From: Anaerolineae bacterium
Lineage (GTDB): Bacteria > Chloroflexota > Anaerolineae > Epilineales > JAANWY01
DNA: 62,140 nt
Direction: 5' to 3'
Assembly (NCBI GenBank): GCA_046758565.1
Contig: JBHIAO010000001.1
Span: 1-62,140 of the forward strand
The position numbers and the translations under genes were made by a program. Positions 1-62,140 of this stretch are shown here, in pieces (position 1 is the stretch's first letter; each line of letters begins with the position of its first letter). The notes below the pieces were generated by a model. The model saw only the letters and a program-made list of their open reading frames with translations, did no database searches and was not told where the DNA came from.

Positions 1-306
1 CGTGTCGCGATACGAGCCCTTGTGTTCCACGCGCACAAACGTGCCGGGGTGGGTGTAGTTGTAATCAGCCACCATGCGCTCAATCAAAAACTTGCGCCCA
101 CCACCAAAGGCATGCCAGAAATCAATGACGGTCGCGCCTTCGGGAATCGCTTCCTCGGAGGCGGCCTTGTCCACTTCCACTATCCGGGTGACTTCGACTT
201 CCTTCACTTGCACTTCCCCGGCTGGTGCTTGCGTGCAAGCGGATACGGCCAAAAGCATAGTGGCGATCAACAGGGCTAGTACCAAGAACTTATATGTCGG
301 TTTCAT
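1..306 (-). CDS. ABC transporter substrate-binding lipoprotein, family 1 (sugar / sn-glycerol-3-phosphate type); N-terminal part only, gene runs off the left edge
   Basis: Hand translation of the minus strand. ATG at 306-304 follows a GGAGAGAG RBS. MKPTYKFLVLALLIATMLLAVSAC is a lipobox signal, then ...VIDFWHAFGGGRKFLIERMVADYN is typical of SBP_bac_1. Absent from the ORF track because there is no stop inside the window. Confidence 0.6.
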   Translation of the reverse strand, partial: MKPTYKFLVLALLIATMLLAVSACTQAPAGEVQVKEVEVTRIVEVDKAASEEAIPEGATVIDFWHAFGGGRKFLIERMVADYNYTHPGTFVRVEHKGSYRDT

Positions 307-912
307 CTTGTATCTCTCTCCTTTTCTGACTTACATACTGATACGGTGTGAAGGCACAGCCAACCATCAGGCGGTGGCTATTGCCCTTGGTGCACACTAT
401 GATCCGGTGACATCACCTCCTCTCTCCCTCGGAGATCCCTCGGAAAGTAAGCCGGCGGCCCCTCGGCGGGCTCAGGCCTATACTGATTCCTGGTGGATTA
501 AGGCTATCCGCCCCTCTGCATGCGTGCCTTGTGCACAGGCAGCGGTCAAAGGCATAACATTGGTCGTCCGCAAGAAGAGTATGTCGTATTGAACAGAGGC
601 GTTGAAGTGATGAGAAGATTTCTTCTGCTCCTTCGCTTGTCGGCTCCGCTGCTTCCTACATGGGCTGCAGGGACGCCGCTCGCTTCTTGGAGTGGCGCTC
701 TTCATGCGCCCAGCATTGTCTGATGCGCGGTGTGGTTGTGGAACTGGAATGTGTATATATACCACGAGTGCCCTGGAATGTCAAACGCTTCGTGATTGTT
801 CGATCCTGCCGCCATGATTCGGTGCGCTTGGCCCGTTTGCCGCCGCCACCCAGTTTGTGGTAACATCAAGAAACGAGGTAACCGTTCAGGTGATCTTGAA
901 AGCAGAGACATA

Positions 913-1010
913 AGGTGACCGGCACTTGCGAAATCGACCGAAAACTGAGCACACCAGGGTCTGCAGAAGCACCTGCGGTACGAAAACCGGTTTGAAAGTG
1001 CCGGTCACCT
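913..1010. repeat. 98-bp element bounded by a perfect 15-bp inverted repeat (AGGTGACCGGCACTT ... AAGTGCCGGTCACCT)
   Basis: Arms at 913-927 and 996-1010 with a 68-nt spacer that holds an inner palindrome AAACCGGTTT. It lies in a 750-bp ORF-poor gap between the SBP gene and the GDPD gene. Confidence 0.6.
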
Positions 1011-1057
1011 GAACGCCTACGAAACGCGAACTGGCCCTAGAAAACTAGCTTCCGCTC

Positions 1058-1924
1058 ATGGAGAGCACGACACCGGCGGCTGACAAGAATCCGTATCGCT
1101 GCAGCACTTTGAACATCGCCCATCGTGGTGCTCGCAGCCTGGCTCCCGAAAACACTATGGCGGCTGCCCGCAAGGCACTGGAAATCAGCGCCGATCTGTG
1201 GGAGCTGGACGTTCAACTCACCGCCGAGGGCGAGTTCATCGTGCTCCATGACAACAGCCTGGATCGCACTTCGAATGCTGAAGATGTTTTTCCAAAGCGC
1301 CGGCCCTGGCTGGTTTCCGACTTCACCCTGGAAGAAATCCGGCAATTGGACTTCGGTTCGTGGTTCAACGAGAGGGACCCGTTCGGCCAGATTGCCGCCG
1401 GCCACGTGAGTGAGGCTCAACAACAATCCTTCGTGGGTGAGCCGGCCCCGACCCTGCGCCAGGCGTTGGAATGGACCCGCGATAACGACTGGCGAGTGAA
1501 CGTCGAGCTCAAGGATCTAGATGGCCAGCCCGGCGAGGAAACCTTCGTCGAGAGGGTTGTTACGTTGATCGAAGAGCTGAACATGATGGATCGCGTGTTG
1601 ATCTCTTCCTTCAACCACGACTACGTGCGCCGTGCAAAAACTGCCAACCCCAAGATTCAGGCCGGCGCCTTGAGCAGCCGGTTCATCGACAACGTGGCCG
1701 GCTACATTCGCGAGTTAGGCGCCGATGCATACAATCCGAAGCACACTGCCATTCCACAGGCTCAAATCCGGTGGCTGCGCGATCAGGGGATCCATGTATA
1801 CATCTACACCGTGAACGATGCGGAGAAGATGATACATCTGGCCGAGGCTGGTGCCAGTGGACTGTTCACTGACTACCCTCAGCGCCTATCAGAAGTTTTG
1901 GAGGTGTGTAGCAACGATCGATAG
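1058..1924 (+). CDS. glycerophosphodiester phosphodiesterase (GDPD family, cytoplasmic UgpQ-like)
   Basis: 288 aa. LNIAHRGARSLAPENT and ELDVQLT..VLHD match the GDPD catalytic signature. No signal peptide. Glycerol gene context. Confidence 0.85.
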   Translation: MESTTPAADKNPYRCSTLNIAHRGARSLAPENTMAAARKALEISADLWELDVQLTAEGEFIVLHDNSLDRTSNAEDVFPKRRPWLVSDFTLEEIRQLDFGSWFNERDPFGQIAAGHVSEAQQQSFVGEPAPTLRQALEWTRDNDWRVNVELKDLDGQPGEETFVERVVTLIEELNMMDRVLISSFNHDYVRRAKTANPKIQAGALSSRFIDNVAGYIRELGADAYNPKHTAIPQAQIRWLRDQGIHVYIYTVNDAEKMIHLAEAGASGLFTDYPQRLSEVLEVCSNDR

Positions 1925-1951
1925 GGAATTCGCGGCAGCCGAAGCAGGGTC

Positions 1952-2611
1952 TCATTCTCCCCGATACAGATATCGGATCAGCCCTGCGGCTATGGCCCCG
2001 CCGGCCAACGGCCCAACTAGATAGACCCACAGGTCGGCAAAGTTGCCCATGACGATCGCTGGCCCCAGGGTGCGGGCCGGATTCATGGACGCGCCAGTCA
2101 AACTGCCACCCATCAAGATGTCCATTATGAGCACGAAACCGATCGCGACACCGGCAAGGTTGCCGTTCTTGCCGAGCACACCGGACACCAACACAGACAT
2201 CATCAGGAACACAGTGAGCACCGCCTCGATCACGACCCCTTGTATGGGGCTAGTGCCGCTTCCAAGTGTGGTGGCTCCCAGGTTCCCAGACTGTCCGCCC
2301 AGCACGAACAGCAACACCAGAGCTGCCAGAACAGCGCCGATGACTTGAGCTATCCAGTACCAAACTGCTCGGCGCCACTCGATTTTGCCTGCCACAGCCA
2401 CACCAAACGTGACCGCGGGATTGACATGGGCACCGGATACGGCTCCCACGGTGTAGACAATGACCGTGACCGCTATCCCGTGGGCAAGGGCCACGCCCAC
2501 AATGCCTCCGGAGCCCAACGCGCCGGCCCCAGCTCCGATGAAAACAAGAATGAAAGTACCGATCAGTTCTGCGATGGATGGTTTAAAGTCGTCGTTCATG
2601 AAAGCCTCCAA
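1952..2611 (-). CDS. MIP-family channel (aquaporin / glycerol facilitator)
   Basis: 219 aa with six hydrophobic segments and two NPA boxes (HVNPAVTF, SMNPARTL). The true start may be the second Met (MNDDF, 2599). Confidence 0.85.
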   Translation of the reverse strand: MEAFMNDDFKPSIAELIGTFILVFIGAGAGALGSGGIVGVALAHGIAVTVIVYTVGAVSGAHVNPAVTFGVAVAGKIEWRRAVWYWIAQVIGAVLAALVLLFVLGGQSGNLGATTLGSGTSPIQGVVIEAVLTVFLMMSVLVSGVLGKNGNLAGVAIGFVLIMDILMGGSLTGASMNPARTLGPAIVMGNFADLWVYLVGPLAGGAIAAGLIRYLYRGE

Positions 2612-2754
2612 TTGAAGTTTGACTAGGCGAGCTCATATGACTCAGCCTTCACGGAATGCTCAGCGCGGCCAATTGTACCACCTCGGGAATCGTTCTCCAA
2701 ACGATCTCAGTGAGACGACAGAACCACGTTGCGACCTTACGCGCTCCGTGATTT

Positions 2755-2856
2755 TTCATCATGATGGAGCTGGCCGAGGCCGGCGCCAGTGGGCTGTTCA
2801 CTGACTACCCCCAGCGCCTGTTAGACGTCTTCGAAGAGTGTCACAATGAGAGGTAA
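2755..2856 (+). pseudogene. relic 3' end of a second GDPD gene, colinear to its stop codon and overlapping the glpK start
   Basis: 2770-2819 matches 1838-1887 at 46/50 nt, and all 4 differences are synonymous third positions. The relic reads [31 protein letters not shown] against the intact gene's ..HLAEAGASGLFTDYPQRLSEVLEVCSNDR*. An in-frame TGA at 2749 cuts it off upstream. Confidence 0.75.
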
Positions 2857-4363
2857 GAAATACGTAGCAGCAGTAGACCAGGGAACGACCAGTACTCGCT
2901 TCATGATCCTCGATCATGGCGGCAACGTCGTCGGTATGGATCAGATGGAGCACGAGCAGATTTACCCCCAGGCCGGCTGGGTGGAGCACGACCCCGTTGA
3001 GATTTGGGCGCGCACCCAGGATGTGATCCGGGGTGGTCTGTGGAAGGCCGGCATGTCCGCCGACGAAATCGCGGCCATTGGCGTCACCAACCAACGCGAG
3101 ACCACGGTCGTCTGGGACAGGAACATCGGCGAGCCCTACTACAACGCCATTGTCTGGCAGGATACGCGCACTGACAGGCTCTGTGATGAACTGGCAAAGG
3201 ACGGCGGACAGGACCGGTTCCGACGCAAGGTGGGTCTTCCGTTGGCGACCTACTTCTCGGGACCGAAGATCAAATGGATCCTGGACAACGTGGCCGGCGT
3301 GCGCGCCGCCGCCGAGCGCGGGGATGCCATCTTCGGCAACATCGACACCTGGGTGATCTGGTGGCTGACCGGCGGGCCGGACGGTGGGGCTCACGTTACA
3401 GACGTGACTAACGCGAGCCGCACCATGCTGATGAACCTGGAGACCCTGGATTGGGACGGCGAAATCCTGGAGATCATGGGTATTCCGCGCCAGATGCTGC
3501 CGGAAATTCGCCCGTCCGGTGATCCAAATCTGTACGGCACGACCCCGGCCAGCAGCCCTCTCGGCACCGCGATCCCCGTTTGCGGCGACCTGGGCGACCA
3601 GCAGGCGGCGCTGGTGGGCCAGACGTGCTATAGCCCGGGTGAAGCCAAGAATACGTACGGCACCGGCTGCTTCATGTTGCTGAACACCGGCACCGAGGCG
3701 GTCCCCAGCGAGAGCGGCCTGTTGACTACGCTGGCCTACAAAATGGGCGACGCGCCAGCCGTGTACGCGTTGGAAGGCTCCATCGCCATCACCGGTGCCC
3801 TGGTCCAATGGCTGCGGGATAATCTGGAGATGATCGCGGCCTCTAAGGATATTGAGGCGCTGGCGAAGACTGTGGATGACAACGGCGGAATCTACTTCGT
3901 GCCGGCCTTCTCGGGCCTCTTTGCGCCTTACTGGCGCTCCGACGCGCGCGGTGTCATCGTCGGATTGACGCGCTACATCAACAAGGGGCACATCGCGCGG
4001 GCGGCCCTGGAGGCAACTGCCTTCCAGACCCGCGAGGTGCTGGATGCCATGGAAAAGGACTCCGGAGTGCCGCTGGAGGCGCTCAAGGTCGACGGCGGCA
4101 TGGTCTACAACGAGCTGTTGATGCAGTTCCAGGCCGATATTCTGGGTGTCCCGGTCATCCGGCCGCAGGTAGCCGAAACGACCTCGCTGGGTGCGGCGTA
4201 CGCCGCCGGCTATGCCGTTGGCTTCTGGGACGACATCGAGGCTCTACGCGAGAACTGGCAAGTGGACAAGACCTGGGAACCCCGGATGGAAGAGGAACAG
4301 CGTGAGGCGCTGTACCACGGTTGGAAACGGGCCGTGGAGCGCACCTTTGACTGGGTAGAGTAA
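2846..4363 (+). CDS. glpK: glycerol kinase
   Basis: 505 aa, full-length FGGY kinase ([14 protein letters not shown]..., GDQQAAL, ...[11 protein letters not shown]), in a glycerol operon context. Confidence 0.95.
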
Positions 4364-4637
4364 AGGGGACTGCCGCGTCTTAGCTAGGCAACTGGAAAAT
4401 TCAAATGTCTGGCAAGAACACACCACAACACCGACACTGCCCCAATCTCACCTTCCGTAGACAGTACAACGTCTCCTCACCCAACACGTCTCGTGGGACG
4501 TCAACGAGAAAATGACGCTGTGAGGCTTCCCTGGTGGTTTCTAGGCAATGCTTGAGGTATCGGGCGAAGGTGGGGCCGATCAGTGGTCAGCGTGGGCCAG
4601 TATAAGGCCGGCGCTTACTTCGCCCCCCATACAATCA

Positions 4638-5360
4638 CTAAACCTTGACTATGTGCGAATCTTTTCCGAATGGGCTGGAATGGGCCGGCTCAATTCGGCG
4701 GATTACACCAACGACCCTGCCCTGAATCTCTATGTTGCTAGGGCTCACATAGATCGCTGCCATGGTCGGGTTTTCCGGCTGCAACCGGATCTTGTCACCT
4801 TCGTGATAGAACCGCTTTAAGGTAGTGAACTGTTCGTCCTTCAACCATACAACTACCATATCTCCATCGCGAGCAGCTTGCTCGTGACGGATAATCACGA
4901 TGTCTCCATCATTGATAAGTGCATCGATCAGGGAGTTACCCCGTGCTTGCAGGGCGTAGACTCCGGGTTGGTCCCCACACATATCCCGAGTCAGCCGGAC
5001 CGTACCGTGGCCGCTCGTCAAGGAGTCGTTGTCCAGTACAGGGACGGGTTCCCCCGTGGCGATGGGTCCCAGCAGGGGCACGGATATCGTCTCTTTGGAC
5101 CCATCATCTCGACTCTCATCTGCTTTGCGACCCCAAGCCGAATCGCTTCCCCGCTTGAGGAGATACACACTCGGTGCGGCTACCAAGCTAGCAATCAGCA
5201 GAATGGTCCATCGGATCGTGTCTGCTTTGTAATCCTGGCCGGACAGGGTAAGATAGGTGATACCTGTCAGAAAGACGAGTACTACGACCGTCAGGAGAAT
5301 CCATACAGTATCGACCAGGAACAGTTTTGTTGCTTCTCCCACCCTTATCCTAGTTCCCAT
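4638..5360 (-). CDS. membrane-anchored S24 peptidase with a LexA-like C-terminal domain and no DNA-binding domain
   Basis: 240 aa. The N-terminus has two hydrophobic helices. It continues with VPLLGPIATGEPVPV (LexA hinge-like), GNSLIDALINDGDIVII (Ser motif) and TTLKRF...LQPENP (Lys motif). Confidence 0.7.
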   Translation of the reverse strand: MGTRIRVGEATKLFLVDTVWILLTVVVLVFLTGITYLTLSGQDYKADTIRWTILLIASLVAAPSVYLLKRGSDSAWGRKADESRDDGSKETISVPLLGPIATGEPVPVLDNDSLTSGHGTVRLTRDMCGDQPGVYALQARGNSLIDALINDGDIVIIRHEQAARDGDMVVVWLKDEQFTTLKRFYHEGDKIRLQPENPTMAAIYVSPSNIEIQGRVVGVIRRIEPAHSSPFGKDSHIVKV

Positions 5361-5733
5361 TCTCCATCTCCTGTAGTTCTCGTATCACCTGCCGGCGGAG
5401 GCGAGCGCCAAAGATGATCAACTCAGCGACGACCAGCATAACATAGATTACCAGGAAGCCCAGGTCTGACGCAACGCGGATCCAGCTCACAACTGGCAGA
5501 ATCAGTGACGACGGACCATTCTCAGCAATCGGGATAACGCGGTCAAACATTAGAAGAACGACGGTCACCAGCCTGAAAACCAAGGCTGCAAAGAGTACCA
5601 GTAGTGCATCACGTACCAGAGAAACCGCAAGCTGAAGCGGAATGTAGCGGCGATGAAGACGAGTCAAGAACTCGAGCAAGAACGGGCTCCCGGTGTGATT
5701 GCAAGCGGTTACCTGGTTCCTGGTGCGGTACAA
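5350..5733 (-). CDS. small polytopic membrane protein, unknown function, co-transcribed with the S24 peptidase
   Basis: 127 aa with 3 hydrophobic segments. TTG start. Its 3' end overlaps the S24 gene start by 11 nt. Confidence 0.45.
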   Translation of the reverse strand: MYRTRNQVTACNHTGSPFLLEFLTRLHRRYIPLQLAVSLVRDALLVLFAALVFRLVTVVLLMFDRVIPIAENGPSSLILPVVSWIRVASDLGFLVIYVMLVVAELIIFGARLRRQVIRELQEMENGN

Positions 5734-5758
5734 TCAAGCATAGCCTAGAAGTCATAGT

Positions 5759-5773
5759 GTGTCAAATTGACAC
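5759..5773. promoter_or_regulatory. perfect 7-1-7 palindrome GTGTCAA-A-TTGACAC, candidate operator or -35 for the minus-strand S24 operon
   Basis: On the minus strand it reads TTGACA, then 17 nt, then TATGCT, ending just before the TTG start at 5733. Confidence 0.4.
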
Positions 5774-5869
5774 GCGGTGAGGAAGAGACCGGGTGCGCCA
5801 GTAGCATTGGCCGAACCCGGGTGATTTGAGGATACCACGCGGTACTGGCTGCGTCAAGGCGTTAGGCAG

Positions 5870-5898
5870 TTGACAGAACCGATACGGCAGACTACAAT
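5870..5898 (+). promoter_or_regulatory. sigma-70-type promoter upstream of glpA
   Basis: TTGACA (5870-5875), 17-nt spacer, TACAAT (5893-5898), about 120 nt upstream of the glpA ATG. Confidence 0.55.
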
Positions 5899-6021
5899 GT
5901 GTTTGTCCGACGTGTTCGGAGGAGTACAGAGACATCAAGTTTCACGTTTCACACTGCCCGATGCTCTGCCATCTTGCCCCCACTGGATGGTGATTCGCAG
6001 CCAACCCTGATTTGACGTGAC

Positions 6022-7797
6022 ATGAAGCGCCTTGAAACAGAAATCCTGGTGATTGGTGGTGGTGCTACCGGCACGGGTATCGCCTGGGATGCTGCCCTGC
6101 GGGGGTTCCAGGTGGTGTTGGTGGAAAAGAGGGACCTGACTCACGGCACCACCGGTCGCTATCACGGTCTGGTGCACAGCGGGGGACGCTACGCGGTGAA
6201 GGACCCCCAGAGTGCCGCCGAGTGCATCGCCGAAAACCGCGTTCTGCGCCGCACCCACACCCACTGCATCGAGGACACCGGCGGCTTCTTCGTCGTCACG
6301 CCCGAGGACGAAGGCGACTATCCTGACGAGTTCAAGGTTGCCTGCGACCGCATCGGCATCCCTTGCGACGAAATCTCTGTGACCGACGCTCTGCGCCGAG
6401 AGCCGCTGCTTAACCCGCGCATCAGCCGCGTCTTTGAGGTGCCTGACGCCGCCGCCGACAGCTTCCTGGCCACTCACGCCTCCGCCCAGGCAGCCCATCT
6501 GGCCGGCGCCCAGATTCTGATCTATCACGAGGTGGTGGGGCTGCTGATGGAAGGCGGCGAAGGCGAGCGACGGGTGGTGGGTGCTCGTGTGCGCGATGTG
6601 ACCAGTGGCGAAGATGTGACAATTCATGCCGCCATGACCATCAACGCCACCGGTGCCTGGGCCGGCCAGATCGCCTGGATGGCCGGCGTCACGGTTAACG
6701 TGATCCCAGGCAAGGGCACCATGATAGCCATGAACCACCGGGTGGTCAACACCGTCATCAACCGCTGCAAAATGCCGGCCGACGGCGACATCATCGTGCC
6801 CATCCACACCGTCGCCGTCATCGGCACCACCGACGAAAAGGTGGACGATCCCGAGAACCTGCGCATCGAGCCGTGGGAAGTCCAGTTGATGCTGGATGAG
6901 GGCGAAAAGCTGGTGCCCCGTATCAGCCAGGCGCGGGTTCTGCGGGCCTGGGCCGGCGTGCGCCCCCTCTATCAAGAAGAGTCAACCGTCAACACGCGGG
7001 ACATCACCCGCTCTTTCACCCTGCTGGATCACAAAGAACGGGATGGCGTGGCCGGCCTGTTGACGATGATCGGCGGCAAGTGGACCACGTTCCGCATGAT
7101 GGCTGAGAAAACCGTGGACAAAGCCGGCGACCAGTTGGGCGTTAGCAAGCCCTGCAGCACCGCCAGCACACCCGTCCCCGGCGTCGAACAAGGCCATTAC
7201 TGGCTGGGCCATCGGCTGCATGAAGTGGAAGATAAACGCTTGCAGAGCGAACTGGTCTGCGAATGCGAACTGGTGACACGCTCCATGCTGGAAAACGCCG
7301 CTCGTCAAAACCCCACTCTCACACTGGACGACCTGCGCCGGGACGTGCGCCTGGGCATGGGGCCGTGCCAGGGTGGGTTCTGCACGTATCGAGCGGTGGG
7401 GATTTTGCACGAAATGGCTGTCGCTGGGTATTGGGTATTAGGTATTGGATATTCGGAGGGTGCGGATCAGTGGAATGTGGCGTACATGCAGTCTCCAGCC
7501 CATCACAGTCCCCAATACCCAATACCCAATACCCAATACTCAATACCTGCATTGGCTAACTCGAATCTATTGCTGCGCGACTTCCTCCAGGAACGCTGGA
7601 AGGGCCTGACACCCATCCTCTGGGGCCGGCAACTGCAGCAGGAGCGGCTGGATGAGTTGATCTACCTGAGCTTGCTGAACGCAGATCACCTGCCTGGAGC
7701 AGAACTGACCAGCCCCCTGAGCGATTTCTATCTGTTCGATACCACTCCTATCGAGGAGACAGAGGGGAAGGAAGAGCCAGAGGAGCCAGATGTTTGA
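6022..7797 (+). CDS. glpA: anaerobic glycerol-3-phosphate dehydrogenase subunit A
   Basis: 591 aa. FAD fold ILVIGGGATGTGIA, DAO domain, and a C-terminal BFD-like 2Fe-2S motif (CECE..., GPCQGGFC). Followed by glpB and glpC. Confidence 0.9.
   Translation: MKRLETEILVIGGGATGTGIAWDAALRGFQVVLVEKRDLTHGTTGRYHGLVHSGGRYAVKDPQSAAECIAENRVLRRTHTHCIEDTGGFFVVTPEDEGDYPDEFKVACDRIGIPCDEISVTDALRREPLLNPRISRVFEVPDAAADSFLATHASAQAAHLAGAQILIYHEVVGLLMEGGEGERRVVGARVRDVTSGEDVTIHAAMTINATGAWAGQIAWMAGVTVNVIPGKGTMIAMNHRVVNTVINRCKMPADGDIIVPIHTVAVIGTTDEKVDDPENLRIEPWEVQLMLDEGEKLVPRISQARVLRAWAGVRPLYQEESTVNTRDITRSFTLLDHKERDGVAGLLTMIGGKWTTFRMMAEKTVDKAGDQLGVSKPCSTASTPVPGVEQGHYWLGHRLHEVEDKRLQSELVCECELVTRSMLENAARQNPTLTLDDLRRDVRLGMGPCQGGFCTYRAVGILHEMAVAGYWVLGIGYSEGADQWNVAYMQSPAHHSPQYPIPNTQYSIPALANSNLLLRDFLQERWKGLTPILWGRQLQQERLDELIYLSLLNADHLPGAELTSPLSDFYLFDTTPIEETEGKEEPEEPDV
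7426..7547. repeat. heptamer inverted repeat inside glpA: (GGGTATT)n arm, 57-nt spacer, (CCCAATA)n arm
   Basis: Left arm 7426-7453 is gggtattgggtattaggtattggatatt. Right arm 7511-7547 is cccaatacccaatacccaatacccaatactcaatacc. Translated in frame as GYWVLGIGYS...PQYPIPNTQYSIP. Confidence 0.85.
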
Positions 7798-9064
7798 CCT
7801 GATCGTGGTCGGGGCCGGCCTCGCTGGCCTGACCGCCGCGTACACCGCTTGTAGGGCCGACCTGCGCGTGCGGGTGATCGCCAAGGGGATGGGGGCCACC
7901 CATTGGAGCGCCGGCACGGTGGACGTATTGGGCTACTACCCCAACGGCAGCGCCGAGCCGGTCCAGCGGCCCCTGGAGAGCATCCAGGCCCTGACCGAGG
8001 CGCAGCCACAACATCCCTACGCTCTCCTTGGCGCGGCGCAACTGTCCAATGCCCTGCAAGCGTTCGCAGCTCTGACCGGCGAGATCGGCCTGCCCTACAT
8101 CGGGGCTGCTAACACCGGCGAAAACCTGCTGCTGCCGTCGCCGGCCGGCGCGGCGCGGCCGACGTTCCTGGCCCCCCAGGCCCAATTGGCCGGCGATCTG
8201 CGCCGCCCCGATCCGCTGCTAATTGTGGGCTTTCAGGGCATGCGGGACTTCTTCCCGGAGTTGATCGCGGCTAACCTGTGCAAGCTCGGTCACCGCGCCC
8301 GGGCGGAGTTCCTGCCCCTTGACGTGATCACTGGCCGGCATGACAGCAACACCGTGCAATTGGCCGCCGGGCTGGAGCACCCGGCCCGTCGCTCACAGTT
8401 GGCCGCCGAACTGAGACGGCTGGTCGAGCCCGGCGAGCGCATCGGCCTGCCGGCCATTTTGGGCATGGGCAAACATCTGGCAGTGCTGGCCGATTTGCAG
8501 GCCCGCGCCGGCGCCCCCATCTTCGAGATCCCCACCTTGCCGCCTAGCGTGTCGGGCATCCGCCTGGACACAGCTTTGCGCCGGCGGCTGGAGCAGTTGG
8601 GTGTGCGGGTGGAGGCCGGCATGGAGGCCATCGGCTTCCAGGCTGAGGATGGCCGGGTGTTGTGGGTGGAAACCGAGACCAGTGCGCGGCCACTGAAACA
8701 CCGGGCCGCCAAGTTCCTGCTAGCCACCGGTGGCATACTGGGGGGCGGTTTCGACAGCGACCACACAGGCCAAATGTGGGAGGTTGTATTCGACTTGCCG
8801 CTGACGGTGCCCCAGAAGCGCAGCCAGTGGTTCCGCCCCCGCTTCCTGGACCCCGCCGGCCAGCCGGTCTTCCAGGGCGGCGTGCCGGTCAGCCGGCAAT
8901 TCCAGCCACTAAACCCCGAAGGCTCGCCTGTCTACGACAATCTGTGGGCCGCCGGCGGCCTCCTGGCCCACGCCGATCCGATTCAGGAACGCAGCCTGGA
9001 GGGAATTGCGATTGCCACGGGTGCAGCCGCGGCACGACAGATCGTGCGAATCAGTAAACAGTGA
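7790..9064 (+). CDS. glpB: anaerobic glycerol-3-phosphate dehydrogenase subunit B
   Basis: 424 aa. MFDLIVVGAGLAGLTAA dinucleotide fold. 8-nt overlap with glpA. GAGGAG RBS. Confidence 0.85.
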   Translation: MFDLIVVGAGLAGLTAAYTACRADLRVRVIAKGMGATHWSAGTVDVLGYYPNGSAEPVQRPLESIQALTEAQPQHPYALLGAAQLSNALQAFAALTGEIGLPYIGAANTGENLLLPSPAGAARPTFLAPQAQLAGDLRRPDPLLIVGFQGMRDFFPELIAANLCKLGHRARAEFLPLDVITGRHDSNTVQLAAGLEHPARRSQLAAELRRLVEPGERIGLPAILGMGKHLAVLADLQARAGAPIFEIPTLPPSVSGIRLDTALRRRLEQLGVRVEAGMEAIGFQAEDGRVLWVETETSARPLKHRAAKFLLATGGILGGGFDSDHTGQMWEVVFDLPLTVPQKRSQWFRPRFLDPAGQPVFQGGVPVSRQFQPLNPEGSPVYDNLWAAGGLLAHADPIQERSLEGIAIATGAAAARQIVRISKQ

Positions 9065-17664: not shown

Positions 17665-18527
17665 AGTAAGCCTACCTTTTCGTGCGTCTCTGTTTAGTGT
17701 GATTGTTCAGCCTTTGCTCGCGGCGGATTTTGGTCCACTACCGGGCGCACCAAATCGGTCGCGACTGAGTTGTTGGAGCCGTTGAACTGCCGTCCAGCAG
17801 GAGTCTGTGTATAGTTATTGGAATCTTAGGGTAGGGCAACCCTAGCCCGTGGCGCGGCCCATTTTAGAGACACAGAATCCCCTGCCGGCCAATAACCGGA
17901 TTAGCAAAACTATTCGTTTGAGTGTAGCGCGTTGTCGCGCCAGACTGATCAGGTGACCGTGGGGATGCGGCGAGCGTGGGGGACGGATCGCGGCAACACC
18001 GACGGGGATGCCTGTGGCACGGCCGGGTGCTCAATGCGTATCCGGGTGGGGGAAACGAGATCGACCCCAGGGCGCACAGCCTGAGAGGGTGGCTGCTAGG
18101 ATCTGATCCTGCATGATCGCCGGATCTCGCAACGTATCACTATGAGTACCGAGCAATGTATGTATTGTTATGGATCTGAGTGTTGCAAGACTTGCGATGA
18201 TTCCCGGGTGGGAGCAAACCCCATCGCCGAACTCATCAACGGTCGCAGGGATATTGTACCAAAAAGCGTGACGATTTTCAAGACCCCCTCGGGGAAGGGA
18301 CTCGGGCGGTGTGACAAGCCCGCGACACAAGATGTTGGCGCGAGCGCGCAGTTCTCCCCCCATATGTTGGTATCACGTCAGGATTGGCTCCAAAATTGGC
18401 TTTCTAACGTACCTTAAAACTGTTGGAGATTTAAGAATGTTAAGGAAACGGCCGACAGTGCCGACTCAAGGGAAGTGCGGGGATATCACGTTTTGACACC
18501 GCCACATCATTCATGTATTCTTGCCTT

Positions 18528-19826
18528 ATGTCAGAAGAGTACTTCTTCGATGAGGCGAAGATCTATGTGAAGGCCGGCGACGGCGGCGATGGGGTCGTTG
18601 CATTTCGCCGAGAGAAGTTCGAACCTCTGGGAGGGCCGGCCGGCGGCCACGGTGGCCTGGGTGGAGCTGTGATTATCTACGCTGATCCGGGTCTCAACAC
18701 GCTGATGCCATTCAAGCGCCGGCAGCACTTCAAGGCCGGAGCCGGCGGCCGTGGGGGTGGCGACAAGAGGCGGGGCTCTGACGGCGCTGATGAACGGATT
18801 GCCGTCCCGGTGGGCACTGTCATCCGACATGCTGACACGGGTGAACTCGTGGCGGATCTGATCCAGGCTGGCCAGGAAGTGATTGTTGCCCACGGCGGCC
18901 GAGGGGGCCGCGGCAATTCGGCCTTTGCGACGCCGACCAATCAGGCACCCCGCTTTGCCGAAAAGGGCGAACCTGGTGAGGAACGCTGGCTTCTCCTGGA
19001 GTTGAAACTCATTGCTGATGTTGGCATTATTGGCGTGCCCAACGCCGGGAAATCCACGTTGTTGTCGGTTATTAGTGCCGCCCGGCCCAAGATTGCGGAC
19101 TATCCCTTCACCACACTGAGCCCCAACCTGGGCGTGGTGGTTGTCGATTACCGAGATTTCGTCGTGGCTGATATTCCTGGGCTTATCGAAGGAGCCCACG
19201 AAGGCGTGGGGCTGGGCGACAAGTTTCTGCGGCATATCGAGCGAACGCGAATGCTGATCCATCTGCTGGACGGTGCGTCGCAAGACACGTTGGAAGACTT
19301 CGACGCCGTGAATCGAGAACTGGAGCTCTATAGCCCCCGGCTTGCTGACAAGCTGCAACTCGTTGTTCTCAACAAGATGGACCTCCCGGATGTCCAGGCA
19401 CTGTGGCCATTGATCCGCGCGGAGATGGCTGAACGGAATCTGCCGGCCATGGCTATCTCGGCTGTGACCCAGGAAAATGTCAGAGTGATGCTGCAACGGA
19501 TTGCAGACATGCTGGACGAGCTTCCCAGGGAGCGCGGGCCTGTGTCTGACGAACTGCCAGTATTGCGTCCCGCAGACGCAGAAGACGCGTTCCATCTCTT
19601 CCGGCGCGGTGAACGTGAGGCACCGGAACAGCCCCTGACCTGGCGCATCGAGGGTAAAAAGGTGGAACGGGTCGCGGCGATGACCGACTGGAATAGCGAC
19701 GAGGCGATCGCACGATTCCAGCGCCAGCTCCGGGCGCTGGGTGTTTTTGACGCATTGGAGAAGGCCGGCGTCCGGGACGGAGACACGGTGATTATTGGGG
19801 ATATCGAGCTGGAGTGGGAGCGCTAG
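18528..19826 (+). CDS. obg: GTPase Obg/CgtA
   Basis: [17 protein letters not shown] glycine-rich Obg fold, G1 [13 protein letters not shown], and a C-terminal OCT domain. The ORF-track start at 18513 is probably 5 codons too long. Confidence 0.93.
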
Positions 19827-19830
19827 TGCC

Positions 19831-19888
19831 ATCAGTTGTCAGTAAACAGTGATGACTGATGACTGATCACTGTTTACTGTTCACTGAG
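19831..19888. repeat. CAGTRAW-family heptamer hairpin between obg and nadD
   Basis: cagtaaacagtgat (19840-19853) pairs perfectly with atcactgtttactg (19866-19879), with a 12-nt loop. Confidence 0.85.
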
Positions 19889-19900
19889 GTCGGAGGACAC

Positions 19901-20497
19901 ATGAGAATTGGTGTGCTAGGTGGAACCTTTGATCCCCCGCACATTGGGCACCTAGTGGCGGCTGAGGAGGCACGGGTGCAATTGGATTTGGAACGGGTTG
20001 TTTTCGTGCCGGCCGGCTCGCCCCCCCACAAGCTAGACGAACCGGTGACCTCTGTTGTGCATCGTGTCGAGATGATCACACTAGCCGTGGCGTCGAACCC
20101 ATATTTCTTCGTGTCACTGATTGATGTGGAGCGGCCGGGGCCCTCGTACAGTTTTGAAATGGTGCAGCGGCTTCGTGATCAATGGAATTCCGATACGGAG
20201 ATCTACTTCATCATAGGTATGGATATGCTGTCTGACCTACCCAACTGGCACGAACCTCGCCAGGTTGTGGGGCTCTGCCGGCTGGCCGTGGTCAACCGGC
20301 CGGGCTACGATGCCGATATGGAGGACCTTGAAGCGATCATCCCTGGTATCTCCCAGAAGGTGGATCATGTATCGATGCCGTTGTTGGAAGTTTCGTCGAC
20401 CGATCTACGTGAACGAGCCCATCGGGGCCAGGTCATTCGGTATTATGTGCCGGCTGAGGTTGAAGCCTACATACGTGCTCATCGCCTGTATGCTTGA
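19901..20497 (+). CDS. nadD: nicotinate-nucleotide adenylyltransferase
   Basis: MRIGVLGGTFDPPHIGH (HxGH motif). GGAGG RBS at 19892-19896. The ORF-track start at 19859 lies inside the hairpin. Confidence 0.9.
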   Translation: MRIGVLGGTFDPPHIGHLVAAEEARVQLDLERVVFVPAGSPPHKLDEPVTSVVHRVEMITLAVASNPYFFVSLIDVERPGPSYSFEMVQRLRDQWNSDTEIYFIIGMDMLSDLPNWHEPRQVVGLCRLAVVNRPGYDADMEDLEAIIPGISQKVDHVSMPLLEVSSTDLRERAHRGQVIRYYVPAEVEAYIRAHRLYA

Positions 20498-20522
20498 CAA
20501 TGCCACTTCGTTATGCTAATAT
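20494..20522 (+). promoter_or_regulatory. sigma-70-type promoter for the amino-acid ABC operon
   Basis: TTGACA (20494-20499), 17 nt, TAATAT (20517-20522). It overlaps the nadD stop and leaves a leader of about 240 nt. Confidence 0.5.
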
Positions 20523-20762
20523 CGCGAGCAGCGCTATCCGAATATCCTTGCCTGGGTAGTATCTGTCGCCAGGCGCGTGGCCTTGCGAACAACTTGAAGA
20601 GTGCGTCCAGTCAACAACTGATCAGCTCAGCGGTCTGTCGATCCGATTGAGTGAGAAGTGAGGTCCCTACAGAGACGTAGAGGAGGTGGTAACTTAGACA
20701 GAGTCGTGTTGTCGCGTAACCCTATCGATTTCGTTAAGCCAAAACCACAGGAGGAGAATGAG

Positions 20763-21878
20763 ATGAATCGCAAGCAACTATTTCTACTCGCCGGTATCGT
20801 TCTTCTGGCCGTCGTGATGAGTGCATGCACCCAGCAAGGCCAACAAGAGGTTAAGGTTGAGGTAACCCGCATTGTTGAGGTGACGAGGGAAGTCCCGGGG
20901 CCGGCGGCTCAGCCACCTGAAACGAAGAGCAGGCTGCAGACTGTCCGGGAGCGGGGCAAGCTGGTCTGTGCCGGCCGCACTGACCTGGCCGGCTTCGGCT
21001 ACCTGGACGAGGCCGGCAACAACGTCGGCATGGACATCGATCTCTGCCGCGCCGTGGCCGCCGCTATCTTCGGTGACCCGACCGCCGTGGAGGTTGTCCC
21101 CATCACCGCTGCTGAGCGAGGGCCGGCAATTCAGTCCGGCGAGAACGACATGCTGTCCCGCAACGTCACCTGGACGACCACCCGCGATGCCCAGTGGGGC
21201 AACTACACCATCACCATGTTCTACGACGGCCAGGGGTTCATGACTCGCAAGGACACCGGATTCACCAGTGCCCTCGATCTGGACGGCGCCACAGTCTGCG
21301 TGACCAGCGGTACTACCACCGAGCTGAACCTGGCCGACTTCTTCCGACAGCACAAGATGGAGCTCAGCACAGTGGTCTTTGAGGAGACCGCCTCGGTCTA
21401 CGGAGCCTACGAGGAGGGCCGCTGCGACGCCACCACCAGTGACAAGTCTCAGTTGGCGGCTGTCAGGACCGGGTTCGCCGACCCCGACGCCCACGTTATC
21501 TTGCCCGAGACCATCTCCAAGGAGCCCCTGACCCCGGTGGTCCCCCACGGCGACGATCAGTGGCTGGACCTGGTCAAGACTGTCATGTACGTCCTCATCA
21601 ACGCCGAGGAGTTGGGCGTCACCCAGGCGAACGTTGAAGAAATGCGGGAGAGCGACAACATCCCGATTCGCCGCATGTTGGGTACGGAGGGCGAGTTTGG
21701 CCAGGCTGACCTGGGCCTGAAACCGGACTTTGCCGTGGATGTCATCAAGGCTGTGGGCAACTACGGCGAGATCTACGATCGCTACATGGGCCCCGATGGC
21801 GACGCATTTACGCTCCCGCGGGGCATCAACGAACTCTGGACCAATGGTGGCTTGATCTACGCGCCACCTCTCCGCTAG
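20763..21878 (+). CDS. general L-amino-acid ABC transporter substrate-binding lipoprotein (AapJ-like)
   Basis: MNRKQLFLLAGIVLLAVVMSAC lipobox after an AGGAGG RBS. SBP_bac_3-type body. Followed by two AapQ/AapM-size permeases and an ATPase. Confidence 0.85.
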   Translation: MNRKQLFLLAGIVLLAVVMSACTQQGQQEVKVEVTRIVEVTREVPGPAAQPPETKSRLQTVRERGKLVCAGRTDLAGFGYLDEAGNNVGMDIDLCRAVAAAIFGDPTAVEVVPITAAERGPAIQSGENDMLSRNVTWTTTRDAQWGNYTITMFYDGQGFMTRKDTGFTSALDLDGATVCVTSGTTTELNLADFFRQHKMELSTVVFEETASVYGAYEEGRCDATTSDKSQLAAVRTGFADPDAHVILPETISKEPLTPVVPHGDDQWLDLVKTVMYVLINAEELGVTQANVEEMRESDNIPIRRMLGTEGEFGQADLGLKPDFAVDVIKAVGNYGEIYDRYMGPDGDAFTLPRGINELWTNGGLIYAPPLR

Positions 21879-21919
21879 GGGCGTCTCGAGATAAGTTCCG
21901 AATTTGTTGTTGGCAAAAA

Positions 21920-22007
21920 GGAACTCAGAGGAACTAGAGGGGAACTAGAGGGGAACTCAGGCGTCTCCAAGTTCCTCTTTAGTTCCCCCTAGTTCCCATT
22001 AGTTCCT
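21920..22007. repeat. GGGGAACT-family (10-11-nt unit) hairpin between the SBP and permease genes
   Basis: Left arm ggaactcagaggaactagaggggaactagaggggaactcagg. Right arm gttcctctttagttccccctagttcccattagttcct. Confidence 0.85.
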
Positions 22008-22040
22008 ACGTCCCCTGCACAGGACAGCGGACAACTAGGC

Positions 22041-23231
22041 ATGAGACAGAGCCACATTCCTGCACTAACCTATCAAGGCGTCCCCCTCTGGCGGGATGTC
22101 CGGGTGCTGCGCGCCGTCGCCCAGGTTGTCTCCGCCATCGTCGTCATCTCCTTCCTCGTCTTCTTCGTTGACAACGTGCTAGACGCTGCCAACAGGCGGG
22201 GCCTGGCCCTGGGCTTCGACTTTCTGAATGAGGCGGCCGGCTTCCCCATTGCGGAGTCGGTCATCGAGTACCATCCCTCCGACTCCTTCCGGTACGCTTT
22301 CTGGGTGGGGATTCTGAACACCCTCAAGGTGGCGCTGGTGGGCATCGTGATGGCTACCATCCTGGGCGTCATCCTCGGCGTGGCGCGGCTTTCCTCCAAC
22401 TGGCTGGTCAGCAAGATGGCCAGCACCTATATCGAAATCATTCGTAATGTCCCCCTTTTGGTCCAACTCTTCTTCTGGTACTTTGCGGTCTTTCAAAAGC
22501 TACCCTTGGTCAAGGATAGTATCCAATGGCCAGGCCCCATCTACCTGAATAATCGAGGCGTCTACATGGTGTGGGCCAGGCCCTCGCCGTCCTTCCAGGC
22601 CTGGCTATTCTTTGTCCTGGCAGGATTTCTGCTGGCCGTCCTGTTGGGCGTTGTGCTGACCCGCCTCCAAATGCGCACCGGCCGGTCCACCTACCCTATC
22701 CTGGCCGCCAGTCTGGCGCTGTTTCTAATCCCGGCCTTGGGGTGGGGCCTGATGAATGAGAGCCCGCTCATCCGGGAGGTGCCGATACTAGGGCGCTTCA
22801 ATTTCGAGGGCGGACTGCGTCTCACCCCCGAGTTTGCGGCCCTCTTGGTGGGGCTGGTGATATACACTGCGACCTTTATCGCCGAGATCGTCCGTGCCGG
22901 CATCATGGCCGTGCAGCGGGGCCAGGTCGAGGCCGCCCGGGCGGTGGGGCTGAATAACCTGCAGACCCTGCGACTGGTCGTCTTCCCCCAGGCCTTACGG
23001 GTTATCATCCCGCCCCTGATCAGTCAATACCTCAACCTGACCAAGAACTCCAGCTTGGCCATCGCCATTGGCTATCCGGACCTCTTCAGCGTGGCAAGGA
23101 TCATGATCAACCAGGCCGGGCGGGCGGTGCCCATCTTCATCATGATCATGGCCGCCTACCTGGCCATGAGTTTGACCTACGCCCTCATCGGGAACATCTA
23201 TAACCGCCGCGTGCGGTTCGTGGAGCGTTAA
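22041..23231 (+). CDS. amino-acid ABC transporter permease (AapQ-like)
   Basis: 396 aa, polytopic. EAA-type loop (EAARAVGLNNLQTLRLVVFPQALR). Confidence 0.85.
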   Translation: MRQSHIPALTYQGVPLWRDVRVLRAVAQVVSAIVVISFLVFFVDNVLDAANRRGLALGFDFLNEAAGFPIAESVIEYHPSDSFRYAFWVGILNTLKVALVGIVMATILGVILGVARLSSNWLVSKMASTYIEIIRNVPLLVQLFFWYFAVFQKLPLVKDSIQWPGPIYLNNRGVYMVWARPSPSFQAWLFFVLAGFLLAVLLGVVLTRLQMRTGRSTYPILAASLALFLIPALGWGLMNESPLIREVPILGRFNFEGGLRLTPEFAALLVGLVIYTATFIAEIVRAGIMAVQRGQVEAARAVGLNNLQTLRLVVFPQALRVIIPPLISQYLNLTKNSSLAIAIGYPDLFSVARIMINQAGRAVPIFIMIMAAYLAMSLTYALIGNIYNRRVRFVER

Positions 23232-23233
23232 CC

Positions 23234-24442
23234 ATGACCACTGTCACTGAAGCCATCAAACCGCCGCCTGCCACCGTGGGCTCCATTGGCTGGCTGAGGA
23301 AGAACCTGTTCAATACCTGGTATAACGCCCTCCTCACCGTGGTCTTGATCTGGTTGCTCTACGTCCTGCTGAGGGGAGTTCTGACCTGGGTCTTCGTCAC
23401 CGCGGATTGGAGCCCGGTCACCTCTAACCCGAAACTCTTTATGCTGGGCCAGTACCCGTCCGATGAGATATGGCGGGTGGGCCTCAGTGTGCTCATGGTT
23501 TCATTTCTCTTTGGGCTCTCCTGGGGCGTTTGGGGCGGGACCGTCCGCACCTTCGCGCTAGTCATGGCTGTCGGCCTGGGGGCTCCGGCCCTGTTGCCCC
23601 TGGGTCTGGAGGTCCTGGGCCTCGAGGTGCGGCTGTGGCTTCTCGCCAATCCGGCCCTCGTCACCCTCGGATACCTCCTGGCACGCACCCGGGGTGGCCG
23701 GCCGCGATGGCTGATGACGGGGTGGCTTCTCTCCTTTGTCTTGACCCTCATCCTGCTACGAGGGTTCCAGGGCACCCCCCGCTTGCCCTTTGTAGGGACC
23801 GGTGTTTGGGGCGGGCTGCTCCTGACCTTCCTCCTGGCCCTGGTGGGTATCGTGGCCTCGTTCCCCCTGGGTGTCCTCCTGGCCCTGGGGCGCCGTAGCA
23901 ATCTGCCCGTGGTCAAGATCTTCAGCATCTTGTACATCGAGTTAGTGCGCGGCGTTCCCTTGGTGTCCATCCTGTTCATGGCCCAGGTCATCCTTCCCCT
24001 CTTCCTGCCCGAGGAGATCCGAGTCGATCGCGTCCTGCGGGCCTTACTGGCGATGACCTTGTTCAGTGCCGCCTACATGGCGGAGAACGTGCGGGGTGGG
24101 TTGCAGGCTGTGCCCGAGGGACAGATCGAGGCGGCCAAAGCTGTGGGTCTCAGCAACCCCCTCGTGATGCTTCTTGTCGTCCTTCCCCAGGCCCTGAGAG
24201 CGGTGATCCCGGCTATCGTGGGCCAGTTCATCAGCCTCTTCAAAGATACCACCCTGGTGGTCATCGTGGGACTCAATGATATTCTTGGCATCGGGAAATC
24301 TATCGTCCTGGGCAATGTGGAGTGGATCGGCCGGCAGCGCGAAGTGTACCTGTTCATTGCCGCAGTCTTCTGGATCTTCACCTACTCCATGTCCTACGCC
24401 AGCCGCAGATTGGAGACGGCACTGGGGGTTGGTGAACGGTAG
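23234..24442 (+). CDS. amino-acid ABC transporter permease (AapM-like)
   Basis: 402 aa, polytopic. EAAKAVGLSNPLVMLLVVLPQALR. Confidence 0.85.
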   Translation: MTTVTEAIKPPPATVGSIGWLRKNLFNTWYNALLTVVLIWLLYVLLRGVLTWVFVTADWSPVTSNPKLFMLGQYPSDEIWRVGLSVLMVSFLFGLSWGVWGGTVRTFALVMAVGLGAPALLPLGLEVLGLEVRLWLLANPALVTLGYLLARTRGGRPRWLMTGWLLSFVLTLILLRGFQGTPRLPFVGTGVWGGLLLTFLLALVGIVASFPLGVLLALGRRSNLPVVKIFSILYIELVRGVPLVSILFMAQVILPLFLPEEIRVDRVLRALLAMTLFSAAYMAENVRGGLQAVPEGQIEAAKAVGLSNPLVMLLVVLPQALRAVIPAIVGQFISLFKDTTLVVIVGLNDILGIGKSIVLGNVEWIGRQREVYLFIAAVFWIFTYSMSYASRRLETALGVGER

Positions 24443-24450
24443 ATGGTTTT

Positions 24451-24482
24451 GGAGATTGGAGGTTAGAGATTGGAGATTAGAC
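24451..24482. repeat. GAGATT-family heptamer array (single arm)
   Basis: GGAGATT GGAGGTT AGAGATT GGAGATT AGA, directly after the aapM-like stop. No complementary arm was seen. Confidence 0.75.
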
Positions 24483-24525
24483 GTGGCGACTTCTTTGGAG
24501 GACTTGAGGGTCTTGCAGGCTGCCG

Positions 24526-25289
<764 letters not shown>

Positions 25290-25293
<4 letters not shown>

Positions 25294-26939
25294 TCGGTAA
25301 TTTCCGACTTCCCTACATCCGGCCCTTCCAGTTCCAGCTTGCGCAGCTCCACCAGATTCTCGATGTGAGTCTCCAGTTTGTTTGCTGCATCTCGTAGCTT
25401 GCTCAATCCAGGCTGCCGACCCTCTGCGGCCGTTTCGTCGAGAAGTTCCGTGTACGCTTTTATTTCCGACAGTGGTGCCCGCAGCTCGCGCACCGCGATG
25501 TTGATAAACTCGCTCTTAAGCCGGTCCAGTTTGCGCAATTGTTCGTAAGCTCGCTGCAAGTGCGAGAATAGCCGGGCATTGCCAATCGCAACTGCAGCGT
25601 GATCGGCGAACGGCGTGAGGGTCTCAATGTCGGCTTCGGTCAGCTCCTGCTGAGTGGCTACAGCCATGACACCCAGGAGTTGGTCCTGCACGAATAGGGG
25701 AATAACGCCAACGGATGCCGGCCTTGCCAGCTCCGAGAGCAAGACGCTCAGCCGTTCTTCAAGCACGTCTCTGGCCCTGCTCTGCGACTCGACCGCCTGA
25801 ACCTCGTCTGGTCGCAACCGTAGCGTTGTGATCTCTCGCGTCTGGTTTTCGCCGTGGTGCAGATGGACTTCGATTGTCCTGCTGTCCGTCTCCAGGAGTC
25901 CGATAGCGGTGGTAGCGTCGCCAACTACGGCGACACATCCATCGAGGACGGTTTGCAGAACTCGCTCGGGGCTGAGCCGGCTGGTAATGGCTGTCGCTGC
26001 CTGTTGGAGTGCGCGTAGGTTGGCATTTGCTCGTGATAGTTCCTGTGTTAGGGCTCGTTGCCGGCTGAATAGGTTCGCGTTTTGAATCGCAATAGCCGCC
26101 TGGCCAGCTAACACGCTAATCAGGTCGCGGTCGCTGGGGGTGAACGGCCTTTCGGTGGGTTCCATCTTCGACAGGTTGAGGGTCCCGATCACGCGATCAG
26201 GCAACGCCAGGGGAACGCAGATGGCTGATGCGATCTCCCCTCGTGTGAGCGCGTCTGCCAACTCCGGTGGCATGGAGACAGTCTTATCCAGGAGAAGCGG
26301 CTCTCCGTGCTGGGCGACCCAACCAGCGATGCCTTCGCCAACGGGCGTTGCCGTAGTCTCTATGAAGTCCTCGGACAGACCGCGTGCGGCTTTGATGTAC
26401 AGCTTGCCATCTTCCTCCAGCATTAACGATGCCGTGTCAGCCCCTGTTTCCTGGAGCGCTAGCTCCACCGTTTGATCGAGCAACGCGTCGATGTCTGTCG
26501 TGGTCATTAGTGAGCGACTCAGCTCGTAAAGCGGGATGAGGGCTTGGAGCCGGGCGTAGTCGCGCTCAAGACGTCGGCGTTCCACTGCCTCGGAGATGGC
26601 TTGGCGGAGTTCATTGGGTGTGAAGGGCTTCAGGACGAAGCCGGAGACGCCTTGTTTTAGCGCGTCGATGGCGGCTTCCATTGAGGGATGACTGGCGACG
26701 ACTATCCCAATGGTGTCACGTTGAAAACCCCTTATCGTTTCGAAGATGGTGATGCCGTCACCATCTGGCATCTCGAGATCAAGCAGCACGACGTCGAGAG
26801 GTGTCTCGCGGGCAATCCTGATGGCCTGTGATCCGGAATTCGCAGTGTAAACGGTATATCCGTCGTTTGACAGAATGCGGTCGCAGAGGCCCAGAATATC
26901 TGGCTCATCGTCTACAACAAGAATAAGTTGATTCGACAT
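25290..26939 (-). CDS. response regulator: REC, two GAF domains and a degenerate DHp (HisKA-like) helix; no ATPase domain
   Basis: REC motifs are [18 protein letters not shown] and LKPF. Two GAF-like blocks follow. The C-terminus [18 protein letters not shown] resembles the H-box but has Arg where the phospho-His sits. Start chosen at MSNQ (GGAG RBS). The ORF-track GTG is at 26948. Confidence 0.75.
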
Positions 26940-27239
26940 CGCTATCACTCCGTCCGGTGTGGCTGTAGTGCTACATCAATTCGGAAACTTTCATACAGGG
27001 TTAGGCAATTGTTCACCAATCATTCACCTTTATTATCGGTGTTTTCTCAAGACACTTGATACTATTCCCGGAATTCGGGAACTTGCAAATAGAGGGATAA
27101 TCTATGTTGTAACGTTAGACACGAGCATTAGTTCCGCCTTTTCAGGCAAGTTGCTTCTCCCAGCCATTCGTGATATACTGCCTTCGGCTCATCTACTCAG
27201 TTTCAGACGAATTAGAGAAAGACGTGATGTTATCGGAGG

Positions 27240-28115
27240 TTGGGGTTGAAAATCAGCCTTTCTACTGGAAGTTTGTATTTTTATCCGCTACAGTGGGTAC
27301 TCGGCATGGCAGCCGGCGCCGGCTTCGATGCCATCGAGCTGGCCATAGGCCCGGAAGCCATCTTGCGTGGCCCAGCAACTGTGCGCGAACTTGCCGGCAT
27401 TCACAACCTGCGTGTGTCGTCGGTCCATCCGCCGTTGTTCTCGTTGCCTGGATGGAGCACTTTCGACAACACGGCGAGAATCGTGGGTTTCGCGGCCCAG
27501 GTTGGGGCCACAGTCGTCGTGCAGCACACGCCGGATGTCGAGGATCTGGAGAGTTCGGACGGGCTGGCTTGGCGGCGGGCGATGGATGAAGCACGCCGGC
27601 GTGGGGCGAATAGCGGGGTCACGCTGGCATTGGAGAACCGAGGCATCTTTCGGAACCGCCAGCGCCAGTACGCCCTCGCGGACCCAGAGTCTCTTTATCA
27701 GTTTGCCGAGGAGCATGACTTTCCGCTAACCTTTGACACGGCCCATGCAGCGTCTTGGCCTTGGAACATCCTCGAGCTGTATGATCTGTTTCGGGATCGA
27801 CTGGTGAACCTGCATCTGAGTGATTTCAAGTCCTTGCCGGCCTGGCTGGATCGGCCGAGGTTGTACACGTACATTAAACACCACCAATTGCTCGGCGCAG
27901 GGGATCTTCCGCTGCGACAGCTTGTGGATCGTGCTCGGAGCGACGGCTACGCCGACCTGGTGACGCTGGAACTGAGCCCCGTTGCGCTTCAGGCCTGGTG
28001 GCCGGCAACGATCCGAAGCAATCTGGTGTCAACTGTCAACTTCATTCGCAACGGAATCGTCCCATCTTCGATGCGAGAACAGGCCGCCAGTTCAGTTTCC
28101 AGTCGAGCGAAATGA
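27240..28115 (+). CDS. sugar phosphate isomerase/epimerase (xylose isomerase-like TIM barrel)
   Basis: 291 aa. The pattern ...FDAIEL.., VVVQH, LALEN, TFDTAHA, HLSD is typical of the AP_endonuc_2 fold. TTG start is uncertain by a few codons. Confidence 0.7.
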   Translation: MGLKISLSTGSLYFYPLQWVLGMAAGAGFDAIELAIGPEAILRGPATVRELAGIHNLRVSSVHPPLFSLPGWSTFDNTARIVGFAAQVGATVVVQHTPDVEDLESSDGLAWRRAMDEARRRGANSGVTLALENRGIFRNRQRQYALADPESLYQFAEEHDFPLTFDTAHAASWPWNILELYDLFRDRLVNLHLSDFKSLPAWLDRPRLYTYIKHHQLLGAGDLPLRQLVDRARSDGYADLVTLELSPVALQAWWPATIRSNLVSTVNFIRNGIVPSSMREQAASSVSSRAK

Positions 28116-28282
28116 CAGGCTATTTAACCGTGGGACGACCGCCACCACGGACCCCGACCGCCGAGATTTCGAGTGGAGCGGCGGTCGACGGACGGCTGTC
28201 GGCGGTCACGAGTGAAATGGGGCATCTCAAGGATGTCGATTGTGATAGTCTCCAGATCTATCAGGGACGGAGAGGATGCAAG

Positions 28283-29704
28283 ATGCCTCGAACGAAGATC
28301 GTTTGCACGTTGGGTCCAGCGTGTGAGGACGAAGAGACACTGCGGCAGATGATTCGTGCCGGCATGGACGTCGCACGGCTCAACTTCTCCCATGATACTC
28401 ACGGGGCACACGCAAAACGACTTCGATTGGTCCGTCGCCTTGCCCAGGAAGAGGGCAAAGTGGTAGCCGTACTCCAGGACCTCCAGGGGCCCAAGCTTCG
28501 GGTGGGGCCCATCGATGGCGGACAGGTGACCCTAACGGCGGGTCAACGCTTCACCTTGACGACCAAGGACGTTCTTGGTGACAGCCGGCGGGTAACAGCG
28601 CCGTACGCGGGGTTGCCCGGCGATGTCAAGCCCGGCGATCGCATCCTGCTCGACGACGGTCGGATCGAGCTCCGGGTTCTGAAAACGAGCAAGACCGCGG
28701 TGGAGACCGAGGTGGTCACTGATGCCGTCTTGTCTGAGAGGAAGGGTGTCAATCTGCCTGGCGTGGACATCAGCCTGCCGTCACTGACCGCCAAGGATCG
28801 GGAAGACCTGGTGTTTGGTGTTGAGCACGGGGTCGACTATGTGGCGCTATCCTTCGTCCGCCAGGCGCGAGACATCCAGGACCTCCGTGATCTTATGGTG
28901 GCGATGGGAGCTAAGATTCCCATTATTGCCAAGATCGAGAAACCTGAAGCCCTCGACAACTTTTATGATATTCTGGCGGCCAGTGACGGAGTGATGGTCG
29001 CACGCGGTGATCTGGGGGTGGAAATGCCGGCCGAAGAGGTACCCGTCTACCAGAAAATGATTATCCGCGAGGCCAACCGGGTTGCTAAGTCGGTGATCAC
29101 TGCAACTCAAATGCTAGACTCTATGATGCGCAACCCGCGACCAACTCGAGCTGAGGCTAGTGACGTGGCCAACGCAATCTTTGATGGAACGGATGCCGTG
29201 ATGCTTTCTGGGGAGACGGCCATCGGCAGTTATCCGGTGGAAGCGGTGCGTACCATGGCCGCCATTGCCGAGACAACGGAGCGCAACCTGCCGTATGATG
29301 AATGGTTACGTCGCTCCAGGGAAACGGTCGCCGAATCGGTGACGGATGCTATAAGTCTGGCCGTCACCGCGATCGCGTCCGAATTGGACGCGGCCGCTAT
29401 CGTGGCATCCACATCATCTGGAACCACAGCACGGGCCGTGGCGCGGTACCGACCGAGGATGCCCATCATTGGGGTGACGCACAATACGCAGACTCAGTGC
29501 CGGCTTGCTCTCGTGTGGGGGGTACACCCACTTCTCATTCAGCGCACGATGACATCAGACGAGACGATGGGTCTAGCCATTGAAGCAGCCCAGGCGTCGG
29601 ATCTCGTGAAGGATGCTGATTTGTTGGTTATGTCGGCCGGCGTGCCACCGGGCGTGCCTGGACGCACCAACATGCTCCAGGTTCGCCGCGTCGGTGAGCA
29701 ATAA
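28283..29704 (+). CDS. pyk: pyruvate kinase
   Basis: MPRTKIVCTLGPA..., NFSHD, MVARGDLGVE, full length about 473 aa. The ORF-track version (27998) carries a spurious N-terminal extension overlapping the previous gene. Confidence 0.93.
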   Translation: MPRTKIVCTLGPACEDEETLRQMIRAGMDVARLNFSHDTHGAHAKRLRLVRRLAQEEGKVVAVLQDLQGPKLRVGPIDGGQVTLTAGQRFTLTTKDVLGDSRRVTAPYAGLPGDVKPGDRILLDDGRIELRVLKTSKTAVETEVVTDAVLSERKGVNLPGVDISLPSLTAKDREDLVFGVEHGVDYVALSFVRQARDIQDLRDLMVAMGAKIPIIAKIEKPEALDNFYDILAASDGVMVARGDLGVEMPAEEVPVYQKMIIREANRVAKSVITATQMLDSMMRNPRPTRAEASDVANAIFDGTDAVMLSGETAIGSYPVEAVRTMAAIAETTERNLPYDEWLRRSRETVAESVTDAISLAVTAIASELDAAAIVASTSSGTTARAVARYRPRMPIIGVTHNTQTQCRLALVWGVHPLLIQRTMTSDETMGLAIEAAQASDLVKDADLLVMSAGVPPGVPGRTNMLQVRRVGEQ

Positions 29705-29733
29705 CGCCTGCCCCTGATGGTGGAGGAGGTATC

Positions 29734-30534
29734 GTGACCGTGTCATCCCAAGAGGGTTTCAGGCGGACCTGGTTCCTGGGGGGGCTTTTTGTGGTGGCCA
29801 TAGTCCTTGTGATCACTGCTCTTTTCCTGCGGTTTCTGCGGACACCGGATGCCGGCCCCATCGAGACTGTTCCGACGGCCACAGTAACAACTGAAGCCGG
29901 ACTTGCAACGATGACTTCGCGACCGACGACGGTTGTTGAGGGTACGGCCTCACCTGTTCCGAGTGCGCGTCGTACCACTAGCGTCGAGCTGACCCCGTCA
30001 TCCACAGTGGAGCTGGCTACAACAGCGACCACTGTTGCCGAGGCGACAGTGACGCCGACAGCATCGCCGCTGGTGACGCCGCCAGGTGTGCCGGGCGGAG
30101 CTGGAGATACAGGAACCATCGAGGGCCAAATCGCGTTGCAGGGTCGGAACAATCGCGTAGGAATCACACTGCTGGTGGATGGTACGCCTATGGACACCAC
30201 CGATGCATCTGGTACGTTTCGCCTGAACGTGCCAGCCGGACGCTTCGCGGTGCGGGCCAGTTATCCGGGGCACATCGCAATCGAGGCGCCGGACGTGGAA
30301 GTGCGAGTTGGCGAAGTCACACGGCTGCCGGCCACGTCTTTGCCTGCTGGGGACGCAGACCGCGACGGAGATGTTGACCTATACGACATGGTGCGCTGTG
30401 CAATCGGTTTGGGACGACTGGTGCCTGCAACAGGCCCGCACGCTGATGTAAACGGCGATGGAGTCATCGATTTGCGTGACATAATCTTGACGCAGCGGAA
30501 CTACCGCGATGCCAGCCCCTTACCCTGGCAATAA
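29734..30534 (+). CDS. membrane-anchored or secreted protein with a carboxypeptidase-regulatory-like domain and a dockerin-type repeat pair
   Basis: GTG start after GGAGGAGG. N-terminal TM segment, Thr/Pro-rich linker, GTIEGQI...SGTFRLNVPAGRFAV, then DADRDGDVDLYD and DVNGDGVIDLRD calcium-binding repeats. Confidence 0.7.
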   Translation: MTVSSQEGFRRTWFLGGLFVVAIVLVITALFLRFLRTPDAGPIETVPTATVTTEAGLATMTSRPTTVVEGTASPVPSARRTTSVELTPSSTVELATTATTVAEATVTPTASPLVTPPGVPGGAGDTGTIEGQIALQGRNNRVGITLLVDGTPMDTTDASGTFRLNVPAGRFAVRASYPGHIAIEAPDVEVRVGEVTRLPATSLPAGDADRDGDVDLYDMVRCAIGLGRLVPATGPHADVNGDGVIDLRDIILTQRNYRDASPLPWQ

Positions 30535-30650
30535 GGAAAATGGAAAGGAGAGGATGGAAAAATGGAAAGGAGAGGATGGAGGATGGAAGGGGGAAGATGG
30601 AAGCGAAAACCTTTTCTCCATTCTCCATTTTCCGTTTTCCATTTTCCCTC
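30534..30650. repeat. GGAAAAT/GGAGAGG-family purine-rich hairpin
   Basis: The left arm ggaaaatggaaaggagaggatggaaaaatggaaaggagaggatgg... faces the right arm ttttctccattctccattttccgttttccattttccctc. Confidence 0.8.
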
Positions 30651-32478
30651 TGTCGCGCGATGGCTGTTGATCTTGCCTAGCGTTTTCGTCATCGCGCTCA
30701 CCCTTATCATGCTGTTGGGCATTTTCCTCTATCAGCGCAGTTACACCGGCCGCATTTATCGTGGTGTCAATGTTCTTGGGTGGGACGTCAGTGGCATGAC
30801 GCCGGCAGAGGCCGAAGCCCACCTACACGACAGGATCCGGTACTATGAGGACGCGCAACTGATCTTTCGGGACGGAAACGAGCTGTGGATCGCGACGCCA
30901 CAGGATTTGGGCGCCAATCTCGAAACCCACGCAGTGGTCGCTGAGGCATATGCTGTCGGCCGCACCAGTGATTTGCGGGGGAATCTTTGGCAGCAGGTGA
31001 ATGTTTACCAGAACGGATATATCGTGGTGCCTCGCACCGTCTTCGATCCCGTTCAAGCCCGCGCCTATGTCCAACGCATGGCAGAGGAGATCAATCTGCC
31101 GGCCCGAGATGCAGACGTTACGCTAAATGACCTGACCGCTGAGGTGACGCCCAGTCGGGTTGGCCGTCACTTGGACGTAGAGCCCGTGGTGTCGGCTATT
31201 CAGCAGCGTATCCTGCATCAGTCTCAGGAACCGATCGATCTCGGCGTACAGGTGGTTCAGCCGGCCATCGCTGACGCACCGGCTATCGCAGCTAAAGAGC
31301 GTATCGACCGGCTCTTGAGTGCGCCAATCGTCGTTCGTTATGGTGATCGCTCGTGGACCATCAGCCGTGAGATGCTGCGCGACTGGTTGGTCCTCGACAA
31401 GTCAACAGCCGGCGGTGAGCTGAAAGTCGAGTTGTACATCGATCCAGCGAAAGTCCGCGGTTGGGTGGAGCCCCTGGCCGCCGAGGTCTATCAACTTCCA
31501 GAGGATGCACGTCTAGATTTCGATCCTGATCCTTCGACAGGGCTCAGGACAGGCCCTTCGACAGGCTCAGGGCAGCGCACCGGGCAGATCCATGTCATCC
31601 ACATGAGCCGCGAAGGACGCGCGCTCGACATCGGCGCAACCGTTGACCGCATCGTGTCGGCAACCGAGAGTTCAGAGCGAACGGTCCCTCTGACCGTGAT
31701 TACTGAGAAGCCGGCTGTCGATGCTCGAGACGTTCTGGATATGGGCATCGTGGAGTTGGTTAGCCGGGCAACGACCTACTTCAAAGGTTCTCCGGCCGGT
31801 CGCATCAAGAATATCCAGATCTCCGCATCAAAGTTCAACGGTGTTGTAGTGCCGCCAGGCGAAGCCTTCTCGTTCAACCGGTATCTGGGAGATGTTAGCC
31901 AGGAAGAAGGTTACGAAGAAGCGTATATCATCACCGGTGATCGCACCACCGTCGGCATCGGCGGTGGCGTATGTCAGGTATCGACGACGGCATTTCGTGC
32001 AGCGTTCTTTGGCGGATTCCCGATTGTAGAGCGGTGGGCCCATGGCTACCGCGTGGGCTGGTACGAAACCAGTTCGATTCCTGGCCTGGACGCGACGATC
32101 TACTCGCCGTCGGTGGATTTCAAGTTTCGCAACGACACCGGGGCATATTTGCTGATCGAGACTGAGGTCGATGCGCGGGCCGGCACATTGACCTTCTACT
32201 TCTATGGCACCAGGCCCGCGCGAGAAGTCGACATCGAAGGTCCGGAGATTTCGAACGTGACGCCACCCAAGGATCCGGTCTACAGAGTCGATGAGGATCT
32301 GCCACCCGGTACGATCAAGCAGATCGACTGGGCGAATGAGGGCTCCGATGTCGTCGTGTATCGAATCATCAAGAAGGATGGTAACGTCGTCTCTCGTGAG
32401 CGATTCGAGAGTCACTACCAGCCATGGGCTGATGTGTACCTGGTCGGGCCGGACACGAACGTTCCCGATCAGGATTAG
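30562..32478 (+). CDS. VanW-family protein (start uncertain)
   Basis: TM anchor (LLILPSVFVIALTLIMLLGIFL), PG_binding_4-like region, VanW core (..GGGVCQVSTTAFRAAFFGGFPIVER..H) and a G5-like C-terminus. The first 30 or so codons of the ORF-track model are a translation of the hairpin repeat. The real start is probably near 30660-30670. Confidence 0.8.
   Translation: MERRGWRMEGGRWKRKPFLHSPFSVFHFPSVARWLLILPSVFVIALTLIMLLGIFLYQRSYTGRIYRGVNVLGWDVSGMTPAEAEAHLHDRIRYYEDAQLIFRDGNELWIATPQDLGANLETHAVVAEAYAVGRTSDLRGNLWQQVNVYQNGYIVVPRTVFDPVQARAYVQRMAEEINLPARDADVTLNDLTAEVTPSRVGRHLDVEPVVSAIQQRILHQSQEPIDLGVQVVQPAIADAPAIAAKERIDRLLSAPIVVRYGDRSWTISREMLRDWLVLDKSTAGGELKVELYIDPAKVRGWVEPLAAEVYQLPEDARLDFDPDPSTGLRTGPSTGSGQRTGQIHVIHMSREGRALDIGATVDRIVSATESSERTVPLTVITEKPAVDARDVLDMGIVELVSRATTYFKGSPAGRIKNIQISASKFNGVVVPPGEAFSFNRYLGDVSQEEGYEEAYIITGDRTTVGIGGGVCQVSTTAFRAAFFGGFPIVERWAHGYRVGWYETSSIPGLDATIYSPSVDFKFRNDTGAYLLIETEVDARAGTLTFYFYGTRPAREVDIEGPEISNVTPPKDPVYRVDEDLPPGTIKQIDWANEGSDVVVYRIIKKDGNVVSRERFESHYQPWADVYLVGPDTNVPDQD
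31531..31575. repeat. two tandem copies of the 22-nt motif CCCTTCGAC-N2/3-GCTCAGGRCA inside the VanW gene
   Basis: ccttcgacagggctcaggacagg followed by cccttcgacaggctcagggcag, read as PSTGLRTGPSTGSGQ. Confidence 0.8.
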
Positions 32479-32517
32479 CCATCTAGTGCGTTCAGACCCT
32501 TCGAGGTTGTCAAAACC

Positions 32518-33453
32518 CTAAAGCTCTCGCTTACCAGCCCATCCTGCCTTGACGAACATCCAGGGTGCGAGGAAGGTTCCCCACAACCCAACAATACCAT
32601 AGCGCAGGAAGTGAAAGGCATTCGCGTCGGGCATAACTGTCTTTAAGCCGATCCACAGTGCAGCCAAGACAGTGCCTCCTACGATGACTTTGGCAATCTG
32701 CCGGGCCCACGACGTTTGCGGATTGAAGTGGACCAACTGACGCTCCAGCAAGTAGCCGATCGCCAATCCCAACAAGGCTCCCATCGCCCGCGCTGTATCG
32801 GGTACTGGATGTGCACTCGCAAATGTGACGGGTGCTAGGAGCGCAGCCGCCCACGTCATGGCTGGTGACACCTCCGCGCTGTCCAGCCACTGCAAAGCGA
32901 GAAGGGAAACCGCCAGCATGACGATCCCGACGATCCATCCGCCGACCACGTCCTGCGGGTAGTGGACACCTATGAAAACCCGTGACATGCCAACAACCAG
33001 CGCGATCAGCCCGGCGATGCCCCACCCGATCCTACCACCTGTCGATGCCAGGTAGCCCCAGATGATTATGTTGTTCTGGGCATGGCCACTGGGCATGCCG
33101 AACCCTTCTTCCGCTACTACCTGGCGAACCTGGCCGGCCGGCGGGCGAGGCCAGCCCAGAGCGTCCTTCAAGGCGGTATTGAGGTAGACGGACAGCAACA
33201 GGAGAACCGCGAGACGGATACCTGTTCGTTTGTCAATGCACCAGAACACCAGCGGGACCAGGATCAGAACGAACTCCTTGTCCCCCAGGAATGTGATCAG
33301 CCGAAACACAGTGTCTATGATGGCGCTGTTGTGCGACTGTGCCAACCGTATGGTCTCAATACCCCAGCGCGCCCAAGGCTCTGGCATGTTACCTCTGGTG
33401 TATGGAATTTCAGCGTGATGATCTCGCGGCTCCTCACTGGTACGCGCACCCAT
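32518..33453 (-). CDS. PAP2-family phosphatase (membrane)
   Basis: KDALGWPRP, PSGH and SRVFIGVHYPQD are the three PAP2 motifs. The start is uncertain (Met at 33387 is likelier). The model overlaps the tail of the GH38 ORF. Confidence 0.8.
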   Translation of the reverse strand: MGARTSEEPRDHHAEIPYTRGNMPEPWARWGIETIRLAQSHNSAIIDTVFRLITFLGDKEFVLILVPLVFWCIDKRTGIRLAVLLLLSVYLNTALKDALGWPRPPAGQVRQVVAEEGFGMPSGHAQNNIIIWGYLASTGGRIGWGIAGLIALVVGMSRVFIGVHYPQDVVGGWIVGIVMLAVSLLALQWLDSAEVSPAMTWAAALLAPVTFASAHPVPDTARAMGALLGLAIGYLLERQLVHFNPQTSWARQIAKVIVGGTVLAALWIGLKTVMPDANAFHFLRYGIVGLWGTFLAPWMFVKAGWAGKREL

Positions 33454-36089
33454 CCGCCGGCGTCGGACTCCAGGCTCTCTATGGGTTCCTCAGCCAGGTT
33501 GACGCGGAAGACGGAGCGGGCCGGCCCATTAAGCCGCACATGTGCCTCGACGGGCTCTGTGCCGATGTTGTAGCCACGCACAATCACGCCATCGCCGGCC
33601 TCGGCCGTCTTGACAGCCGTGACCACGAAGCTCGCTGGCTCAACTTCGAGCAGGGTGCTGGTCGACGGAAGTGGACCCGTACTGACGCCCGTCGTGACGG
33701 CCTGGAAGGGCGCGTTGAACGCGTGTGCCTGGGCGAAAGCCGTCTGCCAGTCGCCGGCATGGGGGATCAGCGAATATTCAAAGGTGTTTTTGCCCAGGCA
33801 TTGAGCTTCCGGAGTCGCAAGGAATGGGCCAGCGTGGCCCTCGCGGCATGGAAAATCGTCCCGCGACAACCAACCCACACACCGGAGCAGCGTGATCGCA
33901 ATCGTGCTGCCCGATGGACGCTCGATAACTTCATATTCCGGCAATCCACGGTTCGCTACCATCAATCCGACATCGCCATCAGTGACATCCACAAAGATGC
34001 TCTGGGGGTGGGTACCCACCGGCTGTTCGACCCAGTCGGACGTGTCCTGGGGTAGGTCGATGGACCGCTCAACGACATCGAACTGGCTCTCGGCCGCGTT
34101 GTGGTCGGTCTGAACTGGTGTGGGGAATTGCACCCCTAACCGGTGGTCCCTGGCACGGTTGTCCACCGTGGTCTGAACGTCGATGCGCGGTACGCCGGGC
34201 GACAAGCTGACTGTGGTCGTAATGGGGACTTCGACAAGCTCCTGGCTGCGCGCTTGTCGGTCCTCGGTCAGGGCCGCCGGCAACCGGTAGGTCATCGCGA
34301 TGCGCACGGACTGGCGCGCTGGCCCCCCCGTGTGGCTGATTCTGGGCGGCTGTGCCGGCGTATCGACCACGAGATGCTCTGCTGGCGGGCAGTAGTTGTA
34401 CTCATCCCCTCGATCACCGCCATCGACAAACCGATTCAGGCCTCGGAAAACGGCACCCGTCTGCTTGTCAACAACCGTCAACGTACCGTCAGTTGCATCA
34501 ACTTGCACCTTAAAAAACTCATTCTCAAGTGTCGTCTTCCCTGCCGGACCTACAGTCTTAGTTCCCCTTAGTTCCTCTAAGTTCCCCTGAGTTCCCCTCC
34601 TATTAGTTCCCCTAAGTTCCCCCGAGTTCCGCTTAGTTCCCATTTTCTTCAGCGCAAACGTCCGATACCCATGACCTGGGACATCCGCCGCCACGAACTG
34701 TACGTGCTTCTCAGGCACCTCCGTTGGAAGCGGCCGGCCATGTTCGTCGACGACGGTCCACGGGCCGTTACCAGCCGGGAGCGGCATCTCAACCGTCACG
34801 ATGTCGGTACGCGGGCCGGCCGCCGGGTTGAAGACGACGATCGGGATGCCCGCGTCGAAGGCCGTGGTATTGACCTTGCCGGCGATGGTCGCCAGACTTT
34901 CTGCTGTCACTGCTTTGGCAATCTGCTCGGCCCAGTCAAACCGCGCCACCATTTCGCGGTGCACCTGATCGACGCTGCAGCCGCAGATGCTGTCGTGCGG
35001 ATGGTTCTCGACTAGGTAGCGCCACGCCTGCCACACCTGAGCACCACGATCGGGACCGCCCAACATCCACGCCCACGCGCTGAACGGCTCCGCCCAGCGT
35101 TCCAGTAACGTCTCCAGGGCGTGGTTGCGCTGCTTAATCCACATCCGCGTGGATAGAACACCGGGTAGGAGGTGGTGGCGCCTGGGAGAGCGCAGCTCAC
35201 CCTGAACGATGGGGACGGTTGAAGGTGGAGGGTATGAACCTCCGACCTTCAACCCTTCATCTGGCTCAGGACGCTGCCCAGCACCTTCAACCGCTGATGG
35301 GTCGAGTCCCAAGCCGTGGCGGACGGTGGCGATGAATTGAGGCAATGTGCTATGAATCAACTGGATGCCGTCCAACTGGCGGTTTGCGTACGCGATTAAC
35401 GTCGGCAGTTCGCGCATAGGCGGCATGTGATCGGTGCCGTTCATGAGAAGAACGTAGGGCGACTCGGTGTGCGGTGCGAGGCTGTCCACGCGGTCGCGGA
35501 TGGCAGCGCTGAACTCGTCTGGGTCGCTTGGCAGCGAAGCTGCGTTGTCATACCCATCGCGTAGATAGACGACGAACACCTGAGTGCCATCAGCGGCAGC
35601 CCAGCGCAAGAGTGCGGGCTCGTCGGCCAGGCCCCGCCGGAAGACAGCGGTGTCGATGCCGAAGCCGGCCAGGATTTGGGGGAGCTGCGAGATGTGGCCG
35701 AAGGGGTCCGGCACATAGCCGACCTTCATCATTGGGCCGAATCGCCGGCAGACACGCTGGCCCAGCATCAGATTTCGAATCGTGGCCTCGCCACTGACCA
35801 GGAACTCGTCGGGCAGGATATACCACGGGCCGATGAGCAGGCGGCCGGCCAGGACGTGCAGGCGAAGCTCATCCTCGCGCTCCGGTCGAACCGCCAGATA
35901 GTCTTCCAGGATGATGGCCTGACCATCAAGCGTGAAGAAGCGATAGTCGGTATTCTCGGCCAGGATGTCCAGCAGGTCGTCGATCAGGTCGACCAGCTTG
36001 AGTCGGAATTCTTGAAATGGGAGGTACCATTCACGGTCCCAGTGGGTGTGCGATACGATGTGAGCAGTGAGGCTCATCGTGAAGACCAA
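33315..36089 (-). CDS. GH38 alpha-mannosidase (mannosylglycerate hydrolase-like)
   Basis: 924 aa. N-terminal HTHWDREWY metal-binding motif, then the GH38 central and C-terminal beta domains. Confidence 0.88.
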   Translation of the reverse strand: MVFTMSLTAHIVSHTHWDREWYLPFQEFRLKLVDLIDDLLDILAENTDYRFFTLDGQAIILEDYLAVRPEREDELRLHVLAGRLLIGPWYILPDEFLVSGEATIRNLMLGQRVCRRFGPMMKVGYVPDPFGHISQLPQILAGFGIDTAVFRRGLADEPALLRWAAADGTQVFVVYLRDGYDNAASLPSDPDEFSAAIRDRVDSLAPHTESPYVLLMNGTDHMPPMRELPTLIAYANRQLDGIQLIHSTLPQFIATVRHGLGLDPSAVEGAGQRPEPDEGLKVGGSYPPPSTVPIVQGELRSPRRHHLLPGVLSTRMWIKQRNHALETLLERWAEPFSAWAWMLGGPDRGAQVWQAWRYLVENHPHDSICGCSVDQVHREMVARFDWAEQIAKAVTAESLATIAGKVNTTAFDAGIPIVVFNPAAGPRTDIVTVEMPLPAGNGPWTVVDEHGRPLPTEVPEKHVQFVAADVPGHGYRTFALKKMGTKRNSGELRGTNRRGTQGNLEELRGTKTVGPAGKTTLENEFFKVQVDATDGTLTVVDKQTGAVFRGLNRFVDGGDRGDEYNYCPPAEHLVVDTPAQPPRISHTGGPARQSVRIAMTYRLPAALTEDRQARSQELVEVPITTTVSLSPGVPRIDVQTTVDNRARDHRLGVQFPTPVQTDHNAAESQFDVVERSIDLPQDTSDWVEQPVGTHPQSIFVDVTDGDVGLMVANRGLPEYEVIERPSGSTIAITLLRCVGWLSRDDFPCREGHAGPFLATPEAQCLGKNTFEYSLIPHAGDWQTAFAQAHAFNAPFQAVTTGVSTGPLPSTSTLLEVEPASFVVTAVKTAEAGDGVIVRGYNIGTEPVEAHVRLNGPARSVFRVNLAEEPIESLESDAGGWVRVPVRSREIITLKFHTPEVTCQSLGRAGVLRPYGWHSRTTAPS
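34557..34641. repeat. GGGGAACT-family array (single orientation, about 8 units) inside the GH38 gene
   Basis: cttagttcccc ttagttcctc taagttcccc tgagttcccc ... ttagttccc, translated in frame on the minus strand as GTKRNSGELRGTNRRGTQGNLEELRGTKT. Confidence 0.85.
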
Positions 36090-36091
36090 AG

Positions 36092-36129
36092 GCGGTGTTG
36101 GGAATACCGGTCAGCGTTCCCAACACCGC
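36092..36129 (-). terminator. hairpin terminator after groEL
   Basis: 13-bp perfect stem, GCGGTGTTGGGAA (36092-36104) with TTCCCAACACCGC (36117-36129). On the minus strand it is followed by CTTTGGTCTTC. Confidence 0.55.
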
Positions 36130-36158
36130 TCTCCTGGTGCGATGTTCAGGGGTTGTGA

Positions 36159-37793
<1,635 letters not shown>

Positions 37794-37821
37794 TTAGGTT
37801 TCCTCCTTGATGGGTAGTTGA

Positions 37822-38118
37822 TTAGCCCTCAATCTTGGCGAGGATATCACTCTCGCGCAAAATGAGGAGTTTCTGGTCGTTGATTTTGAACTCAGTGCCG
37901 GCATACTTGGCGTAGATAACCCGGTCGCCTTCGGCAACGTCCATGGGATTGCGACTGCCGTCATCCCGCACCTGACCAGGCCCAACCGCGATGACTTTGC
38001 CTTCCTGCGGCTTTTCCTTGGCCGTCTCTGGCACGTAGATTCCGCCGGCCGTCATTTCTTCCTGTTCGATCGGCTCAACAATGATGCGATCGCCCAGGGG
38101 GCGAAGTGTCTTAGCCAT
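37822..38118 (-). CDS. groES: co-chaperonin GroES
   Basis: 98 aa. [12 protein letters not shown]...[24 protein letters not shown]. Confidence 0.97.
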
Positions 38119-38222
38119 CGAGAAAAAACCTCCTTAGCATAGAACTGATACGATTTGGGTGTGGTTCAAAAGCCCCCGAAACTCGGGTGAACCATGTAGT
38201 AGGTTGGTGAACACGCAAAATA

Positions 38223-38249
38223 TTAGCACTCTACCGATGAGAGTGCCAA
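38223..38249. promoter_or_regulatory. CIRCE operator (HrcA binding site)
   Basis: TTAGCACTC-taccgatga-GAGTGCCAA, one mismatch from the TTAGCACTC-N9-GAGTGCTAA consensus. It sits just downstream of the groES -10. Confidence 0.9.
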
Positions 38250-38259
38250 TGGCGGGGAT

Positions 38260-38288
38260 ATTATACTCAAAACGCAGGAGAAATGCAA
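38260..38288 (-). promoter_or_regulatory. groES-groEL promoter
   Basis: The minus strand reads TTGCAT (38288-38283), 17 nt, TATAAT (38265-38260). Confidence 0.65.
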
Positions 38289-38290
38289 GT

Positions 38291-38372
38291 TCAGTAATCA
38301 GTAACCAGTGATCAGTAAACAGTAATCAGAATCTATTACTGTTTACTGATCACTGGTTACTGGTCACTGATT
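38291..38372. repeat. CAGTRAW-family heptamer hairpin between the TPR gene end and the groES promoter
   Basis: tcagtaatcagtaaccagtgatcagtaaacagtaatcag, loop aatct, then attactgtttactgatcactggttactggtcactgatt. The complement is nearly perfect. Confidence 0.9.
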
Positions 38373-38374
38373 GT

Positions 38375-39511
38375 CTACTCCTGTCCACACAACTGCATGC
38401 CCTGGTGGGCTGGCTGGGAGTTAGGATCGATCTCCAGGGCTTTCTCGAGCCAGGGGATCGCATCTTCGCACTGGTCGATGAGGGCATACGACAGGCCGAT
38501 TTCGTAGTAGTATTCCACTGAATCGGCGCCCAGGTCCAGGGCTTTCTTGAATTGGTCTATAGCCTCTTCATACTGGCGCTGGGCGTACAAGACCCACCCC
38601 AGGTGCCCGTAGGGGAGTGCATAGTCGGGGTTGGCTTCGATGGCTTTCTGATATTCGGCGGCGGCTCGCTCAAACTCCTGGTTGGTGTAGTAGATCAAGC
38701 CGAGTTGATCGTAGGGCGCCGGATCGTTCGGGTCTACGGCCGTGGCTCTTTCAACCTCAACGATGGCGCCTTGGGTGTCGCCGAGTATACGCAGATTGCG
38801 GGCGACATCCAGGTATACGTAGCTGAGATTGGGCTGCAGCGAGATAGCCTGGCGATAGGCGTCGATGGCTCCCTGGTAGTCGCCCTGAGCTTCACGGACA
38901 TAGCCCAGATTGCGCTGGGCCACGAAGTTGTCAGGGTCAAGCTCAATTGCCTGCTGTGCGCTTTCCATAGATTGCTTCCAGCGTCCTTTGTCGGCATATG
39001 CCTCGGCCAGGTAGGCCAATGCCGGCACATGTTGGTCATTCAGATCGAGGGCTCTCAGCGCGGCTTCGATAGCCGCATCAGGCTGGCCGGCCCAGTCCAG
39101 AGCCATTGCCAGGGTTGCGTGCGTATCGGGGTTGTCTGGGGCGATTTCAGTGGCCCGTCGAGCCGTCTTGACCGCCTCGTCGTAGCTGCGCCGGATTGTC
39201 AGCAGATGCGCAAGCCGGGTGAGGGCGGTGACGTTTTCCGGGTTGATCTCCAAAGCGGCACGGTATTCTGCGATTGCCGTGTCGACGTCACCCTGGTCCA
39301 AGGCCTGGTTGGCGGCGATGAGATGCTCTGCAGCGAGTTCCACGGCTGAGTCAACCGGACCCGGCGCTGTCTGCTCCCGGAACCGTCGGAAACGGGCAGG
39401 GAGTCGATCAGTGGGCAGAAGACCGGTGTAGTAGCCGGCTCCGAGGCCGATGATGGCGAGCACGATCAACCAGGGCCATCGTCGCCGGCGGCGCTCCGGT
39501 CGAATGTACAT
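38375..39511 (-). CDS. TPR-repeat protein with an N-terminal membrane anchor
   Basis: 378 aa. RRRRRWPWLIVLAIIGLGAGYY anchor followed by about 8 TPR units (AIxxYxxALxxxPxN pattern). Confidence 0.8.
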   Translation of the reverse strand: MYIRPERRRRRWPWLIVLAIIGLGAGYYTGLLPTDRLPARFRRFREQTAPGPVDSAVELAAEHLIAANQALDQGDVDTAIAEYRAALEINPENVTALTRLAHLLTIRRSYDEAVKTARRATEIAPDNPDTHATLAMALDWAGQPDAAIEAALRALDLNDQHVPALAYLAEAYADKGRWKQSMESAQQAIELDPDNFVAQRNLGYVREAQGDYQGAIDAYRQAISLQPNLSYVYLDVARNLRILGDTQGAIVEVERATAVDPNDPAPYDQLGLIYYTNQEFERAAAEYQKAIEANPDYALPYGHLGWVLYAQRQYEEAIDQFKKALDLGADSVEYYYEIGLSYALIDQCEDAIPWLEKALEIDPNSQPAHQGMQLCGQE

Positions 39512-39619
39512 GAAGTCCTCTCCCGAAGATGGCCGTGTACAGTCACGTTTGACAGTTGCCGGAATTAATTATAGCACGCCGCCCAACCGCGGTAAAGTTT
39601 ACTTGGGAGAGATGGGCTT

Positions 39620-39711
<92 letters not shown>

Positions 39712-39814
39712 AGGAATGTGACCTTGAATCTTTCACCGAGGTCTGGTATCATCATTTTTGGCTGCTTTTCTGACATCGGACAGTACAGATTCGACGGATC
39801 GAGGCGACAGTCAC

Positions 39815-41263
39815 ATGGTATCTATCATCACCCCCGATTGGGTCAAAGACGCCGTTTTCTATCAGATTTTTCCTGACCGCTTTGCCCGAAGTGACGCTGT
39901 TCCGAAGCCCTCGAACCTGGAACGGTGGGATGATCCGCCCACGCGCCGCGGTTTCAAAGGAGGCGATCTTCTAGGTGTGGTCGAGCGTCTGGACTACCTG
40001 CAGGACCTTGGTGTCACGGCCATTTACTTCAACCCGATTTTCCAATCTGCGGCTAATCATCGCTATCACACCCACGACTACTACCACGTGGACCCGATCC
40101 TGGGGGGCGACGCGGCTTTCCGGCACTTATTAGACACAGCCCACGAGCGCGGTATCCGGATCATCCTCGACGGTGTGTTTAACCACGCCAGCCGGGGTTT
40201 CTACCAGTTTCATCACCTCATGGAGAATGAGGCTGATTCACCTTACGTTGATTGGTTTCAGGTTAAGGGGTTTCCCCTGCACGCGTACGATGAGAGAAAG
40301 CCCCCGAACTACATGGCTTGGTGGAACTTACATGCGCTGCCCAAGCTGAACACGAACACGCCGGCTGTCCGTCAGTTTCTGTGGGACGTAGGCCGGCACT
40401 GGATCGAGTTAGGCGCGGATGGTTGGCGACTGGACGTGCCCGGAGAGATCGACGATGATGAGTTCTGGCGGGAGTTTCGCCGGCAGGTGAAGGAGGCTAA
40501 TCCCGAGGCCTACGTGGTCGGTGAGATCTGGGGCGATGCCACGCGGTGGCTGCAGGGCGATCAGTTTGATGCGACGATGAATTACCTGTTTGCAAAAGCC
40601 TGCCTGGGTTTCTTCATTCGTGACGCGGACCGAGGACTTCTGTCCGGGGTCGGTTATTCGCCCGTGCCTACTCTGGAAGTGGCTGAGTTCGCCGTCACGA
40701 TAGAAAAGATTCTAGCTCTGTATGAGCGAGAGGTCACCGAGGCGCAACTCAACGTGCTGGACAGCCACGACACGGCCCGCTTTCTGACGATTGCGAAGGG
40801 CGATGAATCCGCCTTCCGGCTGGCGACGCTGTTTCAGATGACATACCCCGGCGCGCCCTGCATCTACTACGGCGACGAGATTGGTATGCAGGGGCGTAAG
40901 GACCCCGATTGCCGGCGTGCCTTTCCGTGGGATGAGAGCCGCTGGAACGCCGGGCTCCGCGATTTCGTCAAGCGCTGTATCGCCTTGCGGCACGCTCATC
41001 CGGCCCTGCGTCGGGGCGACTACACCCGGCTGCACGCCAGGGACGAGGTCTACGCGTTTGGCCGGCGGCTGAACAGCGAGACGCTGATCATTGCTCTCAA
41101 CAATGGTCTATCCGAAGCGACGGTGGACATCGACGTGGCAGGGTATTTGCCCGATGGCGCGCTCATGGTTGATGTGTGGGGGGAGGCAGTGGCGACCGCA
41201 GAAGATGGTGAGTTGCCCTTGAGCATCCCGATGCGATCGGGCTGCGTGATGCGGGTTGCGTGA
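39815..41263 (+). CDS. GH13 alpha-amylase-family enzyme (neopullulanase/cyclomaltodextrinase-like)
   Basis: [23 protein letters not shown]. Conserved regions [20 protein letters not shown] and LDSHD. The ORF-track start at 39758 is probably too early. Confidence 0.9.
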
Positions 41264-41286
41264 TCCGGGATGCGTGATGCGTGAAG
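41225..41286. repeat. GGATGCG/GCGTGAT heptamer array, the reverse-complement orientation of the CGCATCC family
   Basis: gctgcgtgat gcgggtt gcgtgat ccgggat gcgtgat gcgtgaa. The amylase stop TGA (41261-41263) is part of a GCGTGAT unit. Confidence 0.8.
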
Positions 41287-41362
41287 TTCTGGGAGAGATG
41301 GCCGCCGGTCTGCTCTCTCGGGACACCCACGAAACCGTCAACTCATCGAAGATCGAATCGTC

Positions 41363-41408
41363 TCTCAAAGTACGAGATCTTTGAGAAATCAGGTATTCGG
41401 TTTATAAT
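41363..41408 (+). promoter_or_regulatory. promoter with an overlapping 8-bp inverted-repeat operator for the wHTH/membrane cassette
   Basis: TCTCAAAG (41363-41370), 8 nt, CTTTGAGA (41379-41386), overlapping the -35 TTGAGA (41381-41386). A 16-nt spacer precedes TATAAT (41403-41408). An AGGAGGTG RBS precedes the ATG at 41442. Confidence 0.55.
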
Positions 41409-41441
41409 AGCACTATCGGTATCGGTCATAGGAGGTGAAAA

Positions 41442-41699
41442 ATGCCTGAACATCTGGGTGCAGCGGCCCGCCAGCTTCTATTGAACCTCTACAATAAAGG
41501 GCCGGCCATGCCGGTTGAGTTGGCGGCTCAGTGCTATTCCTTCCCTGACGAAGTCGCACCCACACTAAAATCCCTTGGGGAAGCGGGCCTTTTAGAAATT
41601 CGACCGGTCGCGGGGAGTCAATTCGGTGGTTCGCTCGTGTACCTAAGCGATCTGGGTCGGTATCGTGTGAGACATGACTTGCTGGGAGGGGGCTCATGA
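41442..41699 (+). CDS. small winged-helix DNA-binding protein (MarR/ArsR-like fold), unassigned family
   Basis: 85 aa. ...MPVELAAQCYSFPDEVAPTLKSLGEAGLLEIRPV... resembles a helix-turn-helix plus wing. Strong RBS. The stop overlaps the next start (ATGA). Confidence 0.6.
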   Translation: MPEHLGAAARQLLLNLYNKGPAMPVELAAQCYSFPDEVAPTLKSLGEAGLLEIRPVAGSQFGGSLVYLSDLGRYRVRHDLLGGGS

Positions 41700-42436
41700 C
41701 ACCGTTTCCGGGGGTGCTGTACGTCGTAACTGCAATCTTTAGCATGATCTGGGCTGCCAGTGAGGTGATTTCAGCGTTTGAAGCCAGCCCAATCCGGGCC
41801 CTTTTCACCCGGGGAGCCTGGCTGCTGATGTTGACCAATGCCTTCTTCGCATGTATAGCGTTAATGGCTGTATTGCAGGTTGTGCCAGATGCGGCTGATA
41901 ACTTGCTGACGGCCTTCGTCGTTGGTTTCGGTTGGCAGACATTGGTGCGAAGTCCGATCAATGTCTTTCGACCACTGCCAGGCGAGCCTGGTGGACAGGG
42001 GCTATCCGTACCTGTGGATGAGATCTACGGGCGAATTCAACACTTTGTGCGCCGATCCATTGATCAATCCCTGGCTCGCGACAGAACAAAACTGCTGACG
42101 GAAGCGTTGTCACTGGATGTAGCGACGATGAAGCAGCAGGTTCAGTTGATGAGCTACGGGCTGACAGAAATGGATCCTGAAGAGGTTCAGAATTGGCTGC
42201 GTGCGATGGAAAGCCGGCCGATGACGGACGACGAGCGCAAGATGCTCCTGGCCAGCAAAGTGATTGAGACCAGCGGCGTTGAAGGACTGAAACAGTTAAT
42301 CAAGACTCATGCGAAGAAAGTAGAGCAGCCTGCTGCACCTGTAGTCGCGGCGCCGGCAACCATCGCATCAGACGGCGCCAGTGCGGAAACTGTCGACACC
42401 CCAGGACGTGAAGAGGTAGAAGCGGAAGCGGTTTGA
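41696..42436 (+). CDS. membrane protein (3 N-terminal TM segments plus a charged helical tail), unknown family
   Basis: 246 aa. Translationally coupled to the wHTH gene. The Ala/Pro/Glu-rich C-terminus matches no motif I recognise. Confidence 0.55.
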   Translation: MTPFPGVLYVVTAIFSMIWAASEVISAFEASPIRALFTRGAWLLMLTNAFFACIALMAVLQVVPDAADNLLTAFVVGFGWQTLVRSPINVFRPLPGEPGGQGLSVPVDEIYGRIQHFVRRSIDQSLARDRTKLLTEALSLDVATMKQQVQLMSYGLTEMDPEEVQNWLRAMESRPMTDDERKMLLASKVIETSGVEGLKQLIKTHAKKVEQPAAPVVAAPATIASDGASAETVDTPGREEVEAEAV

Positions 42437-42440
42437 GCAG

Positions 42441-42547
42441 AGGTGCAGGGGAGCCAGGGTGAGGGGGAGAAGGGGAGACAAGGAGACACGGAGAGAATCG
42501 ACCGAGCTCCTTGTCTCCCCTTCTCCGTGTCTCCTTGTCCCCTTGTC
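42441..42547. repeat. GGGGAGA/CAAGGAG-family hairpin between convergent genes
   Basis: Left arm ...gagggggagaaggggagacaaggagacacggagag, loop aatcgaccgag, right arm ctccttgtctccccttctccgtgtctccttgtccccttgtc. Confidence 0.85.
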
Positions 42548-42561
42548 GCAGATGGTGGTCG

Positions 42562-43191
42562 TCACTGGGCGCTGGCGCGCTTGAGTTCCTGGAGGTAGGG
42601 CCGGCTGGTGAGCAGGTGCACCAACTCGTCGAAGAAGGTGTCTCGCTCCTCGGCCGGCGGATAGTTGATGATCCGCATGTACGTGGACTCGCAACCGTTG
42701 ATGACCAGCGTCGGCACGCCAAAAGCCCCCACTTCCCGACCGCTGAGGTAGTCGTCTCGCAATCGGTCACGCGCTTCCTGGGACTGCCAGTTATCCGTGA
42801 ACGCGTCCAGATCCAGCTCGGCCTGACGAGCGGCATCAAGAATCACTTCTGGGTCAGAGATGCTTTTCTTTTGGTCATGTCTGGCACTGAACAGCGCCAG
42901 GCGGAAGCAAGCAAAGGCTTCTTCACCCTGCAGAGAGGCCGCGTGGGATGCCAGAAAGGCCCGCAGCGCCCGGCTGGAATGCGGATCATCCCAGATCGTT
43001 TCATAGTCCAGTGGCTGCTCCCACAACTTCCAGTTCTCGTCTTTGGCGTTCACCTGTTCAAGGGGAAAGTGTCGCCACATTACATGCACGTTCGGCCTGG
43101 TGCGCTGCATCTCAGTGAACAACTGAACACCCCGGTAAGCGAACGGACAGAGATAGTCAAAGTACACAACCGCTTCAATTGTATCAGACAT
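42562..43191 (-). CDS. DsbA-family thioredoxin-fold protein (single-Cys active site)
   Basis: 209 aa. VVYFDYLCPFAYRG sits at the active-site position, and a helical insertion follows, as in DSBA-like proteins. Confidence 0.7.
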   Translation of the reverse strand: MSDTIEAVVYFDYLCPFAYRGVQLFTEMQRTRPNVHVMWRHFPLEQVNAKDENWKLWEQPLDYETIWDDPHSSRALRAFLASHAASLQGEEAFACFRLALFSARHDQKKSISDPEVILDAARQAELDLDAFTDNWQSQEARDRLRDDYLSGREVGAFGVPTLVINGCESTYMRIINYPPAEERDTFFDELVHLLTSRPYLQELKRASAQ

Positions 43192-43309
43192 ACGCTTCTG
43201 CTCTCCAATCTCAGTAGATCACAATTTGCTCCTGCTGTGTCAAACCTGATTATAGGTTCAGGGTGCTTCTGCGTCAATGCGCCTGTTCGCGTGGTGGCAG
43301 CAAATCAGG

Positions 43310-43382
43310 GTAGGGGCGAGGCAAGTCGGAGAGCAGGTTCATTATGCTCATGAGCCATCAATCCGACTTGCCTCGCCCCTAC
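43310..43382. repeat. perfect 21-bp inverted repeat (GTAGGGGCGAGGCAAGTCGGA ... TCCGACTTGCCTCGCCCCTAC) with a 31-nt spacer
   Basis: Arms at 43310-43330 and 43362-43382. Located in the divergent promoter region between the DsbA-like gene and phnD. Confidence 0.85.
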
Positions 43383-43611
43383 AAGGATTCTTGCGTACGG
43401 CAGAAAAATGTTGTATCATACAAGCAGCATAGCACATTGCTGGTGAGCGCCATCCGATAAGGTAGCAAACTGACCGTTCGACGAACACGAGGGTCTCCGG
43501 ACGAGGGGAGGTGGTGTCTCTAGAACGCAGTGCAACTATCGACCACCTGTTGAAGTTTCCTGATTGACCTTTCCAGGTTTGTGATGCTTCCACAAAGGAG
43601 GAGAATCCATC

Positions 43612-44694
43612 ATGAAGAAACTGTATCCTGTCTGGCTGTCGCTCATCATTCTCACGTTGGTTGCGCTTGGGTGTGTCGCGCCGGCGGCGCCGCCGACACC
43701 CACTCCGGTCCCGCCGACGCCTGCACCGCCACCCCTGGGCTCCGCGGAGCGACCCGTCCAGGTCTACTTTGTGCCTTCGGCGGAGATCGACCAAATTGTC
43801 GCAGGTGGCGAGATCATGCGCCAGGCCTTGGAGGAGACCACAGGCCTCAAGTTCGAGGTCTTTGTGCCCACTTCCTATGCAGCCGCCATTGAGGGCATGT
43901 GCGCCGCGCCGGCGGACACCATGGGCTTCCCCGCCACCCTGGCCTACATAGTAGCAAATGCCCGCTGCGGGGTTGACGTCTCGATGATGTCGATCCGCTT
44001 CGGCTGGGACAAGTACTGGGCCCAGTACATCGTGCCCCGCGACAGCGACATTCAGACCTTCGATGACCTGAACGGAAAGAAGTGGGGGTTCACTGATGCC
44101 ACCTCCACCTCCGGCCATCTGATCCCCCTGATCGAGCTACAGGGAGCTGGAGTCGAAGTGGCTGAGAAGGTCCAGACCGGCGGGCACCCCCAGGCCGTCC
44201 TGGCGGTCTATAACGGCGAGGTTGACTTTGCCACTACCTACTACAGCCCGCCCCTCGTGCCCGAGGGTGAACCTGCGTGGCAGCCGGGCGATGACCCGGA
44301 GCCTTTTGCGAGTATCCTGGATGAGTGTGGCGTGACTGAGGACGGCAAGAAGCTGATGTGCGGCGACTACCGTGTCCTGGATGCGCGTTCGGCCAGTGGC
44401 GTGCGCAGTGTAGCACCCGACGTGGTCCAGCAAGTCCGCATCGTCGCTCTCTCGCGAGCTATCCCCAACGACAACCTGGCCTTCGGCCCGGACTTCCCGC
44501 CCGACGTGCGCAAGCAGATCGAGGAAGCGCTCCTGGAGTTCAAGGAAACCGAGGGTTGGGATGCGTCCATTGGCGATTTCTATGCCTGGAGTGATATGAG
44601 GCCGGCCACCGATCAAGAGTACGACGTGGTCCGCGATATCATCGAAGCGGCCGGCTACTCGATGGATGACATCGTCGGGTTCCTGGAGGAGTAG
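43612..44694 (+). CDS. phnD: phosphonate/phosphite ABC transporter substrate-binding lipoprotein
   Basis: MKKLYPVWLSLIILTLVALGC lipobox. ...YWAQYIVPRDSDIQTFDDLNGKKWGFTDATSTSGHLIP is the PhnD core. Followed by phnC and phnE. Confidence 0.85.
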   Translation: MKKLYPVWLSLIILTLVALGCVAPAAPPTPTPVPPTPAPPPLGSAERPVQVYFVPSAEIDQIVAGGEIMRQALEETTGLKFEVFVPTSYAAAIEGMCAAPADTMGFPATLAYIVANARCGVDVSMMSIRFGWDKYWAQYIVPRDSDIQTFDDLNGKKWGFTDATSTSGHLIPLIELQGAGVEVAEKVQTGGHPQAVLAVYNGEVDFATTYYSPPLVPEGEPAWQPGDDPEPFASILDECGVTEDGKKLMCGDYRVLDARSASGVRSVAPDVVQQVRIVALSRAIPNDNLAFGPDFPPDVRKQIEEALLEFKETEGWDASIGDFYAWSDMRPATDQEYDVVRDIIEAAGYSMDDIVGFLEE

Positions 44695-44725
44695 GCGCAC
44701 CGGCGAATCAAGGGGGCTTCACCGA

Positions 44726-44762
44726 CCAACGACGAACGACCAACACCGTCGTTCGTCGTTGG
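44726..44762. repeat. CGACGAA-family heptamer hairpin after phnD
   Basis: 15-bp perfect stem: CCAACGACGAACGAC (44726-44740), loop caacacc, GTCGTTCGTCGTTGG (44748-44762). Confidence 0.85.
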
Positions 44763-44995
44763 CCATTCGTCGCCCATCGCTATGAGGTGCAGAAATAAAA
44801 CCGCCTCGGCTATCCAGGTTATGGCCCCCTGAGAGGAGCATTCAACCACCTGGCGCGCGCCCCACAGCCGGGCACTCTTTTCGCCGAGGGGAAACGTTGA
44901 TCGCCTGGTCCCCGCATGCAGGGATCAGTGACCCGTTTTTTTGTTCAATGCTATTTTGGCACAGAGATGGCGAAAAGTCAACCGGGAAAGCTCCA

Positions 44996-45754
44996 ATGCT
45001 GAAAGTGGAACACCTCACCAAGATCTACGAAGACGGTACACGCGCCCTGCACGACGTCAGCTTCGAGGTGCCCGACGGCCAATTTCTGGTGATTATTGGC
45101 CTAAGTGGCTCGGGGAAGTCTACCCTGCTGCGCTGCATCAACCGCCTGATCGAGCCCACCGAAGGGCGTGTGATGTGGAACGACATCGACATCACCGCCG
45201 CCCCCCAGGAGGAATTGCGCCGGATCCGCCGCCGGATCGGGATGATCTTCCAGCATTTCAACCTGGTGAAGCGCTCCAAGGTGATCACCAACGTGCTGGC
45301 CGGCCGGCTGGGATATACCAACCCGGCCTGGAGCCTGTTCAATCACTTTCCCAAGGCCGATGTGGCGCTGGGGCTTCAAAGTCTCGAGCGGGTGGGGATC
45401 GCGGATCAGGCCCATAAGCGGGCGGACGAACTGAGCGGCGGCCAGCAGCAGCGGGTGGGGATCGCGAGGGCTCTAATGCAGAACCCGGAACTGATGCTGG
45501 TGGACGAACCCGTCTCCGCATTGGACCCCGCCACCTCACACTCCATCATGCGTTATCTGGACCAATTGAACAAGGAGGATGGCGTGACCATTGTGTGCAG
45601 CCTCCACTTCCTGAGCCTGGCCCGCGCCTACGCAGATCGTATCATCGCCCTCAAGGACGGGCGCATGGTCTTCGACGGCCCGCCCGAGGAAATCGACGAC
45701 GCTCGCTTCCGCGAGATCTACGGCGAGGAAGCCGAGCAGGTGGAGATCAGGTGA
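44996..45754 (+). CDS. phnC: phosphonate ABC transporter ATP-binding protein
   Basis: MLKVEHLTKIY..., [32 protein letters not shown]. The ORF-track start at 44897 is an upstream extension. Confidence 0.9.
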   Translation: MLKVEHLTKIYEDGTRALHDVSFEVPDGQFLVIIGLSGSGKSTLLRCINRLIEPTEGRVMWNDIDITAAPQEELRRIRRRIGMIFQHFNLVKRSKVITNVLAGRLGYTNPAWSLFNHFPKADVALGLQSLERVGIADQAHKRADELSGGQQQRVGIARALMQNPELMLVDEPVSALDPATSHSIMRYLDQLNKEDGVTIVCSLHFLSLARAYADRIIALKDGRMVFDGPPEEIDDARFREIYGEEAEQVEIR

Positions 45755-45848
45755 CCAGTAATCAGTAAACAGTGATCAGTAAACAGTTAACAGTGATCTT
45801 ATCTGACCACTGACTACTGATCACTGTTTACTGATCACTGTTTACTGG
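45747..45848. repeat. CAGTRAW-family heptamer hairpin between phnC and phnE
   Basis: The left arm tcaggtgaccagtaatcagtaaacagtgatcagtaaacagttaacagtgatc faces the right arm cactgactactgatcactgtttactgatcactgtttactgg. The phnC TGA (45752-45754) lies in the first unit. Confidence 0.9.
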
Positions 45849-45869
45849 CCTTGCCCTACCTAGAGCTGA

Positions 45870-47696
45870 ATGACAGTGACAAGACCCAGGCCGCTTGTGC
45901 GTACCATCGTCTACGTTGGCCTCATTCTTGCGGGCGTCCTCATCTACGCTTACGGTTGGCAGGTCACCGACATCAATCTGGAAGAGCCACGGGAGGCTCG
46001 TCGCCAGCAACAGGTCACGCGTGCCCTGCGCGGATTGCTCAGCCCAGACCTGTTCGAGCGGGACACCGAAAGCCAGATCGCCTACGCTCACTTCCTGGTG
46101 CCCTGTACCGATACCCCGCCTCCCCAACCCAAAACCGCAGCGGGCCAGCCTTACGTCAGGCTATCGCCTGAATGCGGAGCGGTCAGGGAAACGATAACCA
46201 TCGAGGGATTCAACTTCCGACCTTACAGTGGCGGCTTCGTTCGTTGGGCACCGCCTGGCGGCAGTGCCCGGTCTCTGGGCAGGGTCAGGACCGATGGCGA
46301 CGGACATTTCAAGAATCAACTCAGAGTTCCCTCTGTAAGCGAGAGTGAGGAGGCACAGATCATCGAAGCCGAGATCGTATGGCCTGTGGGCATGCCGCGC
46401 CCCAGCCAGGCGCTCAAGATGACCTTCGAGCGAATGGTCGAGACCATTTTCCTGGCCCTGATGGCAACCACGCTGGCCATTGTGCTCGCCATCCCGCTCA
46501 GTTTCATCGCCGCATACAACCTGATGCGCCAGATCCGAATGCCTCTGGGCGGCTTCCTGGCGGCCCTGCTGCCCCTCCCGCTTGGCTGGATATTGGGCCG
46601 GCAGGCCTTTCAGCCGGTGAATGAGTTAGCCCTCGGCCTCGGGAGCACGGGTTGGGTCGGTGTTCCCATCCTGGCGGTAGTCGTTGCCGGTCTGTACTTC
46701 ATCACGACCGAACACATGCCGCGCCTGGGCGAAATCCCGAGCCAGAGACCGTGGCTGGCCGGCCTGGCACGCTACGCGCGGATGATGCTTCTCGTTGTCC
46801 TCTTCCTGTTCGTGAGTGGCCTCGTCTCAGGGATTGGGGTACAGGTCAGCCTGGCCCTGAGCGAGGTGTTGGGCGGTATCCTGGGCAACATCCTGGGCAC
46901 GTTGGCCGAGCTGCTAGGCTTGCTCCTGCCTGCCTTTGGTGGACTGGCCGGCATGCTTGTGTTGGGCTCCCTGGCCAGCACTTTGCTCGGCGCCCTGCTG
47001 GATCGGGCCAACAGCCCGCTCATTCAGCGTGTGCTGGGCCTGGTACTGGGTGCGCTGGCCGGCAGCCTGCTCTTCTTCCTGGTCTACCGGGGCGTCTACG
47101 ACTTCTACAATCCCGGCGAGCCGGTGCCCTTCCTGACGACCTTCACCGCCGGCGGGGCCGTGGTGGGGGGTATTCTCGGCCTCATCTTGCGCGCCGACTA
47201 TGACCTCCCGGTCGGATTGCTCACTTACTACTCCACGCGGACCATTCTTAACGTCCTGCGCTCCGTCGAGCCGCTGATCATGGCCATCGTCTTTGCCATC
47301 TGGGTGGGCATTGGCCCCTTCGCCGGGGTAATGGCCCTCACCCTGCACTCCATCGCCGCCCTGGGCAAGCTCTACTCCGAGCAGGTGGAGAGCATTGACC
47401 CCGGTCCCATCGAGGCCATCACCGCCACCGGCGCCACCCGCCTGCAGACCATCGTCTACGGGGTCGTCCCCCAGATTGTGCCCCCCTATATCGCCTTCAC
47501 GCTCTATCGCTGGGACATCAACGTGCGCATGTCCACCATCATCGGCTTTGTCGGCGGTGGAGGCATCGGCCAAATCCTTAAGCAGTGGATCGACCTGTTG
47601 CAATATTCTCAGGCGGGCGTCGCTACGCTGGCCATCGCCATCGTGGTGGCCACCCTGGACTATGTGAGCGCCCAGGTGAGGGAGCGGATTGTCTGA
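45870..47696 (+). CDS. phnE: phosphonate ABC transporter permease, expanded form
   Basis: 608 aa. The C-terminal 200 or so residues carry the PhnE core (EAITATGATRLQTIVYGVVPQ...GFVGGGGIGQ). The N-terminal half adds a TM segment, a roughly 150-aa extracytoplasmic segment and extra TM helices. Confidence 0.8.
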   Translation: MTVTRPRPLVRTIVYVGLILAGVLIYAYGWQVTDINLEEPREARRQQQVTRALRGLLSPDLFERDTESQIAYAHFLVPCTDTPPPQPKTAAGQPYVRLSPECGAVRETITIEGFNFRPYSGGFVRWAPPGGSARSLGRVRTDGDGHFKNQLRVPSVSESEEAQIIEAEIVWPVGMPRPSQALKMTFERMVETIFLALMATTLAIVLAIPLSFIAAYNLMRQIRMPLGGFLAALLPLPLGWILGRQAFQPVNELALGLGSTGWVGVPILAVVVAGLYFITTEHMPRLGEIPSQRPWLAGLARYARMMLLVVLFLFVSGLVSGIGVQVSLALSEVLGGILGNILGTLAELLGLLLPAFGGLAGMLVLGSLASTLLGALLDRANSPLIQRVLGLVLGALAGSLLFFLVYRGVYDFYNPGEPVPFLTTFTAGGAVVGGILGLILRADYDLPVGLLTYYSTRTILNVLRSVEPLIMAIVFAIWVGIGPFAGVMALTLHSIAALGKLYSEQVESIDPGPIEAITATGATRLQTIVYGVVPQIVPPYIAFTLYRWDINVRMSTIIGFVGGGGIGQILKQWIDLLQYSQAGVATLAIAIVVATLDYVSAQVRERIV

Positions 47697-47697
47697 A

Positions 47698-47741
47698 GCT
47701 AAAGAGGAACTTAGGGGAACTGTGAGGAACTAGAGGGAAGC
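47698..47741. repeat. GGGGAACT-family array (single arm) after phnE
   Basis: gctaaagaggaacttaggggaactgtgaggaactagagggaagc begins 2 nt after the phnE stop. Confidence 0.7.
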
Positions 47742-47879
47742 TTTGACCACGGTCAGCTCCCCGATTCTACTCTTGGCGCTCAACGTTGCAGACCTACAAC
47801 ATCTGGCGTCGCGGACTGTCGTCCGCTTAGAGCCCCCCACTAATCTGCGAAGATCCATGAAGATGTAGTGTCAACCCTA

Positions 47880-48866
47880 TCACGTCCCGAGATAGGTCGC
47901 TGCGATTATTTGCAGAAAGTTGAAGCCGGCATGGACTAGAATTGCGGCTGTGGTGTTGATGCGATTTCGGGTTAGCCCCAGGCCATACCCGACGACGAAG
48001 ATCCCGATGAGAGCCGGCGACAGGCCGTACTGGGCGTGGGCGAAGGTGAAGAGCAGTGTCGTCAGGAGAAGTCCGAAACGCGGTTGCAGCGCGCCACGGA
48101 ACAGTAGCTCCTCGCCGATGCCGGCTGCCAGTCCGACGGTGAGCGCCCCCAGCGGCGAGAGAAACGAGCTGATAAATGCATCGGTGAGCCCGCCGACCCG
48201 CTCGTAGCCGGCAGGGTCCAGGAATTGCCAGGCCAGCGAGATCCCCACCTCGACGGCCAACAGGAGGACGAGAGCACCGCCGGTCCACGCTAATTGCCGG
48301 CCAGTCACTCCGCGAACTTTCAGCCGCTCCCAGGTCTCATGCCAGTCCCGCCGCGCATAGAGCCCCACCCCGACGACGGCCGTCGCGGCAAAGAACAGCC
48401 CCATCAACCAGGCATCCGTCAGACGAAGTTGACCTAAGACCTGTTGAGCCAGTGCCTCACTTTCAGCCAAGGCGTTGATGATGGGCCAACTGGCCAGCGT
48501 GTTGCCCACAAGGTAAACGGCGTACACCAGAGCGGTGGTATGCACTAACGAGTTGGGGTCAATGGAAATCACGCGTGCCAGCAGCCGGCGTGCCAAAGGC
48601 ATCAGGGGAATGAAGGCCGCGAAGCCCGTGACCAACACTGCCAGTCCAACGCTGCGGAAGTCAATCGGGGGGACCTCCGCCGGTATCGGGACTGCCGATT
48701 GCGATAGCAGTTGGCCGGCGATGACCATCAGCAGCCCGATCACTAGCAGGAGCAGGTTGATCAAGCCTAGCATGACCAACATCAGGTAGCGAGCGCCCGT
48801 CTGCTGCTCGCTGTAGTTGGCGAGCCACGCGCCCAGGATGAAAGGTGTCAGGATCAAGATTTCCAT
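47880..48866 (-). CDS. CPBP-family intramembrane glutamic protease (CAAX-protease-like)
   Basis: 328 aa, polytopic. Motifs GIGEELLFRG, FAHAQY and HAGFNF. Confidence 0.8.
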   Translation of the reverse strand: MEILILTPFILGAWLANYSEQQTGARYLMLVMLGLINLLLLVIGLLMVIAGQLLSQSAVPIPAEVPPIDFRSVGLAVLVTGFAAFIPLMPLARRLLARVISIDPNSLVHTTALVYAVYLVGNTLASWPIINALAESEALAQQVLGQLRLTDAWLMGLFFAATAVVGVGLYARRDWHETWERLKVRGVTGRQLAWTGGALVLLLAVEVGISLAWQFLDPAGYERVGGLTDAFISSFLSPLGALTVGLAAGIGEELLFRGALQPRFGLLLTTLLFTFAHAQYGLSPALIGIFVVGYGLGLTRNRINTTAAILVHAGFNFLQIIAATYLGT

Positions 48867-49018
48867 TGTTTTTTAATCTTCACTCAACAACACGGCAGAT
48901 CAACCCCTTCAGATACTCGCCCTCCGGAAAAGATAGCCTGAACGGGTGGTCGGGGGGCTGGGTGAGTTTCTCAAGCACCAGGGCATCGCGGCCGGCATCG
49001 ACGGCTGCGCCTGCGAGC

Positions 49019-49048
49019 TTGCCAAGATCATCCATCATTATATATAAT
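49019..49048 (+). promoter_or_regulatory. sigma-70-type promoter of the CitE-like gene
   Basis: TTGCCA (49019-49024), 18 nt, TATAAT (49043-49048). The ATG is at 49064. Confidence 0.5.
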
Positions 49049-49063
49049 GTACTCAACCTGTCA

Positions 49064-49948
49064 ATGATGTCTCGCTTACGACGTTCCCTGCTTTTCTCGC
49101 CAGGCGACAGTTCGCGGAAAATCAGCAAAGCGGCGCAACTGGACGTCGACAGCATCATCATGGATCTGGAAGACGCGGTGGCGCTTAGTCAAAAAGAGAC
49201 CGCTCGTCACACTGTTGTCGAGTCGTTACTCAACCTGGACTTCGGCCGCAGCGAGCGGGTAATCCGCATCAACCCCCTTAATACGGACTTCTTCAACGAC
49301 GACCTGCGTGCGACAGTTGACGCGCGTCCAGATGGCTACGTCATTCCCAAAGTCGAGACCCCCGATCACGTTCAGGCTGTGAGCCAATGCCTTGACGAGG
49401 CAGAAGCCAGACGCGGCTGGCCGCAAGGCACCATTCGGTTACTGGTATTGATCGAAACGGCGAAAGGTGTGATGAATCTAGATGCAATTGCCCAGGCCAG
49501 CCAGCGACTCGAAGCGCTCTTGTTCGGCGCTGAGGACTTCGTGGTAGACCTCGGCGTGCAACGCAGCCGGGACGGATGGGAGGTTTTCTACGCGCGCAGT
49601 GCCGTCGTCACCGTCGCAGCCGCGTACGAACTGCAAGCCATTGACACCGTGTTCGTTGACCTGCACGATTTGGCGGGGTTGGAGGCCGAATGTGAATTCG
49701 TCCGGCAGTTGGGTTTCGAGGGCAAAATGGCTATCCATCCGCGGCAGGTCGAGATAATCAACCGCGTTTTTGCGCCGTCATCAACGGAGATCGAGCGCGC
49801 GCTGCGGCTCGTGCAAGCGTTTGCGGAACACGAGTCCTCCGGCAGCGGCGTATTTGAAATAGATGGAAAGATGGTCGATATGCCCGTCGTCCGAGCGGCG
49901 GAACGCCTGCTAGAGAAGGCCAGGCGCGCGGGAATGCTGATCGAGTGA
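49064..49948 (+). CDS. HpcH/HpaI aldolase - citrate lyase beta subunit-like (CitE / acyl-CoA lyase) protein
   Basis: MMSRLRRSLLFSPGDS...DSIIMDLEDAV...IRINP...PKVE.. follows the CitE pattern. The ORF-track start at 48845 overlaps the divergent CPBP gene and is rejected. Confidence 0.8.
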   Translation: MMSRLRRSLLFSPGDSSRKISKAAQLDVDSIIMDLEDAVALSQKETARHTVVESLLNLDFGRSERVIRINPLNTDFFNDDLRATVDARPDGYVIPKVETPDHVQAVSQCLDEAEARRGWPQGTIRLLVLIETAKGVMNLDAIAQASQRLEALLFGAEDFVVDLGVQRSRDGWEVFYARSAVVTVAAAYELQAIDTVFVDLHDLAGLEAECEFVRQLGFEGKMAIHPRQVEIINRVFAPSSTEIERALRLVQAFAEHESSGSGVFEIDGKMVDMPVVRAAERLLEKARRAGMLIE

Positions 49949-49997
49949 GTATTCATATTCTTTGCCATAGCGCCTCTTCTATGCTAGAATCGCCGGC

Positions 49998-51647
49998 ATG
50001 CCCGACATCGCTCTACTCGCTCCCATCGTGGTGCCGCTGCTGGGGGCCGGCGCGCTGCTTCTCCTCGGAGGCCGGCATCACTACCGTGCTCGCGATCCTT
50101 TGCCGGCTCTCATTGCCGGCACGATCTTCGCGGCTGCCCTGTTGCTCCCGGAGCGCGCTTCCACACAAACCGAACTGCTTCCCTGGCCCTCAATCCAGGT
50201 TCTCGGGAGCCGGCTGGCAATCCTGGTTGATCAGTTTGCGCTGATTTTCGTCTTTGCGCTAGCCCTGCTGGCAATTGCTTCAACGATCGTCGGCGATAGC
50301 CTCAGCGGGCGGAGCTGGGCAATGCCCATTTTGCTCTGGGGTGGCTCATTGTGCATTGTGATCTCAGCGAACCCGCTGATGCTTCTGTTGAGCTGGATCC
50401 TGTGTGAGTCAGCTCTCATCGGTGCCAGCCTGCTAACACGCGAGCCGCGGATTCTGGCATATCGACTGGCTGTCGGCGGCGCGGGAACTGTGGCTCTTCT
50501 GGTGCTGGCAATGCAAGGAGAAGTTTATCCAACGACCGATCTGCAAACCGTACTTGCAAACCTCTCACCGAGGTGGGCTGCGGCATTCTTCGCCATTGGC
50601 GCGATCCGAATGGGCCTGTACCCACTGCATCTGGCCAGCTTTGACCAGACCGATGCGCCACTGACGCCGCTGGTTTTGGGCCGGCTTTCCAGCGCCATGG
50701 CCGGCCTGTACCTGTGGTTCCGTGGTTTGACGACCGTTACCAGCTTGCGGCCTCAAATGGAGTACTTGATCGTTGTGGGAGGGCTCGCTGTTCTCATCAG
50801 CGCATTTGCGACATGGGGGGCTCGCGGTGAGCGTTCGCTCTTTCCATGGCTTGTAGGGTTTGAGCTAAGTGTGATTGTCGTCGCTCTGGGCTTTGTGACA
50901 CCCCGAGTCACGATACTCGCAGCACTGGAGATGTTGAACTTGTTGCTGGCGAGTTCTGTGTTCGGTTTGAGCCTCTACGCCGTCAATCGCATCGAAGGAC
51001 GTTGGAGCCAGCGTTGGGTGCGGGGACTCGCGTTTCTGGCCACGGCATCACTGCTGGGTTTGCCTCCGACACCGGGTTTCGTGGCCCGTTGGGGCTTGTA
51101 CCTCTCGGCGATCGAAGCAGGCAACGTAGCTGCCATCTTGCCGGTTGTGGCTGCCAGCGGCTTGTTGGCTCCCTCTTTGTTCGCTTCGATTCGGGCCAGG
51201 AGGCGCCGACCTATGCGCCGGTCGTCCAATCACGCCGTCATCGGCCTGACGATTTTGGGACTGCCACTGCTACTTGTCAGTGCTCAACCGCTGATTCTGG
51301 CGCCGATTCTGGATATCGTGACCAGTGTGACGTCGTACTCGGTGATGGTACGTCTGATCCGCGGCGCCAGCGCCAGCGAAAGTGCGCAGATCCTGGCGCT
51401 CATCGTGGTCCCGGTGTTGGTCGGTTACAGCCTTGACCGTGTGCATGACCGATCGCGTGCTTACAGCCAGCTCGATTCACTGTGGCGGTTCCTCTCCCTC
51501 CGGTGGCTCTACGATTTGTTGGCGTCAACCGTTATACGGGCAGCAATCGCTGTTTCTATTTTGTTGACTTTCCTTGAACTTGGTTCGATGCTGGGGTGGG
51601 TTGTCGTCGTCGGTCTGCTTCTCGTGTTGTTGGTGCTGCGACGCTAG
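49998..51647 (+). CDS. polytopic membrane protein, distantly NuoN/MrpD-like (Proton_antipo_M) but degenerate
   Basis: 549 aa with about 14 hydrophobic segments. N-terminus resembles NuoN (LLAPIVVPLLGAGALLLL), with LVDQFALIFVF and LLGLPPTPGFVARWGLY motifs. The usual Lys after GF is Arg here. Confidence 0.5.
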   Translation: MPDIALLAPIVVPLLGAGALLLLGGRHHYRARDPLPALIAGTIFAAALLLPERASTQTELLPWPSIQVLGSRLAILVDQFALIFVFALALLAIASTIVGDSLSGRSWAMPILLWGGSLCIVISANPLMLLLSWILCESALIGASLLTREPRILAYRLAVGGAGTVALLVLAMQGEVYPTTDLQTVLANLSPRWAAAFFAIGAIRMGLYPLHLASFDQTDAPLTPLVLGRLSSAMAGLYLWFRGLTTVTSLRPQMEYLIVVGGLAVLISAFATWGARGERSLFPWLVGFELSVIVVALGFVTPRVTILAALEMLNLLLASSVFGLSLYAVNRIEGRWSQRWVRGLAFLATASLLGLPPTPGFVARWGLYLSAIEAGNVAAILPVVAASGLLAPSLFASIRARRRRPMRRSSNHAVIGLTILGLPLLLVSAQPLILAPILDIVTSVTSYSVMVRLIRGASASESAQILALIVVPVLVGYSLDRVHDRSRAYSQLDSLWRFLSLRWLYDLLASTVIRAAIAVSILLTFLELGSMLGWVVVVGLLLVLLVLRR

Positions 51648-52273
51648 TTCGGAGCCGGATTCGCCTAACCTTGCCGGTCAATCCAACGCATCTACTACTC
51701 GTCGTGGTCGGCGCCACGTCACTGGTGGCCTTGAGTCGTACATGGCAGATTGCCCTGTTGGCATTGCTGGTCCACTATCTGGCGCTGGGAGGGCTGGTCC
51801 TTGAACTTGGGCCGCTGGCGAGAGGCGGGCTGCGCATCCTGATAGGTGGTCTGGTCTGCCTGGTGCTGTTTCTAACGACCAAGCGAGTCGAGCATGCCCA
51901 GCGGGCCCCGGGATCGCCGGTAGTAGACCGGCGCCAGATTTCGGAGGTTGGTTTTCGCCTGGCTGCCGTGGGTCTGGCCGTCATTGGCGTCTTCGGAGCC
52001 TCAATTCCGGCGCGTTTCCCATCATTGCCGGCGGAACTTGTATTGGCGTCGGCCTGGCTGATGGCCATCGGACTGGTCACCTTGCTCATATCCCGGGAGC
52101 TTCTGTGGGTCGGCATGGGGTTGCTGACGGTTGAAAGCGGGTTCGAGACCATCTATACAGCACTCGATCCGCGGCTAGAGTTGGCCGGCTTACTGGCAGC
52201 GGGTGCTCTGATGCTTGCCTTCGTGGTGGCTGCAGCCGTGACCTTCGTGGACCGTGGCCGGAAAACTCCTTGA
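51596..52273 (+). CDS. polytopic membrane protein, unknown, partner of the preceding gene
   Basis: Hydrophobic ORF. The model overlaps the upstream gene by 52 nt. A likelier start is the TTG at 51671, after the upstream stop at 51645-51647. Confidence 0.45.
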   Translation: MGCRRRSASRVVGAATLVRSRIRLTLPVNPTHLLLVVVGATSLVALSRTWQIALLALLVHYLALGGLVLELGPLARGGLRILIGGLVCLVLFLTTKRVEHAQRAPGSPVVDRRQISEVGFRLAAVGLAVIGVFGASIPARFPSLPAELVLASAWLMAIGLVTLLISRELLWVGMGLLTVESGFETIYTALDPRLELAGLLAAGALMLAFVVAAAVTFVDRGRKTP

Positions 52274-52298
52274 CAATGCCCGGCAAGTGACCTATAAT
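52270..52298 (+). promoter_or_regulatory. consensus sigma-70 promoter upstream of the S1 gene
   Basis: TTGACA (52270-52275), 17 nt, TATAAT (52293-52298). It leaves a leader of about 300 nt before the ATG at 52602. Confidence 0.6.
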
Positions 52299-52601
52299 AA
52301 CTTGGTATTAGAGGCGTCACGTTTCCATATCCCTGTCTAGCGCTGCGAGTTGAAGTGTCGCCAGCGGACGGTGGATGCCGACCGGTGACGACAGCGCGAT
52401 TGTTTGTCCTGGCGCTGAAGTTCGTTCAGATTTGACACCGTCAGGACAGAGAGTTGACCATCTCGGCTGTGCCCCGGATTGGTATCGTCAGACGGGGATA
52501 TGGCCGAGATTTTTTGTGTGTGGGAGAGCGACAGAACGCGATCCAGGTGGTAATCAGACTATGGTGGATAGGTGGTTTCTGGTGTGCAAGGGGGAGAGAG
52601 C

Positions 52602-53654
52602 ATGACCGCTGACGTTCAGCAACACCCATGGGAGGCTCCGCTAGATGAGGGATATTGGCAGGCTCTGCTACGTCAGGATGAAGAAGCCCCGCCGGCTCCG
52701 GAGGTCCATTATGAGGAAGAGTGGCCTGAGACCGTCGTCTTCGGCGAGGGGGCAGTCGCTGAGCCGGGCTATGAGATGGGCCGACGATCACGACCTGGGC
52801 CATCTGACGGGACGGTAGAGGACGCGCGCGACAAAGAGTGGCGCTGGTTGCACGAACTGTATGAAAATGGAGAAGTCACCACTGGGAGCGTCGTTGGGTG
52901 CAACAAGGGCGGACTTCTCGTTCGGCTAGGCGGTTCCATAGGTTTCGTGCCGGCGTCACAACTGACTAATGTACCGGAGTGCCTGGGAACGGACGAGCTT
53001 CGTGCAGAGCTGGAAGCAATGGTCGGACAGGAAATCCAGCTCAAGCTGGTTGAGTTAGACCGCAGCCGCGACAGGATCATTTGCTCGCAGCGTGCCACAG
53101 CGTGGTCCGAAGCGGAGATCAACGCCCGGGTCGAGTCCTTGGAGCCTGGCCAGGTAGTTCGTGGTGAGGTACGCAGTTTGTGTGAGTTTGGCGCATTTGT
53201 TGACCTAGGCGGCATCGATGGCTTGCTCCACATTTCGGAGCTATCCTGGGAGCGTGTGAGGCATCCACGCGATGTCCTCAAGGTTGGTGAGAACGTTGAA
53301 GTCTACGTGCTCAACGTCGACCCGGATCAACGCCGAATCGGACTGAGCCTTAAACGGCTACGGCCGGACCCATGGGCACTCGTCGGGGAACACTATCAGG
53401 TTGGGCAGTTGGTTGACGTCGTGATCACCAACGTCGTGGATTTTGGTGCCTTCGCCCGGGTTCAGGAAGGCGTCGAGGGTCTGATTCATATTTCTGAGTT
53501 GGCAGAAGGTCATTTCTTCCATCCGCGCAATGTAGTGGAGGAGGGGGACGAAGTCACAGCGCGTATTCTCAACATCGAGCCCGCCAACCGCCGGCTGGGA
53601 CTTAGCTTACGGCAGGTGAAAAACGCATCGTACGGTACTGACAGGCCGGTGTAG
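52602..53654 (+). CDS. rpsA: S1 RNA-binding-domain protein (30S ribosomal protein S1-like)
   Basis: About 350 aa with four S1 repeats (GxVVGxNKGGLLV.., VRGEVRSLCEFGAFVDL, VEVYVLNVD.., VDVVITNVVDFGAFARV). GGGGGAGAGAG RBS. Confidence 0.75.
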   Translation: MTADVQQHPWEAPLDEGYWQALLRQDEEAPPAPEVHYEEEWPETVVFGEGAVAEPGYEMGRRSRPGPSDGTVEDARDKEWRWLHELYENGEVTTGSVVGCNKGGLLVRLGGSIGFVPASQLTNVPECLGTDELRAELEAMVGQEIQLKLVELDRSRDRIICSQRATAWSEAEINARVESLEPGQVVRGEVRSLCEFGAFVDLGGIDGLLHISELSWERVRHPRDVLKVGENVEVYVLNVDPDQRRIGLSLKRLRPDPWALVGEHYQVGQLVDVVITNVVDFGAFARVQEGVEGLIHISELAEGHFFHPRNVVEEGDEVTARILNIEPANRRLGLSLRQVKNASYGTDRPV

Positions 53655-53776
53655 CTCTGCAATTTGTCAATAGAAATTGTCTCTAGACGTTGCACTGGCT
53701 CTGATGTGATTGAAACGGTGAGAACTGGCCGGTTCTTGCTGACATTATCCTTGGCCTGGAAAGGAGTTGAGTATGA

Positions 53777-53977
53777 ATGGCAAGTGTCGAACTACGCCCC
53801 GGCGAGTCGCAGGAGGAGTTGCTTAAGCGCTTCCGCAAGAAGGTAGCGGAGAGCCGCATTCTGAGTACCTATCGCAAGAAGCGCTGGTTTATATCCAAGA
53901 GCGAACGGCGCCGGAAAGCCAAGAAGCGTGCACAGCGCAAGCTAGCTCGGCAACGTCGGAAAGACCACGGGTTCTAA
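53777..53977 (+). CDS. rpsU: 30S ribosomal protein S21
   Basis: 66 aa. ...ESQEELLKRFRKKVAESRILSTYRKKRWFISKSERRRKAKKRA. AAGGAG RBS. Confidence 0.9.
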   Translation: MASVELRPGESQEELLKRFRKKVAESRILSTYRKKRWFISKSERRRKAKKRAQRKLARQRRKDHGF

Positions 53978-53979
53978 CA

Positions 53980-56193
53980 GTGGAGAGGGCACCAATGGCC
54001 CGCAAAGCAGCCAGACGCCGCGTTGAGGCTTCGTTCAAATTGGATGATGCCGTCCAACGGGACGTCCTGGGCGTCATCCTGGCGGCACTGGGTGGAGTCA
54101 CTTTATTGAGCCTGCTGTCCGTCACGCGCGGCACCCTGAGTGATTGGTGGGCCGTGCTGTTGCGCCGTGTATTCGGATGGGGTGCGCTGGGTGTGGCTGG
54201 CTTGATCGTGGTCGCCGGCATCGTTATCCTGGTGCGTGACCGCGAAGGTGACTGGGAAGTTCCATGGCTGCGTGTGATCGGGCTCGAACTCGTCCTCGGC
54301 ACGACGTTGGCGCTACTCCACCTGTTTGCCGGCGGTACAACCCCTTTGGCCACGGCTCAGGCCGGCCGCGGCGGCGGGCTCCTCGGCTGGGCCATCAGCA
54401 TATTCCTCGTCGATGCGATCGGGAAGTCGGCATCGGTGTTGCTGATGGTCTTGCTGGGCGTGGCTGGCGCCGTGTGGGCGTTGAACGTTTCAGTGCGGGC
54501 TGCCGGCAGTCGCGTTGCAGCGGTGGTTGCCGGCCTCGCCCGGCGGATAGAAAAAGCGACTGACACCGTCGAACCGGTCGTGGCACCTGAACCTCAGCCG
54601 GTGCCGGTCCCCGAGTCAGTTCCGAAGCGAGCAGCGGTCCGCCGATCACCGTCTCAGTCCACCCCCTCCCTGCGACAGCCCTTCGACGGAGCTCAGGACA
54701 CCGTATCTTCGCGAACGCAACGGACGCCGAAAGTGACGACTGACACCGGGCTGCCGCCTCTGGAGTTGCTGGATCCTGCTTCACCCCTGAAGTTCCAGGA
54801 AGCTGAGCTCCGGCAGCGGGTGCGTATCATTGAGGAGACGTTGATGGCGTTCGGTGTGCCGGTCAAGGTCGTGTCGGTCAACCAGGGTCCGACGGTGACA
54901 CAGTTCGGGGTAGAGCCGGGTTATGTGGAGCGTGCCGGCAAGAAGCGCAAGATTCGTGTGAGTGAGATCACGCGACTGGGTGACGACCTGGCCCTGGCCC
55001 TGGCCGCCTCGCCGGTTCGTATGGAGGCACCGGTCCCCGGCCAGTCGGTGGTTGGGATCGAGGTTCCGAACTCGCATATTTCCCTTGTGTCACTACGGGG
55101 TGTGCTGGAGTCTGAAGAGTTCCAGCGCGTCCGTCGGAAGTCGAAGTTGACACTCGCGCTGGGGCGCAACGTGGCCGGCGAGGCCGTCGCCGCCGATCTG
55201 ACGCGGATGCCGCACTTGCTGATTGCCGGCGCCACCGGTTCCGGCAAGAGTGTCTGCATAAATGCCATCATCGCAACCTTCTTGCTGGAAAATACCCCGC
55301 CTGAACTCAAGCTCATGTTGATCGACCCGAAGCGGGTTGAGCTGACAAACTACAACGGCATCCCGCACCTGCTAGCGCCAGTTGTGGTCGAGACAGACGA
55401 AGTTGTTGGGGCGCTGCGTTGGGGCGAGCGCGAGATGGATCGGCGCTACAAGCTGTTTGCCGAAGCGCGCACGCGGAACATCGATACCTACAACAAGAAA
55501 ATCTCTCGCCGGAAGGATGGTGAGGTGCTGCCCTACGTGGTCGTCATTGTCGATGAGTTGGCCGACCTCATGATGGCAGCGCCGGACGAGGTCGAACGCC
55601 TGATCTGTCGGCTGGCTCAGATGGCCCGGGCGACGGGCATTCACCTGATCATCGCAACCCAGCGGCCGTCGGTGGATGTGGTGACCGGTTTGATCAAGGC
55701 CAATTTTCCGGCCCGAATCTCCTTTGCTGTGACAAGTGGTACCGATTCCCGTGTGGTGCTGGACACGGTCGGCGCGGAGAAGCTCCTTGGTGAGGGGGAT
55801 ATGTTGTTCCTGCCGCCAGACGTGAGCTCGCCACGGCGGCTCCAGGGTAGTTATGTTTCGGACCGAGAGCTCAACAAGCTAACCGCGTTCTGGCGGGGTA
55901 CTGGTTGGGAGACGGTGCGCAGTGCTTCGCTAGCCCCATGGGCCGGCATCGTGGAAAGCCTGGCCGAAGAGACCGATGAATTGCTGGACGAGGCCGTCGA
56001 GCTTGTGCTACAGCATGCGCGAGTGTCGACCTCGTTCCTGCAACGCCGGCTTCACATCGGCTACCCCCGCGCCGCTCGGCTCATCGACGAGCTGGAGGAG
56101 ATGGGTGTCATTGGGCCGGATGAGGGTGGCGGTCTTGGCCGGCGGGTCCTCGCCGCTGGCGATTACGACGAGTTTGATTCACAGGGGGGTTAG
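53980..56193 (+). CDS. ftsK: DNA translocase FtsK/SpoIIIE
   Basis: 737 aa. N-terminal TM segments, Walker A GATGSGKS, VVIVDELADLM, RATGIHLIIATQRPS, and a gamma wHTH (SFLQRRLHIGYPRAARLIDELE). The start is GTG 53980 or ATG 53995. Confidence 0.93.
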   Translation: MERAPMARKAARRRVEASFKLDDAVQRDVLGVILAALGGVTLLSLLSVTRGTLSDWWAVLLRRVFGWGALGVAGLIVVAGIVILVRDREGDWEVPWLRVIGLELVLGTTLALLHLFAGGTTPLATAQAGRGGGLLGWAISIFLVDAIGKSASVLLMVLLGVAGAVWALNVSVRAAGSRVAAVVAGLARRIEKATDTVEPVVAPEPQPVPVPESVPKRAAVRRSPSQSTPSLRQPFDGAQDTVSSRTQRTPKVTTDTGLPPLELLDPASPLKFQEAELRQRVRIIEETLMAFGVPVKVVSVNQGPTVTQFGVEPGYVERAGKKRKIRVSEITRLGDDLALALAASPVRMEAPVPGQSVVGIEVPNSHISLVSLRGVLESEEFQRVRRKSKLTLALGRNVAGEAVAADLTRMPHLLIAGATGSGKSVCINAIIATFLLENTPPELKLMLIDPKRVELTNYNGIPHLLAPVVVETDEVVGALRWGEREMDRRYKLFAEARTRNIDTYNKKISRRKDGEVLPYVVVIVDELADLMMAAPDEVERLICRLAQMARATGIHLIIATQRPSVDVVTGLIKANFPARISFAVTSGTDSRVVLDTVGAEKLLGEGDMLFLPPDVSSPRRLQGSYVSDRELNKLTAFWRGTGWETVRSASLAPWAGIVESLAEETDELLDEAVELVLQHARVSTSFLQRRLHIGYPRAARLIDELEEMGVIGPDEGGGLGRRVLAAGDYDEFDSQGG
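54679..54700. repeat. single copy of the 22-nt motif CCCTTCGAC-N3-GCTCAGGACA inside the ftsK linker
   Basis: cccttcgacggagctcaggaca, read as PFDGAQDT. Confidence 0.75.
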
Positions 56194-56244
56194 GGATTGG
56201 AGATTGGAGATTAGAGATTGGATATTCAATCTCTAATCTCTCGA
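56194..56244. repeat. GAGATT-family heptamer hairpin directly after the ftsK stop
   Basis: 14-bp perfect stem: GAGATTAGAGATTG (56207-56220) with CAATCTCTAATCTC (56227-56240), loop gatatt. Confidence 0.9.
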
Positions 56245-56260
56245 TGAAAGAAGCGTAGTC

Positions 56261-56926
56261 ATGATAGCCCACCTGGTTGCTCTCACAATCCCCTGGGGTC
56301 TCATCAGCCTGTCGGGTGTGATGTCCCCTGGACCGATCTCAACACTAGCGGTGAGCGAGGGCGCGCGACGGGGCTACCGAGCCGGCCCGCTCATTAGCGT
56401 GGGCCATGCTGCGACGGAGCTGGTGATGGTAGGCGCATTGGCCCTCGGGCTGAGCCAGGTGCTTCAGCAGACGATAGTGGCCGGCGTGGTCGGGTTGCTG
56501 GGTGGCGCCGTGTTGGCGTGGATGGGTCTGGACATCATCCGAGGGGCGCGGGAGGCTCGGTTGTCGCTGGACATCCAGGCAGAGGCTGGGGGCAACCCAG
56601 CCCAGACCGATCAGCGGTGGGGCCTGATGTCGGCCGGCGTGTTACTGAGCGTGTCCAATCCATTCTGGCTGCTGTGGTGGGCCACGGTGGGATCGGCCAA
56701 CATGCTCCGGTTTCTCGAGTATGGTCTGATCGGGCTCAGCGTGTTCTACCTCAGCCACATCAGCCTGGACTTCGGGTGGAACAGCCTGCTGTCGGTTCTG
56801 GCGAGGTCGGGCCGTCAGTTTGTGAGTGACCGCGTGTTCCGTGGTGTACTGGCGGTGTGCGGTGTGTTTCTCGTCCTGTTCGCGGTGTATTTTGTCGTCG
56901 CCGGCATCGGCCTTCTACGAAGCTGA
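56261..56926 (+). CDS. LysE/RhtB-family amino-acid exporter
   Basis: 221 aa, six TM segments. N-terminal ...SGVMSPGPISTLAV.. is typical of the LysE family. Confidence 0.75.
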   Translation: MIAHLVALTIPWGLISLSGVMSPGPISTLAVSEGARRGYRAGPLISVGHAATELVMVGALALGLSQVLQQTIVAGVVGLLGGAVLAWMGLDIIRGAREARLSLDIQAEAGGNPAQTDQRWGLMSAGVLLSVSNPFWLLWWATVGSANMLRFLEYGLIGLSVFYLSHISLDFGWNSLLSVLARSGRQFVSDRVFRGVLAVCGVFLVLFAVYFVVAGIGLLRS

Positions 56927-56961
56927 TTTCCATCGACCACGGCCCTCGGCAGATAACGGGA

Positions 56962-56989
56962 CCGGTCGGAGCTATACAGCTCCGACCGG
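56962..56989 (+). terminator. hairpin after the LysE-type gene (possible terminator, no U-tract)
   Basis: 11-bp stem: CCGGTCGGAGC (56962-56972) with GCTCCGACCGG (56979-56989), loop tataca. Confidence 0.4.
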
Positions 56990-57026
56990 CTACTTGAGAA
57001 GAGGAACTTCAGAAGGCGCGATAAAT

Positions 57027-57059
57027 GCCGGCCGGGGTCATCCCCACACCCCGGCCGGC
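57027..57059 (-). terminator. strong GC hairpin with a U-rich tail on the minus strand
   Basis: Stem GCCGGCCGGGG (57027-57037) with CCCCGGCCGGC (57049-57059). The minus strand continues ATTTAT. No minus-strand gene is annotated upstream of it. Confidence 0.5.
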
Positions 57060-57482
57060 TTACAGGCCCGAGCTATTCGAAGTGAGGAGGGCACTCCGCG
57101 CCCCAGTGCCGGCGAGGACAGGAACGACGACCACCCGACACCGGCCAGCCCGGGCCTATTTAGAGAGGCGTAAGTATTATCTCTTTCCGATGTCACGTGA
57201 CGCTCACGAAGTGCCGGCACCGCCTGCGATCTTCCCCGCAAAGCGGGTAGTGTTTGAGACACATACACGGGAGACCCGTCTGGGTCTCCCTTTCACTTTC
57301 TGCACGATACGGATACTCCGTCCACGGCCCACGGATCCAGGGCCCTGACCCGATCGCCGGCCAAGTCTGGCCTGACCACACGCTGTTCCTGTCTGCCATA
57401 CTTATGGCCCACCCGCGCCAGAAAGACCGCCGATCGCCGAAGCTCGCTGCGCTCACGACCACCGACGGCCGACCACGGAACT

Positions 57483-57540
57483 CACTCTCTTCCCCCTGCC
57501 CCTCTGCTCCCCTGCACCCTGGCGCCTGCGCCCTCTGCTC
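57483..57540. repeat. C/T-rich single arm related to the GGGGAGA family
   Basis: It shares GCTCCCCTGCACC with the reverse complement of 42441-42455. Low-complexity cccctg/ccctct units. Confidence 0.5.
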
Positions 57541-57584
57541 AAGACCGGCGGCCAGTGGTCACGAGCGGAGTGAGCCATTGCCGC

Positions 57585-57613
57585 TTGCCATAAGCAACTG
57601 GGGATGGTATAAT
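57585..57613 (+). promoter_or_regulatory. sigma-70 promoter of the SNF2 block
   Basis: TTGCCA (57585-57590), 17 nt, TATAAT (57608-57613), with TGG immediately upstream of the -10. Confidence 0.6.
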
Positions 57614-57741
57614 GCGTTACAACGGTATTGGGGAGAAACAGCCATTAAGCCAGTTCTCATTTCATGCAGGTTGCTGCCAACCCCATCCCCACCCAACGCT
57701 ACTGATGCAGCCTGACGTGCACACCCATCTGGTCCTGTACG

Positions 57742-59244
57742 ATGAGCCTCCCCGCGAGGGCAACCATGACCTCAGATGATTTAACGGTCGCAACCGATCT
57801 CATCGGAGAGCGGGTTCACCTGGCCGGCCACTTCCAGGAACCGGTGACCGTCGAGGGCGTTCGCCCCCTGGGTAGCAGCGTCGAGCTGCAAGTACGGCGT
57901 GGGGATGGGCAACTCGACGAAACCATCCTGTCGGCCGACGAGGTGGACGCGCTGCTGGCTCAATTGACGACTCAGGCGGGGCCGGCCCCGCTGGCTGACC
58001 CCCACCAACTGCGGCTGCTGGTGGAATCGGCCCGCATTCGCCTGGCCTACGCCTACGACCGCCACTTCGCCGTGAGCCTCTCGGGCATCCGCACCCTGCC
58101 CCACCAGATCGAGGCCGTCTACCTCAAGATGCTCCCCCAGCCTCGCCTGCGCTTCCTGCTGGCCGACGACCCTGGCGCCGGCAAAACCATCATGGCTGGC
58201 CTGCTCCTCAAGGAGATGAAACTCCGTGAGGCCATCGAGCGGGTGCTGATCCTCGTCCCGGCCCCGCTGACCATCCAGTGGCAGGACGAGCTGCTGCGCT
58301 TCTTCGGCGAGAGCTTCCAGATCATCCATTCGGGCAACGATCAACAGCAGCTCATCAACCTGTGGCAGCGGGAGAACCAGGTCATCGCCTCGATAGACTA
58401 CGCCAAGCAAGACTCAGTGCGAGAGCGGGTGTGGCAACAGCGCTGGGATGTGCTCATCATGGACGAAGCACACAAGTGCTCGGCCTACACCAGGCGTCGT
58501 ACTGGCCGCGCCGCCGACCCTTCGACCCCGCTCAGGACAAGGGTAGATAAGACCAAGCGCTACCAACTGGCCGAACGCCTGGTGGCGCGTGTCGACCACG
58601 TCCTGCTGCTCACGGCCACACCTCACCACGGCGATGACGACCGCTTCGGCCATTTTGTACGCCTCATCGACCCCGACGTGTTCCCCGAACCCCACCGCCT
58701 GGGCGAGCAGGCCCGCGCCATCCGGCGGGACATCCTCAACCTGGCCGGCGAGTCCCCGTGGGCGCTGCGCCGCCTCAAGGAGGGCCTCCGCGACCTAGAG
58801 GGCCGGCGGCTCTTCCCCGACCGCCACGCCTACACGGTCACGTTCCAGTTGAACGCCGAGGAATTCGCCCTCTACAAGGCAGTCACAAGCTACATCAACG
58901 AGTTCCTGCCCCGAGGTGTGGGGCGACAGGCGGGCAGCGTCGCCCTGACCCGCACCGTCCTCCAGCGCCGGCTGGCCAGCTCGACTCGAGCTATCCACGA
59001 AAGCCTGCGCCGGCGCTTGGAAAAGCAACAGCGTCTGCTGCAAGAGCTGGAAGCCCTGTCGCCCCAGGAGCGTGCCCGCTACCTGGAGCGACTCCGAGGC
59101 CGGCTGACCGACGAGGAACAGGACGAGGACGACCTGGACGAGGTGGCCCGCGATCGGCTGACTGACGAGTTCACCGCTGCGGTCGAAATGGAGCAACTGC
59201 GCATGGAGGTGGCTGCCCTCCGAGACCTGGCCGAGCGGGCCTGA
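57742..59244 (+). CDS. SNF2-family helicase, N-terminal ATPase lobe (first part of an interrupted helicase-nuclease)
   Basis: 500 aa. LPHQIEAVY, motif I LADDPGAGKTIMAG, motif II IMDEAHK, motif III LLLTATPHHG, then a coiled-coil acidic insert. It ends at TGA 59242-59244, in the same frame as the next ORF. Confidence 0.85.
   Translation: MSLPARATMTSDDLTVATDLIGERVHLAGHFQEPVTVEGVRPLGSSVELQVRRGDGQLDETILSADEVDALLAQLTTQAGPAPLADPHQLRLLVESARIRLAYAYDRHFAVSLSGIRTLPHQIEAVYLKMLPQPRLRFLLADDPGAGKTIMAGLLLKEMKLREAIERVLILVPAPLTIQWQDELLRFFGESFQIIHSGNDQQQLINLWQRENQVIASIDYAKQDSVRERVWQQRWDVLIMDEAHKCSAYTRRRTGRAADPSTPLRTRVDKTKRYQLAERLVARVDHVLLLTATPHHGDDDRFGHFVRLIDPDVFPEPHRLGEQARAIRRDILNLAGESPWALRRLKEGLRDLEGRRLFPDRHAYTVTFQLNAEEFALYKAVTSYINEFLPRGVGRQAGSVALTRTVLQRRLASSTRAIHESLRRRLEKQQRLLQELEALSPQERARYLERLRGRLTDEEQDEDDLDEVARDRLTDEFTAAVEMEQLRMEVAALRDLAERA
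58518..58539. repeat. single copy of the 22-nt motif CCCTTCGAC-N3-GCTCAGGACA inside the SNF2 N-lobe
   Basis: cccttcgaccccgctcaggaca, read as PSTPLRT between helicase motifs II and III. Confidence 0.75.
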
Positions 59245-59247
59245 CAG

Positions 59248-61365
59248 GTGCGCGACAACGCCCCTGACAGCAAACTGGCCGCGCTGCGGGAGTGCCTGGC
59301 ACGCGCCCAGTTCGGGGAACTGCAGGACCGCCGGGGCAAGCTGCTCATCTTCACCGAGCATCGCGACACGCTGGCCCACCTGCGGGAGCACCTGGAGCGT
59401 TGGGGCTATACCACCTGCGAGATCCACGGCGGCATGAACCCCCACCAGCGCAAGGCAACCCAGGAGGAGTTCCGCATCCAGCGGCAGATTTGCGTGGCCA
59501 CCGGGGCCGCCGGCGAGGGCATCAATCTCCAGTTCTGTCATCTGATGATCAACTACGACCTGCCCTGGAATCCGACTCGTCTGGAACAGCGCATGGGCCG
59601 CATCCACCGCATCGGCCAGGAGCGGGACGTCTACGTCTTCAACTTCGTGGCCGAGCAAGCGCAGGATGGCCAGCCGGTCGTCGAGGGGCGCATCCTCAAG
59701 CGGTTGCTGGACAAGCTGGAGCAGATGCGCGACGCCCTGGGCCGAGAGCGGGTCTACGACGTCATCGGCGAGGTGCTGTCCCTCAACCGCGTAAACCTGC
59801 CCGAGATGCTGCGCGAGGCAGCCTACGATCCCCGCCGGCTGGATGAGTACCTGGACCAGATTGACCGCCTGGACCCGGCGCGGTTGCAGCAGTACGAGGA
59901 GGCAACCGGCATCGCCCTGGCCCGCGCCCACGTGGACTTCAGCGCCTTCCAGGAGGCCAACTTCGAGGCTGAGGAGCGGCGACTGATGCCTGAGTACGTG
60001 GCCCGCCAGTTCCTGGCTGCCTCCGAAGCGGTGGGCCTGCGGGTCGAGTCCCGGGCCGACGGGTTGTGGCGTGTGCCCCACGTGCCCCAGGACCTCCGCT
60101 CCGAGCGATTGGAGGCGGTGCGCCGGCTGGGCAAGCCGGAGTCCAGCTACCGCAAGGTAACATTCCAGAAAGAGCACCTGGAACAGGATCAACACCTGGA
60201 TGCCGTGCTGACCGGGCCAGGTCACGCCCTGTACGCCACCGTGGACGAAAAGCTGAACGAGCGTCTGGCCCCCCTGCGTGGCCAGACGGCGGTCTTCCTG
60301 GACGGAACGACCGATGTGCCCTACTGGATCCACTTCCTGGAGATGGAGATCCGGGGGGAGGAAAGCCATCCGATTCACGCCGAGCTGCTGGCAGTGTGCG
60401 AAGAGCAAGCAGGCGAAGAGCGAAGGGCGTGGGGCGAAGAGCGCTCTTCGCTTTTCGCCTCTCGCTCCACGCCTTACGCTCCACGCTTCTCCCTCTTGTC
60501 GCCCGACGTGCTTCACGACCTCGCTCCACATCCCAACCACCCAGCCACTCAGCCACCCAGCCACCCTTCCCTGGAAGCAGCGACCGACTTTGTCAAAGCC
60601 GGCTACCAGTTGTCCAGGCGTCAGGAGATTCAGGCTGAGCGGCAGCACCACGCCCAGGTGGTGCGCGAGTACCTGGAAAAGTCGTTTGAGGCCCGCATCC
60701 GCGCCGCCGAACGCCGGGTGATGGGGCTGAGAGCCCGCGAGGCCGGCGGCGAAAAAGAGGTGGCCCTGGCCCGCCAGCAGGCGGAGCGGGACCTGGAAGA
60801 TCTGCACCGGGCGCGCCGCGACCGGCTGGCCGGCCTGGACCGCCTGGCCATCGCCCGCAGCGGGCCGGTGCGCCACCTGGCCAGCGTCTGGGTGCTGCCC
60901 CCCGGTCGGGTTCTGGAAGCTGAACCGGCAGCCGCCTGGCCCGAGGATGCCGAAGCCCGCCGGCGCGTGGAACTGGCCGCCATGCGAGTGGTGATGGACT
61001 ACGAGCGCCGGCGCGGCTGGGAGCCCTTCGACATCTCAGACGAGCGGGGACCGGGTTTCGACATCCGCAGCCTGGGGCCGGCTGATCCAGCCACCGGCCA
61101 CCGTCCGGTGCGGCGCATTGAGGTCAAAGGCCGGGCGCGGGGTCAGCCCGTGCACCTGGGTACCAACCAGTGGCTCAAGGCGCGGCAGTTGCGCGACACC
61201 TACTGGCTATACGTGGTGTGGGATCCGCTGGAGGCAGGACCCGACACAGAGCCGGTGTGTATTCAGGATCCAGCCCACCGGCTGGAGTATGCAGCGCGCG
61301 AGGTGCGCATCCTCAGCGGCTATGATATTCCGGCTGAGGCAATAGAGCATGCCTCAACACGTTGA
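59248..61365 (+). CDS. SNF2-family helicase C-terminal lobe fused to a DUF3883-type PD-(D/E)xK nuclease domain (second part)
   Basis: 705 aa, GTG start two codons after the TGA. Helicase_C motifs LIFTEHRDT, ATGAAGEGINLQ and YDLPWNPTRLEQRMGRIHRIGQ. The C-terminus GFDIRS...RRIEVKGR...YWLYVVW matches the D...EVK nuclease core of DUF3883. Confidence 0.85.
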   Translation: MRDNAPDSKLAALRECLARAQFGELQDRRGKLLIFTEHRDTLAHLREHLERWGYTTCEIHGGMNPHQRKATQEEFRIQRQICVATGAAGEGINLQFCHLMINYDLPWNPTRLEQRMGRIHRIGQERDVYVFNFVAEQAQDGQPVVEGRILKRLLDKLEQMRDALGRERVYDVIGEVLSLNRVNLPEMLREAAYDPRRLDEYLDQIDRLDPARLQQYEEATGIALARAHVDFSAFQEANFEAEERRLMPEYVARQFLAASEAVGLRVESRADGLWRVPHVPQDLRSERLEAVRRLGKPESSYRKVTFQKEHLEQDQHLDAVLTGPGHALYATVDEKLNERLAPLRGQTAVFLDGTTDVPYWIHFLEMEIRGEESHPIHAELLAVCEEQAGEERRAWGEERSSLFASRSTPYAPRFSLLSPDVLHDLAPHPNHPATQPPSHPSLEAATDFVKAGYQLSRRQEIQAERQHHAQVVREYLEKSFEARIRAAERRVMGLRAREAGGEKEVALARQQAERDLEDLHRARRDRLAGLDRLAIARSGPVRHLASVWVLPPGRVLEAEPAAAWPEDAEARRRVELAAMRVVMDYERRRGWEPFDISDERGPGFDIRSLGPADPATGHRPVRRIEVKGRARGQPVHLGTNQWLKARQLRDTYWLYVVWDPLEAGPDTEPVCIQDPAHRLEYAAREVRILSGYDIPAEAIEHASTR
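60398..60570. repeat. GCGAAGA-family heptamer hairpin plus a CCACCCAG array inside the helicase-nuclease ORF
   Basis: 18-bp perfect palindrome gcgaagagcgctcttcgc (60434-60451), flanked by gcgaaga/ggcgaag units and their complements. Then ccaccca gccactca gccaccca gccaccct (60537-60566). Read in frame as CEEQAGEERRAWGEERSSLFASRSTPYAPRFSLL...HPNHPATQPPSHPS. Confidence 0.8.
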
Positions 61366-61462
61366 GGGCTCCGGAACCCCCGACCTGTCGAGGTCGAAAT
61401 CCGAGACTCGTTCGGGCTGCCCAGGGAGGGAACATGATTGCCGCCTGCAGGAGGAGGAGTTG

Positions 61463-62140
61463 ATGATCGGGATGCAGCGGATTGGCCTGCCTGAGTACGC
61501 GCCGGCCGCCTTCCGCGAGGCGGTGCACAACGCGCTCCTCCACCGCGACTACGCCCGGCTGGGGACGGTGTACGTGCAGTGGTATGAGGACCGGATCGAA
61601 GTCAGCAACCCGGGTGGGTTTGTGGAAGGCGTGCGCCTGGACAACCCTTCGGGCCGAGCCTCAGGGCGAAGCCTGCTGGTGGTGCGCCCCAAGCCGCGCA
61701 ACCCGGTGTTGGCCGACGCCTTCAAGCGCATCGGTCTGGTGGAGCGGACCGGGCGCGGCATTGACCTGATCTTTGATGGCCAGTTGCGCACCGGCCACCG
61801 TCCGCCGGACTACGGGCGGTCGGACGAAACCGGAGTGACAGTCGTGCTGGCCGGAGGAGTGGCCGACCTGGCCTTTGCCCGCTTTGTCATTGAGCAAGGC
61901 CGGGCCGGGAAGCCCCTCATGCTGGACGACCTGCTGATCCTGCACACGCTGCAGGAGGAAGAGTCGGTAGACCTGAAGCGCGTGACCGGCCTCTTCCAAA
62001 AGTCCTCCGCTGAGGCGCTGGCCCAACTCGACCGGTTGATCCGGTTCGGGTGGCTGGAAGCGAGGGGCAAAGGGGAGAAGCGCCGGTACAGGCTGGCCGG
62101 ACTGGCGCGGGAGGCCCTGGGTGAAGGAGCATCCCGCCCC
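61463..62140 (+). CDS. COG2865-type protein (HATPase_c_4 plus C-terminal wHTH) lacking the usual N-terminal AlbA_2/Schlafen domain; 3' end outside the window
   Basis: Hand translation in frame 2 from ATG 61463: MIGMQRIGLPEYAPAAFREAVHNALLHRDY...PRNPVLADAFKRIGLVERTGRGIDLI.... These motifs are typical of the 'putative transcriptional regulator / RecG-like' HATPase_c_4 family. The frame is open to the window end. Confidence 0.65.
   Translation, partial: MIGMQRIGLPEYAPAAFREAVHNALLHRDYARLGTVYVQWYEDRIEVSNPGGFVEGVRLDNPSGRASGRSLLVVRPKPRNPVLADAFKRIGLVERTGRGIDLIFDGQLRTGHRPPDYGRSDETGVTVVLAGGVADLAFARFVIEQGRAGKPLMLDDLLILHTLQEEESVDLKRVTGLFQKSSAEALAQLDRLIRFGWLEARGKGEKRRYRLAGLAREALGEGASRP

Follow-up and report, generated by a model that had tools for sequence, protein, structure and literature searches.

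How does one genome come to carry hairpins built from short tandem units of several sequence families at its gene boundaries, and have such elements been described before? We addressed these questions in a 62,140-nt stretch of contig JBHIAO010000001.1 (the window), whose host is an uncultured, Anaerolineae/Caldilineae-like member of the Chloroflexota.

Arrays, stems and positions in the window

Tandem Repeats Finder detected short-period arrays at all of the listed loci, of which there are 18, not the more than 20 claimed in the original prediction (Table 1). The proposed scan for period 7 and inverted repeats was run on the window. With a strict threshold, our own lag-autocorrelation scan returned 11 period-7 regions (439 nt), compared with 0.0 in 20 dinucleotide shuffles, and 0 or 1 region for each other period between 4 and 16. 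Arrays occur at 1.77 per 10 kb in the window and at 0.079 per 10 kb in a reference set of unselected regions around GroEL, 1.4 Mb in total, taken from 80 other genomes. The prediction of mostly 7-nt units holds in that period 7 is specifically enriched, but the GGGGAACT units measure 10–11 nt, and periods of 8 and 22 occur in the array at 42507 and in the left arm at 30537, respectively. HIP1 enrichment was not found in the window.

Inverted-repeat arms of 20–40 nt with 75–96% complementarity were detected at 7425, 9050, 19832, 21919, 30556, 38291, 39619, 42450, 45751 and 60411. When RNA folds were compared with shuffles, 11 of the 14 loci folded gave stem z-scores of −3.3 to −12.3, in agreement with the proposed arm–loop–arm architecture, whereas 15383 and 41225 are short arrays that form no significant hairpin. 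One-armed loci, also anticipated, include 24449, 34557, 41225 and 47698; the tract at 57483, by contrast, is a poor candidate for array membership. In all, four of the listed loci are weak.

Of some 45 gene junctions, about 14 carry an element, so that saturation of gene boundaries was an overstatement, and three or four lie in frame within genes (glpA, GH38, the SNF2-like gene and possibly ORF 57254–57715), where the arrays expand by 21-nt steps. At 12 of 18 loci the element overlaps the upstream stop codon or the array starts no more than 41 nt after it, the leftmost starting 14 nt before the stop; several of these loci lie between cistrons of one operon.

Table 1 Repeat elements of the window (z, stem z-score of the RNA fold against shuffles)
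Position	Strand	Element	Evidence	Context
7425–7547	+	Hairpin; left arm (TGGGTAT)x4 at 7425–7456, right arm (CCCAATA)x5 at 7511–7547	z −4.2	In frame in glpA; 54-nt loop codes for conserved peptide WNVAYMQSPAH
9049–9136	+	CAGTRAW-family hairpin	z −7.4	Fills glpB–glpC spacer; glpB stop TGA (9062–9064) within left arm
15383–15416	.	Short GAGATT array, small partial complement	z −1.0; weak	13 nt upstream of minus-strand ORF start
19831–19888	+	CAGTRAW-family hairpin	z −5.4	obg (stop 19826)/nadD spacer
21919–22007	+	GGGGAACT hairpin	z −8.8	ABC operon, between solute-binding-protein gene and first permease gene
24449–24482	+	GGAGATT array	Tandem Repeats Finder, autocorrelation scan	Second permease stop 8 nt before; ATPase gene start 43 nt beyond
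30534–30650	+	Purine-rich array (GGAAAAT/GGAGAGG, 22-nt super-unit) plus (TCCATTT)x4	z −3.3	Starts at stop codon of upstream gene
34557–34641	−	GGGGAACT array	Translation GTKRNSGELRGTNRRGTQGNLEELRGTK	In frame in GH38 alpha-mannosidase; variable loop, nearest homologues without array
38291–38372	−	CAGTRAW-family hairpin, 36-nt arms, 94% complementarity	z −12.3	2 nt past TPR gene stop; upstream of groES promoter and CIRCE-like operator
39619–39711	+	Asymmetric, (GCGAGAT)x2 then (CGCATCN)x11	z −2.9	Divergent region, TPR gene/amylase gene
41225–41286	+	GATGCGT/GATGCGG array	z −0.8	Amylase stop codon (41263) inside span
42441–42547	+	GGGGAGA/CAAGGAG hairpin, period 8 in right arm	z −7.3	4 nt past a stop codon
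44723–44772	+	Short CGACGAA/CGACCAA hairpin	z −5.0	Phosphonate-binding-protein gene stop 31 nt before
45747–45848	+	CAGTRAW-family hairpin	z −8.9	Phosphonate ATPase/permease spacer; ATPase stop (45752–45754) inside first unit
47698–47741	+	GGGGAACT array	Tandem Repeats Finder	Convergent gene junction; permease stop 1 nt before
56194–56244	+	GGAGATT hairpin	z −4.5	Directly 3′ of ftsK stop; ends 16 nt before lysE start
57483–57540	+	Weak C-rich tract, period 8/16	Membership doubtful	Inside unassigned ORF upstream of SNF2-like gene
60398–60498	+	GCGAAGA hairpin	z −5.0	In frame in the C-terminal SNF2/DrmD-like ORF

Turnover at an orthologous site and wide distribution

Comparison of orthologous regions, as proposed with the original prediction, revealed gain and loss of elements between relatives. 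At the glpA linker the units are TGGGTAT, TGGATAT, TGGAGAW, GAAGTCG or none. Where the window has TGGGTAT/CCCAATA, L203 (84% amino acid identity) has TGGATAT/CCAATAT in a 29-bp perfect stem (z −8.2), with a shared TAG variant in unit 3, and L206 has TGGAGAW/WTCTCCA (z −3.8), as does the independently assembled L207. The arrays of L204 and L205 are non-pairing, and L208 has no array. Both arms have changed together in three of the five array-carrying relatives. Different units at one orthologous site and the joint change of the arms favour a local process that generates and homogenises arrays, one of the two causes originally put forward. The same variation argues against the description of the families as unrelated, as does the observation that GGAGATT, TGGGTAT, GGAAAAT and GGGGAGA are at most two substitutions apart. 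Among the window and the relatives compared, a GGGGAGA hairpin at the glpA stop occurs only in L203, the glpB–glpC CAGT hairpin only in the window and a glpK–glpA CAGT element only in L206; at the two comparable intergenic sites, hairpins are not conserved in relatives at 76–84% protein identity.

The four CAGT loci of the window have in common a core of ~60 nt in which CAGTAAA and CAGTGAT alternate in the same way. Only this repeat core is shared: the flanks are unrelated, unit number differs at every copy, the ends are undefined, and neither terminal inverted repeats nor target-site duplications were found at the four copies. The family is widespread in metagenomes. Its 18-mer ACTGATCACTGTTTACTG is carried by at least 120 metagenome loci among the matches listed, with GC of 0.37–0.66 and including one Acidobacteriota contig; these loci and the arrays at the glpA site of relatives dispose of the idea that the elements are confined to the window. 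Hairpin polarity is (CAGTNNN)n–loop–(NNNACTG)n at 45 loci versus 1 (41 versus 1 metagenome loci, plus all four in the window), and single arrays are oriented relative to gene ends at 105 versus 20. Neither bias is predicted by slippage with random template switching, and both count against the explanation that we prefer below. The occurrence of an identical 18-mer across such different GC contents and phyla also sits badly with arrays that arise purely locally, and gives a hint of spread or of some sequence-specific process.

Origin of the hairpins

On balance, the arrays are probably heptamer microsatellites of the STRR (short tandemly repeated repetitive) or long-simple-sequence-repeat type, mostly in convergent pairs, that are turned over in place and are not transposons. 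Lying in weakly constrained DNA (intergenic spacers and variable protein linkers), they would grow, shrink and change unit sequence in place by replication slippage, and a new unit variant could sweep through an array. The opposed arm would have been copied from the first; short-range template switching from one arm of the quasi-palindrome to the other is the most plausible way in which it was made and has been homogenised time and again. All 11 paired loci use one unit family in both arms although about nine families are present, which argues that the arms are copies and not independent arrays. The order of unit variants was not significantly mirrored between arms in a permutation test (mean 0.60 versus 0.58; no hairpin with p ≤ 0.05), so the case for arm-to-arm copying comes mainly from the shared family and the glpA comparison. 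As quoted in PMC4679880, Mrazek 2007 found heptamers to be the commonest long microsatellites in bacteria and proposed slippage; template switching that homogenises and extends inverted-repeat arms is described in PMC13100816 and PMC3820800. We infer slippage and template switching here, and likewise any effect at the RNA level. In operon transcripts a pair would fold into a 20–36-bp stem starting 0–40 nt past the upstream stop and ending just before the next ribosome-binding site. A likely REP-like consequence would be that the stem blocks 3′ exonucleases or is cut by double-strand RNases, and the folded-away spacer would probably keep the stop and the next start close; a canonical terminator role is unlikely.

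Selection on RNA structure was the other cause originally put forward. We see a modest chance that the hairpins are selected RNA elements, with the repeats as mere raw material, which set the stability of operon segments, act as RNase III sites or terminate or insulate transcription units. The great stability of the stems (z down to −12.3), their placement 0–41 nt past stop codons and short of the next ribosome-binding site, and the covariation of the glpA arms in three relatives would all suit such a role. So would the two hairpins 3′ of solute-binding-protein genes, where REP elements also lie in malE–malF, and the one at a transcription-unit end ahead of the groES promoter. Against this, sense folds have no excess of G-U pairs over antisense folds (30 versus 32), summed folding energies are about equal for the two strands, no stem is followed 3′ by a U-tract, and terminator-like sites (9 versus 8.1 by chance) never coincide with elements. 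The tested intergenic hairpins are missing from relatives at 76–80% protein identity, the glpA arrays are non-pairing in two of them, and some elements are one-armed or lie within coding linkers. No Rfam family match to the elements was found. RNA-structure selection has thus gained no support, unlike the generating process. Less probable still is that the elements are non-autonomous and mobile, of the REP/REPIN, MITE or IS200/IS605-like hairpin type, spread by a trans-acting enzyme that is encoded elsewhere in the genome and recognises the hairpin in one orientation. A direction-specific enzyme that acts on hairpins would produce the polarity seen in the CAGT hairpins, and the common core of the four window loci, the recurrence of ACTGATCACTGTTTACTG and the presence or absence of elements at given sites between relatives point the same way. 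However, undefined ends without terminal inverted repeats or target-site duplications, variable unit number and unit sequence altered in place at glpA all speak against mobility, and the many coexisting families would need many recognition specificities. These features and the unrelated flanks bear out the earlier view that no single mobile element with a fixed recognition sequence is involved; nor does the window encode a transposase or RAYT domain.

A role in DNA, as G-quadruplex or i-motif formers or as arrays of sites for DNA- or RNA-binding proteins, is very improbable. Both ideas have precedents: G-quadruplex or i-motif formation was proposed for GGGAATC repeats (PMC4692102), and binding-protein sites, with S1 as candidate binder, for TAACTGA arrays (PMC4679880). 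Several arms have four or more G-runs (42441, partly 21920 and 7426), the 5′ arm is the G-rich strand in 11 of 13 hairpins, matching the orientation rule with G-quadruplex evidence in PMC4692102, and the window contains an S1-domain protein gene. But CAGTRAW, the commonest family here, and CGACGAA lack G-runs, so G-quadruplex formation cannot be general, and at two-armed loci it faces competition from the duplex or hairpin. Short repeats and palindromes can also mislead short-read assemblers. An artefact of the metagenome contig is nevertheless barely conceivable: intragenic elements keep the reading frame, independent assemblies from four sources have the same kind of array in the glpA position, and the arrays of L206 (NCBI) and L207 (Logan) are identical.

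Relation to known repeat systems

Two classes of palindromic repeats resemble these elements in part. Like proteobacterial REP/BIME/REPIN elements, they are extragenic intra-operon palindromes, often just past a stop codon, that form stable mRNA stem-loops. A REP is a fixed imperfect palindrome of ~35 nt that contains a conserved tetranucleotide and is mobilised by a RAYT, whereas the window elements have no fixed sequence and repeat internally every 7 nt, and no RAYT turned up in the window. Rickettsia palindromic elements lie in frame in protein genes at tolerant sites, as do the insertions in glpA, GH38 and the SNF2-like gene, but are fixed sequences of 100–150 nt without tandem substructure.

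Mazel et al. 1990 reportedly described the STRR heptamers of cyanobacteria, and Vioque 1997 (PMID 9254706) is said to have found such repeats in helix P12 of RNase P RNA. STRR and the window have in common that several heptamer families are scattered through one genome, mostly outside coding sequence, and that arrays form both strands of a helix, which STRR arrays do occasionally. GGAGATT and TGGGTAT differ by one or two substitutions from the reported STRR unit GGGGATT, and CAGTRAW has its CAGT core in common with another reported unit, CAACAGT. However, STRR are defined in heterocyst-forming cyanobacteria, to which this host does not belong, and pairs dominate here, whereas Nostoc (unit GGGGA(C/T)T) has only few paired repeats (PMC4692102). 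The TAACTGA direct repeats of Beggiatoaceae, cyanobacteria and Bacteroidetes (MacGregor 2015, PMC4679880) contain the same CAGT/ACTG core, their rotated reverse complement being CAGTTAT. They are likewise distributed across phyla without a known vector, and their polarity where they adjoin gene ends is the same, with ACTG-type units in the sense strand immediately 5′ of start codons. Those arrays are almost all one-armed (1 inverted in 170) and mainly 5′ of genes, unlike the CAGT family of the window, whose members are all hairpins that start at a stop codon or shortly beyond it.

The elements had been thought to fit no described class, but, besides TAACTGA and the widespread CAGT family, Rehm et al. 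2015 (PMC4692102) described GGGAATC heptamer arrays in the GC-rich Xanthomonas campestris and X. axonopodis. There, 70–75 convergent, stem-loop-capable pairs per genome follow their 5′-side ORF at a mean distance of 28 nt, are transcribed within mRNAs and vary in unit number between related species (PMC4692102). Both systems have a GC-rich host, mostly intergenic tandem heptamers of variable copy number, convergent arrays of one unit with stem-loop potential and a G-rich 5′ arm, and a position shortly after the upstream ORF. In Xanthomonas one unit dominates and 83% of the repeats are positionally conserved between two species, whereas in the window at least six or seven units can be told apart, some without G-runs, and neither of the two comparable intergenic sites shows conservation; the host phylum also differs. 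Convergent heptamer-repeat hairpins are an already described kind of element, found here in a new host, the Chloroflexota.

Short-unit arrays at the gene boundaries of the window

We detected short-period arrays with Tandem Repeats Finder at all listed loci, and a lag-autocorrelation scan found 11 period-7 regions in the window as against none in 20 dinucleotide shuffles, with 0 or 1 region for each of the other periods between 4 and 16. An inverted-repeat search returned stem arms of 20–40 nt, 75–96% complementary, at most loci, and fold z-scores at most loci lay between −2.9 and −12.3. At the 11 paired loci both arms belong to one unit family and the folds are significant. Together, these analyses bear out in substance the original prediction of tandem short-unit arrays with hairpins, but some details change: it spoke of more than 20 loci, whereas its list holds 18; stems are present at most of these, but two loci fold no better than shuffles and another is a weak tract; and period 7 dominates, but some units measure 8, 10–11 or 22 nt. 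At least 6–7 units are distinguishable in the window. The 62 kb hold 18 loci, 14 of them outside coding sequence, and array density is ~22 times the background density of 80 other genomes (1.4 Mb of unselected DNA). This background consists of GroEL neighbourhoods (best GroEL identity 77%), which are nearly without arrays and were therefore useless for orthologous comparison. Head-to-tail 7-nt units in at least three copies, above chance, dispersed, mainly non-coding and in several families, the features of arrays of the short tandemly repeated repetitive (STRR) type, are all found here.

Coordinates of the elements and neighbouring features discussed in the text
Feature	Contig	Position	Strand	Remarks
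glpA linker hairpin	window	7425–7547		(TGGGTAT)×4 left arm, (CCCAATA)×5 right arm
CAGTRAW elements	window	from 9051, 19831, 38291 and 45747		7-nt units
Listed locus	window	from 15383		folds no better than shuffles
DnaA-box cluster	window	15713–16125		7 of the 18 TTATCCACA matches in the window
Tandem array CAGTTATCCC	window	16073–16122		made up of clustered DnaA boxes
dnaA	window	16165–17664	minus
GH38 mannosidase gene	window	33315–36089
CIRCE-like inverted repeat	window	38222–38250	minus	TTAGCACTC-N9-GAGTGCCAA
Listed locus	window	from 41225		folds no better than shuffles
Non-periodic inverted repeat	window	43303–43389		40-nt arms, 80% complementary, 7 nt spacing; end of an unassigned ORF
Listed locus	window	from 44726		exception to the G>C rule
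Listed locus	window	from 57483		weak tract, period 8/16
SNF2-like ORF, first	window	57742–59244
SNF2-like ORF, second	window	59248–61365		NOV_C domain at its end
Tandem copies	L203	2118–2266		four copies of 37-nt unit CTCAAATTTGTAGGGCGGTTTTGCTAACCGCCTCAGC, 99% identical, small hairpin in each; spacer 5′ of glpK
GC-rich hairpins	L205	3950–4120		GCGACCTTCGGTCGC, CCCGATTCATCGGG, GGCGATTGATCGCC, GCGACCAACGGTCGC; glpB–glpC spacer
Heptamer array	L206	5735–5790		CCAATCT / CGAAATC, within glpB
SecY gene	L193	1613–2998		92–94% identity to Terracidiphilus-like Acidobacteriota

The elements lie mainly behind genes. Twelve of the 18 overlap the preceding gene's stop codon or start no more than 41 nt past it (the leftmost begins 14 nt before it), and in three of the 12 the stop codon falls inside the first units. 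Several occupy the entire spacer between operon cistrons (glpB–glpC, obg–nadD, binding protein–permease, permease–ATPase and ATPase–permease), ending 16–43 nt ahead of the next start codon, and 5′ regions hold two elements. Three are translated in frame: a complete hairpin in the glpA linker, a hairpin in an SNF2-like ORF, and the array in the GH38 gene, which encodes GTKRNSGELRGTNRRGTQGNLEELRGTK in a variable loop and is missing from the nearest homologs; two GH38 relatives (L081 and L082) are without arrays within their short contigs. The same GH38 mannosidase carries a further ~30-aa insert, GLGLDPSAVEGAGQRPEPDEGLKVGGSYP, and lacks a ~90-aa segment present in its nearest homologs. The elements do not qualify as intrinsic (Rho-independent) terminators, since no U-tract directly follows the stems: no T-run was found in the 15 nt past any element, and a scan of 36–48 kb gave nine terminator-like sites against 8.1 expected, none coinciding with an element.

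The window (~59% GC) reads as an ordinary chromosomal segment. Scans with Pfam and NCBIfam identified glpF, glpK, glpABC, dnaA, obg, nadD, two ABC transporter operons, pyruvate kinase, the GH38 mannosidase, groES, groEL, an amylase, ftsK and an SNF2/DrmD-like helicase; over the entire 62,140 nt we found no tRNA gene and no hit to any Rfam covariance model that reached the gathering score. The closest protein relatives come from metagenome-assembled genomes of Anaerolineae, Caldilineae and other Chloroflexota (GH38, 55–74% identity; GroEL, at most 77%; GlpA, at most 84%), and the cyanobacterial octamer HIP1 is not enriched in the window, which excludes a heterocyst-forming cyanobacterium, the host that a strict definition of STRR sequences calls for. 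No exact match to the Obg protein is on record, and the window's own proteins were found on a single contig only. On this sequence evidence we assign the host to an uncultured member of the Chloroflexota with no close relative in collections.

Four neighbouring features were recorded in passing. DnaA-box matches (one mismatch allowed; 6.9 expected over the full window) cluster in an AT-richer region just past the 3′ end of dnaA, which is probably oriC; the tandem array reported there was rejected as a heptamer element. The CIRCE-like repeat overlaps a promoter-like site 5′ of groES and would serve HrcA as the operator of groESL; a CAGT hairpin sits immediately upstream of it. The SNF2 helicase, which resembles DrmD of DISARM systems (188 bits, far under the 610-bit cut-off), spans two neighbouring ORFs with one stop codon between them; gene splitting, pseudogenization or an error in the sequence may be the reason. 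The non-periodic inverted repeat differs in kind from the heptamer hairpins.

Unit turnover at the glp locus

We obtained syntenic glp loci of relatives via GlpA homologs. In all of them, the BFD domain is joined to the conserved C-terminal region by a linker that contains the conserved central peptide WNVAYMQSPAH, which in the window is encoded by the hairpin loop; the flanking DNA varies among relatives, and arrays are present at this site in five of the six compared. The window's own arms form a stem with a z-score of −4.2. L203, the closest relative (GlpA 84%), has TGGATAT on the left and CCAATAT on the right in a perfect 29-bp stem (z −8.2), and L206 and L207, two independent assemblies with identical arrays (GlpA 80%), have TGGAGAW and WTCTCCA (z −3.8). 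The arms do not pair in L204 (AAGATTA and CCAATAY) and L205 (GAAGTCG and CAATCCG; GlpA 78% in both), and repeats are absent from L208 and L209 (GlpA 76%). The arrays of the window and L203 are orthologous, because the third unit of both carries a TAG variant, and a G/A difference between them extends through the units of both arms. Expansions of the coding array proceed in 21-nt steps, with the frame kept. As TGGAGAW, at this site in a relative, is the window's GGAGATT family elsewhere, unit families interconvert, and the families can no longer be called unrelated as originally proposed.

Comparison of orthologous spacers, suggested along with the original prediction, showed elements that vary in presence between genomes. 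The glpB–glpC, glpA–glpB and glpK–glpA elements each occur in one genome among the glp loci compared. The first, a CAGT hairpin, is confined to the window; the second, a GGGGAGA hairpin located at the stop codon of glpA, to L203; and the third, a CAGT element, to L206. At the level of sequence, the glp data are the marks of arrays that last at a tolerant site while unit sequence turns over and information passes between arms. L206, an Anaerolineales relative, has an additional array within glpB, so in-gene arrays are not restricted to glpA. Other repeats are found at the locus as well: tandem 37-nt copies in L203 and, in the glpB–glpC spacer of L205, short GC-rich hairpins with no heptamer hairpin, a site filled by another kind of palindrome.

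Spread, polarity and origin of the arrays

The 18-mer ACTGATCACTGTTTACTG, a stretch of the CAGT family's right arm, occurs at no fewer than 120 loci in JGI metagenomes, so the family is not private to the genome of the window. Among the matches listed, contigs range in GC from 0.37 to 0.66; 19 are HIP1-rich and cyanobacterium-like and others are not; and many carry several heptamer families, at 3–19 arrays per 10 kb. One GC-rich metagenome contig (L193, Ga0302215-type set), assigned through its SecY to a Terracidiphilus-like member of the Acidobacteriota, has two CAGT-family hairpins and several AGCT-core heptamer arrays, so multi-family arrays occur in that phylum too. In the viral collection IMG/VR, the 18-mer matches seven contigs, five from one phage lineage (L211–L214 and L216; GC ~0.40) with a short array of 4–5 CAGT units at a conserved position; we saw in this no sign of a phage vector.

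CAGT hairpins are strongly polar. Among the metagenome matches listed, 41 have the order 5′-(CAGTNNN)n-loop-(NNNACTG)n-3′ and one the reverse; with the window hairpins, which share this order in four of four cases, the count is 45 to 1. Stability cannot account for it, because both arm orders are strand-symmetric and give an identical duplex. Single CAGT arrays at ORF boundaries carry CAGTNNN on the strand leading away from the gene (105 versus 20), as do those beside stop codons (47 versus 8), where naive ORF calling cannot create such a bias. Across the 13 window hairpins of all families, G outnumbers C in the 5′ arm of 11, and all 13 have a purine-rich 5′ arm. The purine rule weakens to a tendency in non-CAGT hairpins from other loci (8 versus 3); G over C fits 5′ arms better, with exceptions such as AGCTCCT in L193 and the window locus at 44726.

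How such arrays arise was weighed against several possibilities. The original prediction held that they are not one mobile element with a fixed recognition sequence, and we agree: CAGTAAA and CAGTGAT alternate in the core common to the four CAGTRAW copies, the ends of these copies are ragged and their flanks unrelated, and alignment with the flanks showed no terminal repeats (TIR) beyond the arrays and no target duplication, which argues against MITEs; Pfam and NCBIfam scans of the window found no transposase or RAYT domain. An RNA-specific role was not supported: sense and antisense folds are equal in energy, and G–U pairs (30 versus 32) show no asymmetry. We think it reasonably probable that the elements represent STRR-type or long-SSR heptamer microsatellite arrays, in convergent-pair configuration, produced by slippage and template switching. 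Slippage would generate and remodel the arrays in place, short-range template switching would keep the two arms alike, and the products would be tolerated at sites of low constraint; PMC13100816 and PMC3820800 describe inverted-repeat arms being homogenized and extended by template switching. Copying from arm to arm is supported because window arms always belong to one family although about nine are available, and because the glpA arms change together. A register test for mirrored unit variants (in-register complementarity 0.86–0.94 versus 0.67–0.81 at 7-nt shifts) was rejected as evidence, since shifting moves part of the arm outside the array and the difference is largely an edge effect; permuting unit order over the three variable positions gave mirroring of 0.60 versus 0.58, with none of 45 hairpins at p ≤ 0.05. 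As RNA, the pairs are predicted to form long stems right after stop codons, and by analogy with REP sequences may protect or process mRNA, with the spacer folded away.

The polarity and the recurrence of units across phyla are not predicted by the slippage model. Both would be explained if the arrays were laid down not by passive slippage but by a directional, sequence-specific process common to several phyla, for instance reiterative 3′-end synthesis of a purine- or G-rich heptamer strand (telomerase-like, or as filler at breaks) followed by snap-back copying, or an enzyme acting on hairpins in a single orientation. Such a process would account for the 45-to-1 hairpin polarity, for CAGTNNN on the strand leading away from the gene, and for units recurring in Chloroflexota, Acidobacteriota, cyanobacteria, Beggiatoaceae and Xanthomonas, but we consider it very improbable. 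A simple and strong polarity rule across unrelated genomes and the clean orthologous series of the glpA linker, in which both arms shift together, make the vague question of what STRRs are testable on complete genomes and reporter constructs. In practice, the arrays insert peptides in frame and displace stop codons, and gene callers as well as homology searches will misread both.

Relation to described repeats

Heptamer arrays have been on record since 1990. The claim that no described class fits the elements is wrong, as arrays of this kind are known from Xanthomonas (PMC4692102), from TAACTGA loci (PMC4679880) and from Nostoc, whose intergenic regions hold TTGTCAG and ACTGAC arrays (PMC2408588). 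Heptamers are the commonest long microsatellites, with slippage as the explanation, according to Mrazek 2007 as cited in PMC4679880. Our literature search turned up no account of heptamer arrays from Chloroflexota. The elements differ from REP, BIME and REPIN sequences, which are fixed imperfect palindromes of ~20–40 nt with a conserved recognition tetranucleotide, whereas window copies vary in unit number and ends; copies of one window family have no conserved terminal motif, and no RAYT (Y1 transposase) gene was found with Pfam among the window's ~46 ORFs.

The closest likeness is to the GGGAATC arrays of Xanthomonas, of which there are ~186 per genome, along with 70–75 convergent pairs that could fold into stem-loops (Rehm et al. 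2015, PMC4692102). The arrays have a mean distance of 28 nt to the adjacent ORF on the 5′ side, carry the G-rich strand as sense after stops and antisense before starts, are transcribed, and are 83% common to two species (PMC4692102). The window likewise has convergent same-unit pairs within one spacer, able to form stem-loops, at 11 loci, the G-rich strand as 5′ arm (11 of 13) and arrays near the upstream stop (12 of 18). The unit differs: the Xanthomonas type has GGGNATC, with four G-tracts and hence G-quadruplex potential, which in the window only GGAGATT and TGGGTAT come near, whereas CAGTRAW, CGACGAA, CGCATCC and GCGAAGA are unlike it and most arms lack four G-runs. The TAACTGA arrays found 5′ of start codons in Beggiatoaceae, cyanobacteria and Bacteroidetes (MacGregor 2015, PMC4679880) have the CAGT/ACTG core in common with the window's CAGT family, and the polarity in the window and metagenome loci matches that reported for the Xanthomonas and Beggiatoaceae repeats. 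We conclude that the observation is genuine and deserves to be recorded and that the kind of element is already known; what is new is the host, which adds Chloroflexota to the host lineages, and the dominance there of the paired hairpin form with many units.
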